NCBI GenBank assembly: GCA_038999725.1
Contig: JAWBWS010000002.1
Span: forward strand, 64,001 to 128,000
Length of the DNA stretch: 64,000 nt
Direction of reading: 5' to 3'
Source: Candidatus Aenigmatarchaeota archaeon
GTDB taxonomy: Archaea > Aenigmatarchaeota > Aenigmatarchaeia > CG10238-14 > SCSR01
Shown piece after piece: positions 1 through 64,000 of the stretch (positions are counted from its first letter, which is position 1; each line of letters opens with the position of its first letter). Below the pieces are notes generated by a model. It was not told the origin of the DNA and made no database searches. It saw only the letters and a list, made by a program, of their open reading frames with translations. The position numbers were made by a program, and so were the translations under genes.

Positions 1-1
1 C

Positions 2-259
2 GGTTTGATAAGAAAGATTAAGAGGTGTAGGAACAAAGCTTCCATGACGAAACTGTTGGATGAACTTATAACCAGGATGAAAGAGGAAAATGAAATTTTG
101 AGACTTCAAGTAATGGCAAGAGAGAAAGAGAGAGATGAATACAAAAAAGAGCTTGATGAAATACATCAATCTATTAGTTATAGAGTTGGCAGGAGTATAG
201 CCGAAACAAGAATTGGTGGATGGCTCAAAAAAATCTTAAGGAAGTACATTTGGAAATGA
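2..259 (+). CDS. 3' end of a gene truncated by the window edge; coiled-coil plus amphipathic tail, probably the C-terminus of another radical SAM paralog
   Basis: Frame is open from base 2. The tail EENEILRL...LDEIHQSISYRVGRSIAETRIGGWLKK resembles the C-terminal extension of the rSAM at 9279-10676 (EENRHLRK...LIKIKSSLTFKIMTKIGNSRIGKIIK). Confidence 0.6.
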   Translation, partial: GLIRKIKRCRNKASMTKLLDELITRMKEENEILRLQVMAREKERDEYKKELDEIHQSISYRVGRSIAETRIGGWLKKILRKYIWK

Positions 260-263
260 TAAG

Positions 264-1418
264 ATGTTCAATTTTGATAGGGAAGAAAAAATTAATAAAG
301 AAAGGATTAGAAGATTGGCAAATTGGTATAGGGGCAAAAAAGAAGGTCCTGTTCAAATAGATGTTGAATTACATAAAAGATGTAATTTGAGGTGTATTTT
401 TTGTGCAAGGTTTGAAAACCATGAGAAATTGAACAAAGAATCTAAAAAATATGAAATGCCTTTGGATAGATGGTTGAGTGTAATTGAAGAGGCAATAGAG
501 CTGGATGCATTAATTTTCAATATAGAGGGGATAAATGAGCCTCCTGCAGCTCCAGAAATTTTCTTTCCTGTAATAAATAAAGTGAAAGATGTTGGGATGT
601 ATGGAATTATCACCACAAACGGCACACTTTGGAAAGAAGATCAACTCAAGAATTTAGTTGAGATGAGTTGGGATAGAATTCATTTCAGCGTCCATTCTGT
701 AATTCCACAAGTTCATGACAATTTAACTGGAATGAAAGGTTGTTTTAAGAAGGTTATCAAGAACATACAACTACTAAACAAATGGAAGAAAAAATTGAGA
801 TCAGAAAGACCGATGTTAAACATAAACATTTGTATAAACAAACTCAACTTTCGTGAATTACCTGAAATAGTTGAACTTGCTCACTCTCTTGACGCAGCCT
901 ACATATTCACAGAGCCTCTAATGGTTTATTCAGAGACTGGAAGAAAATTGAAACTTAGTGAAAGGGAATTGAAGAACCTGCCAAATATTGTAGAGATGGC
1001 AAAAAAAATTGCTGAAAAATACGGGATAGATAACAATTTTGCTACTCAAGACAAGAATTTAGAAAAGGAAATAGTTGAAAAAACAAGTGAGATGGAACCC
1101 TTGTTGCTTAAAGAGGTTGAAGTTTTAGAGGAGAGATTAATTTCTGCTCCTTGTTTTAAACCGTGGGAGAGAATCGCTATAAGGTACAATGGATTAGCTG
1201 GATATTGTGGTTATGTTGAAAATGGAGAAAATGTGATGGATAAAAATTTAATTGATATATGGTTTGGTGAATTCTTCCAGAATGCTAGAAGAATGATGTT
1301 GAGAAAAAAGCTTTTCCCCCACTGTCATAAATGTGTTCCAAGTGATTTCACACAAAGGAAAAGATTTAGAAAAGAACTCATGGAAGCCATTGGGATGGAA
1401 AATGGAGGAGATAAGTAG
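264..1418 (+). CDS. radical SAM protein with SPASM/Twitch-type C-terminal domain
   Basis: CNLRCIFC, TTNG, PCFKPW...IWFGEFF...CHKC; the GGEP motif is changed to GINEP. Confidence 0.9.
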   Translation: MFNFDREEKINKERIRRLANWYRGKKEGPVQIDVELHKRCNLRCIFCARFENHEKLNKESKKYEMPLDRWLSVIEEAIELDALIFNIEGINEPPAAPEIFFPVINKVKDVGMYGIITTNGTLWKEDQLKNLVEMSWDRIHFSVHSVIPQVHDNLTGMKGCFKKVIKNIQLLNKWKKKLRSERPMLNINICINKLNFRELPEIVELAHSLDAAYIFTEPLMVYSETGRKLKLSERELKNLPNIVEMAKKIAEKYGIDNNFATQDKNLEKEIVEKTSEMEPLLLKEVEVLEERLISAPCFKPWERIAIRYNGLAGYCGYVENGENVMDKNLIDIWFGEFFQNARRMMLRKKLFPHCHKCVPSDFTQRKRFRKELMEAIGMENGGDK

Positions 1419-2481
1419 TTTATTGAAATGGAAGAAAGAGGGGAAAGGCTACCCAACTCAAGTCCAAATCCACCTTACCAACTATTGTAACTTGAGGTGC
1501 ATTTTTTGTCCAACAAGAGCTTTGGTTAAAGAAGTTGAGAGGAAAAAAGAATTGACAAAGGAGCAATGGTTGAAAATTATAGAGGAAGGTAATAAGTTGG
1601 GTGTAAAAGAATGGCACATATGTGGTGGTGGCGAACCTCTATTTTTCACAAAAGATGCAATAGAAGTGATGGAATATATAAAAGAAACTAGAAGATGTGG
1701 AGAAATCATCACTAATGGCACATTCTTTCAAGAAGATGTTGCGAGAAAAGTTGTGGAAATTGGATGGGATAAAATCTACATAAGCCTAGACTCACCAGTT
1801 GCCAAAACACAAAATTATTTGAGACAAGCCAATTGTTTTAGAAAAATAATTGAAGGTGTAAAAAATCTTGTTAAATGGAAGGGGAGATTGAAGAAGAAAA
1901 TTCCCCAGATTTATTTCCATGTGGTGATTTGTAATAAAAATTATAAACAAACCCCAGGGATGATTAAGCTCGCTAAAAAACTGAAAATAGATGGAGTGCT
2001 TTTGAACGCCTTAAATGTGTGGAAACCTGAAGTCAATAAATTAAGATTGAATGAAAGAGAAAAGGAGGAATTTAAAAAAATATTGAAGATAAGTGAAGAA
2101 TTAGCAAAAAAATTAAAAATTTCCACAAACGCACAAGATTTTTCAAAATTCCTTTTTATTGAAAAAGCAAATGTGATGAATGAGGCTATGGTAGAAGAAG
2201 TAGGAAAAACTGATGACCCATTTACTTCTATAGCTTGCTATTATCCTTGGTACAATATATCTATATTTGCAGATGGTAAAGCATTACCATGTTTTATTTT
2301 AAAAGATGAGGGTGAAAATGTAAAAAACAAGAGCCTGAAAGAGATTTGGTTTGGAGAGTACTTTACAGAAATAAGGCAAATGTTCTTGGAGAATAGACTG
2401 AAAGAGGATTGTTCAAAATGTAATCCTTGGAACTTGCCAAAGATGGAAGAAATAAGGAATAAATTACAAACATTGAAATAG
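1402..2481 (+). CDS. radical SAM/SPASM-Twitch protein
   Basis: Start moved to MEEISSLLKW by analogy with paralogs; CNLRCIFC, GGGEP, CYYPW, CSKC. Confidence 0.9.
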   Translation: MEEISSLLKWKKEGKGYPTQVQIHLTNYCNLRCIFCPTRALVKEVERKKELTKEQWLKIIEEGNKLGVKEWHICGGGEPLFFTKDAIEVMEYIKETRRCGEIITNGTFFQEDVARKVVEIGWDKIYISLDSPVAKTQNYLRQANCFRKIIEGVKNLVKWKGRLKKKIPQIYFHVVICNKNYKQTPGMIKLAKKLKIDGVLLNALNVWKPEVNKLRLNEREKEEFKKILKISEELAKKLKISTNAQDFSKFLFIEKANVMNEAMVEEVGKTDDPFTSIACYYPWYNISIFADGKALPCFILKDEGENVKNKSLKEIWFGEYFTEIRQMFLENRLKEDCSKCNPWNLPKMEEIRNKLQTLK

Positions 2482-2497
2482 AGGAAGGTGGTGAAAG

Positions 2498-3643
2498 ATT
2501 AGAATAAAAGGAATTATTTATGATGTAGGATTGGAGTATTGGCAAGGTCAACCAGTTCGAAAGATTTCTGAAGAAACTATGAGAAGTGAATTTAAAATTA
2601 TAAAAGATGAGCTCAATTGCAATGCCATAGGCTTTCATGGAAGTTTTAACGATAAATTGCTGAAGGCTGCAAAAATTGCTTTAGAAGAGGAATTAGAGGT
2701 ATGGTTATTTCCTCGATACATTAACAAAAATATAGAGGAAACACTTGGTTTATTTAAAGAATTTGCTTTTAATGCAGAAAAATTGAGAAAGGAGTATGGG
2801 AAACTCATTCTTGGAATTGGAGACGAGCTAACTGTTAATTGTTCAAGCTTCTTCAGTGGAAAAAAGTATGTGGACAGGGTAAGAAGATTAACCGTCTACA
2901 TATTTTTAAAAAATCTTTACCCCTTGATAATGGGCGAAAAAACCGATGAATGGTTTTTTAAGTTTAAGGATAGGGAATTTGTATTCGAGAATCTATTTCC
3001 AGATTACATAAGCAGAGAAAGAATTGAAGAATTTGAAGATTATGCCATCTCAATTGAAAGATTTTTAAAAGAATTTGATGAGAAATTTATGAAATTCATA
3101 GAAGAAATGGCGAATATAGGAAGAAACAATTTCAATGGAAAAATTACTTACAGCTCTGGATGGTGGGAAGAGCTGAATTGGAAGTTATTTGACATAATAG
3201 GGATTGGTATGTACATGGACCAAACAAATTGGTTCATTTATTCTGAAATTTTGAAAAAATTAAAAGAAAGATTTAACATGCCTCTAGTTGTTACAGAATT
3301 TGGGGCAGCAACTTTTCGACATGCTAGTATGTATGGTGGAGGAGCATGGTTGATTTTTGACAAACATGAAGTTGAAAGAAGTGAAGAAGAACAAGCAGAA
3401 CACATAGAAAGGCAATTTAATCTAATTAGGAAAAGTGGTGCTGATGGTGCTTTTTGCTTTATCTTTCTTGATGTTCCAGAGAAAGTGCATGTAGAGAATC
3501 CAAAGTATTACAAGGAGGATGGAGATAGAGGTGGGTATGGTATAATGAAAATTTATCCTGATGGAAGGTTAGAGCCTAAAAAGTCATTTTATGTTCTTAA
3601 AAATTTGTATAAAAGTGTTTCAGAAAACTCAAGTGTAGATTAA
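2498..3643 (+). CDS. TIM-barrel glycoside-hydrolase-like protein (putative ATT start)
   Basis: Frame opens after TGA 2492-2494 and reads IRIKGIIYDVG before the first TTG; IGDEL and VVTEFG are clan-A-like Glu motifs; GGTGGTGA RBS lies just upstream of ATT 2498. Confidence 0.7.
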   Translation: MRIKGIIYDVGLEYWQGQPVRKISEETMRSEFKIIKDELNCNAIGFHGSFNDKLLKAAKIALEEELEVWLFPRYINKNIEETLGLFKEFAFNAEKLRKEYGKLILGIGDELTVNCSSFFSGKKYVDRVRRLTVYIFLKNLYPLIMGEKTDEWFFKFKDREFVFENLFPDYISRERIEEFEDYAISIERFLKEFDEKFMKFIEEMANIGRNNFNGKITYSSGWWEELNWKLFDIIGIGMYMDQTNWFIYSEILKKLKERFNMPLVVTEFGAATFRHASMYGGGAWLIFDKHEVERSEEEQAEHIERQFNLIRKSGADGAFCFIFLDVPEKVHVENPKYYKEDGDRGGYGIMKIYPDGRLEPKKSFYVLKNLYKSVSENSSVD

Positions 3644-3709
3644 AGTATCGGAAGCAAAAATAAGAGAAATTTAAATTTTAAAAATTAAATCACTAAAAGA
3701 GACTTAATT

Positions 3710-3856
3710 ATGAAGAAGTTTGTTTGTTGCCCAAATTGTGGAGAAAAATTTGAAATAAGCTACGCTAGAACTTTCGCCTGTGGTTCTTGCCCTTCTGTGA
3801 TTCAATGCAACCTTATAAAATGTCCTAAATGTGGGCATGAATTCAAAAAACCTTAA
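3710..3856 (+). CDS. small Cys-rich protein (48 aa, 8 Cys; CPxCG zinc-ribbon-like)
   Basis: Translated by hand: MKKFVCCPNCGEKFEISYARTFACGSCPSVIQCNLIKCPKCGHEFKKP; below the ORF-track size cutoff. Confidence 0.8.
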   Translation: MKKFVCCPNCGEKFEISYARTFACGSCPSVIQCNLIKCPKCGHEFKKP

Positions 3857-4940
3857 ACTCCAAAAGTTTTTCTCCAATCTCTCTATTTCGAATAGATTGA
3901 GTAAAAACACAAAATTTGCATTCTTCTCTTATTTTTTTCTCAACAAAATTTTTCCTTTCTTCTTCAAAATATTCACCGAACCAAATTTCACTTAGAGATT
4001 TTTCTTTAATGTTTTCAGGAGATCCTTCGACCATACAACAAAAAGTTGCTTCGCCATTCCCCTTAACCAAAAAATGCAAAAAAGGCTCGAAACAAGGGGG
4101 AAGATTCTTTTGTGTTTTAGTTTCTACTGATGGCATGATAACATCCTCTGAACTTTTTTTGAGATGAAAGAGATTTGTATTTACACCAATTTGCAGTGAA
4201 AGTTCTATAGCTTCGTCAAGATTTGCCTGAAAAATTTTATTCTGCTCTTCATTCATCTCCAATATTTTGACCGAATCATCGTAAATTATTAATGGGATAA
4301 ATGTTACATCTTCACATCCAACTTCAGAAGCAAAAACTATCATCTCCTTTATCTTATCAAAAATTTTGTTAGTTAACACTGTGTTAAAAACTATGTGAGG
4401 CTTTTCTGAACTAAATCTCTTTTTATATTGTTTGAAAAGTTTCAGTGTAGTTTTAGCCTTCTTAAATGTTCCCTTAACACCTCTGATGAAATCGTTATCT
4501 CTTGAATTTGGCGCGTCGATGCTAAACATTATCCTATCCCATCCCATTTGAACAATTTTTTTTATATCCCTTTCAGAAAGCAATGTACCATTCGTGTTGA
4601 GGTTTCCTGCCATATTAAAATCTTTAATTTTTTTCATCAATTTCAAGGTAGTTTCTTTTCTAACAAAAGGTTCACCACCTCCTGTTATTAGAAATTCTTT
4701 TGCATCCAACTCATGAGCTTCTTCTACAAGTTTAAGCAATCTTTCTTCTTTTACCTCTAACTGCATTTCATTTCTTGGGTTATATTCTATTCCACTTTCT
4801 TTTAGCCTTCGTCTGTGAGCCCATGTACCACACATCCAACACCTTAAATTACACCTATTAGTTGGCCAAACCTCTATAAGAAAAGGTCCTACCTGCTTGC
4901 CTTTAGCCCATTTCTCAATCCTTTTGATTTTTTCATCCAT
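3843..4940 (-). CDS. radical SAM/SPASM-Twitch protein
   Basis: CNLRCWMC, GGGEP, TNG, PCFEPF, CKFC. Confidence 0.9.
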   Translation of the reverse strand: MDEKIKRIEKWAKGKQVGPFLIEVWPTNRCNLRCWMCGTWAHRRRLKESGIEYNPRNEMQLEVKEERLLKLVEEAHELDAKEFLITGGGEPFVRKETTLKLMKKIKDFNMAGNLNTNGTLLSERDIKKIVQMGWDRIMFSIDAPNSRDNDFIRGVKGTFKKAKTTLKLFKQYKKRFSSEKPHIVFNTVLTNKIFDKIKEMIVFASEVGCEDVTFIPLIIYDDSVKILEMNEEQNKIFQANLDEAIELSLQIGVNTNLFHLKKSSEDVIMPSVETKTQKNLPPCFEPFLHFLVKGNGEATFCCMVEGSPENIKEKSLSEIWFGEYFEEERKNFVEKKIREECKFCVFTQSIRNREIGEKLLEFKVF

Positions 4941-4942
4941 TT

Positions 4943-6001
4943 TTATTCCTTTAATTTTCTTCTTATTTCTTTATTTTCATCCACCAAAGGAACGCAACAC
5001 CTAGAACACCACTCAGGTAATTTTTTCAAGATTTCATTCCTCACTCTATCAAAATCCTTGTACCAAATCTCTTTTAAAGACTTTTCATTTAATTTTATTC
5101 CACCCTCTTTCGGCCACTGTGCACACGGTGTTACAAATCCATTAGAATTGATGTTTATGGTATACCAAGGTAGAAAACAAGGAGGGAGCTTCTTATCTTC
5201 GTCCAAAATTATTTCTTCCATTTTGTTTGAGTATAAATACAACTTTTTTTCAATCACTTCATCCAAATTGCTGAAAACGCCAAACTTTTTTCCAATCTCT
5301 TTCGCTTCTTGTAGAAACATGTTCACTTCTTTTACTTCATCTTCATTTATTTTTAGAAGTTTGGATTCTTCAGTTAGCTCTATTAGGGGTAAAACGTACA
5401 CGAAATTTACATCACTAGCGGAAAGTAATTGCATGAGTTTCCCCAACTCTTTATAATTTCTGTTAGTAAGAACAAAATTAACTTCTACTGTTGGAAAATT
5501 TGACTTTAACTTTCTCTTGACTCGTGAAAAACTTTTGACAAGTCTAAAAGCTTTGTCAAAAGACCCTTTTACACCTCTCAGATATTCATGTGTTTTTTTA
5601 AGACCATCTATGCTAACCCTTATTAAATCCCATTCCATTCTAACGATTTCCACAACATCTCTCTCTTTAACCAAAGAACCATTTGTGACAATTGACCCAG
5701 CTATTCCCTTATTTTTTATCTTTTTCATAATTTTCATTAAAATTTCTTTCCTCATGAATGGTTCGCCTCCGAGAATGCCACAAACTTTTACTTCCATTTC
5801 ACAAATTTCATTTATAGTCTTGAGAATTCTCTTGTCGTTCATCTCATTTCTTATAACTTCAATTGGGCTTTTTGAATAATTACAAAACTTGCATTTAAAA
5901 TTACAAGCTTCTGTAAGGAAAATATCTACTTTTATGGGATCTTCTTTTTTTCCATTTAAAAAATTTTTCAGCCTTCTAACAGTTTCTTCTAGGTGAGACA
6001 T
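4943..6001 (-). CDS. radical SAM/SPASM-Twitch protein
   Basis: Start MSHLEETVRRL overlaps the upstream stop (TAATG); CNFKCKFC, GGEP, PCFLPW, CSRC. Confidence 0.9.
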   Translation of the reverse strand: MSHLEETVRRLKNFLNGKKEDPIKVDIFLTEACNFKCKFCNYSKSPIEVIRNEMNDKRILKTINEICEMEVKVCGILGGEPFMRKEILMKIMKKIKNKGIAGSIVTNGSLVKERDVVEIVRMEWDLIRVSIDGLKKTHEYLRGVKGSFDKAFRLVKSFSRVKRKLKSNFPTVEVNFVLTNRNYKELGKLMQLLSASDVNFVYVLPLIELTEESKLLKINEDEVKEVNMFLQEAKEIGKKFGVFSNLDEVIEKKLYLYSNKMEEIILDEDKKLPPCFLPWYTININSNGFVTPCAQWPKEGGIKLNEKSLKEIWYKDFDRVRNEILKKLPEWCSRCCVPLVDENKEIRRKLKE

Positions 6002-7095
6002 TAAAGAACCTTCCTCAATTCTTCTCTTATCCTCAAATTCCAGGACAAATGAGTGGAAACACAATTTGAACAACTATCCAAAATTTTTCCACTCATTACA
6101 ACTTTTCTAAAAGCTTCAAATTCTTCACCATACCAAACATCCTCAAAGTTTCTTTTCCTCACACTTACCTCTTTCTTGCAAAAATCTGAAAGAAATATTG
6201 TAGAGCATGGACCAACTCTTCCATCGGCTTCTATCTTTGGCCAAATCCAAGGCTCGAAACATGGAATTTTAAGGAAAGGGTCTTTTTCATCCTTTGAAAA
6301 TTCAAGGATTTTCTCTTTCAAGTCCCCAGTCTTTTCAATCTCTTTTATTTCGAAGAGAACGTCTAGATTTGTTGAAACACCCAAAACAGTTGCAAGCTCT
6401 TTCCATTCTGAAATTTTTTTAAGTATAAAATCTCTCTCCTTTTGAGAAACCTTCAGCTTTTCCACGTTTGGATTACTTACAAAAACTGGCTCAAAAGTTA
6501 TGTTCTTTACCCCATAAGAACCAGCGAGTTTAATTATTTCTCCCAACTGAAAAAAATTGATTTTTGAAACAACTGTGCTAAACTCTAAAAATGGTTTTTC
6601 TTTCTTAAGAAGTTTCTTATAATAATTGAAAAGTTTAATATTCTTAACAATTTTTTTAAATGTACCTTTCACGCCTCTGGATTTATCATTCACTTCTGGA
6701 GTAGCACCATCAACACTAAAAATCACATTGTCCCATTCCATTTCTGTCACCATTTTTATATCTTTTTCCCTCCAAAGAGTTCCATTGGTAACAATCCTAC
6801 CCATGACTTTATTTTCTTTAATTATTTCCATCATCTTTAAAGTGGTCTCTGGAACCATCATGGGCTCACCACCGCCACTTATTTGTATTATATCCACACC
6901 CATTTCACAAAGTTCTTTTGTTAGTTCAAGCCACCTTTTTTTAGGTAAATCTTTTGAATAGTCATAGGGCTTGAGTCTTTGGAAGCAAAAGGGGCATTCC
7001 AAGTTGCATCTGTTAGTAGGATAAACTAGAACTTTATTTGGAGGTGCCTTTTTTCCCCTTCCCCATCTTGCCAATTTAGAAATCAATTCTTCCAT
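6001..7095 (-). CDS. radical SAM/SPASM-Twitch protein
   Basis: CNLECPFC, GGGEP, PCFEPW, CSNC. Confidence 0.9.
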   Translation of the reverse strand: MEELISKLARWGRGKKAPPNKVLVYPTNRCNLECPFCFQRLKPYDYSKDLPKKRWLELTKELCEMGVDIIQISGGGEPMMVPETTLKMMEIIKENKVMGRIVTNGTLWREKDIKMVTEMEWDNVIFSVDGATPEVNDKSRGVKGTFKKIVKNIKLFNYYKKLLKKEKPFLEFSTVVSKINFFQLGEIIKLAGSYGVKNITFEPVFVSNPNVEKLKVSQKERDFILKKISEWKELATVLGVSTNLDVLFEIKEIEKTGDLKEKILEFSKDEKDPFLKIPCFEPWIWPKIEADGRVGPCSTIFLSDFCKKEVSVRKRNFEDVWYGEEFEAFRKVVMSGKILDSCSNCVSTHLSWNLRIREELRKVL

Positions 7096-7153
7096 CTTTA
7101 TTATAAAAATTTTTTAAAAAATATAAGTTTATAAGAAAAATTGTAGTTAAACC

Positions 7154-8194
7154 ATGATTTACAGAAAATTAGGAAAAACAGGCCTTAAAGTTTCTGTATT
7201 AGGAATTGGTGGGGGAGCATTTTTTGGAAGTGATAAAAAGAAGGATCAAGTTGGAAAAATAATAGAGTACGGTTTTAGAAATGGCATAACTCTTATCGAA
7301 ACGGCAGAAGATTATGGAGAGGAAAAAATCGCTTCATTTATAGAAAAAATAAGGGAAAAAATTATTTTGGCTTCAAAATCCTTTTCCTCCAACAAAAAAG
7401 ATATGGAAAAATCAATAAAAAATAGTCTTAGAAAATTGGCAACAAATTATATAGACATTTACATGATGCACACGGTAGATTCAATTGAAAGTCTAAATTT
7501 TAGAATTAATAATGGTGTTCTTTCAGCCCTAAAAATAGCAAAATCAAAAGGCATGATAAAATATATAGGAATCACTAGTCATAATATCCCAACTTTAATT
7601 GAGGCTGTTAAGACTAACGAGTTTGATGTAATTGAAGTCCCTTATTGTATAGGTGCAAGTGAAACGGAAGAATTGTTCGATTACACAAAAAAGTATGGAA
7701 TAGGTGTGATTGCTATGAGACCTTTGGGTGGCGGTATTCTAGTAGATAGAAGTAAGAAAATACATTTCATGAACGTGAAAAATGCACTAGGATATGTGCT
7801 TTCGAATAAAAATGTAGCATCTGCTTTGGTTGGTGTAAGTTCTGAAGCACACTTAGAAGAGAATTTAAAGGCCATTAATTCTGTAAATCTTTCTAACTTT
7901 CCAAGAAAAGTGGTGGAGAAAAAAACAAAAGAATTTTTAGGTTCAAATTTTTGTAGGGGATGTCTTGCTTGTATGCCTTGTAAAGTTCATGGTTGGTCTT
8001 TACCTATCGATCAACTGATGCGAATGGAAATTTTCTATTTCAAATATAAAATCCTTAGTGTAGAAACAGATTATAAAAATCTCAATTTAAAAGCAAGTGA
8101 TTGTACCAAATGTAAAGAATGTGAAAAAAAATGTCCTTACAACGTGCCAATAATAAAAAAAATGGAAAAATTGGAAAGGGTTTTTGGTGAATAA
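7154..8194 (+). CDS. aldo/keto reductase with C-terminal 4Fe-4S ferredoxin-like domain
   Basis: YRKLGKTGLKVSVLGIG, YIDIYMMH, MRPLGGG; CRGCLAC and CTKCKECEKKCP. Confidence 0.9.
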   Translation: MIYRKLGKTGLKVSVLGIGGGAFFGSDKKKDQVGKIIEYGFRNGITLIETAEDYGEEKIASFIEKIREKIILASKSFSSNKKDMEKSIKNSLRKLATNYIDIYMMHTVDSIESLNFRINNGVLSALKIAKSKGMIKYIGITSHNIPTLIEAVKTNEFDVIEVPYCIGASETEELFDYTKKYGIGVIAMRPLGGGILVDRSKKIHFMNVKNALGYVLSNKNVASALVGVSSEAHLEENLKAINSVNLSNFPRKVVEKKTKEFLGSNFCRGCLACMPCKVHGWSLPIDQLMRMEIFYFKYKILSVETDYKNLNLKASDCTKCKECEKKCPYNVPIIKKMEKLERVFGE

Positions 8195-9289
8195 ATGCAC
8201 GAAGAAAAAATTAAAAGAATATTAAGATGGTTTAATGGGGAAATTTCACCCCCCTTCAAAATGGTTTTGATACCAACAAATAGATGTAACCTTAAATGTC
8301 CTTACTGTCCAAACGCCATTCCAAGATTGGAAGGAAAATTTAAGAAGGAGTATGAGCTCTCTACCGATGAATGGGTTAGAATTGTTAAAGAAGGGCTTGA
8401 ATTGGGTATAAAGGAATGGAGTATTATCGGGGGTGGAGAACCATTCTTAAGAAAAGAGGTTGTACTAAAAGTTGTTAAATTGGTAAAAAATCACGCAGCT
8501 ACTGAATGTGAGATAATCACTAATGGATCATTAATTGATGAAGAAGTTGCTAGAAATTTGGTAGTCTCTAGACTTGATAGAATACTATTCAGTATAGATG
8601 GTCCAAATGCTAAAATACATGATTCACTGAGAGGAGTAAAAGGAACTTTTAAAAGAGTCGAATCTTCCCTAAAACTTTTAAATAAATGGAAGGAAAGACT
8701 TAAAGAAGACAAGCCTTATGTTAAAGTAAATATGGTAATCAACAAACTAAATTTCAAAAAATTGTCCAATATGGTAAAATTTGTCCATAAATTCAAAGCT
8801 AAAGAACTAGCTTTACACCCTATGAGAGAGTATTTTGACTCAGTTGACCTAAATGAATTTTCTCTAACTGAAGAAGATAAGCTCGAGCTTCAGTATCATG
8901 TAGAAAAAGCTAGAAAAATCGCTGAGAAATTGAATGTATTTTTAAATATAGAAATGTTATTGTTGAAAACCATGGTGCCAAAAGAGAAAAAGTTGAAAGG
9001 TAAAATTTTGAAGAAAATTGAAAAATGCAGCTGTTTTGAGCCACTTTACACAATGCTAGTCGATTCAAATGGTTTTGTTAACTGTTGCTCTCCTAGTGGA
9101 AGTGGTATAAAAAGTTTAAATGTGAGAAGAATGTCACTAAAAGAAATTTGGCTAAGTAGAGAACTTTTTTCTTTAAGAAAAAAAGTTCTAAATGGTGGAT
9201 CTTTTACATATTGTGATAAATGTGGCTTAACTGATATTAAGTTTCACATTAGAGAAGAGCTACTAAAGAGTGTTGAACATGAAGTTTAG
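8195..9289 (+). CDS. radical SAM/SPASM-Twitch protein
   Basis: CNLKCPYC, GGGEP, CFEPL, CDKC. Confidence 0.9.
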   Translation: MHEEKIKRILRWFNGEISPPFKMVLIPTNRCNLKCPYCPNAIPRLEGKFKKEYELSTDEWVRIVKEGLELGIKEWSIIGGGEPFLRKEVVLKVVKLVKNHAATECEIITNGSLIDEEVARNLVVSRLDRILFSIDGPNAKIHDSLRGVKGTFKRVESSLKLLNKWKERLKEDKPYVKVNMVINKLNFKKLSNMVKFVHKFKAKELALHPMREYFDSVDLNEFSLTEEDKLELQYHVEKARKIAEKLNVFLNIEMLLLKTMVPKEKKLKGKILKKIEKCSCFEPLYTMLVDSNGFVNCCSPSGSGIKSLNVRRMSLKEIWLSRELFSLRKKVLNGGSFTYCDKCGLTDIKFHIREELLKSVEHEV

Positions 9290-10676
9290 AGATATACTTC
9301 CGGTAACAAATGTTTTAGAATTTAAGAAAAAACTCTGGTTCACGGAATATGGTTTTAGAATTGGAAAATGGTTTAAAGGTGAAAAGAAAGGACCTATAAG
9401 AATAGATGCTGAAATAACACGACAGTGTAATTCTAATTGTATTTTTTGCTCTAGAAGGGCTTCTAAAATTGACTTGAATGAAGAATCGAAAAGAATAGAA
9501 ATGCCGGTAAAAAGATGGGTCGAACTGGCAAAAGAATCTGGCGAACTTGGTGTAAAAAACTGGAATATTTCTGGTATAGGAGAACCTATGATGAGAGCAG
9601 ACATAGCAATTCCCACAATGAGAATGCTTAAAGCTTATGACATTTTTGGAGAATTGACAACAAACGGCACTCTTTGGAAGGACAAACAAATAAAAGAAGT
9701 TGTTGAAATGCAATGGGATAGTATATGTATAAGTATAGATGGGCCTAATGCGAGAATTCATAACTCTTTGAGGAGGGTTGATGGCTTTTTTGAAAAAGCT
9801 AAATGGACTGCCAAGCGATTTAGTTTTTGGAAGAAAAAACTCAAGACAGAATTTCCAAGCATTACTATTAATGTAGTATTGAATAAAATGAATTATGATA
9901 AATTGCCTGAAATGGTTGAACTGGCTAATGAAGTACATGCTGATGCTATCTTCGCAGAGCCTATGGTTTTATTTTCAGATATAGCAAAACATTTACAACT
10001 TGATGAAAAGGATGTAAAAAAACTGCCGAAATATGTAGCGAAAGCAAGAGAAATTGGGGAGAAGTACGGAATACTCCCAACAATAAGTTGTGTTGGTGTT
10101 GAATTAGAATTTGATAAAAAACTTATAGAAAAGGTTAGTAAAGCAAGGGAACTACTGATTAATGAAGCAAAAAAATACAGTGGCGACGAATTACTCTCTT
10201 TACCATGTTATATGCCATGGTACTTCCTTATGATAAGAGTTGATGGTTCGGTGTCGCCATGTGGAGAATTAGAAATTTCCGATAGTGTGAGAAACAAAAG
10301 TCTAAGAGAAGTTTGGTTTGGTGAAATTTTTGAAAAAATTAGAAAGGAGTTTGTTGAATGCCAACTACCTAAAACTTGTGACAAATGTAGACCTAATACT
10401 CTAAATGACATTAAGCAAATGAGAAGGGCAATAATTAAGGGTAGAGATGTTTCTCTACTACAGAAAGAAATATTAGACCTCCTGGAAGAAAATAGACATT
10501 TAAGGAAAGAAATATATGCGCTCAAAAACAAGAGAAGCTACAAAACAAGAAAATGGATGGAAGAAGAGAAAGAGTTGATTAAAATAAAAAGTTCCTTAAC
10601 TTTTAAGATAATGACAAAAATTGGAAATTCAAGAATTGGGAAAATAATTAAAAGACATTTTGGCGCTTATGTATGA
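9279..10676 (+). CDS. radical SAM/SPASM-Twitch protein with C-terminal coiled-coil/amphipathic extension
   Basis: CNSNCIFC, GIGEP, PCYMPW, CDKC, followed by a ~90 aa helical tail. Confidence 0.9.
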   Translation: MKFRDILPVTNVLEFKKKLWFTEYGFRIGKWFKGEKKGPIRIDAEITRQCNSNCIFCSRRASKIDLNEESKRIEMPVKRWVELAKESGELGVKNWNISGIGEPMMRADIAIPTMRMLKAYDIFGELTTNGTLWKDKQIKEVVEMQWDSICISIDGPNARIHNSLRRVDGFFEKAKWTAKRFSFWKKKLKTEFPSITINVVLNKMNYDKLPEMVELANEVHADAIFAEPMVLFSDIAKHLQLDEKDVKKLPKYVAKAREIGEKYGILPTISCVGVELEFDKKLIEKVSKARELLINEAKKYSGDELLSLPCYMPWYFLMIRVDGSVSPCGELEISDSVRNKSLREVWFGEIFEKIRKEFVECQLPKTCDKCRPNTLNDIKQMRRAIIKGRDVSLLQKEILDLLEENRHLRKEIYALKNKRSYKTRKWMEEEKELIKIKSSLTFKIMTKIGNSRIGKIIKRHFGAYV

Positions 10677-11766
10677 GTTTTTTGATAATATTCTCTTTCA
10701 ATCGCTTACGCAATTCCATCTGAAGGGGTATGTGAGTAAGAACACAGTTCTGGCATTCCTCGGGTAGTTCTCTTTTCAGAATTCTTTTTCTAAAATTCTC
10801 GAATTCTGTACCATACCATATTTCTTTAAAGCTTTTATCTTTTATGTTTGTAGTCTTAAAGTGGACTGTAGAACAGGGCCACAATTCACCGTTGGCTTCA
10901 ATCTTAGGCCAAAGCCAAGGTTCGTAGCAAGGAGAAGAAAGAAACGGATGTTCTTTATTTTCACAATGCTTTAATATTTCGGCTTTCAATTTTCCAGCTT
11001 TTTCGATAAACTTCACTTTTTTGAGTTGTTGAAAATTAGTGTTTATATTAAATTTATTTGCCAACTTTTCTGCTCTGGGAAGAATTTCCTTAAAAAATAA
11101 TCTTCTTTCATCCTTACTCAGTTTAATCGATTCTGCTTCTTTATTGTTAATACAAAGAGGCTCGAGATTAACCCCTTTAACTCCTAATTCATAGGCAAGA
11201 CTTATAATTTCCGGTACCTCTTTATAATTCAGTTTATTTAGAACAAAAGTGAATTCAGTTAGTGGAAAGTTTGAGCCGAACTTTTTTTTGTATGAATTTA
11301 ATAACTTCAAGTTCTTTAATAGCTTGGTAAATGCTTTGTTGCATCCTGTTAAAAAATTGTGTGTTTCTGGAGTAGAACCATGCAAGCTAATCATAACTTT
11401 GTCCCACTTTATCTTTATAAGCATTTTTAAGTGAGAACTTTTCCAGCATGTGTTATTCGTGATAATGCATCCTTCTCCACCATACGACTTAATAATTTTC
11501 ATTATTCCCAATGTTTTAGATGGGGATAACAGTGGTTCCCCCCCACCAGAAATTAGAAATTTTTTTACTCCCATCTCACATATTTCCCTTGTTACTTCTA
11601 AAAGTCTTTTTGTGGAGATCTCTTCTTTCGGGTTGTATAAATGGGCTCTTTGTACACAAAAAATACAGCTTAAGTTACAACTATTTGTAGGGTAAATCTG
11701 AACGGCCTCCGGTGGGCTTTTTATTCCTTCATACCAATTACACAACCTCTCTATTACTGACTCCAT
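10648..11766 (-). CDS. radical SAM/SPASM-Twitch protein
   Basis: Start MESVIERL; CNLSCIFC, GGGEP, PCYEPW, CQNC. Confidence 0.9.
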   Translation of the reverse strand: MESVIERLCNWYEGIKSPPEAVQIYPTNSCNLSCIFCVQRAHLYNPKEEISTKRLLEVTREICEMGVKKFLISGGGEPLLSPSKTLGIMKIIKSYGGEGCIITNNTCWKSSHLKMLIKIKWDKVMISLHGSTPETHNFLTGCNKAFTKLLKNLKLLNSYKKKFGSNFPLTEFTFVLNKLNYKEVPEIISLAYELGVKGVNLEPLCINNKEAESIKLSKDERRLFFKEILPRAEKLANKFNINTNFQQLKKVKFIEKAGKLKAEILKHCENKEHPFLSSPCYEPWLWPKIEANGELWPCSTVHFKTTNIKDKSFKEIWYGTEFENFRKRILKRELPEECQNCVLTHIPLQMELRKRLKENIIKKLIHKRQNVF

Positions 11767-11767
11767 A

Positions 11768-12781
11768 CTACTTCCTGTATTTTTTATCAATTGATTTCAA
11801 GTCAATAGAACATTCTATACACATTTCCGGTATTTTTTTCATATGTCTTTTCAGCATACTTTCTCTCAATTCATTAAATCTCTCTCCGAACCATATGTTC
11901 TTCAAAGTTTTATTTTTTATTGACTCTACAGGGAAAATTGTTTCTGGGACATTAAGAAAAATACAACAGGGTGCAACCCTGCCATCTGCAAAGATTACCA
12001 TCTCATTAAAAGGCAAAGTGCAGAATGGCGACTTATCTTCGTATTTTTCACGCCATTTATTTTCCTTATCATTGTCTTCTATTTCTAAAACCTCTGGAAG
12101 AAAATCTTGATCTAAAACTATGTTCTTTCTCTTAGCTAAATCTTCGAAATGTTTCATGTTTTTTTGTAGGTATCTGAATTGAAAGGAGTCGGGTTTGTAT
12201 ATTTCGCCATACTTATGGGCAATTCTTAAACTTATTTTGTTAACCTTAAACTTAGAGGCTATTTTTATCATTTTTTCTATTTCATTAATATTATGCTTAG
12301 TCAGAACCATTACAATACTAATCTCGGGTTTATCCTTTTTCATTTTGGCCTTCCATTTTGCTACCTTCTTGATGCCCTCAAAGCTCATCTTAAGAGAACC
12401 CCTCACACCTCTTAAAAACTCATCTAGTTTTACTGATGTGGAATGTAAGCTAACTTTATATAAACTCGAACACTCTGCTATTATTTTTGCTATTTTATCC
12501 GTAATTAGCACACCATTTGTTATTATTTCACTTTCAATTCCGTATGAATGGAATGATTTTACCATAAAAGATATCAATTTTGGTCTTAAAAGAGGTTCGC
12601 CACCTCCAGAAATTGTGATTATTTCTGGTTTTAATTCACATAATTCTTTTGTTACTTGAATGAATTTCTCATCTTCTAAATCTACGCATCCCCTATACCT
12701 TATTGGAATATCGCAAAAAATACATTTTAGATTACATTTATTAGTTAAATGAACTTGCGCTTTTTTTAATTGGACTTTCAT
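11768..12781 (-). CDS. radical SAM/SPASM-Twitch protein (lacks the family N-terminal helix)
   Basis: CNLKCIFC, GGGEP, CTLPF, CIEC. Confidence 0.9.
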   Translation of the reverse strand: MKVQLKKAQVHLTNKCNLKCIFCDIPIRYRGCVDLEDEKFIQVTKELCELKPEIITISGGGEPLLRPKLISFMVKSFHSYGIESEIITNGVLITDKIAKIIAECSSLYKVSLHSTSVKLDEFLRGVRGSLKMSFEGIKKVAKWKAKMKKDKPEISIVMVLTKHNINEIEKMIKIASKFKVNKISLRIAHKYGEIYKPDSFQFRYLQKNMKHFEDLAKRKNIVLDQDFLPEVLEIEDNDKENKWREKYEDKSPFCTLPFNEMVIFADGRVAPCCIFLNVPETIFPVESIKNKTLKNIWFGERFNELRESMLKRHMKKIPEMCIECSIDLKSIDKKYRK

Positions 12782-14031
12782 TCAATCACCTCTTTAATTA
12801 CTTTTCCATCCATCCACTTTGGAATAGGTATATTTAAAAGATAAAGAATAGTTGGTGCTATATCTTCTACTTTTACTTTTCCTATATCATAATTTTTCTT
12901 TATCTTTGGTCCTTTAATAGCAAACACGCCTCTCTTCGGAGAAGGGGCGCCTGTTTGTTTGGTTACCCAAATTTTAAATTTCTCACGATTTGGAAGTATT
13001 ATGTTAAGCCAGCCACATTGATAACCAGTAAAACTTGGGTGAAAATTGAAGGAAAAAGAAAGGTAATCTCCGTTCCAATTTATATTTTTTATAAATCTGT
13101 CTCCGTTCAAGAGCTTTATTTTACCAAGAATTTTCTTAATCTTTTCTTTTTCCTTCTCACTCTTTCCGGGTAAATAGAAAACTGGCTTTACCTTTGGTAA
13201 AAACTGAGGATAAACATCTGTAGCATAAAATTGTAAATCTATCCCTAACTTTTTTGTCAACTCTATAGTTTCATTACCCAGTGTGTATATTGGATACTCT
13301 CTAATCTTATTACCAGAGTCTGTAGCAATAATAGTTATAGCTTCAGGAAATTTCTTTTCAATTTCACCCAGGAAAAAATCGAGATGTTGAAATAAACTGA
13401 AAAACTTTCTTTTTATTGATTGAGAGTTTTTACTTTTCGAAAATATATATTTCCAAAAAGTATGAGTAGGTCCGTGTGTTCTCTCCTCCATACATATGAA
13501 TAAATCTACATCATATTTCTTTATTAACATTAAAGCCGCATGTGGGTTAAAAAAATCTGACTCTGAAGGATAGTCGGTCCAAAAGATTTTTCTCAATTCT
13601 TTTGGATATGTTTTATACTCATCATCTTGAGAGCATCTACCTGTAACCATAAACCCATTTATCTTTTTAGCAGGCCAAGTCAATAACCAATGGTAAATAC
13701 CAACTTTTTTGCCATACTCTGCTGCTATATCCCATATTGGTTTAACTTTTATGTCTAAACGTGTATAAATCCTTCCTGCATTTAAGTACTCCCCATCACT
13801 ATACTCTCCATACCCGATTCCATGTTTTTCTTTTTTTACTCCTGTTACAATTGTGGTAAATTCTACTGGAGAGCTACATTTATCTTCTTGAGGTACTATT
13901 TCTCCATAACTTCCATCTTTAAGAAATCTTGAAAAATTTTTCATTTCACCTTCTTTTATCATAATTTTAACTAACTTCCAATCAAAATGTGGGATGCCAA
14001 TTAAAAACACTCTTTTTCTAACTCTAACCAT
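12778..14031 (-). CDS. alkaline phosphatase superfamily (phosphodiesterase/nucleotide pyrophosphatase-like) protein with degenerate metal ligands
   Basis: SPVEFTTIVTG..HGI, TWPA..ING, DIAPTILYLL..P..MDGK. Confidence 0.75.
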   Translation of the reverse strand: MVRVRKRVFLIGIPHFDWKLVKIMIKEGEMKNFSRFLKDGSYGEIVPQEDKCSSPVEFTTIVTGVKKEKHGIGYGEYSDGEYLNAGRIYTRLDIKVKPIWDIAAEYGKKVGIYHWLLTWPAKKINGFMVTGRCSQDDEYKTYPKELRKIFWTDYPSESDFFNPHAALMLIKKYDVDLFICMEERTHGPTHTFWKYIFSKSKNSQSIKRKFFSLFQHLDFFLGEIEKKFPEAITIIATDSGNKIREYPIYTLGNETIELTKKLGIDLQFYATDVYPQFLPKVKPVFYLPGKSEKEKEKIKKILGKIKLLNGDRFIKNINWNGDYLSFSFNFHPSFTGYQCGWLNIILPNREKFKIWVTKQTGAPSPKRGVFAIKGPKIKKNYDIGKVKVEDIAPTILYLLNIPIPKWMDGKVIKEVIE

Positions 14032-14211
14032 TTTAAATCAACTTTGAATTATTCACTAAAATTTATATTTGTATTTAAATTTTAAACTACCACCTAGTCG
14101 TCCTCTAAAGTTACTTCAAAACATGAATGAAGACGCTTCTTGGGTGGAAGAGCTTGAAAGGTTAATATAGAAGCAAAGAAAGTGTACATTATCTCTCTCC
14201 TAACATTACAC

Positions 14212-15321
14212 TTAAAATTCGTAATTCTTTAGAATTTCCCTAATAGTGATATTATCTTGAATTGAAATTGGACAGCAAGTTTTGCAAAATGAGGGTATTT
14301 TACTTTTTGCAAGGTACTCTCTAAGTTTCTTAAATTCAGGATTATTCCACACCTCTTTCAAACTTTTGTTTGAAATGTTTTCACCTTTTAGAGCTCTAGT
14401 ACAAGGCCTGGCATTTCCTTCGGAATCTATGTCCAATACCCACCATGGATAATAACATGGAATAGATAGAAGTCTTCGCTCTTTAATCATAACTTCCTTC
14501 ATTAGTTCAACTGTTGATTTCTTTTCAGGTTCAAAGTCAAAAAAATCAAAATTAGTATGTAGATTATACTTCCCTGCCAAAACTTTTGCCTCTTTCAATA
14601 TTTTTTTAAACTCTATTAAATCCTTTTTTTTAAGCCTTAGTGTTTCGCTTAATCTTTTTCTATATTCCACATTTGGAAGTTCTTCCAAAACTTCTGACAT
14701 GAAGGGTTGTAGTAATAAGGCATCAGCCTTTAATTTAAAAGCTAAAGTTGTGAATTCCTTTATGTATCTAGAGTTTAAACTAACTAACACGGGTGTTAAA
14801 ATAATTTTAGGTTTTTCTTTCCTTAACTTCTCTTTTAAATGTACCAAAAATTTTATTGCATTTACACTTCTCTTAAAAGCACCTTTCATTCCCCTTATTT
14901 TATCGTCTATTTGCGAATTAGGCCCATTCAAACTAAACCTAATTTCGTCCCATTCTATTTCCACGAGAGTTTTTAAATATTTCTTGGATAAAAGGGTACC
15001 ACTAGTTGATACTGTTCCTACTAGACCATTCTCTTTTATCTCTTTTAACAGAAGAATAGTATCTTTTCTCGTGAAGGGTTCCCCTCCACCACAAATATCA
15101 AACATTCTTACCCCCAACTCGGCTGACTCCCTTATAATTCTCAAGTACTTTTCAGTGGAAAGTTCTTTATTTTTTCTGTAAATTGGTTTGCCTCTGCTAA
15201 CACACGGCAAACAATTCAGATTACATTTATTGGTAGGACTTATTCTAACCTCATAAGGGTAAATCTTTTTCCCTTTAAACCCTTCGACAATTCTGGTTGC
15301 TATCTCTTTTTCTCTTTGCAA
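14212..15321 (-). CDS. radical SAM/SPASM-Twitch protein (TTG start)
   Basis: GGTGA RBS; CNLNCLPC, GGGEP, PCYYPW, CKTC. Confidence 0.9.
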   Translation of the reverse strand: MQREKEIATRIVEGFKGKKIYPYEVRISPTNKCNLNCLPCVSRGKPIYRKNKELSTEKYLRIIRESAELGVRMFDICGGGEPFTRKDTILLLKEIKENGLVGTVSTSGTLLSKKYLKTLVEIEWDEIRFSLNGPNSQIDDKIRGMKGAFKRSVNAIKFLVHLKEKLRKEKPKIILTPVLVSLNSRYIKEFTTLAFKLKADALLLQPFMSEVLEELPNVEYRKRLSETLRLKKKDLIEFKKILKEAKVLAGKYNLHTNFDFFDFEPEKKSTVELMKEVMIKERRLLSIPCYYPWWVLDIDSEGNARPCTRALKGENISNKSLKEVWNNPEFKKLREYLAKSKIPSFCKTCCPISIQDNITIREILKNYEF

Positions 15322-15325
15322 AATT

Positions 15326-16420
15326 TCACCTCAGTTTTAATTCATTTATTATTTCTGGTAATAATATGTTTTTCATACCACAAAATTGACACTTTTCTGT
15401 AACTTCACCATTCAGCATTTTTTCTCTTATTTTGTTAAACACATCACTAAACCAAATTTCATTCAAATTTTTCTTTCTCAAATCCAATTCAGCAATACCC
15501 TCGCCTGCACTTGTACAAGTGCCAACTTTTCCAAATGGATCAATGAACATCACATAAAAAGGATCTAGACAGGTCGGCTTTCTCAATGAAATGAAATTTT
15601 TTTCTTTAATGATTCCACCCATATCATTCACATGTATCTTTATGTTAAATTCTTTGGCTGCTTCTTGCAATTCTTTCAATTTCATATTAAATTGAAGTAC
15701 TTCACGTTCATTTAGTTTAAGCCTCTCTTTTTTTATTCTAGTGGCATTTTTTTCGTCTATCCTAAGTGTATTTAATGTTATTGTATCAATTCCAAACTTA
15801 GAAAAATACCTCATCATTGAATAAATCGTCTCATAATTTTTTGAGGTTATTACTGTATTTATTCTCAGTCTTGGTTTGTCTTTCTTCATCCTTTTTTTAA
15901 ACATTATAAAATTTTTCAAAGTATTAATACAACGACTAAACGTTCCTTTAACCCCTCTAAGTTTATCTTGAATGCTTGGTAGGTGACTATCTATACTTAT
16001 ACTTATACTATCTAAACCTACTTTGATTAAAAATTTTATATCTTTAGGTGTGAAAAGTGTACCATTGGTTGTAATAGAACAGAAAGAGTTTCCATTAGTC
16101 CTTTCTTTAAATTCTTTAACTATAGCCAAAGTCACTTCTTTTCTTGCTAATGGTTCCCCTCCACCATCTATCCACATTTCTTTAACTCCAAAATCAACAG
16201 CTCTTCTAATTATTTTCACCCAACTTTTTTCCTTTAATTCATTATCAAAATTAAACTTTCCAGAATTTCTTAATTGGGCATCTTGACAATAGGCACAGTT
16301 CAAATTACATTTATTCGTAGGAATTGCCATTATTTTAAACGGCAATGCCTTTTTGTTGCTCAGCCACTCGCGTATTCGACTTATCTTTTCTTGAAGCAAT
16401 GAATCATCTGATTGTTTCAT
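15326..16420 (-). CDS. radical SAM/SPASM-Twitch protein
   Basis: CNLNCAYC, GGGEP, CLDPF, CQFC. Confidence 0.9.
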   Translation of the reverse strand: MKQSDDSLLQEKISRIREWLSNKKALPFKIMAIPTNKCNLNCAYCQDAQLRNSGKFNFDNELKEKSWVKIIRRAVDFGVKEMWIDGGGEPLARKEVTLAIVKEFKERTNGNSFCSITTNGTLFTPKDIKFLIKVGLDSISISIDSHLPSIQDKLRGVKGTFSRCINTLKNFIMFKKRMKKDKPRLRINTVITSKNYETIYSMMRYFSKFGIDTITLNTLRIDEKNATRIKKERLKLNEREVLQFNMKLKELQEAAKEFNIKIHVNDMGGIIKEKNFISLRKPTCLDPFYVMFIDPFGKVGTCTSAGEGIAELDLRKKNLNEIWFSDVFNKIREKMLNGEVTEKCQFCGMKNILLPEIINELKLR

Positions 16421-16593
16421 ATTAATAAATAATTAAACTCAAAAATCTATTGGTTACTGTTCAACATCTCCCAACTTGAAAATGTTAAAAAATTACAATA
16501 TCTTGAAACAACTCTCCCAAAAGTCACAATAATCTCAACTTCTCTGAAAAGAAAGTGATTTATATATACCAAATAATTCTTATACACCAAAAA

Positions 16594-17163
16594 CTACACT
16601 GTGGCCAATATTTCACAATCTTTTCTTATTTCTACATCAGTGATATTTTTACAAAATTCTAATGCACCATCCTTACTTATTGCTTTATAAACACTAGCTT
16701 TGCACTTGTAAAAGGAATCATAGTCATTTTGATATATAGTAAGAATTTCATCACATTCCTCTAAACCTCTTGTAACATTTCCTACCTCTTTCCACACATC
16801 ACCTCTACAATGATATTTTTCAGGCCCAGAAATTTTATCACATTCGAGTAGTGCCGAATCTACACCTTTTACTATAAGAGAAAAAGCCAAACAAAAATTT
16901 TCAACTACATTTCCTTTTTTAGAGCATAACACACGAGCAGCATCTATTTCACCGGCTTGAGTAAGCATTCTGGCCACACAACTTATTGGATCCTGAGGGG
17001 TTGTAGCTTCACATGGAGATTTATAAGAAATACATAGATCCTTACCTTTTTTAAGATCGCTACAAAAATCCGAAGTTATTTGAATATGAGAAGTATATAG
17101 GTAAACAACCCACAAAACACAAACAATTGTTACTATGATTGATATCAGCTTTAGTAGTCTCAT
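16594..17163 (-). CDS. membrane-anchored Cys-rich helical-repeat protein
   Basis: N-terminal TM segment; 13 Cys in repeated A..EC.xI....C units. Confidence 0.75.
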   Translation of the reverse strand: MRLLKLISIIVTIVCVLWVVYLYTSHIQITSDFCSDLKKGKDLCISYKSPCEATTPQDPISCVARMLTQAGEIDAARVLCSKKGNVVENFCLAFSLIVKGVDSALLECDKISGPEKYHCRGDVWKEVGNVTRGLEECDEILTIYQNDYDSFYKCKASVYKAISKDGALEFCKNITDVEIRKDCEILATV

Positions 17164-17213
17164 ATTTTTTTTTTAAGTATAATATGAATATAAATATAAC
17201 TAATTAAAAACAT

Positions 17214-18260
17214 CTAACAAGCATTGAAAAGTATGTTTTTTTCAACAAGCAAATTGTAAATTTTTTCAGTTACTAGTTGATATCCAAATGGGTTAAGATG
17301 CAAATCTATAGAATTAAGGTATAAATTTTCTCCTGAATGTTGGAAAAACAAAGTATCTAAATCAATTATATACCAATGATTTTTTTTAACAATTTCTGGG
17401 AAAGGGGCTTTTTGGAACTCAGGGGTATGAATGGTTAAAATTATTATTTCAGTATTAAATGGAATGTAAGAAGCTAGTTTTTCAAAACTGTTTTTTATTA
17501 TCTCTTGTGCTTTTCTTTCATCAACTTCTTTTAGAGCTTTAAGTCTTATTCTGGCTTCAAAATGTACCCTCTCTTCTAAAGTTAATGGGCGTCCAAGTTT
17601 TTGTTTCAATTCACTCTCTGCTTTTCGTATTTCTTTCCCCAATTCTATGTTGCTAATGATATCATCTCCTGTATATTGAAAAATAATAATGTTGGGTGAG
17701 AAGTTTAGCGCTTTGGATCTTAAAACTTCAATTTTTTCGATTATGTCATAGCCTGGAACACCAAAATTTAACACTTCATAATTTTTCCCATCATTTCTCT
17801 CATTTAAAAGTCTTTCAAGCACTTTGGGGTAACTGTCTTCTAAATTTACACCCAAACCAAATGTATGTGAATCTCCTATTGCAATTATCCTACAGGCATT
17901 TGGAGGTTTTATTAAAGGATATTCTTTATCCCTAAATCCATAAGAATTGATTTTTATATAAACGGGTGATTGACATAAATATAAACCATCGTAAATTCCT
18001 TCATAATTTGGGCGTAATTCTGCACTTAAAAAAGAATTATTACTCCTTTCCATAAAATCATGGGGACAAGCAGGGGGCCCTGTGCCTATCTCTTTACAAG
18101 GACAGTTTGAAAAGTTTGAAGTCAAAACTTTTGGAGAGTAGCCTATTATTTGAAATTCTTTTTTATTAGAAATGATTTTGATGGAGAACAAAACTGTCAA
18201 AGTAATTATAGAAATAAGATAGGCAATGTAAACTAAAGTACTTCTTTTCATTTCTCTCAT
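17214..18260 (-). CDS. SGNH/GDSL hydrolase (SxtL-like), membrane anchored
   Basis: INSYGFRD, IGDSHTFG, NFGVPGY, DLHLN. Confidence 0.85.
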   Translation of the reverse strand: MREMKRSTLVYIAYLISIITLTVLFSIKIISNKKEFQIIGYSPKVLTSNFSNCPCKEIGTGPPACPHDFMERSNNSFLSAELRPNYEGIYDGLYLCQSPVYIKINSYGFRDKEYPLIKPPNACRIIAIGDSHTFGLGVNLEDSYPKVLERLLNERNDGKNYEVLNFGVPGYDIIEKIEVLRSKALNFSPNIIIFQYTGDDIISNIELGKEIRKAESELKQKLGRPLTLEERVHFEARIRLKALKEVDERKAQEIIKNSFEKLASYIPFNTEIIILTIHTPEFQKAPFPEIVKKNHWYIIDLDTLFFQHSGENLYLNSIDLHLNPFGYQLVTEKIYNLLVEKNILFNAC

Positions 18261-18261
18261 T

Positions 18262-18347
18262 AATTAAATAATTTTCTAAGATTAAATCATTTGTTTTCAC
18301 ACAACAAAGTAATAAGCATCTTGTGGTGAAGAAATTATGTTTTTCAT
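18262..18347 (-). pseudogene. degenerate duplicate of the carbamoyltransferase 3' end
   Basis: Reads IISSPQDAYY / (frameshift) VKTNDLILENYLI versus the intact IVCSPQDALNDFMKTNIDYLVLNNYLI; AAGCATCTTGTGGTGAA occurs in both. Confidence 0.65.
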
Positions 18348-20035
18348 TTCAAGTCACCTTTATCTATCAAATAATTGTTTAAAACCAAGTAATCTATGTT
18401 TGTTTTCATAAAATCATTTAAAGCATCTTGTGGTGAACAAACTATAGGCTCACCTCTTAGGTTAAAAGAAGTATTTATAACAGCTGGAACTCCTGTTAAA
18501 GAATAAAATTCTTCAATTAGCTTATGATATAGCTTTTCTCTTTTTTCAACTGTAGTCTGAGGTCTTGCTGTTCCGTCAACGTGTGTTGCAGAAATAATTT
18601 CTTTTCTTTTCTCATTTTTTACTGGTAAGGTAATAATCATGAAAGGCATATCTAGATCAAATTCAAAATATCTTTCAACTTCACCTAAAATGAGGGATGG
18701 AGCAAATGGTCTAAACCATTCTCTCTGTTTAACTTTCTTATTCAATATATCTTTCATTTTTGGATTTGAGGGATTTGCCAAAATACTTCTATGACCCAAA
18801 GCTCTTGGTCCCAATTCCATTCTGTCTTGAAACCAACCTACAACTTTATCTTTAGCTATAGCTTCTGCTGTAGCCCTTACTATTTCTTTATCACTCAACT
18901 TTTCAAACTTTATTTTTCTTGATTCGAGTAATTCCTTTATTTCCCTCTTAGAAAATTTTGGACCTAAAAACACATGTTTCATGACATATTTTCTTTTTTT
19001 ACCTAAAATTTTGTTATAAGTGTATAAAGCTGCACCTAGAGCTCCTCCAGCATCTGTAGCTGCTGGTTGAAAGAAGACATTTTTAAAAATTTTACTCATC
19101 AAAATTTTTCCATTCGCTACAGAATTCAAAACAACACCGCCAGCCATGCATAAATTTTCACATTTTGTTAGGTCAAAAGCATGTTTAACTATCTTCAGAA
19201 TAACTTCTTCAGTAATTCTCTGTAGAGAGGCTGCAATATCCATATGTCTTCTTTCTATTTTTTCCTCGGGTTTTCTTGCTTTCCCAAACTCTTTTTCCAA
19301 CTCGTCAGAAAACATTCTTTCACTATGTGTATAGGAGAAATACCTCATGTTGAGTTTGAAACTTCCATCATCCTTAAAATCAATCAACTTTTTGAATTTG
19401 TTATAGTAAATTGGCTTCCCCCAACCTGCTAACCCCATTACCTTATACTCATCGCTCAAAACTTTGAAACCCAGATAGGAAGTTATTGTGCTGTAAAGAA
19501 GACCGAGGGAATGGGGAAAATTTATCACTTTTAAAGTTTTAATTTCATTTCCTTGGCCATAATGAATTGCTGTTGTTGTCCATTCCCCCACAGCATCTAT
19601 AGTAACTATAGCTGCCTCATCAAAAGGGGAGGAAAAAAAGGCGCTGGCAGCATGAGATTTGTGATGAGGGACAAAAAGAGTCTCATGTGTGTAATCAAGA
19701 TTTTTCTTTATCATCTCAGGCATTCTTAATTTTTCAAGTATCCACTGTGGTAAAGCATCTCTAAACATTTTGAAAGAATTGGGGAATGTTTCAACACAAG
19801 TTTGGAGAATTCTTTCAAATTTTTGAAAAGGTTTTTCATAAAAAACCACATAGTCTAATTTTTCAGGATTTACATTGGCTTCTTTAAGGCAATAGTTTAT
19901 TACATTCTTTGGAAAGCTGTTATCGTGTTTGACCCTTGTAAACCTTTCCTCTTCTGCTGCAGCTATTACTCTTCCGTCCTTGAGAATACAGGCTGATGAA
20001 TCATGAAAAAAACAAGAAATTCCTAACACATACAT
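18344..20035 (-). CDS. NodU/CmcH-family O-carbamoyltransferase (SxtI-like)
   Basis: MYVLGISCFFHDSSA, EEERFTRVKH, HHKSHA, GPRALGHRS, INTSFN. Confidence 0.95.
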   Translation of the reverse strand: MYVLGISCFFHDSSACILKDGRVIAAAEEERFTRVKHDNSFPKNVINYCLKEANVNPEKLDYVVFYEKPFQKFERILQTCVETFPNSFKMFRDALPQWILEKLRMPEMIKKNLDYTHETLFVPHHKSHAASAFFSSPFDEAAIVTIDAVGEWTTTAIHYGQGNEIKTLKVINFPHSLGLLYSTITSYLGFKVLSDEYKVMGLAGWGKPIYYNKFKKLIDFKDDGSFKLNMRYFSYTHSERMFSDELEKEFGKARKPEEKIERRHMDIAASLQRITEEVILKIVKHAFDLTKCENLCMAGGVVLNSVANGKILMSKIFKNVFFQPAATDAGGALGAALYTYNKILGKKRKYVMKHVFLGPKFSKREIKELLESRKIKFEKLSDKEIVRATAEAIAKDKVVGWFQDRMELGPRALGHRSILANPSNPKMKDILNKKVKQREWFRPFAPSLILGEVERYFEFDLDMPFMIITLPVKNEKRKEIISATHVDGTARPQTTVEKREKLYHKLIEEFYSLTGVPAVINTSFNLRGEPIVCSPQDALNDFMKTNIDYLVLNNYLIDKGDLK

Positions 20036-20043
20036 ATATACCA

Positions 20044-20256
20044 CTAATATTGACTTTTGTAATCTTCTTCCTCTTCTGGTTCCAACCAATAGCTTTCTTT
20101 ATTTTCTTTTTTTAAAATTGTTGAGAGCTTCCACAAAAGGAAAGACAAGCTGATACCCAACCAATATGAAAGTGTGTTAACAAAAAGATTTGTGATAAAT
20201 ATAGAAAACTCTTTTAACTTTTCTACTCCACATCTGATATTTTCAAATTTACCCAT
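20044..20256 (-). CDS. SxtJ-like small membrane protein
   Basis: TM segment, then SYW...DYKSQY C-terminus; lies between the SxtK-like gene and the carbamoyltransferase. Confidence 0.65.
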   Translation of the reverse strand: MGKFENIRCGVEKLKEFSIFITNLFVNTLSYWLGISLSFLLWKLSTILKKENKESYWLEPEEEEDYKSQY

Positions 20257-20261
20257 AGCTA

Positions 20262-20423
20262 TCATATCAGGGGATACATAAATAATGGCACGGGCGAAAC
20301 CTGAGCAGCTATAGTTAACAAACCTAGTATGAACAATAAGCAAATTAATGGAACAAGCCACCATTTTTTAGTCTTCCATATGAATTTTAAAATGTCCATG
20401 AGAAGATAAAATCTTCTCACCAT
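20262..20423 (-). CDS. SxtK/DUF5989-like small membrane protein (53 aa)
   Basis: Translated by hand: MVRRFYLLMDILKFIWKTKKWWLVPLICLLFILGLLTIAAQVSPVPLFMYPLI. Confidence 0.85.
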   Translation of the reverse strand: MVRRFYLLMDILKFIWKTKKWWLVPLICLLFILGLLTIAAQVSPVPLFMYPLI

Positions 20424-20556
20424 ACATATCCAATTTATATTATGGATTGAGAGTACTATAATTTTCGTTCTTCTATTCCTTTCTATTTCTCGACACTTCT
20501 AACAAAGAATAGGCAAATTTATTATTTTATAATCAAATTAAACTTCAAGAAGATTT

Positions 20557-21663
20557 ATGGAAGAATTGATTGAAAGATTGTTAGAATGGGGGAGAGGTAA
20601 AACCCAAGGACCCTTGAGCATACATTTAGACCCCACGAATAGATGTAATTTGAGATGTAGGTTTTGCTGGCAACGTTCTCATGAGAGGTTTGGTTGGCTC
20701 GATAGAAAAAATGAACTCCCAGAGAAAAAGCTTCTGGAAGTCGTGAGAGAGGCTGCAGAACTTAAAGTAAAAGATTGGCTCATCTCTGGTGGTGGAGAAC
20801 CTTTTGTGAGATTATCAACTACAACAAAACTTATGGTTGAAATAAAAAAACATGGAATGTATGGTGATATAATCACGAATGGCACACTATTGGATGAAAT
20901 TCACATAAGAAAAATTGTTGAAGCGGGATGGGATGTTATGCGATTCAGCGTGAATGCCCCTGATGAGAAAACTCATGATTTCATGGTTGATTGTAAAAGA
21001 TCTTATCAAAAAGTAATTGAAAACATCAAAACTACCCAGAAAATAAAGAAAAAGTTGGGTAAGGAAACACCTGTAATTGGTTTTAACACAGTAATCACTA
21101 GTAAAAACTACTTCTTGTTTCCCTCTTTGGTAGACTTATTGGAGGAATTGGGAGGGAAGATTCTCAATGTCCAAACTATAATTCTTTATGACAAGGTTGA
21201 AAAAATTTGGTCTTTGAATGAAGAAGAAAAAAAAGATTCTATAAAATATTTAAAAGAAGCTGCTAAAAAATGCAAAAAATATGGGATAAAAACTAATCTT
21301 GATAGCTACACGAAAGAGGATGTGATAGAAAAAACTACGGAAATGGATTCTATAGTAGAGCTTGGGAAAAAAGAAATAAAAAAAGTCAAGTCAAAAAACA
21401 AGTTGGTTAAAGCATTTTGTTATGAGCCTTTTTATTTGGTAACTATAAGAGCGAATGGAACAGTCGGCTCTTGTAGACTTTTTGGAGATAAGGGAGATAA
21501 TCTTCATACAAAAACTCTCAAAGAGATTTGGTTTGGTGAATATTTCAACAAAGCAAGGGCTACTTTACTAAAAGGTCCACAATCTTTCTGCTCGAAATGC
21601 GGCTCTAACGAAATTTTAGAGCAGATAAGGATAAGGAATGAATTAGTGAAGGTGTTGGGCTAA
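20557..21663 (+). CDS. radical SAM/SPASM-Twitch protein
   Basis: CNLRCRFC, GGGEP, CYEPF, CSKC. Confidence 0.9.
   Translation: MEELIERLLEWGRGKTQGPLSIHLDPTNRCNLRCRFCWQRSHERFGWLDRKNELPEKKLLEVVREAAELKVKDWLISGGGEPFVRLSTTTKLMVEIKKHGMYGDIITNGTLLDEIHIRKIVEAGWDVMRFSVNAPDEKTHDFMVDCKRSYQKVIENIKTTQKIKKKLGKETPVIGFNTVITSKNYFLFPSLVDLLEELGGKILNVQTIILYDKVEKIWSLNEEEKKDSIKYLKEAAKKCKKYGIKTNLDSYTKEDVIEKTTEMDSIVELGKKEIKKVKSKNKLVKAFCYEPFYLVTIRANGTVGSCRLFGDKGDNLHTKTLKEIWFGEYFNKARATLLKGPQSFCSKCGSNEILEQIRIRNELVKVLG
20632..20671 (+). repeat. 40-bp exact repeat, second copy at 21741-21780
   Basis: CCCACGAATAGATGTAATTTGAGATGTAGGTTTTGCTGGC occurs in two adjacent rSAM genes. Confidence 0.9.
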
Positions 21664-22751
21664 TGTTTGAAGATAAAATAGCTGAGAGGATTTTAGAATG
21701 GGGAAAGAAAGAGGTTGGGCCATTTGAAGTTCAATTCAATCCCACGAATAGATGTAATTTGAGATGTAGGTTTTGCTGGCTAAGGGATTTTGATAAAGGT
21801 GGGTTAAATCTAGAAGAGCTAAGCACTAAAAAATATTTGGAAATTGTAAAAGAATGCAGCAAGATGGGAGTCCACACAATTGAGATAACTGGTGGTGGTG
21901 AACCATTGATGAGAAAGGATTCTCTAACCTTAATGAAAAGTGTTAAGCGTCATAAGATTTATGGTAGACTGATAACCAACGGTACTCTTTTCTCAGAAAA
22001 CATGTTAAATACACTTATAAAAATAGGGTGGGATGAAATAGTTTTCAGTCTTGATGCTCCTGAGAGAAGTGTAAACGATTATTTGAGAGGTAAGAGCTTT
22101 GATCGGGTAGTTAAAACAATAAAGACGCTTCAGATAATGAAGGTTGAGAGAAAGAAAGAAAAGCCAGCTGTAAATATTCATATGGTGCTTTGCAACAAGA
22201 ATTTTCACCTTTTACCGAAGATGTTTGAATTTGCTTATGATTTGAATTGTAGAAATTTAGTTGTAGAGCCAATAGTCTTGCTCGCTACAAAAACTAAAGC
22301 TGGTAGAGAGTTGTTGTTCAGAAAAAAAGATAAAAACTCTTTACTCAAATTCATTCGTGAAGCAACTAAAATTGCACATAAGCACAACTTTCAAACAAAT
22401 ATTGATAAACTGGAGTTTAAGCTCATAGAAAGCACTACAAAAATGAAAAAGATTGTTAGAAAAGAGGGTGAAAAAGAAGAAATTCTCTGGGCATCTTTAG
22501 CATGCTATCAACCCTTTTATCATATTATAATAAGGCCATGGGGGATTGTTGGTCCATGTTGTATGTTTGATAATACAGGCGAAAATATAGCAGAAAAATC
22601 TTTAAGAGAAATATGGTTTGGGGAATTTTTCGAAAAAATGAGGAAGAAGATGTTGGATAGAAATTTACCAAATTTTTGCTCAAAGTGTAATCCAAGCCAA
22701 ATACAAGAAAACAGGAAGATAAGAGAATACATTAAAAGATTAAGTGATTGA
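21663..22751 (+). CDS. radical SAM/SPASM-Twitch protein
   Basis: CNLRCRFC, GGGEP, CYQPF, CSKC. Confidence 0.9.
   Translation: MFEDKIAERILEWGKKEVGPFEVQFNPTNRCNLRCRFCWLRDFDKGGLNLEELSTKKYLEIVKECSKMGVHTIEITGGGEPLMRKDSLTLMKSVKRHKIYGRLITNGTLFSENMLNTLIKIGWDEIVFSLDAPERSVNDYLRGKSFDRVVKTIKTLQIMKVERKKEKPAVNIHMVLCNKNFHLLPKMFEFAYDLNCRNLVVEPIVLLATKTKAGRELLFRKKDKNSLLKFIREATKIAHKHNFQTNIDKLEFKLIESTTKMKKIVRKEGEKEEILWASLACYQPFYHIIIRPWGIVGPCCMFDNTGENIAEKSLREIWFGEFFEKMRKKMLDRNLPNFCSKCNPSQIQENRKIREYIKRLSD
21880..21913 (+). repeat. 34-bp exact repeat, second copy at 22963-22996
   Basis: TTGAGATAACTGGTGGTGGTGAACCATTGATGAG occurs in two adjacent rSAM genes. Confidence 0.9.
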
Positions 22752-23825
22752 ATGGATGGAAAAATAGAAAGATTGATTGAATGGTCTGCGGGAAGGAGGG
22801 CAGCTCCATTCACCTTAGACATCAATCCTACTGATAAATGCAATTTTAAGTGTAAGCATTGTTGGCAAAGGGCATTTGAAAAAATTGATTTTAGTTATGA
22901 ACTTTCTGACAAGAAGCTAATAGAAGTTGTGAAGGAGGCTATAAAATTTGGGGTGGAAGAATTTGAGATAACTGGTGGTGGTGAACCATTGATGAGGAAA
23001 GAATTAACGTTAAAAATAATGGAAGTGATTAAAAAAAACAAAAAATTTGGAAACATAACGACTAATGGCAGTTTATTGAACTTGGAGGATATAAAAAAAA
23101 TGGTAAAAATTGGTTGGGATAGAATCACTTTTAGTTTGGATGGGGCTGACCCAAAATCAAATGATGCTGTACGAGGAAAGGGAAGCTTTGAGCAAGTTAT
23201 GAATTCTATAAAGCTGTTAAATGATGTGAAAAAGAAGATGAAAAGCAATTTACCTATTATCAAATTCAATGTAGTGGTTAACAGAAAAAATTATAGAGTT
23301 GAAAAAATGATAGAGTTGGCAAAAAAGGTGAACTGTTCAATTGTTCATTTCGATTCCCTTACAATTCATTCTAAAATGGGGGAAAAATTGAAGTTAACAA
23401 AAAGGCAACAAGCAGAATTTGAAAAGCATGCTAAAATTGCAAAGCAACTGGCTGAAAAGTTTAAGATATGGACTGATGTAAATCTTTTAACCAGTAAATT
23501 CTTGGAAAAATCAAATGAAATGGAAGATTTACTGGAAAAGGAAAGTGATTCAAAAGACTTCTTTTCTTTAGTTTGCTATGAGCCTTGGTGGCATCTTGTG
23601 ATAAAGACTAATGGTACAGCTCAACCTTGCTGTTTGTATGATGAAAAAGAAGAAAGTGTGAAAAACAAGAGTTTGAGGGAAATCTGGTTTGGTGAATTTT
23701 TTGAAAAAATAAGAAAGAGTATAAAGCAAAAACATTTTTCAAAATATTGTTCTATTTGCAATGCCGGGCAAGTTTTTGAAAACAGAAGAATAAGGGAAGA
23801 ATTGGGAAAATGGAGGAAAAAATAA
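22752..23825 (+). CDS. radical SAM/SPASM-Twitch protein
   Basis: CNFKCKHC, GGGEP, CYEPW, CSIC. Confidence 0.9.
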   Translation: MDGKIERLIEWSAGRRAAPFTLDINPTDKCNFKCKHCWQRAFEKIDFSYELSDKKLIEVVKEAIKFGVEEFEITGGGEPLMRKELTLKIMEVIKKNKKFGNITTNGSLLNLEDIKKMVKIGWDRITFSLDGADPKSNDAVRGKGSFEQVMNSIKLLNDVKKKMKSNLPIIKFNVVVNRKNYRVEKMIELAKKVNCSIVHFDSLTIHSKMGEKLKLTKRQQAEFEKHAKIAKQLAEKFKIWTDVNLLTSKFLEKSNEMEDLLEKESDSKDFFSLVCYEPWWHLVIKTNGTAQPCCLYDEKEESVKNKSLREIWFGEFFEKIRKSIKQKHFSKYCSICNAGQVFENRRIREELGKWRKK

Positions 23826-24883
23826 AAAGACTTGTAAGATGGTCTAAAGGAAGAAAGAGTTTACCTTACAGTATAGAATTGAGTCCAACTTTGAGATGTA
23901 ATTTGAATTGTCTTTTTTGTTGGAGATATGGGAAAAAGATTGAGTATGGAGATGAATTGACATTGGAAGAATATAAAAGGATTTTAAAGGAAGCTGAGGA
24001 GCTTAAGGTGAGAGAAATAAGAATCATAGGAGGAGGTGAACCCTTGTTAAGGAAAGATACTTTCGAATTAATGAAGGAAGTTAAAAAACATGGGATGTTC
24101 GGATACATTTGTACTAATGGTACACTCTTTTCAGATGAAGCTATAAAAACATTGGTATCAATTGGGTGGGATCATGTAAAAATTAGTGTTCATGCCCCTG
24201 ATAAAAAAACTCAAGACTTTTTAGCCCAAGGGAAAAGTTTTGAGAGGCAAATAAAAAACATAAAAAGTTTTGTTGGATGGAAAAGGAAATTGAAATCGGA
24301 GAGCCCGAAAATTGAAATTGGCCTTGTCTTGAATAGGCTGAACTTCAGAAAAGTAATGGATATGGTAAAACTGGTAAAGAAATTGAATGTACAAGCATTT
24401 TTCATTGAGCCAATAACTGTGTATACCAAAATTGGAAAAAATTTGAAATTAAGAAATGAAGAGAGTGAAGAATTCAAAGAAATAGCAAGAAAAGCTTATT
24501 CTATTTCAAATGGTTTGGAAACAAACTTACAACAATTTTTTTCACGGGAGCTTATAGAAAAGACTGGAAAGATGTTAGAAGAAATCAAAAAACTAGTAAA
24601 GAGTGTGAGGGATGATTTTCTTTCAATCCCTTGTTATGAGCCCTGGTGGAGAATGGGGATAAGGGTAGATGGATGGGTTTGTCCTTGTGGATTTTTGGAT
24701 CAAAACACCAGAGAAAATGTGCGTAATAAGAGTTTAAAGGAAATCTGGTTTGGTGAATATTTTGAGGAAAGGCGAAAACAATTGCTTCAAAAAAATATGC
24801 CAAAATATTGCCAGAAATGTTGCACTACTTTGGTCCAATATAATCAAATAATAAGGGAAGAACTTTCAAAATTCATAGGCTGA
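23810..24883 (+). CDS. radical SAM/SPASM-Twitch protein
   Basis: CNLNCLFC, GGGEP, PCYEPW, CQKC. Confidence 0.9.
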   Translation: MEEKIKRLVRWSKGRKSLPYSIELSPTLRCNLNCLFCWRYGKKIEYGDELTLEEYKRILKEAEELKVREIRIIGGGEPLLRKDTFELMKEVKKHGMFGYICTNGTLFSDEAIKTLVSIGWDHVKISVHAPDKKTQDFLAQGKSFERQIKNIKSFVGWKRKLKSESPKIEIGLVLNRLNFRKVMDMVKLVKKLNVQAFFIEPITVYTKIGKNLKLRNEESEEFKEIARKAYSISNGLETNLQQFFSRELIEKTGKMLEEIKKLVKSVRDDFLSIPCYEPWWRMGIRVDGWVCPCGFLDQNTRENVRNKSLKEIWFGEYFEERRKQLLQKNMPKYCQKCCTTLVQYNQIIREELSKFIG

Positions 24884-25088
24884 ATGTGAAAATTATAATT
24901 GAAATATAAAAAATGCTACTTCCCAGAATTATCATATATCCTCCTACAGGTCGATTAATTCCCGAGCCCATGAGATAAACACCACCTGAAAGTAGGATGA
25001 TGCTGATGAGAATAGAATAAAATAAAATGTTGTTCATTCTTCTCTTAAGTTCTTTTGAAAAATTTTTTGCTCTTAGCTTTATTTTCAT
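24873..25088 (-). CDS. small two-TM membrane protein
   Basis: Two hydrophobic helices; fills an intergenic gap; start uncertain. Confidence 0.5.
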   Translation of the reverse strand: MKIKLRAKNFSKELKRRMNNILFYSILISIILLSGGVYLMGSGINRPVGGYMIILGSSIFYISIIIFTFSL

Positions 25089-25123
25089 ATTTTTTATTTT
25101 TTGGTTTCAGAGTATTTATTTTT

Positions 25124-26323
25124 ATGAAGGTTTGTATAATCAGTAGGGGGGACTTAAGCTTATTCCCACCCACTCAAGGTGCTTCTTACAAATTGTTCTA
25201 TACACTTAAAGCTCTCTCTGAAGCTGGGGTAGAAGTTTATTTTGTAACAGCTGAAGATGAATTTTACTATAGGGTTGAAGGAGGAAAATTTGAGAAAAAA
25301 CCTTACCCATCTTTGCTTAGAAACTCCAAGTTAAAACCCTTTCAAAAGAGACTTCTTTCTCTTATTGGCATACCTCATGATATATATCCTATCTACCATC
25401 CCTTGGTTAATTTTAAACTTTGGTTAAGACTCTTTTATGTGGCGAGAAAAGAAAAGATTGACATCATTCAAGCTGAATTTACCACTTTTGCTATTCCCGC
25501 TATTCTTGTGAAGCTATTAACAGGCATTCCGGTTTGTTTGGTTGAGCACAATGTAGAATCATTTCAGATTCCACAGATAACAGAAATAAGAGAAAGGGGG
25601 GAAAAGCTTGTAAGATTTGTGGAAAAGAATGTTTGTAACATTTCAGATAGTGTTATAGCTATAACAGAAGAAGATAAAAGACGTCTACAGCTCATAGGTG
25701 TGAAGAAAGAAAAAATTAAAGTTATACCTTTTGGAGTTGATTTAAAAGCATATAATGTTAAGAGAAGTGAAATTTCAAAAGTTAAGAAAAAACTCAAACT
25801 TAAGTTTCCTACTTTAGTTTTTCATGGCACTTATTCCTACAAACCAAATCTAGATGCAGTAAAATTTTTATCTCAAGTTGTCATGCCACATCTCAGAAAG
25901 AAGAAAATAAAAGCTAAACTCTTGGCTATAGGCGACTTCCCACCAAAAGATATAAAAGAAAAAGATGTAATTTTCACAGGAGTTGTTGAGAATTTGCCTA
26001 CATATTTAAAAGCAGCCGATATTGCTGTTGTTCCTATAGTAGCTGGAGGTGGGATGAGAATAAAAATTTTGGAGTATTTTGCCGCCCAGATACCAGTAGT
26101 TTCTACATCCTTTGGAGCGGAGGGTATACCTGTAAGAGATGGTGAAGAAATTGTTATTGCCAAACTAAAGGACTTCCCGGAAAAAGTGAAAAAGCTCATC
26201 AAAGAGAAAAGATTAAGAGAAATGATAAAGAGAAGGGCTTTTCTCTTCATAAAAGGGTGGGAGTGGAAAAAAATAATAGAAAAATACATAGAGGTTTATA
26301 GAGAGTTGACTAATAAGAATTAA
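25124..26323 (+). CDS. GT4 family glycosyltransferase
   Basis: MKVCII, EHNVE, GGGMRIKILEYFAA. Confidence 0.9.
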   Translation: MKVCIISRGDLSLFPPTQGASYKLFYTLKALSEAGVEVYFVTAEDEFYYRVEGGKFEKKPYPSLLRNSKLKPFQKRLLSLIGIPHDIYPIYHPLVNFKLWLRLFYVARKEKIDIIQAEFTTFAIPAILVKLLTGIPVCLVEHNVESFQIPQITEIRERGEKLVRFVEKNVCNISDSVIAITEEDKRRLQLIGVKKEKIKVIPFGVDLKAYNVKRSEISKVKKKLKLKFPTLVFHGTYSYKPNLDAVKFLSQVVMPHLRKKKIKAKLLAIGDFPPKDIKEKDVIFTGVVENLPTYLKAADIAVVPIVAGGGMRIKILEYFAAQIPVVSTSFGAEGIPVRDGEEIVIAKLKDFPEKVKKLIKEKRLREMIKRRAFLFIKGWEWKKIIEKYIEVYRELTNKN

Positions 26324-26332
26324 GGTGTGTGA

Positions 26333-27469
26333 ATGAAAATTTTGTTTGTAACTCCTTTTTATCTATTTCCACCCTATTGGGGAGGGGGGACAAGAACTTA
26401 TAATTTAGTAAAACATCTTGCAAAAAACCATGAAGTTTTTTTAATATCGCCATTTTATAGACAGTTTGAAGAAAAGAGAATCAACACTCATAGATTCGAG
26501 CTCGAGAGATTGGGTGTAAAAGTGTTTACTCCAAATCCTTTAGTTAGGATTGAACATCCATTTACAAAACATATCAATCCAGAAGTTATTTTGAAGGGTT
26601 TAGAAATAATTTTGAAGGAAAAAATTGATGTGATGATTTGTGATTATCCTTGGGCTGGAATAAATGTTTTGGTCCTTCACTTTCTTACAAGAATACCCTT
26701 TATTCTCCATGAACACAACATAGAGTTTATAATTAAGGATGAAATTCGAGCAAAGTATGGGAGACTAATGAAACTACTAGAGCTTTTGTTATGTAAAGCT
26801 TCGAAAAAAGTAGTGGTTGTGTCTCAGAACGATAAAGAGTTAATGATAAAGACTTTGAAAGTGAACAAAAAGAAGATTAGTGTAGTTGAAAATGGATTTG
26901 ATAAAAATCTCTTCTATCCAAAGAGAAATAGCATGGAAAAAATTAGAAAGAAGTATAATTTGGGAAACAATCCAATTGTTCTGTTTTTCGGTAAACTTGA
27001 TTACCCACCAAATAAGGAAGCTGTGTTTAATATTAGATGGAAAATTATGCCAAAGGTATTGGAAAAAATTCCCAATGCTAAATTTCTCATAGTTGGGAAA
27101 AAATACGAGTTTGGTATAGAGCATGAGGCAATGGTCTTCACTGGTTTGGTTGATGATATTGAAAATTACATAAATGTGGCTGATGTTGTGATTGTTCCAA
27201 TTCTTGCAGGAAGTGGAACCAGGATTAAAATTTTGGAGGCAATAGCATGTGGTAAAGTTGTTGTTAGTACCTCAAAAGGAGCAGAAGGACTTATAAATGA
27301 GTTAACTAAACCTTTCTTGAAAATAAGTGATGATTGGGAAACTTTCTCTAATCTGATAGTTGAGAGTATTCAAAATCCAGAAAAAAAAGAAGTTCCAAAA
27401 GAATTTGAGGAAAAATATGCCTGGCAGAACATTTACAAGAAATTTAACAAAATATTGGAGAGTGTGTAG
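26333..27469 (+). CDS. GT4 family glycosyltransferase
   Basis: MKILFVTP..FPP..GG, EHNIE, GSGTRIKILEAIACG. Confidence 0.9.
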   Translation: MKILFVTPFYLFPPYWGGGTRTYNLVKHLAKNHEVFLISPFYRQFEEKRINTHRFELERLGVKVFTPNPLVRIEHPFTKHINPEVILKGLEIILKEKIDVMICDYPWAGINVLVLHFLTRIPFILHEHNIEFIIKDEIRAKYGRLMKLLELLLCKASKKVVVVSQNDKELMIKTLKVNKKKISVVENGFDKNLFYPKRNSMEKIRKKYNLGNNPIVLFFGKLDYPPNKEAVFNIRWKIMPKVLEKIPNAKFLIVGKKYEFGIEHEAMVFTGLVDDIENYINVADVVIVPILAGSGTRIKILEAIACGKVVVSTSKGAEGLINELTKPFLKISDDWETFSNLIVESIQNPEKKEVPKEFEEKYAWQNIYKKFNKILESV

Positions 27470-27473
27470 AAAA

Positions 27474-28469
27474 ATGAAAAAATTGGAAAAAATTGTGATA
27501 ATTGTTAGCATAGTGTGGATAGTATGGTATTTTTACTGTTGGTCCAAACCAACAAAACACATAAATCCTATAACCTATAAGGGGTTTGGATGGTATGGAT
27601 ATGTCGCTGAAGATGAAATAAATGAAGAGGTTTTGCGGGAAATAAAAGAAGTAGGAGGCAACGCCATTAACATTAACGTATATTATGAGTATGATTTAGA
27701 AAACGAGAGTTTTATTCTTCTTTCAAATCTAACAAAAATTAAGGAAAAAATAGAACTAGCACACAAGAATAACCTAGTAGTTTTTTTGTCACCATTTGTT
27801 AATCTTGTTGGAGGAGATTATACAGCCGGTAAAATCTCTAAACCTGAAAAGTTCTTAGAAGGAGCGAGAAATGTATCAATTGAACTAGCAGAATTTTGTG
27901 AAAAAAATAAAATTGAAATATACGCGGTTTGGAATGAATTAGGGCTTGCTATTCACAAGTTACCAAATTCTACAGAATTAACAAACGAGTGGTTGCAAAA
28001 TATTAGAAAAGAAGTCAAAAACGTTTATAGAGGCGTTCTTACAACTAAAGAAGGTGTTCAATTAGATTTGTATGAAAAATATGACTTTTCAGGCTATGAT
28101 TGTATTGGTCTTACCTTCTACCCATTCACAACATCTTTTGCCACTGATCCTTACACGAACATAACCTATGCTGGCGTTGAAAGTTTAGAAGAATATGAAA
28201 TAGTGGTGAAAGAAAAAATTGAAAAGATAATGGAACTAAAAGTAAAATACCGTATACCATGTGTAATTCTGGGAGAAATTGGTATTGATGTTGTTGGGGG
28301 GAAGTTCATAGATAGAGATCCTGTGAGCAAAAATATAAGGGCTATAGCTTATAAAACAATTTTGTCTCATGGATTAGAGATAATTGACGGTTTCTTTTTC
28401 AGTAAATTTGAAGAAGAAGGTAAAATAGATAGTGAATTAAAACAAGTCTTTCAAAGGTTCTTTCAATGA
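27474..28469 (+). CDS. membrane-anchored TIM-barrel glycoside hydrolase-like protein (GH113-like)
   Basis: N-terminal TM; WNEL and ILGEIG Glu motifs. Confidence 0.65.
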   Translation: MKKLEKIVIIVSIVWIVWYFYCWSKPTKHINPITYKGFGWYGYVAEDEINEEVLREIKEVGGNAININVYYEYDLENESFILLSNLTKIKEKIELAHKNNLVVFLSPFVNLVGGDYTAGKISKPEKFLEGARNVSIELAEFCEKNKIEIYAVWNELGLAIHKLPNSTELTNEWLQNIRKEVKNVYRGVLTTKEGVQLDLYEKYDFSGYDCIGLTFYPFTTSFATDPYTNITYAGVESLEEYEIVVKEKIEKIMELKVKYRIPCVILGEIGIDVVGGKFIDRDPVSKNIRAIAYKTILSHGLEIIDGFFFSKFEEEGKIDSELKQVFQRFFQ

Positions 28470-28474
28470 CATAA

Positions 28475-30190
28475 TCATTGTATTTCTATAAAACTAAGGA
28501 ATAAAAGCAAAAATAGAATGGTTAAAATAAAAACAAACTCATCTTTCATCAATATTTTTCTAACATGTTTGTTCTGAAATATCTCTTTACCCCATAGGAG
28601 AAATGTTACCAGAGTTACAGGAATCATAGAAAGGAATGGAACTCTTAGTGCTATCTTGAGGTAATTTGAAGACAACAAATCAATTTTATAAAACTTAAGG
28701 TACTGATCTGCTGTTCCAAATTGTGGTGACCAGTGTCTTATGTCAACTTCAACTTTACCGGAAATTATCTCTTCAAAAATTCTGCTTCTTGGACCATTTT
28801 TGAAAAATAAGGGTATATAATGCTCTTTTAAGGGGTTTTTGAGTATTTCAAATGAATTCAGCTGGCTGATGATTGGTGGTGTTGGCAAGTTGGGTAAGAA
28901 AGGTGCAAGTGTTTGTAGCCCTAGAAAGTTAGTAAAAATTGAGAGGCATGCGAAGAAGAGCAGATATTTTATCAGATTTTTTTTGAATATGAAGGCTAGA
29001 GGCAAACTTAAGAATGGAGCCAGGGGTGCAAGATACCTAGGTCCAAAACAAAGACCACCTGACCATGAGAAGTATAAAGAATTAGCTATAACAAAAACTA
29101 AAAAAATAGATATTATTAAGATGGCTTCTGCTTTGAATTTTTTCTTCATGAAATAGAGGCCTAAAAGGGAGAAAAGTAAAATTGGATAATGGAAGAAAAG
29201 TCCTCTTGCGGGATAGAATAATAGTCTCATGAAGATTACATGGATGTTGTAGTCTAAACCAGCAAAATATCTATTAAAAGGAATTAGTTCTCCATAGCCA
29301 ATGGAGCTCAGCTTAAAAAGGAACAATCTGAAAATGGTACTAGAGTAATATGAAAAAGTGTTAAAGACGTTTGAAAAAACAAAATGGTTGTAAATTAACA
29401 AAGGTAAAATGCCAAGCAATATTCCAAAAATAAAGCTAAGCTTGTTCTCCTTTTTCTTAAAACTATAGAAACAATAAGCTGATAATAAAGGTACTGTTAA
29501 GATAACAAACGGATTCGTGACAACAGAATATCCAAGGAATATCCCTGAAGAAAAATTCGTATGAAAGATTTTTCTTTCTTCTCTTTGCTTGTTTATAAAC
29601 AAAATGTAAAATGCAAGGAATGTGAGAAATGTGGATACAGCCTCGCTCTGGAATGTTAGTGAATAGGGAAAAATAGAGGTTCCTAAACCATAAACTATTG
29701 TTAAGAAAAGTCTAGTAGCATTATTTTTAATGAAAAATTCTGAAATTTTGTAAACAAGTACAACGCTTAAAGCTGAGAACAAGGAAGAAGTAAGGGTTGT
29801 GAGAAGTATCATTGAAGTTAATATGAAAAAACCAGGAGAAATAATCCTCAGAGCCAAGAACGGCTTTTCGACCAAATAATCTGAAGATCCTTTATGTACT
29901 TCTTTGAACCACTTGGGAAAAAAGTTGAAATAAACATCTTTCCATAGCTTGTAGATGAAGGAAGATAGGAAAGGTAATCCCGGTGTATCTTGGGAATAAA
30001 CGTGCCCAGCATGGTATACTCTATCACCTGTCTGATTTTGGAAACTATCGATTTCGAACCTGTTTTCTTCCACAATCGCACGAACCAAAGCAAAAAAGGA
30101 TTCTTCATTCCATGTCGACCAGTAAATGAAGAAAGAATAAATAAAGAAAAAAGTGAGGAAGATTCTCACCTCATAGTATCCTTTGGGCAT
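28475..30190 (-). CDS. multi-TM GT-C-type glycosyltransferase-like protein
   Basis: About 12 TM segments; GLFFHYP, W.GG..FGPRYL motif. Confidence 0.7.
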   Translation of the reverse strand: MPKGYYEVRIFLTFFFIYSFFIYWSTWNEESFFALVRAIVEENRFEIDSFQNQTGDRVYHAGHVYSQDTPGLPFLSSFIYKLWKDVYFNFFPKWFKEVHKGSSDYLVEKPFLALRIISPGFFILTSMILLTTLTSSLFSALSVVLVYKISEFFIKNNATRLFLTIVYGLGTSIFPYSLTFQSEAVSTFLTFLAFYILFINKQREERKIFHTNFSSGIFLGYSVVTNPFVILTVPLLSAYCFYSFKKKENKLSFIFGILLGILPLLIYNHFVFSNVFNTFSYYSSTIFRLFLFKLSSIGYGELIPFNRYFAGLDYNIHVIFMRLLFYPARGLFFHYPILLFSLLGLYFMKKKFKAEAILIISIFLVFVIANSLYFSWSGGLCFGPRYLAPLAPFLSLPLAFIFKKNLIKYLLFFACLSIFTNFLGLQTLAPFLPNLPTPPIISQLNSFEILKNPLKEHYIPLFFKNGPRSRIFEEIISGKVEVDIRHWSPQFGTADQYLKFYKIDLLSSNYLKIALRVPFLSMIPVTLVTFLLWGKEIFQNKHVRKILMKDEFVFILTILFLLLFLSFIEIQ

Positions 30191-30221
30191 AAATTTATTT
30201 ATATTATCCCTATTATAAAAT

Positions 30222-31592
30222 ATGAAAATTGGAACTCAAACTGATTATTTACTTCTATCTAGAACTCTGAAAAAAGATGAGAAAATCCTTGATTCTACTC
30301 TCAGTGTATGTTCTTCTTGTTTCAAAATCATTCCAGCTTTGATAGTTGAAAATGATAAAAAAGTGTTTCTTAAAAAAGAGTGTTGTGAAAAAGAAAATGT
30401 ACTATTAGAAAATGATGTGGAATACTACAAAAAAGCTGTTTTTCCCTTTGTGATTGAACGGAATTTTTTAACTCTTGGTGAAAACAGATTTAGTGAAAAA
30501 ATACTTCAAAAGTTATATGACGAAGCTAGTTTTATCATGATAAATGTAACTTCCAGATGTAATTTAAACTGCCCTATTTGTTGTGCTGAATTGGCACCAA
30601 ATTATTTCCCGAGACGTGATTATCCCCTGGAAGATATTCTTAAGTTTATTGCCAAACAAAAATCCAAGATGATTCTGATAAGTGGTGGGGAACCAACAGT
30701 AAGAAAAGATTTGCCGAAGATTATAGAGGCGATTGTTAAGAGTGGTAATGTTCCTCTTTTATACACCAACGGTTTAATGCTTACTGATAGAAGATACGTT
30801 AGAAAACTCAAAAGAAGTGGTCTTAGATTGGTTTGCCTATCATTTGATGGATTTGATGATTTTGTATACCAAACATTAAGAGGTAGAAAACTGTTAAAAC
30901 AAAAATTACTTGCACTAAAAAATCTAAAAAAAGAGAAAATGTTGGTTTATCTTCTCTGCGCGGTTGCTAGAGGACTGAATGAGTTTCAAGTGAAACTTAT
31001 AGTAGAATTTGCAAAGCGAAATAGCGATTTTATAAGGGGTGTTCGATTTAGTCCCTTATATCCCAAGGAAGGTGAGAATGAAAGAGCTACTCCATCTGAT
31101 GTGATTAAAACTATAAAGTTCTATTTTCCAATGGTAAGTGAAGAAGATTTTATAGAGAGCAGAAGATTTTTCTACAATCTATATAGAACTACAAGAAAAC
31201 TGTCTAAAAAATTGGGAAAAAATTTCTCCTACCTCCTTCAAGAAAGTATGTATATTTACCTGAAGGTAAAAAACAACAAAATTGAGCCTGTGTTTTCTTC
31301 CACTTATCTTAAAAAAGTGAATAGAGTGTTAGAATCTTTTATTATGGAAAAAAGTAAAATCAGGTCGTTCTTTATTTTACTTAAAATTTTACCTTACCTC
31401 TTAAGCAAAGATTTATTGAGGTTAAGCATGGTTAGCCTTAAGAATTTGTTTGTTATGCCTAGAGCATCAATCTTTACCCCAAAGGATATTTTCATTCTTA
31501 AAGTTGGTGATCTCATATTCACAAAACTTGAAGATACAAGAAGGAAATTTTTTGGTGAAGGTGCCTTGCTTTTCTTAGAACCTTACCAATAG
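30222..31592 (+). CDS. radical SAM protein with tetraether-synthase (Tes/MJ0619)-like N-terminus
   Basis: STLSVCSSC..IPA.I.E...KVFLKKEC; VTSRCNLNCPIC; SGGEPTVR; LSFDG. Confidence 0.8.
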   Translation: MKIGTQTDYLLLSRTLKKDEKILDSTLSVCSSCFKIIPALIVENDKKVFLKKECCEKENVLLENDVEYYKKAVFPFVIERNFLTLGENRFSEKILQKLYDEASFIMINVTSRCNLNCPICCAELAPNYFPRRDYPLEDILKFIAKQKSKMILISGGEPTVRKDLPKIIEAIVKSGNVPLLYTNGLMLTDRRYVRKLKRSGLRLVCLSFDGFDDFVYQTLRGRKLLKQKLLALKNLKKEKMLVYLLCAVARGLNEFQVKLIVEFAKRNSDFIRGVRFSPLYPKEGENERATPSDVIKTIKFYFPMVSEEDFIESRRFFYNLYRTTRKLSKKLGKNFSYLLQESMYIYLKVKNNKIEPVFSSTYLKKVNRVLESFIMEKSKIRSFFILLKILPYLLSKDLLRLSMVSLKNLFVMPRASIFTPKDIFILKVGDLIFTKLEDTRRKFFGEGALLFLEPYQ

Positions 31593-31621
31593 ATTAATTT
31601 AATCTAGTCAATGGGTTAATT

Positions 31622-32962
31622 ATGAAGATTTGCTTAATAGACCCTGGTTTTACCTTTTACCCTTATCAGTCTCTTGGAATACTCTACATAGGATCTTTTC
31701 TTGAAGAAAATGGAAAAGAAGTGTGTTTTCTTAATTTCTCGGGCCAAAAGATTGATGAAGAAAAAATTAGAAAAATTCTCACAGATATAAAACCAGATAT
31801 ACTCGGGATTACCTGTGCATTTGGACAAATAAAGAGAACTCTTCTGATAAGCAAGGTTGCAAAAGAGTTAGGTGCTAAGGTAGTTTGCGGGGGACTTGCT
31901 CCAACTGCGCTTCCTATGTCGTTTATTGAAAATGATTGCATAGATTATGTTGTGGTGGGAGAGGGTGAACATACTATGCTTGAGTTATGTGAAGCAATAG
32001 AAAATAAAAAACCTTTAAAGAAAGTTAAGGGACTTGTGTTTAAAGAGAATGGGAAAAAAATATGGACAGGAAAAAGAGAAGAAGCCGATTTGAATAAACT
32101 TCCCCCACCAGCATGGTATATGGTGAATGAAAAACTTATTAAACGCCTTGAATATGTATATGTAGTTGGAAGTAGAGGTTGTAACTATAGATGTTCTCAT
32201 TGTTTTAATAGATGTTTTGGTTCAAACAGGCTGAGGACGAGGAATCCTAAGAGTATTGTTGATGAAATTGAATATTTGTACCGAAAATATGGTATAAAAA
32301 ATTTCAAATTTGGGGACAATGATTTTACCCTTGATGAGAAGTGGGGCAGAGAAATATGTAGAGAAATTATAAAAAGAAAGATAAAAATAAAGTGGACTTG
32401 CTTTTCTCACATTCGAGACTTAAGTCTAGATCTTTTACGCTTAATGAGAAGGGCTGGTTGTATTCAAATATGTTTTGGTGTAGAGTCTGGATCTGAAAAG
32501 GTCTTAAAAATTCTTAACAGGAGCTTAAACCTAGAGGTAGCAAAAAAATGTATGGGAAACTGTAAGAGAACTGGAATATTGGTCTTGACTTCCTTTATAT
32601 TTGGGATACCTGGTGATGAAGTCAAAGAACTAAAAAAGACTGTAGAAGTAATAAAGGAATTGAAACCAGATATTTGTAGTGTATTCTGGTACACGCCTAT
32701 ACCAGGCACCCCACTTTTTGAAATTGCGAAAAAATGTGGATTGAAGGAGAGAAGATTGGGAGATTGGGATAACCTAAATTTGTTCACCAACTTTAGGCTC
32801 GTGAAAGATAAAAAATACAATCTTCTGGCTACGAAAATTAAAAGAAATTTGAAAATATGTTTTTTACTCAAAGCTAAATTTATTTTCCTACCAAAAATTT
32901 TTGGTATTAGAAGAGCCTTTAGAATAATTATGCGAGAGATTTTCAATAAAATTTTTAGATGA
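31622..32962 (+). CDS. cobalamin-dependent radical SAM protein (class B methyltransferase-like)
   Basis: N-terminal B12-binding domain (LGILYI, GEGE); SRGCNYRCSHC; GVESGS; FIFGIPG. Confidence 0.9.
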   Translation: MKICLIDPGFTFYPYQSLGILYIGSFLEENGKEVCFLNFSGQKIDEEKIRKILTDIKPDILGITCAFGQIKRTLLISKVAKELGAKVVCGGLAPTALPMSFIENDCIDYVVVGEGEHTMLELCEAIENKKPLKKVKGLVFKENGKKIWTGKREEADLNKLPPPAWYMVNEKLIKRLEYVYVVGSRGCNYRCSHCFNRCFGSNRLRTRNPKSIVDEIEYLYRKYGIKNFKFGDNDFTLDEKWGREICREIIKRKIKIKWTCFSHIRDLSLDLLRLMRRAGCIQICFGVESGSEKVLKILNRSLNLEVAKKCMGNCKRTGILVLTSFIFGIPGDEVKELKKTVEVIKELKPDICSVFWYTPIPGTPLFEIAKKCGLKERRLGDWDNLNLFTNFRLVKDKKYNLLATKIKRNLKICFLLKAKFIFLPKIFGIRRAFRIIMREIFNKIFR

Positions 32963-32969
32963 ATTGTTG

Positions 32970-33806
32970 TTATTTCCTTGCAACTATCGTTGCCTTACCA
33001 AATAAGAATTTTGCGATGAATATATTTGGGAGCATGTTTAATAACTTGTAGTAAAGAAGATTTAGTAAGGTGGGTGTGACTACTCTTGTATCTTTACAAA
33101 AAGTAATTTGAATTTCTCTAAAGTTGTTTCTTTTCAATTCTCTTTTCCATCTTCTGACACTATATACCCTAGAGGTTAACACCATTGGACCTCTACCCAT
33201 TCGTTTTCTAATGCGCCAATATAATCTTCCACAAACAGAGCTACTTACGGGCTCTTGAAAACAAAACAAGTAGCCTCCTTTCTTCAAACACCTTGATACT
33301 TCTCTTATCGCTTTAGAGATATCTGTATGATGGATTGAAGAACTATCAACAATTACATCAAAAAAATTGTCAGTGAAGGGTAAATTTTCGATGTCGGCTT
33401 GAATAATAAAATCTGGCTTTTTACCCAAAACTGGAGCAACTTTTACCCCTCTTTCTAAAATATTTCTTGCTTTATCAACTGCAACAACAAACTTGGCTTT
33501 AGTTCTATCTTTAATCATCGCACTAATCCCACATACATCTGCACCAATCTCTAAAACTCTGCCTTTAAACAAATCTTTATGCTTTGATAAAAATTGTAAG
33601 AATAAGCGATATCTTCTTCCTCTGTCCCCAAGAACAAGAGGAAGTTCAATTCTTTCCCATGATTTTGCTACAGTATTTTTAGAAAGCAGGGACAAAACTC
33701 CCTTAATTTTTTTGAATTTCCTCTTACATTTCTTACATATAAATTCCTTTCCTGTGTAGTGTAAATGAAGTTTACAATCTGGACAGAGAATCCATTTTTT
33801 AACCAT
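32970..33806 (-). CDS. class I SAM-dependent methyltransferase with Trm112-like zinc ribbon
   Basis: CPDC..CKKC; VLEIGA; ADIENLPF.D..FD. Confidence 0.85.
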   Translation of the reverse strand: MVKKWILCPDCKLHLHYTGKEFICKKCKRKFKKIKGVLSLLSKNTVAKSWERIELPLVLGDRGRRYRLFLQFLSKHKDLFKGRVLEIGADVCGISAMIKDRTKAKFVVAVDKARNILERGVKVAPVLGKKPDFIIQADIENLPFTDNFFDVIVDSSSIHHTDISKAIREVSRCLKKGGYLFCFQEPVSSSVCGRLYWRIRKRMGRGPMVLTSRVYSVRRWKRELKRNNFREIQITFCKDTRVVTPTLLNLLYYKLLNMLPNIFIAKFLFGKATIVARK

Positions 33807-33813
33807 AATAATA

Positions 33814-34710
33814 TTAAGCCAAGTTGAAAATTAATAGCCATACTAAATAGCATATCCCTTCCTGCATTCCATAAATTTCATTTCGAATTTTTTCGAAATT
33901 TGTTCTCCTTATATTGATGTTTCTAATTTTAACAATCCTTAATAAAGAGAAAAATATAGTCAAAAGAAGGAATGAGTGAGAAAAAAAGTCAGTAAACAAA
34001 AAATAAACACTAATGAGGGCTAAAAACACTTGTATTGCCTGGAAAAGTTTCAAGGAATTCTTAATACCATAAATGTTGGGGAAGGATTGTATTTTACCTT
34101 TTTTATCTTTTTTTCGATGGGCTATTTGGTGAAGAATTTCGGAAGATAAAATATAGGCAAAAAATATGATGAGGAATAATAAAGCTTGTGTAGTTAGTGT
34201 ATTGGAAAATAAAAAATAAACTGTTAAAAATGGTAAGGTGGAAATAGCAACTGGATTGATTAGGAAGGAAGGGAACCAATGTCTTTTCAATCTTGTTGGG
34301 GGACAAGAATAAGAGTCAAAGAATAAGACAAACAAAAAACTAAAAATTAGGACTGAAGTTGGTAAAAAAAGTGTAAACACTAAAGCTGGAAGGAGGGGGA
34401 GAATTGTTAAAATTAAATATTTTACCTCTGACTCACCTTTTTTGATTTGGTTGGAAATGTAATTGTTTTCATTCATCAATTTAAAATCGAAAAAATCATT
34501 TATAGAAAAAGCGTGAGCAAACAAAAGAGATTCATGAGCTAAAACACTTAGAAGCATACTTATGTTATTTTCATTATTCAACAAAAAAGCAAGTAAAGGT
34601 ATACCCAAGTTTTTTATCCAACTTTTCACTCTGTATACCTTCAAAACTTTTGAAAAAACATTTTCTTTTGACCTAACACTCATTTTATCTATTATAGAAA
34701 TTTGTTTCAT
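33814..34710 (-). CDS. UbiA prenyltransferase family protein
   Basis: RVKSWIKN, INDFFD, YS.PP.RLK, multi-TM. Confidence 0.8.
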   Translation of the reverse strand: MKQISIIDKMSVRSKENVFSKVLKVYRVKSWIKNLGIPLLAFLLNNENNISMLLSVLAHESLLFAHAFSINDFFDFKLMNENNYISNQIKKGESEVKYLILTILPLLPALVFTLFLPTSVLIFSFLFVLFFDSYSCPPTRLKRHWFPSFLINPVAISTLPFLTVYFLFSNTLTTQALLFLIIFFAYILSSEILHQIAHRKKDKKGKIQSFPNIYGIKNSLKLFQAIQVFLALISVYFLFTDFFSHSFLLLTIFFSLLRIVKIRNINIRRTNFEKIRNEIYGMQEGICYLVWLLIFNLA

Positions 34711-34716
34711 AATACT

Positions 34717-35301
34717 TCAAGACAAACTAATGCCCCAAATTGTTTTATTATCAAAATGGACGATACCCACAATCTCATAACTTTTATTCTCTTCTAGTAT
34801 TACATTAACATAAGATTGAGGTATAATCACTTTAAAATCTGTGAAATTCAATGACCAAAATTTATCTTCAGTTTCTTTATATCCAATTAGTTTTTGTTCT
34901 CTTATTCTAATAACTCTGTGTGGAAAATCTATTCTCTGTACCTCAACAGGTTGGATGGGAAAGTTATTAGACAACAGTTTCACATTTGAAACATTAATCA
35001 CTGGTAATTTGTCGTCAAATTTCCAATATTTGCCCCTGAGACTTACCCTATCACCTAAAGAAAGGTGGGGAAAATTGTCTTTAAAGTTAGAACCGTTTAT
35101 TATTCTGATTGCCCACGAACCATCTTCTAAAAAAATGTATTTTCCTATTTTTACTATCGTACCCTCAATTTCTACTTCTCTTGTTTCATTTGATGAAATT
35201 AACATAGAAATCTTAATTCTTTTCTGAAAAGGCTTGAATTGGAAATATAAGAGGAGGAGCATTAAGATGACAACAATACTTGCGATTACTATCTTCTTCA
35301 T
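34717..35301 (-). CDS. membrane-anchored hypothetical protein (OB-fold-like)
   Basis: N-terminal TM; VEIEGTIV...GDRVSLRG. Confidence 0.6.
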   Translation of the reverse strand: MKKIVIASIVVILMLLLLYFQFKPFQKRIKISMLISSNETREVEIEGTIVKIGKYIFLEDGSWAIRIINGSNFKDNFPHLSLGDRVSLRGKYWKFDDKLPVINVSNVKLLSNNFPIQPVEVQRIDFPHRVIRIREQKLIGYKETEDKFWSLNFTDFKVIIPQSYVNVILEENKSYEIVGIVHFDNKTIWGISLS

Positions 35302-35344
35302 CAAATTTTATTTAAAAAATGCATCTATAAATCCTTTCATAACC

Positions 35345-36634
35345 TTAAAACAAAGTGGCTGTAGCACCTGCGTGCCAAGAAACTCTGGGTCGAATATTTA
35401 CAGTGAAAATTTTTTCTAAATTATCATCTAGTACAATTGCAGCTCCAGGCCATCTTGGTAGACGGTTTATGAACTTTTCAATTTCTTCAGCTATATAAGT
35501 TTGCATCACAGCATGCAAAGCTTGTATATCTTCCCTACTTGTCAATCTGAAAGAAATTACGATGTCACACTGGCTCAAAACATCTGGATGAACTTTATTT
35601 GGTTGTTGTGTTATGATGAAAAGGCCTATGCCTGGTTCTCTTCCTTCTTTTGCCAATCTCTTGATAGCATCGCTCGATACTGCCTCACGATCGCAAGGAA
35701 TGAAATTGTGGGCTTCTTCTAAAACGAGCCAAGTTATGGGAAAAGTTATCTCAGGTCTCCCTCCTTCTATTTTAATTCTCTCCTCCTCTTTTCTTGCAAG
35801 CACACGAGAAAAGTAAATTTTTCTAGCAAGTAAAGCAACAAGCAAACTTCTCAATTCAAAAGAGGGCATCCTTGATAAATCAATTATTGTTACCTTACCA
35901 GCTTCAACCAAATCTTCTAATTTAACTCCTTCCTTAGCTATTAGTCCCCAGCCTGCGACAACTTCAAGTAAGCTTAGTAAAGCATTCTTAATTTCAAGCC
36001 TTGTCTCTTTATCCTTTCTTATTTCTTCTATTAGCTCTTCAAAACCAAAGTTCTGAGCTGAAGCTAAGAGCTTGTTGAAGTTTCTTTCCAAAGCTATTGA
36101 AATTTCTTCTGTTCTCTTCAAACCAAAAGCTAAAATTAAATCTTCTGCTGAAAATTCCCTCATAGGGATTAAGATTGTCCCATCAATAGGAATTCCTGCT
36201 TTTTCATACTCTTCTTTTTGCTTCTTTGGAACAAAAACTCTAACAAAATCTTTAAAACCTTTGGGCTCAAGTTGCCATTCTTTAAGCAGGGAAGCTTGCT
36301 GCTCATTTGGAAATTTCATACTCCAGTATATTCCCATTGGATCAACAACAACAAAAGCAAGCTTTTGTTTGAATTCTTCTTCAAGTTGACAAAACTCTTC
36401 AAGGAGGACTGCTGCTGAATAACTCTTTCCACTTCCCCTCTTTCCAGAACACAAAACCACATGAGGCTTAAGCAAGTCAATCAAAACTTTTGTTGTAAGG
36501 TGGATATCTTCACCTGTTCCTACTATATGCTTACCAATATAGCCTGTAGCTTTCAAACCGAATTTTTTATACTCTTCCCTTGTCCTTCCAACAACAGTTT
36601 CTGTGACTATTGGAAAAGCTTCTTCTGTAACCAT
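35345..36634 (-). CDS. HerA/FtsK-like P-loop ATPase (DUF87-like)
   Basis: GKRGSGKS, VDPMG, LEEAHNF, EGREPG, ITQQP. Confidence 0.85.
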   Translation of the reverse strand: MVTEEAFPIVTETVVGRTREEYKKFGLKATGYIGKHIVGTGEDIHLTTKVLIDLLKPHVVLCSGKRGSGKSYSAAVLLEEFCQLEEEFKQKLAFVVVDPMGIYWSMKFPNEQQASLLKEWQLEPKGFKDFVRVFVPKKQKEEYEKAGIPIDGTILIPMREFSAEDLILAFGLKRTEEISIALERNFNKLLASAQNFGFEELIEEIRKDKETRLEIKNALLSLLEVVAGWGLIAKEGVKLEDLVEAGKVTIIDLSRMPSFELRSLLVALLARKIYFSRVLARKEEERIKIEGGRPEITFPITWLVLEEAHNFIPCDREAVSSDAIKRLAKEGREPGIGLFIITQQPNKVHPDVLSQCDIVISFRLTSREDIQALHAVMQTYIAEEIEKFINRLPRWPGAAIVLDDNLEKIFTVNIRPRVSWHAGATATLF

Positions 36635-36669
36635 ATTTAAAAATTAGATTCTACTCAAAATAATATTGG

Positions 36670-36770
36670 GGGAGAGTGGTCTAGCTTGGTCTAAGACTCC
36701 AGCTTCACTCGCTGGAATGGGGACTTGGCCAATTTGCTGGCAATCCCGGGTTCAAATCCCGGCTCTCCCA
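36670..36770 (+). tRNA. tRNA-Pro(GGG) with two introns (32/33: 36705-36717; 37/38: 36723-36734)
   Basis: Acceptor GGGAGAG/CTCTCCC-A, T-arm CCGGG-TTCAAAT-CCCGG; two BHB motifs; spliced arm CCAGC-TTGGGGT-GCTGG. Confidence 0.85.
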
Positions 36771-36839
36771 TTTGTCAAATGAGTGAAGTTATTTTGAAGG
36801 AAAAGTTCAAATATAAATAAAAAAATTAATTTTTGAAGA

Positions 36840-36926
36840 GGGGTTGTAGTATAGCTTGGTCTAGTACTCCGGCTTTGGGTCTTTGAAAAAAAGCCGGAAG
36901 CCTGGGTTCAAATCCCAGCAACCCCA
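36840..36926 (+). tRNA. tRNA-Pro(TGG) with 12-nt intron at 37/38 (36880-36891)
   Basis: GGGGTTG/CAACCCC-A; CCGGC-TTTGGG[TCTTTGAAAAAA]A-GCCGG. Confidence 0.9.
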
Positions 36927-37182
36927 TCTCAATCCCCCATAATAGTCTTACTGTTAAAGATATTCTAAAAGAAGAGTAAGACCCTAATCTGTTTATATAA
37001 CTTACATTCTTCGAAATACTGGGAGGAATGTAAGATACTTTAATAATTACTGCTATAACTAGAATAATAACAAATGGAATAACAAATAATATTACAAATG
37101 CCCTTCCCATGCTTACTTCATGAAGCTTGGAAATACCCTTCAATGAAAGGTAAAAAGAATATATACCGAAAATAATTCCTTT
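36927..37182 (-). pseudogene. Yip1-domain membrane protein remnant
   Basis: KGIIFGIYSFYLSLKGISKLHEVSMGRAFVIL resembles a Yip1 C-terminus; upstream stop and no N-terminal half; frame runs on antisense into the tRNA. Confidence 0.45.
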
Positions 37183-37218
37183 TTAGACTATTTATCATTT
37201 GTTTTTTAATTTTGAATT

Positions 37219-37527
37219 ATGAGGTTGGGGAGAAAGAAGCCAGAATGGCAACGCAAAATAGCTAGAGAGAGAATTCAAATCCTTTTCAATCTTGCAGAAA
37301 AAGAATTGAAAGAACATCCTGAAAGAAGCAGAAGGTATGTTGAATTGGCAAGAAAAATAGGATTAAGATACAACATAAGGTTTCCTAGAGAGCTTAAGAG
37401 AAAATTCTGTAAGAATTGCAACATTTTACTCAAGCCTGGTGTAACTTGTACTGTGAGAATTCAAAACAAAATGATAAGTATAAAATGCAAAAATTGTAAT
37501 AAAATTTATAGAAGAAGAGTGAAATGA
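37219..37527 (+). CDS. rnp4: RNase P protein component 4 (Rpp21)
   Basis: IARERIQILF, RRYVELARKI, FCKNC..CKNC. Confidence 0.95.
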   Translation: MRLGRKKPEWQRKIARERIQILFNLAEKELKEHPERSRRYVELARKIGLRYNIRFPRELKRKFCKNCNILLKPGVTCTVRIQNKMISIKCKNCNKIYRRRVK

Positions 37528-37767
37528 ATGGGTATTTTGAACCGAGTGGTAATAGGTTTAATTACAGTTTTCATAGCGACTTTTATGCTTTTCTATATTT
37601 TTGACAACATGAACAAATTGGCTGAAAGATGTAAGGCAGAAGTACAAAAATCCTTTGTTTGTCAACAATTTTCAGGTTTTACTTTATCCATGCTTGTAAT
37701 TCTTTTGATTATCGGCGGCTTCATTTTTATAATCTTAACAGTATCTTACATCTTGCTCTCTTCCTAG
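37528..37767 (+). CDS. small two-TM hypothetical protein
   Basis: Two TM helices with a Cys pair in the loop; abuts rnp4. Confidence 0.65.
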   Translation: MGILNRVVIGLITVFIATFMLFYIFDNMNKLAERCKAEVQKSFVCQQFSGFTLSMLVILLIIGGFIFIILTVSYILLSS

Positions 37768-37816
37768 CAAAGCTATTAAAATAAAAAAATAAATTTTTAT
37801 GGAGTAAGGTAGTAGT

Positions 37817-38251
37817 ATGGTAACAGCTAGGGAAATTGAACCGGCAAAGCTTGTTGAAAGGTTGAAAGAAGAACTTAAGAAAATAGAAGAAATTAAGCCT
37901 CCAGAGTGGGCAAAATTTGTGAAGTCGGGGGTTCATAAGCAAAGACCTCCCGAGCAACTTGATTTTTGGTATATAAGAGCTGCCTCAATTTTAAGAAGGA
38001 TTTATTTAGATGGTCCCGTAGGAGTTGAAAGGCTTAGAAGCTATTATGGTGGAAGGAGGAAGAGGGGCTATTTCCCACAACACTTCAGAAAAGCTTCTGG
38101 AAGCATAGTGAGGAAAATTTTACAGCAACTTGAAAAAGCTGGTTTGGTAGAAAAAACTGCCAAAGGAAGGAAAATAACCTCCAGAGGTCAAAAGATTTTG
38201 GATAGAATTGCTTATGAAATAAAATCTCAATCAAGTGAAAAAAATGGATGA
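37817..38251 (+). CDS. rps19e: 30S ribosomal protein S19e
   Basis: [21 protein letters not shown]. Confidence 0.97.
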
Positions 38252-38501
38252 GATTAACCCAGAAGATTTGAAAAAAATGGATGAGATGAAAAAAATAATT
38301 TTGAAGAGAATTTTATCGAAAGAAGCCATGGAGAGAATAGCAAGGGTAAAGCTTGTTAAACCAGAGCTTATTAATGAGCTTGAACTCTACTTGATTCAAC
38401 TTTATCAAGCTGGAAAGATAAAAGAAGAAATATCAGAAGATCAGATAAGGATGATATTGGAAAAACTTGCTGGAAGAAGAAAATTTAGGATAATAAAGTG
38501 A
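38244..38501 (+). CDS. PDCD5-like DNA-binding protein
   Basis: [19 protein letters not shown]; canonical position after S19e. Confidence 0.9.
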
Positions 38502-38505
38502 TGTC

Positions 38506-38733
38506 ATGCCAGACATTACAGCAAGATTTGGTAGCAGGTATGGAAAAGGTGTGAAGAAGAAGGTTGCTGAGATAGAGAGAATCCAAAAACAAAAACACCT
38601 TTGTCCTAATTGTGAAACACTTGCTGTAAAAAGACTTGCTTCCGGGATTTGGGTATGTAAGAAGTGTGGTACAAAGTTTGCTGGCGCGGCCTATGTTCCA
38701 AGGGCTGAAATGATTAAGAAAGAGGTGAAGTGA
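38506..38733 (+). CDS. rpl37ae: 50S ribosomal protein L37ae
   Basis: RFGSRYG, CPNC, GIWVCKKCG..FAGAAY. Confidence 0.97.
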   Translation: MPDITARFGSRYGKGVKKKVAEIERIQKQKHLCPNCETLAVKRLASGIWVCKKCGTKFAGAAYVPRAEMIKKEVK

Positions 38734-38861
38734 TGTACAAATGTATGAACTGTAAAAAAATAGTTCCAAAATTGGAAGAAAAAATTAGGTGTCCTTATTG
38801 TGGTTATAGAATTTTCGTGAAATTGAGACCAGAAGTGATTAAAAGAGTGAGAGCAAGATAG
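38733..38861 (+). CDS. rpoP: RNA polymerase subunit P (Rpo12)
   Basis: Translated by hand: MYKCMNCKKIVPKLEEKIRCPYCGYRIFVKLRPEVIKRVRAR. Confidence 0.93.
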   Translation: MYKCMNCKKIVPKLEEKIRCPYCGYRIFVKLRPEVIKRVRAR

Positions 38862-38907
38862 TAAAAGGTTTAAGTTTAAGAGAAATCTATTTAGTTAGGG
38901 TGAATGT

Positions 38908-39240
38908 ATGGCCAAAGAGATTTCACCAGAGGAAGAATTTCAAATCTATCAGCAACAACTACAAACTCTTTTAATCCAAAAGGAGAGTTTGAAGCTGAAA
39001 ATCAGTGAAATAGAAAGTGCTTTGGAAGAACTTGAGAAAAGCGAGCAAAAACAAGCTTACAAGATTGTTGGGAATGTAATGGTGAGCAAGAATGTGGAAG
39101 AACTTAAGAAAGAATTGATGGAAAAAAAGGAAGAGGCAGAACTAAGAATAAAAAGTTTGGAAAAGACTGAAGAAAGGGTAATGAATAAGTTGAAAGATTT
39201 GCAAACTTTGGTTAAGGGTGAGGAAGATGAAGGGGCTTGA
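38908..39240 (+). CDS. pfdB: prefoldin beta subunit
   Basis: Coiled coils flanking YKIVGNVMV. Confidence 0.93.
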   Translation: MAKEISPEEEFQIYQQQLQTLLIQKESLKLKISEIESALEELEKSEQKQAYKIVGNVMVSKNVEELKKELMEKKEEAELRIKSLEKTEERVMNKLKDLQTLVKGEEDEGA

Positions 39241-39487
39241 ACAAGTTTTTTCATTCCTTGATCTTGTGATAAACGATAGGACTGTACCAAAGAATATAAG
39301 AAAGGTTGCAGAAGATGTTAAATCTATTTTGAACGATGAGGGACAGCCTGCAGACTTAAGATTAAGCACAGCAATACACATGCTTGATGAAATCATTAAT
39401 GATCCTAACATGCCGATGTATGCAAGAACAAAAATATGGAATGCTGTAAGCCTGCTTGAAGAAAAAAGAAGAGAACTTGCTACCTAG
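39227..39487 (+). CDS. UPF0147 family protein
   Basis: DRTVPKNIR, LDEIINDPNMPMYART. Confidence 0.9.
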   Translation: MKGLEQVFSFLDLVINDRTVPKNIRKVAEDVKSILNDEGQPADLRLSTAIHMLDEIINDPNMPMYARTKIWNAVSLLEEKRRELAT

Positions 39488-39525
39488 CTATTTAAATTTA
39501 AAATACAAAATTATAAAGGAGTCAA

Positions 39526-39876
39526 ATGATTGTAGAAAAAATAAAGAAACTGAAAGGAAAAGTGGGTAAAAAAGAAGAAGAAGAGTTTGTTGAGGTTGAG
39601 ACTGGTTTTGAAGAGGAAAGCAAAATAAATGTTAAGATTGATACCTTGAAAAATTATGCTGATGTTGATAGGGTGCTGCAATTCTTAAGAGAGGGTAATA
39701 TACTTATCCTTAGAATAAAAGATTTGAGGACTAAAGATATAAATGAGCTCAAAAAGAGTGTTGAGAAGCTCAAGAAGACTGTGAGTGCGATGGATGGAGA
39801 TTTGGTAGGGGTTGAAGAAGATTTTCTTGTAGTAACACCAAAATTTGCAAAAATTTATCGTGGCAAGGCTAGTTAG
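39526..39876 (+). CDS. sepF: cell division protein SepF-like
   Basis: LREGNILIL..., GDLVG....VVTP. Confidence 0.8.
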   Translation: MIVEKIKKLKGKVGKKEEEEFVEVETGFEEESKINVKIDTLKNYADVDRVLQFLREGNILILRIKDLRTKDINELKKSVEKLKKTVSAMDGDLVGVEEDFLVVTPKFAKIYRGKAS

Positions 39877-41375
39877 GAAGTTTTCTTCAAATCATCAAAT
39901 TTAATCTTATTTGTAATTAAATCAAAAATAACACCAAGGAGATCTGAGATTTTAACTCTTATTTGTGAACAATCGTCTCGATTTCTTATTGTTACTGTAG
40001 AATCTTTCAAAGTATCGTAATCGATTGTGATGCACAAAGGAACCCCAATTTCATCGCTTCTAGCATATCTTTTCCCTATGCTCCCAGAGTCATCATAAAA
40101 CACATCAAAACACTTCTTCAACATCTTGTAAACTTCCTTTGCTTTTTCTGGCAGCCCATCCTTGTTAACCAGGGGAAATACACCAGCTGTATAAGGAGCT
40201 ATTTTTGGTGGAAAAGCGAACCATGGCCATCCTCTTTCTTTTCCTTCTCTGAAACAATATAGAAGGATAGCATAAATCGTCCTTTCTATTCCAAAGGAAG
40301 GCTCAACAACATGTGGAATTATTTTTTCCTTACCATCAACTACCTCAAAATTTTCACCAGAGTGTTTCATGTGAGAAAGCAAATCATGATCTGCTCTGTA
40401 GGCATTCCCAACAACCTCTTTCCAGCCAAAATCGAATTTTATCTCCAAATCAAAATTTCCTTTTGAATAGTGTGGGGTTTCTTCTGGAAGCATGTGCCTA
40501 AACCTTAAAGCCTCTTTTGGAATACCTAAGCTTTGATACCAAAGGGCCTCCTTTACCAGGAAGTATGCCATCACTTCATTTGGAAGAATCCCCCTTTTCA
40601 CAGCTTCTCTTGCTTTAATCTCAATTTCTTCTGGATTTTTTTCTTTCTGGGCTTCCCTTGTTAAAATCCTTATTTCTACCTCTAGGAGATTTTTGTCAGG
40701 CACCTCTGGTTTGTTTGGGTTGAAGAAATATTCTATCTCCATTTGATTGAACTCTCTCAGGCGCATAATCCATTGTCTAGGTGAAATTTCATTTCTGTAT
40801 GATCTGCCAACTTGGGCAATACCAAAAGGTAGTGTAGCCCTTGTTGAAGCAAGCAAGTTCTTAAAGTTTATAAAAATTCCTTGTGCTGTTTCTGGTCTTA
40901 AATAGGCAATGTTGCCGGAAGCGGGGCCAAGTTGTGTGGAAAACATTAAATTGAAAATCTTAACCTCAGAAAGCTCGTCCCCACACCTCTGACATTTCAC
41001 CTTTTTTTCTTTAATAATTTTCGTTAAATCTTCGGGCTTGAGCCCTTCAACAAACTTGCCAACACTCTCTTGAATCAAGTCATCTGCTCGATAGAATGAG
41101 CCACATTTCTTACATTGAGTCATGGGATCAATAAAGTTTTTAAGGTGGCCGGAAGCTTCCCAAACTTTTTCATGCATTATCAAAGAAGTTTCAATTTCAA
41201 AAATTTTCTCCTCTTCTTTAACAAAAAATTCTCTCCAGGAATTCTCAATTTTTCTCTTTAGAAGTACTCCTATGTTGCCAAAATCAAAGAAACCAGCGAG
41301 ACCACCATAAATTTCTGAGCTGGGAAAAATAATCCCCCTTCTTTTTGAAATTTGGATTATTTTTCCTATTTCCAT
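39873..41375 (-). CDS. glyS: glycyl-tRNA synthetase
   Basis: LRPETAQGIF, RNEISPR, EPSFGIER. Confidence 0.97.
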   Translation of the reverse strand: MEIGKIIQISKRRGIIFPSSEIYGGLAGFFDFGNIGVLLKRKIENSWREFFVKEEEKIFEIETSLIMHEKVWEASGHLKNFIDPMTQCKKCGSFYRADDLIQESVGKFVEGLKPEDLTKIIKEKKVKCQRCGDELSEVKIFNLMFSTQLGPASGNIAYLRPETAQGIFINFKNLLASTRATLPFGIAQVGRSYRNEISPRQWIMRLREFNQMEIEYFFNPNKPEVPDKNLLEVEIRILTREAQKEKNPEEIEIKAREAVKRGILPNEVMAYFLVKEALWYQSLGIPKEALRFRHMLPEETPHYSKGNFDLEIKFDFGWKEVVGNAYRADHDLLSHMKHSGENFEVVDGKEKIIPHVVEPSFGIERTIYAILLYCFREGKERGWPWFAFPPKIAPYTAGVFPLVNKDGLPEKAKEVYKMLKKCFDVFYDDSGSIGKRYARSDEIGVPLCITIDYDTLKDSTVTIRNRDDCSQIRVKISDLLGVIFDLITNKIKFDDLKKTS

Positions 41376-41396
41376 AAAAATCATTTCTAATTGAAA

Positions 41397-42419
41397 TTAT
41401 TTAAACCATCCCCTCAGGCTCGATTGAGTTCCAGAAGAAAAGCTCTTTTGTAGTATCTCTATCACCTTTTCAACCCTCTCTTGGGAGAAGTCGTGCTCAT
41501 CCACCATAAATTTAATTATCCTCTCTTTATCCGGCTTCTTAAATTCAATTTTATAATCTTCTGCTACTATTGGTTCTAAAAAGAAGTTGTATATATCTTC
41601 CGGGTCGGCCTCCCCAACCCATTCTAAATTTTCCAAAACTTTTTTCAAACTCTTGTGCTCTTTTACCAATTTCAAAGCTGTTTTTGGACCAACCTTTTCT
41701 ATTCCTGGGTTGTAATCGGTCCCAACAAGCATACCAATTATGATGAGTTGCTCTCTTGTTATACCTAAGTTTGAGAGAACTTGCTGAAGTTCTATAATTT
41801 CTGGCTTCACCTCTATGTAAGCTTCTTTTCTTGGTAATTTTCTTTTCCCTGTTATAGAAAGATTTCTCACTAAACGTGGGGAACCAAAAAGAAGAGAGTC
41901 CATGTCTTGAGAACCTGTTGCAAATACTTCATTTTTTTTACAAAGATGGGCACAAGTAGCTTCACCTTCGCTTGGTGCTTGAATCCAAGGTATTCCCATA
42001 GCATCCAAAAGTTCTTTTGAATCTTTTATCATTTCATCGGTAAGCTCAACCGCAGCTTGAGCATATGTTATCGCCTTTTCCCCTTTTTTCAATGCCTCCT
42101 CCCATTTCTCTTTTGCTTTTTCTCTTACCGCTTTCCTTTCTTCCACAGTCCTCTTCTTGAATTTTGGTGGTTCACCATCGAAAACAAAAATTGGTTTTAC
42201 CCCTGCTTCGATTAAGTTTGAAGTCCTGTAAAACAAACCAGACAAATGAGAGGTTATTCTACCTTTGCTATCTCTCAGGGGTTCTCCTGTCATTTTGTCC
42301 CTTATTATACTCAAAAAGGAAAAAAGTGTGTTGAAAGCATCAATCGCTATTTTTTTGCCTGCCAATTCTGTAAGCTCAATTTCTTTCGCCTTTATAAGAC
42401 CTTCCAACTTCACTCCCAA
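41397..42419 (-). CDS. fen: flap endonuclease 1
   Basis: TSHLSGLFYRT, APSEGEA, GTDYN, C-terminal PIP box QSSLRGWF. Confidence 0.97.
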   Translation of the reverse strand: MGVKLEGLIKAKEIELTELAGKKIAIDAFNTLFSFLSIIRDKMTGEPLRDSKGRITSHLSGLFYRTSNLIEAGVKPIFVFDGEPPKFKKRTVEERKAVREKAKEKWEEALKKGEKAITYAQAAVELTDEMIKDSKELLDAMGIPWIQAPSEGEATCAHLCKKNEVFATGSQDMDSLLFGSPRLVRNLSITGKRKLPRKEAYIEVKPEIIELQQVLSNLGITREQLIIIGMLVGTDYNPGIEKVGPKTALKLVKEHKSLKKVLENLEWVGEADPEDIYNFFLEPIVAEDYKIEFKKPDKERIIKFMVDEHDFSQERVEKVIEILQKSFSSGTQSSLRGWFK

Positions 42420-42506
42420 TATTTAGGCCTCCTATTCAAGAAATTGTGAATTGAATCTAAATTTGTGAGTAACTAAATGAAATTGAAAATTAAAAAAAGA
42501 AAAAAA

Positions 42507-42797
42507 TTACTTTTTCTTTCTTGTTTTTTTCTCCTCAGCTGCAAGCTCTCTCTCTATCTTCCACTCATCCCACTCTAGCCAGACTATGAAAATGCCGATT
42601 AAAACCACTAGCGGAGGGAGACCGCCATTCAGCAAGAGTACAAAGTCGTTCCATGCACCTGTTGCGCGAATTCCGAGGGGAGTTAGATATGGTGCTATCT
42701 TTGCACTCAAGCTACTAGCTGTTGGACCATAGAATATCCAATAGACGCCTGCAACTATGAGGAGCAATCCTATCACTATCTTGATAGCTGGATGCAA
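42507..42797 (-). CDS. two-TM hypothetical protein
   Basis: GGTGA RBS plus TTG start; two TM helices and a charged tail. Confidence 0.7.
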   Translation of the reverse strand: MHPAIKIVIGLLLIVAGVYWIFYGPTASSLSAKIAPYLTPLGIRATGAWNDFVLLLNGGLPPLVVLIGIFIVWLEWDEWKIERELAAEEKKTRKKK

Positions 42798-42846
42798 ACC
42801 ATCACCTTTTAAAAATTATAAAAAGTATAATATTTAAGCTTTATTT

Positions 42847-43362
42847 GTGAGTGGAATGAAGAGTGGGTATGCTTTTATAAAAGAGACGAGAAGAAAAGTA
42901 GAAGAGCTTGTTAAAAAAAGGCTCATTGAGTGGAGGAAACAAAAAACTGTAGAGAGAATAGAAAAACCGAGCAAACTTGATAGAGCAAGGGCTTTGGGAT
43001 ACAAAGCAAAACCTGGTTTTGTTGTGGTTAGAGTAAAAGTTAGGAAGGGTGGGAGAAGAAGACCGAGATATCATAGGGGGAGAAAACCCTCGAAAGCTGG
43101 AATGGTTCACTTTACCCCAAAACAATCCTTACAAGCAATAGCCGAGCAAAAGGCTGCGAGAAAATTCCCAAATCTTGAAGTCCTGAACAGTTATTTGGCT
43201 GGTGAGGATGGAACAACAAAATTTTTTGAAGTAATAATGGTTGATCCAAATAATCCTCATATCCAAAGCGATCCTAATATAAACTGGATTTGCCAACCCC
43301 AACATAGAAGAAGAGTTTTTCGTGGCTTAACTGCCGCAGGAAAAAGAGCAAGAGCAAAATAA
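42847..43362 (+). CDS. rpl15e: 50S ribosomal protein L15e
   Basis: [26 protein letters not shown]. Confidence 0.97.
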
Positions 43363-43390
43363 TTTGATTTGAGAAAAATCTATAATAATT

Positions 43391-44107
43391 ATGAAGTTTT
43401 TTGACTTGCATGTTCACAGTGCTTTCAGTGGCGGTGAGTCGAGTTTGGAAGAATTGGCAAGAACTGCTAAGCTTTTGGGCTACAGTGGGATTTGTTTTGT
43501 ATTTTATTATCAAGATGAAACTCAAAAAGATATTTTGGTCGCCGAAATTGAAAGGATAAAAAAAGAGGTTGGAATTGATATCTACTTGGGGTTCGAGGCA
43601 AGAGATGTGAAAGAGTTGAAATATTTGGCCAAGAAAAGGAGAAGCTTTGACCTGCTACTGGCAAGGGGAGGAGAAATGGAAATGAATAGAGTTGCATGTG
43701 AAACCCCTGAAGTTGATATTTTGACTCACCCGGAATATCAGAGGAATGATTCTGGTTTAGATCATATTAGTGTAAGATTTGCGGCAAAAAATGATGTTGC
43801 TATAGAAATAAACTTTAGGGAAATCTTACTTTCAAGCAGAGTGAGTAGAGCAAAAATTTTGGCAAATATAGCAAAGAATGTACAGCTTGCTAAAAAATAC
43901 AAAGCTAAGATTATAATTTGCTCAGGAGCTGTGAGCCATTGGGAATTGAAAGATCCTTTTTGTTTAGCCTCTTTTGCAACCTTGTTGGGATTAGAATTAA
44001 AAGAGGGGAAAAGAGCCATATCTGAAACACCTAAAGAAATTATTGAAAAGATTAAAGAGAGGAAAGATGAAAATTGGATCATGCCTGGGGTAAGGAGGGT
44101 AGAGTAA
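43391..44107 (+). CDS. rnp3: RNase P protein component 3 (Rpp30)
   Basis: DLHVH, VDILTHP, AIEINF. Confidence 0.93.
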   Translation: MKFFDLHVHSAFSGGESSLEELARTAKLLGYSGICFVFYYQDETQKDILVAEIERIKKEVGIDIYLGFEARDVKELKYLAKKRRSFDLLLARGGEMEMNRVACETPEVDILTHPEYQRNDSGLDHISVRFAAKNDVAIEINFREILLSSRVSRAKILANIAKNVQLAKKYKAKIIICSGAVSHWELKDPFCLASFATLLGLELKEGKRAISETPKEIIEKIKERKDENWIMPGVRRVE

Positions 44108-44108
44108 G

Positions 44109-44423
44109 ATGGGTTGTGTAATTTTTTTAACATGTCCAAAAGAAAGAATTGCAGAAAAAGTTGCTAAGGATTTGCTTAAGAAGAAGTTGATAGCTTGCGC
44201 GAGCGTAATCCCAAAAATTAAAAGCTTTTATTGGTGGGAGGGAAAGATTGAAAGAAACTCGGAAGTTTTGGTCATGATGAAAACAGAAGAAAAACTTTTC
44301 CCTTTGATAGAGAAGGAAATTTTGAAAATTCATCCTTACAAAATTCCGGAAATTATTTGCTTTAGAATTGAAAAAGGGTTCGAAAAATATTTGAAATGGA
44401 TAAAAGAAGTGGTGAGAAAATGA
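44109..44423 (+). CDS. cutA: divalent-cation tolerance protein CutA
   Basis: LIAC, YWWEGKIE, HPYKIPEI. Confidence 0.93.
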   Translation: MGCVIFLTCPKERIAEKVAKDLLKKKLIACASVIPKIKSFYWWEGKIERNSEVLVMMKTEEKLFPLIEKEILKIHPYKIPEIICFRIEKGFEKYLKWIKEVVRK

Positions 44424-44755
44424 GGAAACCGAAAACTTTGCTTCCTAGCTTAAGAGAAAGAGAAAGATATTTGAAATTTAAAGTCATTTCCGAGGGACCT
44501 ATAAGCTATGTTGACTTAGAGAATTCAATTTGGAATTCTTTTTTAGATTTTTATGGAGAGCTTGGTGTTTCTAAATTCTCCCTCTGGATAATCAAAAATT
44601 TATGGGACGAAAGAGAGCAAACCGGTGTGATAAAATGTAATAATAAATCTGTAGAAGAAATTCTTGCTGGCCTAGGCTTAATTTCAAGGCTTGGTGATTT
44701 GAGGATTATCTTTAAAATTTTAAAGATTTCTGGAACAATCAAAGGATTAAAATGA
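44420..44755 (+). CDS. rnp2: RNase P protein component 2 (Pop5)
   Basis: LPSLRERERYL, ISGTIK. Confidence 0.93.
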   Translation: MRKPKTLLPSLRERERYLKFKVISEGPISYVDLENSIWNSFLDFYGELGVSKFSLWIIKNLWDEREQTGVIKCNNKSVEEILAGLGLISRLGDLRIIFKILKISGTIKGLK

Positions 44756-44845
44756 TTTTTAATCTAGGGGTGATAGAAAAAGTTTTATAGAGATTAAAAA
44801 GAATATAAATTTCTAGGATAAAGAATTAAGTATGAGGTGAAAAAA

Positions 44846-45578
44846 TTGCCTGAGATATTACCTGAATACATGGGCTATGACAGGACAAATGAGTAGAGTT
44901 TAAAACTCGCTCAGTCAATTTGCTGTCTTCAGCCCGGATGGAAGATTGTTTCAAGTAGAATACGCAAGAGAAGCTGTAAAAAAAGGAACCACCTGTCTTG
45001 GTATAGTTTTTAAGAATGGTATCTTATTTGCCACGGTCAAACCAAAAACTCCTCTAATGGTTCCAGAATCCATAGAGAAGATCTTCCAAATAGATGATCA
45101 TGCCGCTGCCGTTGCTGCTGGTCTATTGGCAGATGCAAGGGTGCTTGTGAATCAAGCAAGGGTGAGAGCTCAAATCCATAAGATAACCTATGAGGAGGCT
45201 ATGGACATTTGGGGTCTTGCACGAACTGTTGCTGATAGAATGCAAATTTCAACGCTTTATGCAGGTTTGAGACCTTATGGTGTCTCTTTCTTGATTGGAG
45301 GAATTGATCCAACAGGAGTCCACTTGATAGAGGTAGACCCCTCTGGAATGTTATATGAATGGTATGCTTATGCGATTGGAAGAGGCTCTGTACTTGCTAA
45401 CAAGATTCTGAGGCAAAGGTGGAAACCAAATTTAAGTGAAGAAGATGCCCTAAAAATTGCCTTGGAGATTCTATCAAAAGTAGAAAAAGAGGGAGAAGCT
45501 GATATAGCCATGATAAAACTTGAGGAAAAGAAGTTCAAAAGGCTTTCGGAAGAGGAAATCAAAAAAATAAAATTTTAG
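44846..45578 (+). CDS. psmA: proteasome alpha subunit, spliced: join(44846..44888,44920..45578), 233 aa
   Basis: GAGGTGA RBS plus TTG. Exon 1 encodes MPEILPEYMGYDRT and exon 2 encodes AVFSPDGRLFQVEYAREAV in another frame. Removing 31 nt gives GYDRTIAVFSPDG. Confidence 0.9.
44889..44919 (+). other. 31-nt bulge-helix-bulge-type intron in psmA pre-mRNA
   Basis: ATGAGTAGAGTTTAAAACTCGCTCAGTCAAT; internal hairpin; 3-nt bulges AA|A and AT|T flank helix (G)GAC/GTC(A); contains an in-frame TAG. Confidence 0.8.
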
Positions 45579-45604
45579 TTGTTGATATTTATTAGGGTGT
45601 CTAT

Positions 45605-46315
45605 ATTACTGTAGGAGTAGATAAGGCTGTAATAGCTAGATTACAACGTTTTGGGCAAAGATTTGAAATACTTGTAGATCCTGATAAGGCTTTAGAAGTA
45701 AAGAAAGGGATGAAAGTAGGTATGGATGATTTGTTAGCATATCCTGCCGTGTACAGAGATTCAAGAAAAAGTGAAGTTGCTTCTGACCAAGAGCTTCAGA
45801 AAGTTTTTGGTACCACAGATGTAATGAAAATAGCTGAAAGGATTATAAAAGAGGGTGAGCTACAACTTACAACCGAGCAAAAAAGAAGGATGATAGAACA
45901 GAAGAAAATCCAGATAGCAAACATAATTTCAAGAAAGGGTGTAAATCCACAAACGAACACTCCTCACCCACCTCAAAGGATAATCAAAGCTATGGAAGAA
46001 ACAGGAATTAACATAGATCCTTTTCTCGATGCCGAGCTCCAAGTGGATAAAGTTTTAAAAAGTATAAAAGCGATATTGCCTATAAAGTTCCAGAAAGTTG
46101 TGTTGCAGATAAAAATACCTCCACAATTTTCTGGAAGCTCTTATAACATACTTAAGAGTGTGGGGAATGTTATTAGTGAAGAATGGAAGGGAGATGGTAG
46201 TTTAATGGTAAATGTAGAAATATTGGCGGGAGTTCAGGAAGAGCTTTTCCAGAAGCTATCTTCCTTAACCCATGGTAATTTTGAGTCAAAGATTTTGAAG
46301 AGGGAAGATATATGA
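45605..46315 (+). CDS. ribosome maturation factor SBDS/Sdo1 (putative ATT start)
   Basis: The conserved N-terminus VDKAVIARLQRFGQRFEILVDP lies upstream of the first ATG; there is no in-frame ATG/GTG/TTG after the upstream TAG; GGGTG RBS precedes ATT. Confidence 0.9.
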   Translation: MTVGVDKAVIARLQRFGQRFEILVDPDKALEVKKGMKVGMDDLLAYPAVYRDSRKSEVASDQELQKVFGTTDVMKIAERIIKEGELQLTTEQKRRMIEQKKIQIANIISRKGVNPQTNTPHPPQRIIKAMEETGINIDPFLDAELQVDKVLKSIKAILPIKFQKVVLQIKIPPQFSGSSYNILKSVGNVISEEWKGDGSLMVNVEILAGVQEELFQKLSSLTHGNFESKILKREDI

Positions 46316-46971
46316 GTGAAAAAAGAGAAATAATTTTGCCAGGTGAATTCATTTGTGAGAAAGCTGGAAGAAAAATTGGACATGGTGTTTATCTTGAAGG
46401 TGAAAAAGTTTTTTCTAAAATTCTTGGGATTCCAAATGTTGGTGAAAATGAGGTTTTTGTTATACCATTGGCCGGACCCTACATTCCAAAAGTTGGAGAT
46501 AGAGTAATAGGAAAAGTTTTGAGTGTAGAAATTTCTGGATGGATTGTTGACATAAATTCACCTTATGTTGCTTTTTTACCTTTAGGTGAGGCTGTGGGAG
46601 AATTTGTTGACATCTCAAAAACAGATATAAGCAGATATTATGATGTTGATGATGTCATATTTTGCATCGTTTCAAAAGTTACAAAAGATAAAACAATTCA
46701 AGTCTCGATGAAGAATATAGGAAGCAGGAAGCTTTATGGTGGAGTTTTAATCAAGATAAACCCAAATAAAGTGCCAAGGATAATAGGCAGGGGTGGAAGC
46801 ATGATAAATATAATAAAGAAGAAAACTCAGTGTGAGATTTACATCGGAAGAAATGGCTACATTTGGATAAGAGGAGAAAATAAAAGCAAAGCAATAGAAG
46901 CCATCTTCACCATAGAGAGGGAGTCTCACATAATAGGCCTAACTGAAAAAATTGAAAAAATGTTGGGTTGA
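46312..46971 (+). CDS. rrp4: exosome RNA-binding protein Rrp4
   Basis: YIPKVGDRVIG, KVPRIIGRGGSMI, GRNGYIW. Confidence 0.95.
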   Translation: MSEKREIILPGEFICEKAGRKIGHGVYLEGEKVFSKILGIPNVGENEVFVIPLAGPYIPKVGDRVIGKVLSVEISGWIVDINSPYVAFLPLGEAVGEFVDISKTDISRYYDVDDVIFCIVSKVTKDKTIQVSMKNIGSRKLYGGVLIKINPNKVPRIIGRGGSMINIIKKKTQCEIYIGRNGYIWIRGENKSKAIEAIFTIERESHIIGLTEKIEKMLG

Positions 46972-46975
46972 TTTT

Positions 46976-47686
46976 ATGGCAAAGGGCGATGTTAAACTCA
47001 TAGTTGATGGGAGAAGGCTTGATGGAAGATTACCAGAAGAGATGAGAAAGGTTGAGATGAAGGTAGGTGTGGTTAGCAGGGCTGATGGTTCTGCTATGGT
47101 CAGATTTGGTAATACTGCTGCAATTGCAGCAGTTTATGGTCCAAGGCCTGTTTATCCTAAATATCTTCAAGAAGTTAAAAGTGGTATATTGAGATGTAGA
47201 TACAACATGGCACCGTTTTCTGTTTCTGAAAGAAAATCACCAGGTCCTGATAGAAGAAGCATAGAACTTTCAAAAGTGATAAGGCTTGCTCTAGAGCCTG
47301 CAATCTTCTTGGAAGAATTTCCAAAAGCAGTTATAGATGTTTTTGTAGAAATTTTACAAGCAGATGGCTCGACAAGAGTTACTGGAATAAATGCGGCAAG
47401 CCTTGCTTTGGCTTCTGCTGGCATACCAATGAAAGATTTGGTTGCAGCATGCTCTGTTGGAAAGATTGATAAAACTTTAATCCTAGACCTTTCTGGGATT
47501 GAGGACAATAATTCCGAGTGTGACATGGCTTTTGCCATGATGCCGAGCAAGGAAAAAATAACACTGCTACAAATGGATGGAATTTTAACAAAAGAAGAAA
47601 TTAAGAGATTAATGGAAATTGCAAGAGAAGCTTGTGGGAAAATTTACGAGATGCAAAAAAATGCTATAAGGGAAAAATACAGGTGA
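46976..47686 (+). CDS. rrp41: exosome exonuclease Rrp41
   Basis: RLDGR, YNMAPFS, LQADGSTR. Confidence 0.97.
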   Translation: MAKGDVKLIVDGRRLDGRLPEEMRKVEMKVGVVSRADGSAMVRFGNTAAIAAVYGPRPVYPKYLQEVKSGILRCRYNMAPFSVSERKSPGPDRRSIELSKVIRLALEPAIFLEEFPKAVIDVFVEILQADGSTRVTGINAASLALASAGIPMKDLVAACSVGKIDKTLILDLSGIEDNNSECDMAFAMMPSKEKITLLQMDGILTKEEIKRLMEIAREACGKIYEMQKNAIREKYR

Positions 47687-47691
47687 GAAAA

Positions 47692-48453
47692 ATGGATGGA
47701 GAGTATGCGCTTGAGCTTATAGAGAAGGGGAAAAGGATAGATGGTAGGAAGTTTGAGGAATTTAGAAAAATAGAAATCATGCCAAATGTTGTTAAAAATG
47801 CTGAAGGTTCTGCTTCTGTAAAATTTGGTGAAACAGAAGTTGTGGCTGGTGTGAAGCTTGATTTGGGTGAACCTTTTCCAGATACACCAGAAGAGGGTAT
47901 ATTGATTGTGAATGCTGAGTTCACCCCATTAGCCTCTCCTGATTTTGAAGCAGGACCACCAGGAGAAGATGCAATTGAGCTTGCAAGAATAGTGGACAGG
48001 GGAATAAGATCTTCGCATTGTATTAAGTTGGATGAGCTTTGTTTAGAGCCTGGAAAGAAGGTTTGGTGTGTTTTTGTTGATATCCACATTATTAACCATA
48101 AGGGTAATCTCCTTGATGCTTCTACTCTAGCAAGTCTTGTTGCATTGTTGAATACAAGGATACCAAAAGTTGAAGGCGAGAAAATATTGAGAGGGGAATA
48201 TGAAAAACAACTACCTGTTCAATTCAAACCTATAAATGTTAGTGTTTGCAAAATTAAAGAAAATTTCTTGGTTGATCCGGTGCTGGAGGAAGAAGAAATA
48301 GTGGAGTCAAGATTAAGTGTTAGTGTAAGGGAAGATGATTTAATTTGTACAATACAAAAGCAGGGAAATGGAGAATTGAATGCAAAGGATATAGAGAAGA
48401 TGATAGAAATTGCAATGGAAAAAAGTAAGGAAATAAGGAAGTTGGTGGTGTGA
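47692..48453 (+). CDS. rrp42: exosome subunit Rrp42
   Basis: RIDGR, PFPDTP, ELARIVDRGIR. Confidence 0.97.
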   Translation: MDGEYALELIEKGKRIDGRKFEEFRKIEIMPNVVKNAEGSASVKFGETEVVAGVKLDLGEPFPDTPEEGILIVNAEFTPLASPDFEAGPPGEDAIELARIVDRGIRSSHCIKLDELCLEPGKKVWCVFVDIHIINHKGNLLDASTLASLVALLNTRIPKVEGEKILRGEYEKQLPVQFKPINVSVCKIKENFLVDPVLEEEEIVESRLSVSVREDDLICTIQKQGNGELNAKDIEKMIEIAMEKSKEIRKLVV

Positions 48454-48620
48454 TGGCAATCAAACACATAACCAAAAAAATAAAGCTTGGAAAAATAAGG
48501 AAGGTGAAGAACGCGCCAAGGTGGGCAGATATAAGGAAATTTGGGTTGAAGAGAGCAAGGACGAGAAGGATTTCTGTTGATAAAGTTAAGAAGTGGAGGA
48601 GGACTAGGTTGAGGGTTTAG
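48453..48620 (+). CDS. rpl39e: 50S ribosomal protein L39e
   Basis: Translated by hand: MAIKHITKKIKLGK...APRWADIRK...WRRTRLRV; upstream of L31e. Confidence 0.85.
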   Translation: MAIKHITKKIKLGKIRKVKNAPRWADIRKFGLKRARTRRISVDKVKKWRRTRLRV

Positions 48621-48621
48621 C

Positions 48622-48873
48622 ATGCCCGAAGAAAGGTTCTTGACCATAAACTTGAGAAAAGAATTAAAAAAATCTAGAAGGGTGAAAAGAGCTAATAGGC
48701 TTGTAAAATTGATAAGAGAGAAAGTTGGGAAGATGTTCAAGGGGCTTGAAGTCAAAATAGATAAAAGTGTTAATGAAGAAATCTGGAAGCATGGGGCTAA
48801 AAAACCTCCCACAAGGCTAAGGCTAAAGGTAAAAAAAGAAGAAAAAAGTGTAAGGGTTGAATTGGGAAAGTGA
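48622..48873 (+). CDS. rpl31e: 50S ribosomal protein L31e
   Basis: TINLR, KRANR, VNEEIWKHGAKKPP. Confidence 0.95.
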   Translation: MPEERFLTINLRKELKKSRRVKRANRLVKLIREKVGKMFKGLEVKIDKSVNEEIWKHGAKKPPTRLRLKVKKEEKSVRVELGK

Positions 48874-48877
48874 TAAT

Positions 48878-49552
48878 TTGAAAATCTGGCAAACGAACTT
48901 TTTTGGGGACCATAACTTGGGGCTTTATGGTAAAGCCTCTGACGGCATTTGTATTCTTGGAACAATCCTTGAAGAAAAAAGAGAAAAAATTGAAGAAGTT
49001 TTAAAGGTGAAATCTGTTGCTTTAAGTTTATCTTCTACAGATTTCATTGGGATTTTTTGTGCTTTGAATGAGAATGGAATTGTTGTGCCGAAGATTTTAA
49101 CAGATTTTGAGAAAAAGAAGCTTGTTGAACTCAAGAAGCTTTTTGGGATGAATCTATTGATATTGAAATCGAAATTCACGGCAGTTGGAAATTTGATCTT
49201 GTGTAATGGAAAGGGGGCTGTTGTGAGCAAGTTTTTTAGCAAAAAGGAGAAGGAAGAAATAGAAGATTGCCTTGGTGTTGAGGCTATTTTTTCGAGCATA
49301 GCAGGGATTCAAACAGTTGGGTCTTGTGGAGTTGCGACAAATAAAGGATGTTTGCTGCACAGGGATGCAGGTGAAGAAGAAATAAAAAAAGTGGAAGAAA
49401 TTTTGAAGGTTAGAGTTGATATAGGAACTGCAAATTTTGGCTCACCCTTTGTTGGTGCCTGCATCTTAGCGAATAGTAAAGGGGGTTTGGTTGGTGAAAG
49501 CACGACAGGACCAGAAATGGTAAGAATTCAAGAAGCTTTAGATTTGTTGTAA
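48878..49552 (+). CDS. eif6: translation initiation factor aIF6
   Basis: VGNLILCN, TNKGCLLH, GTANFG, TTGPE. Confidence 0.95.
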   Translation: MKIWQTNFFGDHNLGLYGKASDGICILGTILEEKREKIEEVLKVKSVALSLSSTDFIGIFCALNENGIVVPKILTDFEKKKLVELKKLFGMNLLILKSKFTAVGNLILCNGKGAVVSKFFSKKEKEEIEDCLGVEAIFSSIAGIQTVGSCGVATNKGCLLHRDAGEEEIKKVEEILKVRVDIGTANFGSPFVGACILANSKGGLVGESTTGPEMVRIQEALDLL

Positions 49553-49613
49553 TTTCTTATCTCCAAAATTGCCCTATTCTTGAAGTTTATGCTCTTTTGA
49601 TTGTCAAGTCAAA

Positions 49614-49778
49614 CTATTTTTTCCAAATTGTTAAACCACACTTTCCACAATACCATCTGTCTTCATGTTCGGCCATAAAAGTTCCTTCTCCACACCTATC
49701 ACAAACTCTTTTCCTCTTCTCAATTTTACCTTCTTTTAAGATAAAAAAATCACTTTGCTTCACCGACTTGTGTTTCAC
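49614..49778 (-). CDS. rps27ae: 30S ribosomal protein S27ae
   Basis: Translated by hand: ...[23 protein letters not shown]. Confidence 0.95.
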
Positions 49779-50034
49779 TTTTCACCTCCTTTTTTCGCTC
49801 AACTTTTGGTGGTTCTTGATAAATTTTAATTTTTGCAAAAGATTCTGGCAGGCCTTTTTTCGTGAAGATGTAATTCACCACAACACAATCTTCAGGAGCA
49901 GAATATTTTACAGCTATCTCTTTTATCAAATCCTGTTTCTTTGGTGTTGGTGAGTTTGGATGCTTAATGTTCAACTTTATTTCTTTCCTTTTCAACAAAA
50001 CATTTTCCTTTTCCTCAAGAATTTCAATCTCCAT
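49750..50034 (-). CDS. rps24e: 30S ribosomal protein S24e
   Basis: [13 protein letters not shown]. Confidence 0.93.
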
Positions 50035-50036
50035 GT

Positions 50037-50225
50037 TTATCCCACGTACAAAGCGTACTTGTCGGGTTCGCTTATCTTCAAGGCTTTTGCTACTTCGCTA
50101 TTTGGATCCAAAATTATAACCATGCCTTTCCAACTTGTGGAAAGATTTGTTGACTTACAGACAGGACAAATTTTTTCCATGGTAAAGCGCCTACAATTCC
50201 TACAAACTTGCATTCTCTTCGCCAT
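50037..50225 (-). CDS. spt4: transcription elongation factor Spt4 (RpoE'')
   Basis: CRNC..CPVC, WKG.VII.DP.SEVA. Confidence 0.95.
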   Translation of the reverse strand: MAKRMQVCRNCRRFTMEKICPVCKSTNLSTSWKGMVIILDPNSEVAKALKISEPDKYALYVG

Positions 50226-50226
50226 C

Positions 50227-50784
50227 TCACTCCCTAGCCTTCTTTGCTTTCTTCTTTTCTTCTTCTATCCAAACCAAAGAGCCTAGCAAAGGCTGCCTCA
50301 TGGTTAAACCTATTTTATTTTCTTCTTTTCCAAAGCTGAGAGAAATTATTCTTGCTCTCACCAAATCCCCCTCTTTCAAAGTTTTCTTACTCTCCTTACC
50401 AAGAAAAACCGAACTTTTATTATCAAAACTCACGAAATCGTCCATCAGTTGAGAGATGTGAACAAGACCATCCATTGGCCCTATTCTTACAAAAGCCCCA
50501 AATTCTGTGTTATCTATAACCTCACCATAAACAAGCTCATGAAGCTCTGGCTTGAATGTTAACAATTTAAAAACTGCTTTGTAAAAAATTCCTGGATCGC
50601 CTGGAATTATCTTTCCCTCACCCACACTTTCCACTTCTGTGCAAGCAAGGATAAAACCTATTCTTGGGTCTAGGGTGCACTCCAAGCTTTCTTGAATGCT
50701 TTGTTTAACCGCATCTTTAACTTTCATGTTGAATTTTGTTGGTGGTACTCTTATCTTATCTTCAACTTCAACTATTTTATACAT
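50227..50784 (-). CDS. rpoE1: RNA polymerase subunit E' (Rpo7)
   Basis: GAFVRIGPMDGLVHISQ, IGLTMRQP.LG. Confidence 0.97.
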   Translation of the reverse strand: MYKIVEVEDKIRVPPTKFNMKVKDAVKQSIQESLECTLDPRIGFILACTEVESVGEGKIIPGDPGIFYKAVFKLLTFKPELHELVYGEVIDNTEFGAFVRIGPMDGLVHISQLMDDFVSFDNKSSVFLGKESKKTLKEGDLVRARIISLSFGKEENKIGLTMRQPLLGSLVWIEEEKKKAKKARE

Positions 50785-51152
50785 CAGCTCACTTCCACTT
50801 TTTTATTTCCTCTTAAATAAATTGTTTTTATTCCAGCCTCTCTTAGTTTTTTTCTTAACTTTGAATCATTAGTTGCAATTATTGTATTTTTGTCAGCAAG
50901 ACTTAAAAAAGCTTTGTCAGGGTTTTCCTCTGTCTCCCAAACATTAATTTTTTTCAGCTCTATAAACTTAAGTGCTGCTCTTGCCAGTTTACCTTCCTCA
51001 CCTTTGTTTCTTGCCAATTTTTTTAGTTCTAAGATGCTTGAAGAAAGGATGAAAAGATTGTATTTGCAAAACAGCACCTCCGAAATTTTCTCAACCTCAA
51101 CTTTAAACCTAATCAAATCCATCAAAAAATTCGTGTCAATAAAAACCTTCAT
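50784..51152 (-). CDS. PIN-domain protein (Fcf1/Utp24-like)
   Basis: IDTNFL, ATND..LRKKL; canonical position before rpoE'. Confidence 0.9.
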   Translation of the reverse strand: MKVFIDTNFLMDLIRFKVEVEKISEVLFCKYNLFILSSSILELKKLARNKGEEGKLARAALKFIELKKINVWETEENPDKAFLSLADKNTIIATNDSKLRKKLREAGIKTIYLRGNKKVEVS

Positions 51153-51186
51153 AAGATTTATATGCCAAAAAAATTAAATAAAAAGT

Positions 51187-51576
51187 ATGGAGAAGAAGGG
51201 GGTTTCAACTGTAATAGCAACACTTTTGATGTTATTGATATCAATAGCTCTAGCAGGGGTTGCTTATAGCTACTTCTCAAGTCTTGTTGTAACGGGTACA
51301 CAGGGGATAGAGCTGGTTGATAATTATTGCAATGGCACACATGCGTTTATAGTAATAAAGAATATTGGTACTAACCCCATACCAGAGAATGAGATATATT
51401 GTACTCAAATTGCACCCTCTGGGGATAGTTGCACAATCTCAACCCCACCAATTAATCCAGGGGAGATTTATACTATCATTGACGCCTGTTCTGGACAGGG
51501 AAGCAGGAGTTGTAGATATAGGGTAGGTGCAAAAACTGGGGGAAAATATATAGAGGTTAATATATATTGCTACTAA
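51187..51576 (+). CDS. archaeal type IV pilin-like protein
   Basis: Class III signal KKG|VSTVIATLLMLLISIALAG; IKNIGT. Confidence 0.85.
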   Translation: MEKKGVSTVIATLLMLLISIALAGVAYSYFSSLVVTGTQGIELVDNYCNGTHAFIVIKNIGTNPIPENEIYCTQIAPSGDSCTISTPPINPGEIYTIIDACSGQGSRSCRYRVGAKTGGKYIEVNIYCY

Positions 51577-52802
51577 ACGAGAACACCATAACCAACCAAA
51601 CACCATCTTCCACCAATTTGCCTAGAAACTACAATCTTGTTATTCTTTTCAACACAAATAGGGATTTTTAAATCAAGTCTTACTCTATTTTTCTTCACTT
51701 CAACCACACTTCCTATTGATCTAGCAGTACCTGCGTTTATCATCAAATTCTCATTTTGCTTGATTGGTGACATTTCTTCTAAATCTTTTGAGCCAACTAC
51801 CCTTTCCAAAAGGGTTATTTCCATTTCCAAACTTTTTAAAACTTCTGGAAGCTTCCCAGGATGCCCAACCAAATTTCCCACAAGCAAATCAGATTTTGTC
51901 AAGAAAGGGTCAAGCTCGGTTAATGCACCAAGCAAGCCTCCTGGTCCAGCCTCTTCTAAATCCCTTTTTGCTTTTTGCAAGCCAACAACTTTTGTAACTA
52001 AAGGTTGATATTTTTCCTTGATTTTCACCCCAGGCCTTATCTCAATTTCGTCCTCAAGCTTAAGCTTACCTTGAACTATAGCTCCTCCCAAAACCCCTCC
52101 CACAAGCTTCTCGGGCTCAGTTCCGGGTTTATTTATATCAAAACTTCTTGCCACAAGCATCCTCAACTCCTTAGTTTCATCGCGCTTAGGGGTTGGAATA
52201 AACTTTTCTATAGCTTCTATAACAGCATCTATATTAATTTTGTAAGGGGAGGAAACAGGAATTATAGGGGAATTTTCCAATATCGTGTCTTTTAGAAAAT
52301 CTTTTATCTGTTGGTAGTTGTTTAGAGCTTGTTCTTCAGAAACCAAGTCGATTTTTGTCTGAACAACTACAACATTCTTTATTCCTATTATCTCAAGAGC
52401 TTTCAAATGCTCCTTTGTTTGGGGTTGGGGACATTTTTCATTCGCAGCTATAACCAAAATTGCCCCGTCCATAATACTTGCTCCTGTCAAAACTGTTGCC
52501 ATCAAGGTTTCGTGGCCTGGAGCATCAATGAAGCTCACTGTTCTCTGAAGTTCTGTATCCGAGAAACAGAATGGACATTTGGAAGAAGTGGAGTAGCGCC
52601 CACAGTTTAAGCATTTATAGAAAGAAGTGTCAGCATAGCCCAGGCGTATTGTTATACCGCGCTTTAGTTCTTCTGAGTGTGTTAAAGTTCTTTTGCCTGA
52701 AATTGCTTCAACCAAAGTGCTCTTGCCATGAGCAACATGGCCAACAAGGCCTATGTTTACCTCTGGAATAAGTTTAGGATTTACTTCCTTGAACTTTCTC
52801 AC
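51573..52802 (-). CDS. eif2g: translation initiation factor 2 gamma subunit
   Basis: EELKRGITIRLGY, DAPGH, PQPQT, RSFDINKPG. Confidence 0.97.
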   Translation of the reverse strand: MRKFKEVNPKLIPEVNIGLVGHVAHGKSTLVEAISGKRTLTHSEELKRGITIRLGYADTSFYKCLNCGRYSTSSKCPFCFSDTELQRTVSFIDAPGHETLMATVLTGASIMDGAILVIAANEKCPQPQTKEHLKALEIIGIKNVVVVQTKIDLVSEEQALNNYQQIKDFLKDTILENSPIIPVSSPYKINIDAVIEAIEKFIPTPKRDETKELRMLVARSFDINKPGTEPEKLVGGVLGGAIVQGKLKLEDEIEIRPGVKIKEKYQPLVTKVVGLQKAKRDLEEAGPGGLLGALTELDPFLTKSDLLVGNLVGHPGKLPEVLKSLEMEITLLERVVGSKDLEEMSPIKQNENLMINAGTARSIGSVVEVKKNRVRLDLKIPICVEKNNKIVVSRQIGGRWCLVGYGVLV

Positions 52803-53202
52803 CCCCTTTCTCAGCCTTTTGTTTTATTGGTATAAGCTCTTCAATTGGCTTTTCTCCTTTCTTGGTAATTTTAACATTAATTTGTACTATATCAGCAGAA
52901 ATTGTGTTGCCCCTTACTGTTTTTCTTCTTCTTTCTCCCTTCTTTCTTGGATGAAAACAAGGTGGACCTGAAAGTAAAACTCTCTTTTTCACGCTTCCTG
53001 GGATAGATGGATGCATTGGAAAGCCGTCTTTATCACTCCCTCCTGTTATTTTCAGCAAATAGCCTGGTAAGCCTATCAAGTCCCCGTTAAACTCTTCCCC
53101 TATCTTCTTACCAATCAAACCAAAAACTTTGGATTGGTCTACTTCAAGCTGGTAGCTCTTCCTTGTTTCTGGGTCGCTTATTACAAACTTGAATGAAGCC
53201 AT
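52774..53202 (-). CDS. rps6e: 30S ribosomal protein S6e
   Basis: ITGGSDKDGFPM, GERRRKTVRG. Confidence 0.97.
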   Translation of the reverse strand: MASFKFVISDPETRKSYQLEVDQSKVFGLIGKKIGEEFNGDLIGLPGYLLKITGGSDKDGFPMHPSIPGSVKKRVLLSGPPCFHPRKKGERRRKTVRGNTISADIVQINVKITKKGEKPIEELIPIKQKAEKGGEKVQGSKS

Positions 53203-53283
53203 GAAAACCACTTTTATTGATGTTGAAATTGTATATATTTATTTGTTAAACTAATTTAGAAAATATTAAAGGGTTGGACTTGA

Positions 53284-54414
53284 ATGAAAAAAGAAAAATT
53301 TGTGGTAACACCATGGGAAGTTAGAGGAAAAATAGACTATGAGAGGCTCGTAAAACAATTTGGAATCACACCAATAGATAAAAAACTTTTGGAAAGAATT
53401 GAAAAACATACGAAGGAACTTCACCACTTCTTAAGAAGAAAGATATTTTTCGCCCACCGTGATGTTAATTGGATTTTGGATGAATATGAAAAAGGAAACG
53501 AGTTCTTCCTCTACACAGGTAGAGCTCCTTCTGGTCCTGTCCACATGGGTCACTTAGTACCTTGGTTTTTCACAAAATGGTTGCAAGATAAATTTGACGT
53601 TGAGCTTTGGTTTCAGTTTCCTGATGAAGAGAAGTTTTTGTTCCATGAAGAACTTACCCTTGAGGACACCAAAAAATATACTTATGAAAATATGCTTGAT
53701 GTCATAGCTTTGGGGTTTGACCCAAAGAAAACTCATTTTCTTGTTGATACTATTCATGCCAACTTGATGTACAAAGAAGCTTGTAAGGTTGCTAAGAAAA
53801 TAACTTTCTCCACAGTTAGAGCCGTTTTTGGTTTCACAAATGAAACAAATATTGGATCAATTTTCTATACAGCAATGCAAGCTGTTCCAGCTTTTCTTCC
53901 ATCAATTTTAAAAGGGAAAAACATTCCTTGTTTGGTGCCTTTGGCTGTAGATCAAGACCCACATTTTAGGATAGCTAGAGATGTATTACCGAAACTTGGC
54001 TTTTACAAGCCTGCGATAATTCATTGCATCTTCTTACCAGGCTTGGAGGGAATGATGAAACAAGGGAAGATGTCATCTTCTGAAAAAAGAAGTGCTATTT
54101 TTACTATAGACCCTCCTGAAGTTGTCAGGGAAAAAATAATCAAATATGCTTTTTCCGGTGGACAGCCTACAGTAGAAGAACATAGAAAAAAAGGAGGAAA
54201 TCCAGATATAGATGTTTCTTACCAATGGCTAACTTTCTTTGAAGAAGATGACAAAAAGTTAGAAAGGATTAGAGAAGATTATAAAAGTGGGAAATTGCTT
54301 ACAGGTGAGCTTAAAAATATTTTGATTGAAAAGTTAAACAATTTCTTGAAAGAACACCAAAAGAAGAGAGAAAAAGCAAGGGATCAAATAGAGAAATTCA
54401 TTTTTAGGGAATAA
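53284..54414 (+). CDS. trpS: tryptophanyl-tRNA synthetase
   Basis: VTPWEV, HMGH, DQDPHFR, KMSSS. Confidence 0.97.
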   Translation: MKKEKFVVTPWEVRGKIDYERLVKQFGITPIDKKLLERIEKHTKELHHFLRRKIFFAHRDVNWILDEYEKGNEFFLYTGRAPSGPVHMGHLVPWFFTKWLQDKFDVELWFQFPDEEKFLFHEELTLEDTKKYTYENMLDVIALGFDPKKTHFLVDTIHANLMYKEACKVAKKITFSTVRAVFGFTNETNIGSIFYTAMQAVPAFLPSILKGKNIPCLVPLAVDQDPHFRIARDVLPKLGFYKPAIIHCIFLPGLEGMMKQGKMSSSEKRSAIFTIDPPEVVREKIIKYAFSGGQPTVEEHRKKGGNPDIDVSYQWLTFFEEDDKKLERIREDYKSGKLLTGELKNILIEKLNNFLKEHQKKREKARDQIEKFIFRE

Positions 54415-54415
54415 G

Positions 54416-55129
54416 ATGAAAGAATTTCCTTTTGTATCTGTGATAATACCTACACTAGACGAGGAAAAATACATAGAAAGTTGCATAAAAGCTTTAAAAG
54501 CTCAAGACTATGGAGGGGAATATGAAATAATAGTTGCTGATGGTATGAGTAAAGATAAGACAAGAGAAATTGTAGAGAAGTATGCTGATAAAGTTCTTCT
54601 TGTGAAGAAAAAAGGTGTGGCAGCTGGTAGAAATGTGGGAGCGAGAAAAGCTAAAGGTGATATACTTCTCTTCATAGATGCTGATACTGTTGCACCCTTC
54701 AACCTCTTGAGGGAAATTGTGGGTGGATTTAAAAAAGGTGTTGTAGGTGTTACTTGCCCTGTTGCACCTTTAAGTGCTAGCACCTCCGAGTTTCTACTTT
54801 TTTGGTTTTATAATCAGTTTATGAAAGCTTCTCTCCGAACTAAAAAACCACAAGTTGCTGGGGTATGCGTAGCTTATGAAAGGAAAGCTTTTGAAAAAGT
54901 TGGTGGGTTTGATGAAAGTATGATATTTTGTGAAGATTATGATCTTTCTGAAAGAATTTCAAAACTGGGAAAAATTGTTTGTGTGAATTCAACTTTTGTG
55001 ATGACATCACCAAGGAGAATAAGGAAGTGGGGAAAGACTAAAGCTGTAATAAAATATTTGAAACTTTATTTAACTTATTTATTGGTGAGAAAAATAAGCA
55101 ATACCAATGAATATCCTCCTGTAAGATGA
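54416..55129 (+). CDS. GT2 family glycosyltransferase
   Basis: VSVIIPT, FIDAD, GGFDE..CED, TSPRR. Confidence 0.92.
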   Translation: MKEFPFVSVIIPTLDEEKYIESCIKALKAQDYGGEYEIIVADGMSKDKTREIVEKYADKVLLVKKKGVAAGRNVGARKAKGDILLFIDADTVAPFNLLREIVGGFKKGVVGVTCPVAPLSASTSEFLLFWFYNQFMKASLRTKKPQVAGVCVAYERKAFEKVGGFDESMIFCEDYDLSERISKLGKIVCVNSTFVMTSPRRIRKWGKTKAVIKYLKLYLTYLLVRKISNTNEYPPVR

Positions 55130-55318
55130 AAGCTTATAAGTTTGTAGCTTCTATAGTTAAAATAATGATGGCGATGCCGCTCCAATTTATTGGCTGAAGT
55201 TAAGTTTTTTTACAGCTTTTTCTAAATCAATTTTCAAAAATTTAAGTTCTAGAGAAAGTTTAAAGAAGAACCTCTTTGAGTATAAAAATAATATAAACAA
55301 AATCAAATAGGTGATTAA

Positions 55319-56584
55319 ATGCCAAGTTATAAACTGACAGAAGAAGGAAAAGAATATTTGGAAAAGGGTCTGCCAGAAAAAAATCTTGTTTTGCTCCTAG
55401 ACAGCTTGCCAAGGAAAACTGCAACTATTGGTAAGCTTGTATTTAGAGTCAAAAATTTTCCAATAGCTTTGAAATGGGCTTTGGAAAAGGGTTGGGTGAT
55501 GAAGAAAGGTGATGAAATAATTCTAATGAAGCCGGTGCCTGAAGAAATTCCAGAAGAAGAAGCTTTGAAGAGAATAAGCAAGGGTAAACCTGTGGATGAA
55601 GGAATCTTGAAAATTTTGATTGAAAGAAACCTTGTTGAAAAAATTACAGAAATTTACAAAGCTACAGAGGAGGCTCTTGCTAAAGCAGGGAATGTTATAG
55701 ATGTTTTAACTCACGATCTTCTTGTCACAAAATTGTGGAAGGGTAGAAAGTTCAAGGCAGTTGATATTAATGTAAAGAAGAAGCTTGAAATAGAAAAAAT
55801 TTCCCCTGGTAAAAGACAACCTTATCTTCAGTTTTTGAGTCAAATAAGGAAGAAGCTTGCTGAGATGGGCTTCATTGAAATGAAAGGCCCAACTATAGAA
55901 ACACAATTCTGGAATTTTGATGCTTTGTATCAACCGCAAAACCATCCTGCGAGAGATTGGTGGAGTACTTATGTTATGAAATATCCAAAGTTTGGAAAAC
56001 TGCCTAAGAAATTTGTTGAAGTTGTGGGGAAAACTCATGAAAAGGGGATTGCAGGAAGTGTTGGTTGGGGTTATAAATGGGACCCACGAATTGCCATGCA
56101 ACTTATGCCAAGGGCACATGGCACTTGTTTGTCTGCAAGAACTTTAGCCAGTAAACCAAAAATTCCGAGTAAATATTTTGCGATAGCAAGATGTTACAGG
56201 CCTGATGTGATTGATGCTTCACATGGAGTTGAATTTAATCAAGTTGAAGGGATTGTTTTGGGGGAAGACTTAAACTTTAAGAATTTGCTCGGTTTGCTAA
56301 AGCAGTTCGCCGAAGAGATAGCAGGGGTTAAGGAAGTTAAGTTCACATGTGCATACTTCCCATTCACTGAACCATCATGTGAACTTTTAATAAATCATCC
56401 AAAATTGGGTTGGATAGAAAGCGGTGGTGCTGGCATCTTCAGAGAAGAGGTAACAAGACCGTTAGGAATAAATGTTCCTGTGCTAGCTTGGGGATTGGGT
56501 GTAGATAGATTATTCATGGTAAAAGTTGGTATAAATGACATAAGGGAATTGTTCACAAGGGACTTAAAATGGTTAAGAGGGTAA
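55319..56584 (+). CDS. pheS: phenylalanyl-tRNA synthetase alpha subunit
   Basis: WNFDAL.QPQNHPARD, YFPFTEPS, AWGLG. Confidence 0.97.
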   Translation: MPSYKLTEEGKEYLEKGLPEKNLVLLLDSLPRKTATIGKLVFRVKNFPIALKWALEKGWVMKKGDEIILMKPVPEEIPEEEALKRISKGKPVDEGILKILIERNLVEKITEIYKATEEALAKAGNVIDVLTHDLLVTKLWKGRKFKAVDINVKKKLEIEKISPGKRQPYLQFLSQIRKKLAEMGFIEMKGPTIETQFWNFDALYQPQNHPARDWWSTYVMKYPKFGKLPKKFVEVVGKTHEKGIAGSVGWGYKWDPRIAMQLMPRAHGTCLSARTLASKPKIPSKYFAIARCYRPDVIDASHGVEFNQVEGIVLGEDLNFKNLLGLLKQFAEEIAGVKEVKFTCAYFPFTEPSCELLINHPKLGWIESGGAGIFREEVTRPLGINVPVLAWGLGVDRLFMVKVGINDIRELFTRDLKWLRG

Positions 56585-56630
56585 AAATTTCAAACCAAAC
56601 TTTCAAACATTGGAATAAAGGGAGATTTGA

Positions 56631-58283
56631 ATGCCAACCATAGAAGCTTCTTATCAAGACTTGTGTGAGTTGATTGGAAAAAAAGTTGAAATAGAAGAGT
56701 TAAAAAAACTTGTGAATTTTGCAAAATGTGAAATCGTTGGAATTGAGGGTGATATCCTAAAAATTGAAGCAAAAGACACAAACAGGCCAGATCTTTGGAG
56801 TACAGAGGGAATAGCAAGAGAGATAAAAAACAGGATATTTAAACCAAGTTTCCCTGAATATAAGGTTGAAGAATCGGATGTTGTTGTATATGTTGATAAA
56901 AAAGTTTTGAGAGTTAGACCCTATACTGTTTGTGCTGTTGTGAAGAATTTGAAGATAAATCAAGCTTTTCTATCTCAAATGATCCAACTCCAGGAGAAGA
57001 TTGGAGGAAGTTTGGGAAGAAATAGGAAAGAAGTTGCAATTGGTGTTTATGATTATGATAAAATTAAGCCACCAATAAAGTTCACTACAGTAAAACCTGA
57101 TGAAATTAAATTTATTCCACTTGACTTTAAAGAAGCTTTAACACCAAGAGAGATTCTAGAAAAACATCCAAAAGGTAAAGAATTTGGACATTTGCTTGCA
57201 GGAAAGAAAGAGTATCCAATTTTTATTGACGCAAGAAATGAAGTTTTGTCTTTACCACCAATAATAAACTCAGAGTACAGTGGGAAGGTTACCGAGAAAA
57301 CGAGAAATATTTTCATTGAATGCAGTGGCTTCAACTTAAAGTTTTTGATGCCTGCTTTAAATGTTATCGTAACAGCTATGGCTAGTAGGGGTGGGGAAAT
57401 TTATTCTGTTAAAGTTGTTTATCCTGACAAAACTATAACAACACCAGATTTAAAACCGAAGAAAACTTTTGTTGATGTAAACTATATTAGAAAAATTTCT
57501 GGCCTTAAGTTGAGTGCAGAAGAGATTTACAAGCTTCTCGAGAAAGCCGGTTTTAAAATACTGAGAAAAGGTAAAAAAATTGAATTGCTTTATCCTGCTT
57601 ACCGAAATGATATAATGCATCAGAGAGATGTTGTTGAGGATGTGATAATTTCTTATGGTTATGATAACATCGAACCAGAAGCTTTGAAAATAAAAACTAA
57701 AGGGAAAATCAGTGAAATTGAATTGAAAACAGAAAAAGTTGCTGAACTCATGGTGAAGCTGGGCTTTCAAGAGATTTTATCTTACACTTTAACAAGCAAA
57801 GAAAACTTGTTCAAGAAGATGAATTTGAAAGAGGAAAAAGTTGCTGAAATAGAAAACATAATTTCTGAAAATTGGTATGTTTTTCGCAATTGGCTCTTAC
57901 CAAGTTTGATGGACTTCTTTTCCAACAATCAACATGTCAAATATCCACAAAAAATATTCGAAATTGGAGATGTTGTTTTAATTGACAAAAAAGAAGAAAC
58001 AAAAACAAGAGATGTGAGGAGACTTGCTGCTGCTATTTCTGACTCTAAAGCTAGCTATGAAGATATTGCTTCTGTTCTTGACGCCTTCATGTCTTTGATT
58101 GGAGTGAAATATAAATTGGAAAAAGAAAAGCATCCAAGTTTTATTGAAGGAAGAACCGCAAAAATTTTAGTGAGAGGTAAAAAAGTTGGTATAATTGGGG
58201 AAATTCATCCTTCTGTCCTTGAGAATTGGAAGATGGAAATGCCTGTAGCTGCTTTTGAAATTGATTTGAATTTTGAGTTTTGA
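56631..58283 (+). CDS. pheT: phenylalanyl-tRNA synthetase beta subunit
   Basis: NRPDLWS, SLPPIINS, YRNDIMH, GEIHP. Confidence 0.97.
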   Translation: MPTIEASYQDLCELIGKKVEIEELKKLVNFAKCEIVGIEGDILKIEAKDTNRPDLWSTEGIAREIKNRIFKPSFPEYKVEESDVVVYVDKKVLRVRPYTVCAVVKNLKINQAFLSQMIQLQEKIGGSLGRNRKEVAIGVYDYDKIKPPIKFTTVKPDEIKFIPLDFKEALTPREILEKHPKGKEFGHLLAGKKEYPIFIDARNEVLSLPPIINSEYSGKVTEKTRNIFIECSGFNLKFLMPALNVIVTAMASRGGEIYSVKVVYPDKTITTPDLKPKKTFVDVNYIRKISGLKLSAEEIYKLLEKAGFKILRKGKKIELLYPAYRNDIMHQRDVVEDVIISYGYDNIEPEALKIKTKGKISEIELKTEKVAELMVKLGFQEILSYTLTSKENLFKKMNLKEEKVAEIENIISENWYVFRNWLLPSLMDFFSNNQHVKYPQKIFEIGDVVLIDKKEETKTRDVRRLAAAISDSKASYEDIASVLDAFMSLIGVKYKLEKEKHPSFIEGRTAKILVRGKKVGIIGEIHPSVLENWKMEMPVAAFEIDLNFEF

Positions 58284-58325
58284 GTTTTTTTATTCCAACA
58301 CAATAAAAACATCTTATGTTTTATT

Positions 58326-59099
58326 CTATCTCGTCATCCAATTCACAAGCCTTTCTATAATGGTGAAGTGGAATCTGGGCTTTTCCAAGAAAGGTCTTCC
58401 AGTCAACAGGCAAGCAAGCCTCTTGAACTCTATTGAAGCTGGTGAATGGGGTGAATAATTGACAACAGGCATTTTTGCAAAAATTGCTTTTGCCACATTG
58501 TTGTCTTCCGGAATTTGAACTAAGACCGGATAGCCTGTCATCTCCTCGATCTCAGTTTTTGTAAGCTCGTAATCTTTTCTTCTAACCCTATTTACAACCA
58601 CACCAATTATCTTCTTCTCCAATCTCTCAGCCAATCTTATGGTCTTCAGAGCATCGGCAACAGAAGGTAAGTTTGGGTTTGTGATCACAAGAACCTCCTC
58701 TGTCGCTTGCAAGGCTGAGGTTGACTCCCTTCCCAAACCTGCTGCTGAATCCAAGAGGATGAAATTGATCTTTCCGGTCAAATTCAGAACAACCTCATAA
58801 AGCTTAGTGGGATCAATTCCGGTCAAATCATCAACACTCATGCTTGCTGGTATCACTTTAAACCCAAATGGATGGGGATAAATCGCATCTTTAAGCTTCG
58901 ATTCTCCTTTCAAAACATCATGCAAAGTTATCGGAGCAAAGTGCATGCCCAAGTGTAAGCCCAAATTGGGTGTTGTCAGATTTGCATCAATCGCAACTAC
59001 ATCCTCTCCAAGCAAGCATAAGGCAGAAGCTAAGTTTGATGTTAGAGTAGTCTTTCCCACCCCACCCTTTCCTGATGTTATCAGTATTGTTCTTGTCAT
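58326..59099 (-). CDS. minD: MinD-family ATPase
   Basis: SGKGGVGKTT, DANL, DSAAG. Confidence 0.9.
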   Translation of the reverse strand: MTRTILITSGKGGVGKTTLTSNLASALCLLGEDVVAIDANLTTPNLGLHLGMHFAPITLHDVLKGESKLKDAIYPHPFGFKVIPASMSVDDLTGIDPTKLYEVVLNLTGKINFILLDSAAGLGRESTSALQATEEVLVITNPNLPSVADALKTIRLAERLEKKIIGVVVNRVRRKDYELTKTEIEEMTGYPVLVQIPEDNNVAKAIFAKMPVVNYSPHSPASIEFKRLACLLTGRPFLEKPRFHFTIIERLVNWMTR

Positions 59100-59202
59100 T
59101 CAATCAAACCTTATTTTATTTTTTATAGTTTAAAAGTTTATTGCTAAAGTTTTTGGCTTAAGAATTAAGACAAAAACTATGATGAAGATTATTTTTGTTT
59201 AA

Positions 59203-59436
59203 CTAAGGTTTTTCTTCTGGTTTATCAATGCTCTTGAAAATCATCTTGTCAAAGTTGAAAGGTTTTTTAATCTCTTGCTTCACCCTTTCAATCCAACCTT
59301 CTAGAATTATCACCGCTTCGCTAAGAGGAAATCTTTCTCCTTTTGTCTTCAGCTCAACCTGCATTTGCTTTGTCTTTTTATTTATCCTTCTCAAGATGTA
59401 AATTCCAAATCTTTGCTCTTCTATATCTTCCGGCAT
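59203..59436 (-). CDS. hypothetical protein
   Basis: 77-aa ORF with typical composition starting MPEDIEEQ. Confidence 0.6.
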   Translation of the reverse strand: MPEDIEEQRFGIYILRRINKKTKQMQVELKTKGERFPLSEAVIILEGWIERVKQEIKKPFNFDKMIFKSIDKPEEKP

Positions 59437-59810
59437 ACTAATATCTAGTGATTGCAAACTCAAAAAGATTAAATTGGGAAACATTCAGGTAGTTATCGAA
59501 GGTTTGAGGAGATGAAATTTTTGAATTAGTAATTGAGAGAGCAACCTTTCCATTTCTTTCAATCCTTAATAATTCGGTTCTTACCGAACAAAATCTACTA
59601 TCTATAGTATCGAATTGAGCAGTAGTGGAACGTCTTCGTTGCGACAAACTTTCAACCTTGAAAGTTTGTCAGAAAAAGAGTCTTCTCCATAAATTGGTAC
59701 AAGGTGTCTCCTTGGTGATTATTTCTACAATAATTTCAATTATAGTCGCTCTTGTGCTACTCATCTCTTTCCTGTATTATTTCCCCACGCACCACCAATT
59801 CTTCTCACAG

Positions 59811-60197
59811 CTAACCTCTTTCGCAGCTAACCTCTTTAAAGGAACCAATATAACATCCGCTGAGTTCGGCAGAATATATGTGTCCTTCTATGTTTTTCTT
59901 TATATCACTAAGGTTAAGTTCATAACAAGAATTTTTTCTAACCCAACTCCAATTTTTTGAACAAACAGAGAATGAATAATTAAATTGCCGTGTTGATATA
60001 TCAGTCAAAATCAGTTCCCCTCCATAATATCCTGAAGACTCAGAAAAAGAACCCCCCTTTACCTCAATTAATTGAGCTGTAATAACTTCTGGTTTTTCTG
60101 GTTTTACATAAGGATTAATAACAATTGCTAAAATTGTAATGGCAAGTATAAATGTGAAATACAATTTTTTTGTATCTCCAAACGCCCCTTTACTCAT
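59811..60197 (-). CDS. membrane-anchored hypothetical protein
   Basis: N-terminal TM, four Cys; 16-bp tandem duplication at the 3' end. Confidence 0.65.
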   Translation of the reverse strand: MSKGAFGDTKKLYFTFILAITILAIVINPYVKPEKPEVITAQLIEVKGGSFSESSGYYGGELILTDISTRQFNYSFSVCSKNWSWVRKNSCYELNLSDIKKNIEGHIYSAELSGCYIGSFKEVSCERG

Positions 60198-60412
60198 TTA
60201 AATTTAATTATAATTCCAAAATTTAAATATCCTAAGCTATTGGGAGTTTCATGAACACAAAATAAAGAAAAATATGGGATGTCATAATAACTTAGGTAAA
60301 GGTGTGAAACCTATAGAATTTTAAACCATAACCAAGCTTTTAAATCTTCATAAGTTATTCGACATTCATTAAAAACATATGAACACTGGCTTGAGTTTTA
60401 CAATCTTTTAAA

Positions 60413-60522
60413 TGCCCTCGGCGGGATTCGAACCCGCGACCTTCGCCTTTCTTTCATCTTTCAATCAAACCTTCTAGCATTGCTAGAAGGGCGCTGCTCT
60501 GTCCAAACTGAGCTACGAGGGC
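60413..60522 (-). tRNA. tRNA-Arg(TCT) with 35-nt intron at 37/38 (60449-60483)
   Basis: GCCCTCG/CGAGGGC-A; D-loop GGA (A20, the Arg identity element); GCGCC-CTTCTA[intron]A-GGCGA; GCGGG-TTCGAAT-CCCGC. Confidence 0.85.
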
Positions 60523-60598
60523 TCAATACTTTTTCTTTTATTCTAAAACAAATAAATTTTTACATAACTTAAACAAAATTGTTTAAGTAGGTGAGCGA

Positions 60599-62434
60599 AT
60601 GAGTGAAGTTCTATCACAAGCTAAAAAAGCTTTCCTGTTGGGGAATGAAGCCATAGCAAGAGGTGCTCTGGAAGCTGGTGTTGCTGTAGCTACAACTTAT
60701 CCTGGAACTCCTGCTTCAGAAATTGGTGATACCTTTGCTGAAGTAGCTAAGCAAGCAGGAATTTATTTTGAGTACAGCACGAATGAAAAAGTTGCTGTTG
60801 AAGTTGCGGCTGGTGCTTCTCTTTCTGGCTTAAGATCAATAGTCTCTTTTAAAAGTTTTGGTATAAATGTTGCTTCTGACTCAATTTTCCCTTTAGCTTA
60901 TACAGGAGTTAAAGCTGGTATGCTAATAGTTGTTGCAGATGACCCAAACTGCTGGAGTTCTGCTCAATCAGAGCAAGATAGTAGACTTTTTGCAAGAATT
61001 GCCCATTTACCAATGTTAGAACCTTCTGACCCTCAAGAAGCAAAAGACTTAACAAAACTTGCTTTTGAAATTTCAGAGAAATTTGGAATTCCCGTGATTT
61101 TGAGAACAACTACAAGAGTTAGCCACATGAGAAGTTTAGTTAAGCTTGGAGAGATTAAAAAAGTTGGGAAAAAAGTTGGATTTGTTAAAGACATCGCTTT
61201 CAAAAACTATCCACCTCAAGTTATTAAAACTCATGCCAGCTTACATGAAAAACTTGAAAAAATTGAAAAATTCAACGAAAAGAGCAAGATAAATTTAATA
61301 TTGAACAAAAATTTTAAAAGTAAAATTGGGGTAATAACTTCTGGGATTTCTTTCAATTACTTGATTGAAAGTTTGGAAGAACTTAACTTGAAAATTCCTG
61401 TTTTGAAAATAAGCATGACTTATCCCCTGCCTCAAAAGCTTGTAACAAACTTCATCAAGAATTTGAAGGAAATTCTCGTTGTTGAAGAGCTCGAACCAAT
61501 TCTTGAAGAAGAGGTTAAAAAAATAGCTAAAGAGGCAAACCCTAAACTCAAAGTTCATGGCAAAGACTTGCTTCCTTTTTCTGGTGAATTTAAACCAGAA
61601 ATTGTGATTCAAGCTTTGGCCAAGCTTGCTAAGAAAAAAATTCCAAAAGAAATGGAAAGCAAATTTGAAATTGAAAAGATAGAAAAAAGATTTCCTCAGC
61701 TTTGTCCTGGCTGTCCTCATAGAGCAAGCTTTTGGGCAATCAAACAAGCTGTAGGCCCTGATAAAGTTTTTGCTGGGGATATAGGTTGCTACATGCTTGG
61801 AGTTTTTCCTCCAATAAGCCAACAAGATTTCTTTCTTTCAATGGGAGCTAGCATGAGTGTTTCTCAAGGAATAGAAAGAGCAACAAAACAAAAACCTGTT
61901 GTTTTTATTGGTGACTCAACTTTCTTCCATGCAGGAATTCCAGGTTTAATAAACGCCATCCACAATAAAAGCAATTTGCTTGTTATTGTTTTAGACAATA
62001 GGACAACTGCAATGACAGGACATCAACCCCATCCTGGAGTTGCTTTGACTGGAATGGGAGAAGAAACTAAAGCTTTGGCAATAGAGGGAATAGCTAAAGC
62101 TTGTGGTGTGGAGAATGTTAGAGTTGTGAATGCCTTCAATATTGATGAATTCATTCAAGTTGCAAAAGAGTTTTATTCTTTGCAAGGGGTGAGTGTAATA
62201 GTTGCAAGGGGTGAGTGTAGATTGCAAACTGTAAGAAGTATGGCAAGGAGAGGAATAAAAATTCCAAAGTTTGAATTTAAAGATCAACCTGATGAAGAAA
62301 GCATAAGCAAACTTAAAGATTTTGGATGCCCTGCAATAAGAAAGGGAAATGAAAAATTCTACATAGATCAAAATCTTTGTTGGGGTTGTGGTGTTTGTGC
62401 TCAAATATTTAGAGGAATTAAACCAAAGGTGTGA
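60599..62434 (+). CDS. iorA: indolepyruvate:ferredoxin oxidoreductase alpha subunit
   Basis: LLGNEAIARG, YPGTP, NEKVA, CPGCPHR, GDSTFFH, AMTGHQ. Confidence 0.95.
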   Translation: MSEVLSQAKKAFLLGNEAIARGALEAGVAVATTYPGTPASEIGDTFAEVAKQAGIYFEYSTNEKVAVEVAAGASLSGLRSIVSFKSFGINVASDSIFPLAYTGVKAGMLIVVADDPNCWSSAQSEQDSRLFARIAHLPMLEPSDPQEAKDLTKLAFEISEKFGIPVILRTTTRVSHMRSLVKLGEIKKVGKKVGFVKDIAFKNYPPQVIKTHASLHEKLEKIEKFNEKSKINLILNKNFKSKIGVITSGISFNYLIESLEELNLKIPVLKISMTYPLPQKLVTNFIKNLKEILVVEELEPILEEEVKKIAKEANPKLKVHGKDLLPFSGEFKPEIVIQALAKLAKKKIPKEMESKFEIEKIEKRFPQLCPGCPHRASFWAIKQAVGPDKVFAGDIGCYMLGVFPPISQQDFFLSMGASMSVSQGIERATKQKPVVFIGDSTFFHAGIPGLINAIHNKSNLLVIVLDNRTTAMTGHQPHPGVALTGMGEETKALAIEGIAKACGVENVRVVNAFNIDEFIQVAKEFYSLQGVSVIVARGECRLQTVRSMARRGIKIPKFEFKDQPDEESISKLKDFGCPAIRKGNEKFYIDQNLCWGCGVCAQIFRGIKPKV

Positions 62435-62437
62435 AAG

Positions 62438-63010
62438 ATGAGGTTTAATTTGGTTGTTGTTGGGTATGGTGGTCAGGGAGTTTTAAGCTTAGCTGAAATC
62501 ATAAGCAGAGGGGCAATTGAAGAAGGTTATGAGGTAAGAGCTGTTGAAATTCATGGTCTTTCCCAAAGAGGTGGAATGTTGCAATGTCATGTAAGGTTTG
62601 GTGAAAGAATTTTCTCACCACTTGTTAGAAAAGCTGGGGCAAATTTGATCATAGCTTTAGATGTTTTAGAAGCTCTCAGAGCCTGTTATTATGCCAATAA
62701 GGAAACAATTGTGCTCACTGATACAAAACTTTTAACTCCAAGACCAATTCCTGAAAGACCTTTAAAGGCAAAAGATATTTTGAAGGAAATAAAGAAATTT
62801 GCAAAAGTTGAAGCTGTCGGTGCCAGTGAGATTGTTGAAAAATTGACAGGAGAAGCTACCATGAGTAATATTTTCATGTTGGGATATAGTATAAAGAAAA
62901 AGCTTTTACCAATAAAAAAGGAGAACGCTTGGAAAGCTGTCTCCCAAAGGATTAGACCACAATTCTTAGAAGCTAACAAGAAAATTTTTGAGGAAGCTTT
63001 CAAGCTGTAA
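62438..63010 (+). CDS. iorB: indolepyruvate:ferredoxin oxidoreductase beta subunit
   Basis: GYGGQG, EIHGLSQRGG. Confidence 0.93.
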   Translation: MRFNLVVVGYGGQGVLSLAEIISRGAIEEGYEVRAVEIHGLSQRGGMLQCHVRFGERIFSPLVRKAGANLIIALDVLEALRACYYANKETIVLTDTKLLTPRPIPERPLKAKDILKEIKKFAKVEAVGASEIVEKLTGEATMSNIFMLGYSIKKKLLPIKKENAWKAVSQRIRPQFLEANKKIFEEAFKL

Positions 63011-63057
63011 GATTTTTACTATGACAAAAGCAATTAAAAAATATGGTTTTTGGTTTT

Positions 63058-64000
63058 ATGGATTCATGGGTTGTTAAAAAAGGCGAGCTCTATTGGCCTT
63101 CTGATAAGATGAAAAAACATGCATGGATCTCTGATAAGAGAATTTATGAAGATGCGTATAAAGATCCTGTAAAGTTTTGGGAAAGTTTAGCAGAGCAACT
63201 CTTTTGGTTCAAGAAATGGGAGAAAGCTTTTGTACATCAGCCACCCTATTTTAAATGGTTTTGTGATGGAAAAATAAACATAACTTCTAATATTTTTGAA
63301 AAAAACCCGAACTGGGGAAAAATTAAAAATAAACCTGCTATAATTTGGGAACCAGAACCAATTGAAGAAAACCCAAGAATTCTCACCTACGGAGAGCTTT
63401 TCAAGCAAGTGAATAAAACAGCAAATGCTTTGAAGAAATTAGGGGTGAAAAAGGGAGATGTAGTTGGAATTTACTTACCAATGATTCCCGAAGCAATAGT
63501 TTCGATGTTGGCTTGCGCCAGGATTGGTGCCGTTCATACTGTAGTTTTTTCAGCATTTTCTCCTGAAGCTTTGAGAGTTAGGCTTCAAATGACAGAAGCA
63601 AGATTCCTGATAACTGCTGATGGATACTACAGAAGAGGAAAAATCATAAATTTGAAAGAAAATGCTGATGAAGGTGTAAAAGAAACAAATGTGGAAAAGG
63701 TTGTAGTGGTTAAAAGAATTGGAAATCAAGTTGCTTGGAATCCTGAAAGAGATTTTTGGTGGCATGAACTTATAGAAAAAGAGAGTGAAGAGTGTGAAGC
63801 CGAGATTATGGACTCAGAAGACCTTTTATTCATATTGTATACTTCAGGCTCGACAGGTAAACCAAAAGGTTGTTGTCATGTTTGTGGCGGCTATACTGTT
63901 CAAGCTTATTGGACTGGAAAGTGGATTTTTGACTTCCATGAAAATGATTTACTTTGGTGCACTTCTGATTTAGGTTGGATTACAGGACACACATATGTAT
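63058..64000 (+). CDS. acs: AMP-forming acetyl-CoA synthetase (5' part, runs off window)
   Basis: Translated by hand: YLPMIPE, LACARIGAVHTVVFSAFS, FILYTSGSTGKPKG, WCTSDLGWITGH. Confidence 0.93.
   Translation, partial: MDSWVVKKGELYWPSDKMKKHAWISDKRIYEDAYKDPVKFWESLAEQLFWFKKWEKAFVHQPPYFKWFCDGKINITSNIFEKNPNWGKIKNKPAIIWEPEPIEENPRILTYGELFKQVNKTANALKKLGVKKGDVVGIYLPMIPEAIVSMLACARIGAVHTVVFSAFSPEALRVRLQMTEARFLITADGYYRRGKIINLKENADEGVKETNVEKVVVVKRIGNQVAWNPERDFWWHELIEKESEECEAEIMDSEDLLFILYTSGSTGKPKGCCHVCGGYTVQAYWTGKWIFDFHENDLLWCTSDLGWITGHTYV

Follow-up and report, generated by a model that had tools for sequence, protein, structure and literature searches.

A 24-gene array of radical SAM paralogs in a probable surface-glycan island of an Aenigmatarchaeota-type archaeon

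Twenty-four intact radical SAM paralogs are packed into 34.7 kb of the Aenigmatarchaeota-type genome of a hot-spring archaeon. This genome is 730 kb long (93% complete), and about 3.6% of it consists of these genes. Each paralog combines a radical SAM CxxxCxxC cluster site with a BtrN-type four-cysteine Twitch site. The best explanation, which we consider probable, is that they work in the cytoplasm as a set of radical enzymes for tailoring sugars, within an island for surface-glycan assembly and export. A literature search found no description of such a radical SAM array, and the island points to an unusually heavy and unstudied use of radical chemistry on a sugar coat.

Fifteen of the paralogs lie in the window, that is, the whole 64,000-nucleotide stretch analysed (G000:C2:64001-128000), and nine more lie to its left, at C2:54194-63991. 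An earlier note on the window had supposed that the array continued leftwards, which it does, and its count of 15 genes holds for the window and understates the whole array. Against a profile built from the 15 window sequences, the 24 paralogs scored 136-470 bits in a genome search, and the next-best radical SAM genes of the host 50-69 bits. Ends of neighbouring genes abut or overlap (21663/21663, 22751/22752, 23810-23825, 11768-11790 and 12778-12781), which fits the translational coupling proposed earlier, and in the left flank the stop codon of a GT2 gene abuts the start of the first radical SAM gene. Five other genomes, as well as contigs from a second sample, show the arrangement too, and it is not an assembly chimera, the concern raised in the earlier note.

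All 15 window ORFs matched PF04055 (Radical_SAM, 61-104 bits, cut-off 29.5) and PF13186 (SPASM, 26.5-46.7 bits, cut-off 21.5), which confirms them as radical SAM enzymes. PF04055 was also present in all nine left-flank ORFs, and the SPASM/Twitch match reached E<=0.01 in 22 of the 24 paralogs. Alignment of the window paralogs, with 24-36% pairwise identity to the first sequence and 19 invariant columns, reproduced the motifs described earlier: an N-terminal helix ExIxRLxxWxxGKKxxP, absent only from 11768-12781, core motifs CNLxCxFC, GGGEP and D..LRG.KG, and a C-terminal module PCYxPW...G.V.PC...KSLKEIWFGE.F...RK...CxxC. Only four auxiliary cysteines of this module are invariant, in the BtrN pattern, so that by alignment the auxiliary domain is Twitch rather than full two-cluster SPASM; the Twitch half of the earlier SPASM/Twitch label stands and the SPASM half does not. 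No paralog reached the cut-off of any curated NCBIfam family, in agreement with the view that they are not members of families already characterised. Among curated models, TIGR04317, the tungsten cofactor oxidoreductase radical SAM maturase (87-125 bits, cut-off 380), scored highest for 13 of the 15 window paralogs; protein 4 scored higher on NF033640 and protein 5 on TIGR04051 (NirJ). NF033640 (N_Twi_rSAM, 50-92 bits on the window paralogs, cut-off 170) matches both paralog halves in permuted order, with its Twitch part N-terminal.

The island has conserved flanks and a variable middle. In what follows, brackets give strand, PF04055 and PF13186 bits, and ortholog identity. The left block contains 264..1418 (+; 61.3, 29.1; 75% in genome G028, 68% in G003), 1402..2481 (+; 68.9, 39.3; 71% in G028, 69% in G003), 3843..4940 (-; 77.6, 30.5; 50% in G028, 60% in G003), 4943..6001 (-; 67.6, 32.4; 63% and 64%) and, as its last gene, 6001..7095 (-; 69.5, 30.9; 75% in G028, 78% in G003). 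The second ORF opens at 1333, with the conserved N-terminal helix starting from the ATG at 1402, and the fourth opens at 6073, the ATG at 6001 matching the family N-terminus; 3843..4940 and its ortholog form a sister pair with support 100. The right block starts with 20557..21663 (+; 87.6, 29.7; 78% in G028, 75% in G006) and goes on with 21663..22751 (+; 83.7, 42.4; 69% in G028, 70% in G006), 22752..23825 (+; 104.1, 34.0; 71% in G028, 75% in G006) and 23810..24883 (+; 95.3, 35.5; 72% in G028).

The first gene of the variable middle encodes an aldo/keto reductase with a fused 4Fe-4S dicluster domain (7154..8194, +; PF00248 126.1 bits, PF13534 28.9 bits); such genes also occur inside the G028 and G006 arrays, at just 33-38% identity to this product. 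Four variable-block paralogs follow: 8195..9289 (+; 90.1, 26.5; top identity 39% among all fetched sequences), 10648..11790 (-; 65.9, 42.5; probable start 11766, top identity 45-46%), 14212..15321 (-; 65.0, 38.6; top identity 41-48%) and 15326..16420 (-; 77.8, 27.8; top identity 39-40%). Between them lie 9270..10676 (+; 63.2, 35.9), which carries an additional coiled-coil/amphipathic tail of about 90 residues and has an ortholog of equal length in G028 (49%), and the short paralog without the N-terminal helix, 11768..12781 (-; 66.2, 46.7; 43% to G028, 46% to G006). Mutual identity of the 24 paralogs is 24-45%, and 20 of them have a one-to-one partner in G028, the genome of another family. Judged by these comparisons, the paralogs are old, individually conserved and common to several lineages, not the product of a recent expansion specific to one lineage. 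The island also shows signs of lateral sharing.

A body of evidence connects the array with glycans. Inside the window there are two GT4 glycosyltransferases, both syntenic in G028 (25055..26323, +, PF13692 79.9 bits, PF13439 72 bits; 26333..27469, +, PF13439 71.2 bits, PF13692 70.9 bits), and a polytopic GT-C-like membrane protein (28475..30190, -; NF047440 LA_3751/2 family, 48.4 bits, under cut-off); related membrane proteins of G028 and of the left flank gave PMT_2 matches. These are accompanied, besides the aldo/keto reductase, by a NodU/CmcH-type carbamoyltransferase (18344..20089, -; PF02543 286.6 bits, PF16861 237 bits), a membrane-anchored GDSL esterase/acylhydrolase (17214..18260, -; PF13472 43.3 bits) and a cytoplasmic phosphodiesterase-like protein of the alkaline-phosphatase superfamily (12778..14031, -; PF01663 25.8 bits). 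The last gene overlaps the next radical SAM gene by 4 nt and has a 45% homologue immediately upstream of the short radical SAM gene in G006 (L049). Two glycosidase-like proteins are also present. One is a cytoplasmic TIM-barrel protein (2531..3643, +) with a weak match to PF22612 GH113 (22.6 bits, cut-off 27); the other is membrane-anchored (27360..28469, +, probable start 27474) and has no Pfam family of its own, its syntenic G028 homologue matching GH113 faintly (E 0.002). A 71-aa small membrane protein (24873..25088, -) is 68% identical to one beside the G028 array and 37% to one in G029.

Just outside the window, on the left, lie genes for a PMT_2 protein, an ABC2_membrane permease, an ABC ATPase and a GT2 glycosyltransferase. 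The earlier note had seen no exporter; the array is in fact framed by an ABC-2 permease and an ATPase with TagH and Wzt as its top NCBIfam matches, together with GT2, GT4 and PMT_2-type GT-C genes. This arrangement resembles Wzm/Wzt and TagG/TagH pathways in its permease, in an ATPase with a C-terminal extension of about 200 residues, in its GT2 and GT4 enzymes and in a coiled-coil protein adjoining the ATPase. Unlike Wzt pathways, no Wzt_C domain was detected in the island, although two loci of relatives have one. We know of no ABC-dependent polysaccharide or teichoic-acid pathway with more than a couple of radical SAM enzymes, and a search of the literature for such a glycan pathway found none. 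No nucleotide-sugar synthesis genes occur in the island.

Fusion proteins and relatives give the same picture. Among 30 longer homologues (E<=1e-30), 11 are fused to glycosyltransferases (six GT4, five GT2) and two to methyltransferases, and most others consist of 2-4 radical SAM modules per chain, several of these fusion proteins coming from a single contig each; in P0119 the partner is PF01663, the phosphodiesterase family also found within the array. Of 34 low-copy relatives from other phyla, 20 have glycan or polysaccharide genes close by (8/9 loci in one set and 12/25 in another, within about 3 genes or 6.5 kb), and none was seen among the scanned neighbours of the other 14. The neighbours include DegT sugar aminotransferase (6/34), WbqC (5/34) and, at some loci, Wzz/Wzy, Wzt_C, GT9 and Poly_export genes. 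A carbamoyltransferase occurs in loci L093, L066 and L121, and the top matches of the window carbamoyltransferase among fetched loci are bacterial genes adjoining radical SAM relatives (L097 46%, L121 45%, L093 43%); none was found in the G028 or G003 arrays. The closest single-copy relative, L059 (358 bits), neighbours ThiF and a NifS-like gene. With scores of just 75-276 bits on the family profile, the low-copy relatives may belong to a separate subfamily. Together, context, fusions and relatives' neighbourhoods argue for the radical-chemistry toolkit for surface-glycan tailoring that the earlier note had suggested.

The substrate of BtrN is sugar-like. This 2-deoxy-scyllo-inosamine dehydrogenase of the butirosin pathway (PDB 4m7s/4m7t), the founding Twitch radical SAM enzyme, has the same layout as the paralogs, a radical SAM barrel and then a short C-terminal domain that holds a single auxiliary cluster site, and their four cysteines and IW..F..RK helix align (profile E 1e-18, and residue alignment). 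Unlike BtrN, a lone antibiotic-pathway enzyme of about 250 aa, the paralogs form a 24-gene array and have an N-terminal helix and some 100 additional residues separating the barrel from the Twitch domain. The AF2 model of 23810..24883 (pLDDT 94.7) matched BlsE, the cytosylglucuronate decarboxylase (PDB 7vob), best over the whole chain (Z 26.3, 301/327 residues, rmsd 3.3), followed by SkfB (25.4), SuiB (24.2), DesII (23.0), PqqE (22.8) and anSME (21.4), with GDGT-MAS at 18.2 and BtrN at 16.9; Foldseek ranked SuiB and SkfB first. BlsE and DesII (PDB 8hzv/8hzy) are radical SAM enzymes that act on nucleotide-linked sugars. Identity to them is 14-17%, the sequence matches (E 9e-15 and 1.4e-8) are restricted to the barrel, and their reactions cannot be transferred to the paralogs. 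On this predicted model the fold search does not separate sugar-acting from peptide-acting enzymes, the latter lying within about 5 Z of BlsE. The residues that distinguish the paralogs are arranged along the barrel strands and on the Twitch hairpin. Twenty-six alignment positions are conserved to 90% or more within 13 orthogroups and vary among six or more residues from one orthogroup to another; 21 of them fall on a barrel strand or at most 5 residues after one (93/357 background positions; P 1.8e-9) and 13 in the Twitch region (P 1.7e-4), in a test tilted by construction toward buried positions.

If the paralogs do tailor sugars, the GT2 and GT4 enzymes would assemble a lipid-linked glycan at the inner membrane face, and every paralog would take a hydrogen atom from one specific C-H of the glycan or of a nucleotide-sugar donor, while the fully ligated auxiliary cluster would accept or relay an electron, as in BtrN. 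As substrate we would marginally favour a lipid-linked oligo- or polysaccharide, and give nucleotide sugars a little less than an even chance. Keto-sugars would result or, if resolution took another course, epimers, deoxy-sugars or decarboxylated sugars, and the AKR-ferredoxin fusion, the carbamoyltransferase, the GDSL enzyme and a B12-binding radical SAM enzyme may complete the decoration. The ABC transporter would then export the polymer for attachment outside by GT-C enzymes, and the variable middle cassette might shift the chemistry from strain to strain, like the central region of an O-antigen locus. The B12-binding enzyme (31622..32962, +; PF02310 57 bits, PF04055 87.1 bits) is a possible companion of the array: 13 fetched loci, arrays L055 and L058 among them, contain or adjoin such genes, and the proteins P0007, P0154 and P0155 are fusions of a B12-binding radical SAM enzyme with Twitch modules.

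The paralogs might instead be maturases that place thioether, C-C or epimer modifications on ribosomal products, which we regard as unlikely. Their fold class is that of SkfB, SuiB, PqqE and anSME (Z 21-25), with CteB also among the nearest folds; PqqE, SkfB and SuiB are the best sequence matches among solved structures, and many peptide maturases occur among the NCBIfam matches, all under cut-off. Candidate substrates could in principle be Cys-rich surface proteins of the left flank and two array ORFs, one of 48 aa with nine cysteines in CPxCG-type, zinc-ribbon-like knuckles (3710..3856, +; 85% identical within the genus, in G003, G005 and G006) and one of 189 aa, Cys-rich with an N-terminal membrane anchor (16594..17163, -; recurring within the G028 and G006 arrays). 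The former has no family in PADLOC or NCBIfam, the latter none in Pfam, NCBIfam or PADLOC. However, G028 keeps 20 orthologous enzymes and a homologue search did not find the 48-aa ORF there, while homologues of the 189-aa protein share just 29% identity with it and its anchor suggests a location outside. Two auxiliary clusters are usual in SPASM peptide maturases, against one per paralog, and the auxiliary cysteines number seven in SPASM/Twitch peptide maturases, against four. Also unlike those enzymes, the paralogs lack precursor-peptide genes and leave just about 20 residues ahead of the barrel; a domain search of array and flanks found no RRE/PqqD domain or peptidase, as the earlier note had observed, and no C39-type ABC exporter. 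The fusion partners GT4, GT2 and PF01663 are not peptide-handling domains.

Tailoring of membrane lipids or glycolipids, on isoprenoid chains or head groups in the manner of Tes, Grs and Gms, was partly foreseen in the earlier note's glycolipid alternative and seems to us quite improbable. Its attraction comes from 30222-34710, where a Tes/TrsS-like radical SAM protein with an HMPTM zinc ribbon lies with the B12-binding enzyme, a methyltransferase and a UbiA prenyltransferase, and from the GDGT-MAS match to the model. Gms, according to PMC11214058, is a SPASM/Twitch radical SAM enzyme with homologues in DPANN, but is defined there by an additional COG4001 domain, whereas the paralogs, of about 360 aa, fit barrel and Twitch only. 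The Tes-like gene reaches 140 bits against a cut-off of 450, and a search of what was fetched from G028, G003, G005, G006 and G029 did not find it next to their arrays. Fusion partners and neighbours are, again, glycosyltransferases.

The enzymes could also serve to make a small molecule that diffuses away, be it an aminocyclitol, a nucleoside or an oligosaccharide natural product, instead of a polymer on the cell surface. This reading, whose aminocyclitol version goes back to the earlier note, is likewise a poor prospect. To our knowledge, the characterised sugar-acting Twitch and related radical SAM enzymes (BtrN, BlsE, DesII, SpeY, AprD4) all come from antibiotic pathways; carbamoyltransferases and AKRs are typical tailoring enzymes, and ABC-2 transporters export drugs too, the island ATPase matching DrrA at 121 bits. 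Nevertheless, that ATPase matches teichoic-acid and galactan exporters best, the flanks of the array encode large secreted proteins and three membrane transferases of the GT-C/PMT_2 type, relatives sit with the polysaccharide genes listed above, and neither window nor flank showed an enzyme that forms a scaffold (cyclase, NRPS, PKS). An antiviral, nucleotide-modifying arsenal akin to prokaryotic viperins is very improbable: all 15 window paralogs match the PADLOC pVip models (37-85 bits) and NCBIfam viperin_w_prok (40-79 bits), but only in the shared barrel core and far under the NCBIfam cut-off of 180, viperin structures rank under BlsE, SkfB and SuiB, and the Twitch cluster and glycan context are foreign to viperins.

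Finally, a conserved 91-aa coiled-coil gene lies between two array genes at the left edge of the window, which holds its 3' part (1..259, +; whole gene G000:C2:63984-64259). By tblastn, it has counterparts at the matching array position in G003, G005 and G006 (67%), G028 (64%), L053 (66%) and L058 (57%). Its product shares homology with the C-terminal tail of the paralog at 9270-10676 (28% over 88 aa, E 2e-7), and these two are the only copies of this homology in the host genome.

All 15 radical SAM (rSAM) genes that the earlier note had read in the window were recovered, with PF04055 (61-104 bits) and PF13186 (26.5-46.7 bits) in every ORF, and an alignment of these ORFs reproduced the motifs it had described as shared. 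Its expectation that the array continues to the left was also correct: a profile of the 15 sequences gave 24 matches on the contig (C2, 54263 to 88877, E 8.8e-142 to 2.6e-40), and the next-best matches elsewhere in the genome (G000) were at E 8e-20 or weaker. The left flank contributes nine more intact rSAM genes, with PF04055 in 9/9; six belong to the main family, and the three adjoining a GT2 glycosyltransferase gene form a divergent subgroup. Together the 24 products comprise 8,855 residues encoded by about 26.6 kb, or 3.6% of an assembly of 729,769 bp in 9 contigs (0.2% contamination), in agreement with the proposed large Fe-S investment in a small genome, which holds 35 PF04055 matches in total. 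Genes for an archaeal SAM synthetase and, side by side, for IscS and IscU (C4:20752-22300) are present in G000, and no SufBD core was found in this 93% complete assembly, so that Fe-S supply would rest on a minimal ISC-type system. Given the cost of 24 enzymes, their product must be central to the organism's life.

Radical SAM enzymes are defined by a CxxxCxxC cluster motif and a partial TIM barrel with a GGE-type SAM motif. PF04055 exceeded its cut-off in all 24 genes, and C40, C44 and C47, together with E92 of GGGEP, are invariant in the 15-sequence alignment. A full SPASM domain has two auxiliary clusters and a seven-Cys pattern that includes CxxCx5Cx3C; the Twitch domain is a shortened SPASM with one auxiliary [4Fe-4S] site, made of a Cys, about 18 residues, a Cys, about 40 residues and CxxC. 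The paralogs carry the latter, of BtrN type: C297, C315, C354 and C357 are invariant in 15/15 sequences, and in a 72-sequence alignment three of these Cys (there C275, C293 and C334) are invariant and the fourth (C337) is at least 90% conserved. Matches to PF13186 are modest (26-47 bits) and only these four Cys columns are conserved after the barrel, so that the Twitch half of the earlier SPASM/Twitch assignment stands and the full-SPASM half does not. Furthermore, the C-terminal part of the paralogs matches the Twitch domain of BtrN in a profile search of solved structures (E 1e-18), and the four Cys and the following IW..F..RK helix coincide in the residue alignment. This points to a one-cluster, fully Cys-ligated Twitch form at the predicted cluster sites, and not to the seven-Cys SPASM.

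Every paralog stayed below the curated NCBIfam cut-offs. With TIGR04317 (W_rSAM_matur), in most cases the best-scoring model, 87-133 bits were obtained against a cut-off of 380, and membership was rejected. NCBIfam has no name for this family, whose homologues number 8,754 representatives at E<=1e-30 in a 50%-clustered library. Judged by score gaps, the paralogs are probably monophyletic with respect to the characterised rSAM families.

The AlphaFold2 model of the paralog at 23810-24883 (+) was confident (pLDDT 94.7, pTM 0.92), with a single 12-residue helix at the N-terminus and a beta-hairpin plus helix in the Twitch region. In an all-against-representatives search its best match was the sugar enzyme BlsE (Z 26.3, 301 aligned, rmsd 3.3), and further Z scores were 25.4 for SkfB, 24.2 for SuiB, 23.0 for DesII, 22.8 for PqqE, 21.4 for anSME and 16.9 for BtrN. 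Since sugar and peptide enzymes are intermixed in the structure rankings, the two chemistries are not told apart by fold alone; we read the array enzymes as alike in working to the BtrN-, BlsE- and DesII-type sugar rSAMs, and as members of no curated family tested. Complex prediction for the translationally coupled pair 22752-23825 and 23810-24883 scored 0.00 and has no weight either way. A comparison of 13 orthogroups gave 26 positions that are conserved (at least 90%) inside the groups and differ from group to group, with six or more residues in all. Barrel strands and the five residues after them account for 21 of these positions (P 1.8e-9), and the Twitch region for 13 (P 1.7e-4), both by a test that favours buried sites. 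Such divergent pocket positions would fit one substrate position per paralog.

The paralogs are well separated from one another, the best identity between any two within G000 being 36-45%. Among 39 other genomes of the same order, arrays were found in five: G003 (23 matches), G005 (16) and G006 (19) from the same genus, and G028 (25) and G029 (13) from two other families. A further 12 genomes had 1-4 matches and 22 had none; no match was present in G002, G004 and G007, which belong to the same genus and are 85-90% complete. A tree built from 63 sequences gives 20 of the 24 G000 genes one G028 partner each (SH-aLRT 99-100). Its sequences do not group by genome (the 24 G000 rows require 23 label changes), and the stems of paralog groups, at 0.25-0.76 changes per column, exceed most tips (median 0.18) in length. 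One-to-one pairing and long stems indicate that the copies are old and that each has been kept; the lineage-specific expansion for which the earlier note had proposed a test is rejected as a recent amplification, with 20/24 genes partnered in another family. Mapping fused multi-module proteins onto adjacent G000 paralogs gave only 22-52% matches and no pairing rule.

The comparison of neighbourhoods in relatives proposed in the earlier note revealed that the G028 island is syntenic with that of G000 in inverted order. An AlkP-like gene, an ABC-2 permease, an ATPase, a coiled-coil protein, a GT2 and three divergent rSAMs precede the main run, and an AKR, a Cys-rich 190-aa ORF, two GT4 genes, a glycosidase-like gene and a PMT_2-like gene follow it. 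The 14 genes partnered in both average about 72% identity to G003 and about 67% to G028, whereas four housekeeping proteins are 69-83% identical to G003/G005 and 45-69% to G028 (aIF2-gamma 69-76% and 69%, PheT 80-81% and 45%, GlyRS 77% and 62%, and PheS 83% and 48%, respectively). Furthermore, G+C is slightly lower in the array (0.30-0.34) than further right (0.34-0.38). These identities, the patchy presence within the genus and the lower G+C suggest lateral exchange of the island, a comparison of four markers being suggestive and no proof. The middle of the island is variable (7154-20089) and encodes an AKR-ferredoxin fusion, six rSAMs with at most 39-49% identity to anything in related arrays, a PF01663 protein, a Cys-rich ORF, a GDSL enzyme and a carbamoyltransferase that, within the fetched loci, is closest to bacterial proteins (43-46%). 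The sequencing runs containing this sequence are labelled hot springs metagenome. Contigs from one of them, X3, another sample, tile 6406-25400, a few single-base differences apart, and run across the junctions between genes in this block, so that its arrangement is no assembly artefact; with arrays recurring in other genomes and the synteny in G028, an assembly chimera was rejected.

A glycan export locus is characterized by an ABC-2 permease, its cognate ATPase and glycosyltransferases together, and this set is present. The left flank encodes two GT-C-type membrane proteins (one matching PMT_2, 42.8 bits), an ABC2_membrane permease (PF01061, 31.9 bits), an ABC ATPase (PF00005, 73.8 bits; best NCBIfam matches TagH and Wzt, below cut-off), a coiled-coil protein and the GT2 (50.3 bits), whose stop codon abuts the start of the first rSAM. 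The earlier note had seen no RRE/PqqD domain, peptidase or exporter; the first two absences hold, and the permease and ATPase supply the third. The window adds two GT4, a GT-C-like, a GDSL, a carbamoyltransferase and a PF01663 gene; nucleotide-sugar genes are absent from the island.

Relatives elsewhere have similar company. In a 5.8-billion-protein collection, 30 longer proteins were found at E<=1e-30, with fusions to GT4 (6), GT2 (5), methyltransferase (2), B12-binding rSAM (2), TPR repeats (1) and a HAD domain (1), several known from one contig only; most of the others are chains of 2-4 rSAM modules, and the sources, where given, are Omnitrophota. The representative library holds one member fused to PF01663 and three to TPR repeats. 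Among 74 loci from species-representative genomes there are eight arrays with 3-15 strong copies, all archaeal according to their titles. Glycan genes lie near 20 of the 34 low-copy relatives whose neighbours were scanned (8/9 and 12/25), and these neighbours include a DegT sugar aminotransferase in six and WbqC in five; three of these loci are Scalindua genomes, hence not independent. No nearby glycan gene was found in L059 (ThiF, NifS-like), L064 (FabH, SDR) and L073, among others. In the accessible part of a study of giant Omnitrophota proteins, the sugar-metabolism module includes radical SAM (bioRxiv 10.64898/2026.06.07.730766).

Together, domain make-up, conservation, context and fusions lead us to favour, with somewhat better than even confidence, a battery of sugar-tailoring rSAMs acting on an exported glycan. 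GT2 and GT4 enzymes would build a lipid-linked glycan in the cytoplasm, and the SAM cluster of each paralog would abstract one sugar hydrogen. In BtrN the auxiliary cluster is proposed to handle an electron, and the closed auxiliary cluster here could do the same. Keto or radical intermediates would then yield oxidised, epimeric, deoxy or decarboxylated sugars, with further steps by the AKR-ferredoxin protein, the carbamoyltransferase, the GDSL enzyme and the nearby B12-rSAM, before the ABC transporter exports the product and GT-C enzymes attach it. Butirosin biosynthesis first oxidises and then aminates, and by analogy the DegT neighbours of bacterial relatives would fit such a logic.

A bolder form of this proposal, which we put forward only tentatively, is a polymer-editing machine: two or three glycosyltransferases would make a simple lipid-linked glycan, and two dozen position-specific Twitch enzymes would rewrite its residues (oxidised, epimerised, deoxygenated, cross-linked or methylated) before export. 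By swapping the middle cassette and passing on the entire island laterally, ultra-small symbiotic archaea and Omnitrophota would be able to alter their surface identity. If so, the machine would be the rSAM equivalent of epimerases that act on polymers and of the peptide enzyme PoyD, and no known pathway would be richer in radical enzymes.

Maturation of a peptide or protein would account for the Foldseek ranking, with SuiB and SkfB on top, and two small Cys-rich ORFs could be its substrates. However, a RiPP cluster is recognised by an RRE/PqqD domain or partner, a precursor peptide, and a protease or C39 exporter, and no Pfam family for RRE/PqqD, protease or C39 exporter occurs in the 31 window and 17 left-flank ORFs, which makes this reading unlikely. 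Tailoring of lipids is rather improbable: the paralogs score at most 50 bits with the Tes model NF045702, for which 450 are required, and, judging from length, have no room for the extra COG4001 domain that defines Gms in the accessible part of its description (PMC11214058). We give equally little credence to a diffusible small molecule as the product. Viperin-like defence was rejected as very improbable, with 40-83 bits (NF038283, PADLOC pVip) over the barrel core only, against at least 180 bits (NCBIfam) across the full model length.

Known sugar-acting rSAMs come from antibiotic pathways, where they occur singly or in pairs. For sugar-tailoring Twitch rSAMs, the scale observed here (24 distinct enzymes, intact across lineages) in a glycan export island is unprecedented, and no description of such an array was found in the literature searched on radical SAM in DPANN archaea, Omnitrophota and glycan pathways. 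The organism is probably host-attached. If the glycan reading is true, there would be surface polymers with chemistry unpredicted by standard glycobiology, a large natural panel of C-H-functionalising enzymes with defined pockets, and a way to test whether surface variation in DPANN archaea and Omnitrophota is tied to the lateral exchange of islands.

Several neighbouring features were also recorded. Left of the island lie large secreted proteins, followed by replication genes. The former (left-flank loci L029 9518-18902 and L028 3-1655) comprise a 668-aa Big-domain, a 1371-aa Laminin_G_3 and a Cys-rich repeat (>551 aa) protein, and are candidate glycan acceptors. The ABC ATPase and GT2 genes are separated by one for a 377-aa protein (L028 8160-9293; G000:C2:52160-53293), whose coiled coil is long and repetitive. 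This protein has no family match and is conserved at the same place in G005 (50%) and G028 (37%); its position resembles that of coiled-coil chain-length regulators in ABC-dependent O-antigen pathways. A module of coiled coil plus amphipathic tail occurs only twice in G000, as a 91-aa gene (C2:63984-64259; window 1-259), conserved in all related arrays, and as an rSAM C-terminus (window 10380-10676). The copies share 28% identity (E 2e-7), and the module may serve for docking to the membrane or as a scaffold. The glycosidase-like gene is separated from an rSAM by a 48-aa ORF (window 3710-3856, +) whose nine Cys form CPxCG knuckles resembling those of zinc ribbons. Three genomes of the genus conserve this ORF at 85%, and it was not found in G028; it may encode a small zinc protein or, with lower probability, a substrate peptide.

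A second rSAM group lies to the right of the glycan genes (window 30222-34710). One of its members is Tes/TrsS-like and bears an HMPTM zinc ribbon; its scores of 165 and 140 bits fall well short of the cut-offs (490 and 450). The others are a B12-binding rSAM, a class I methyltransferase and a UbiA prenyltransferase. This group could serve lipid or glycan-carrier chemistry, and the Tes-like gene was not found beside the related arrays fetched. Rfam detected three tRNA genes of 87-110 nt (window 36670-36770, +; 36840-36926, +; 60413-60522, -) and ARAGORN none in the window or left flank; the three probably contain introns. On its right side the surface-gene island ends at two of these tRNA genes and a HerA-like DUF87 ATPase (35345-36634).
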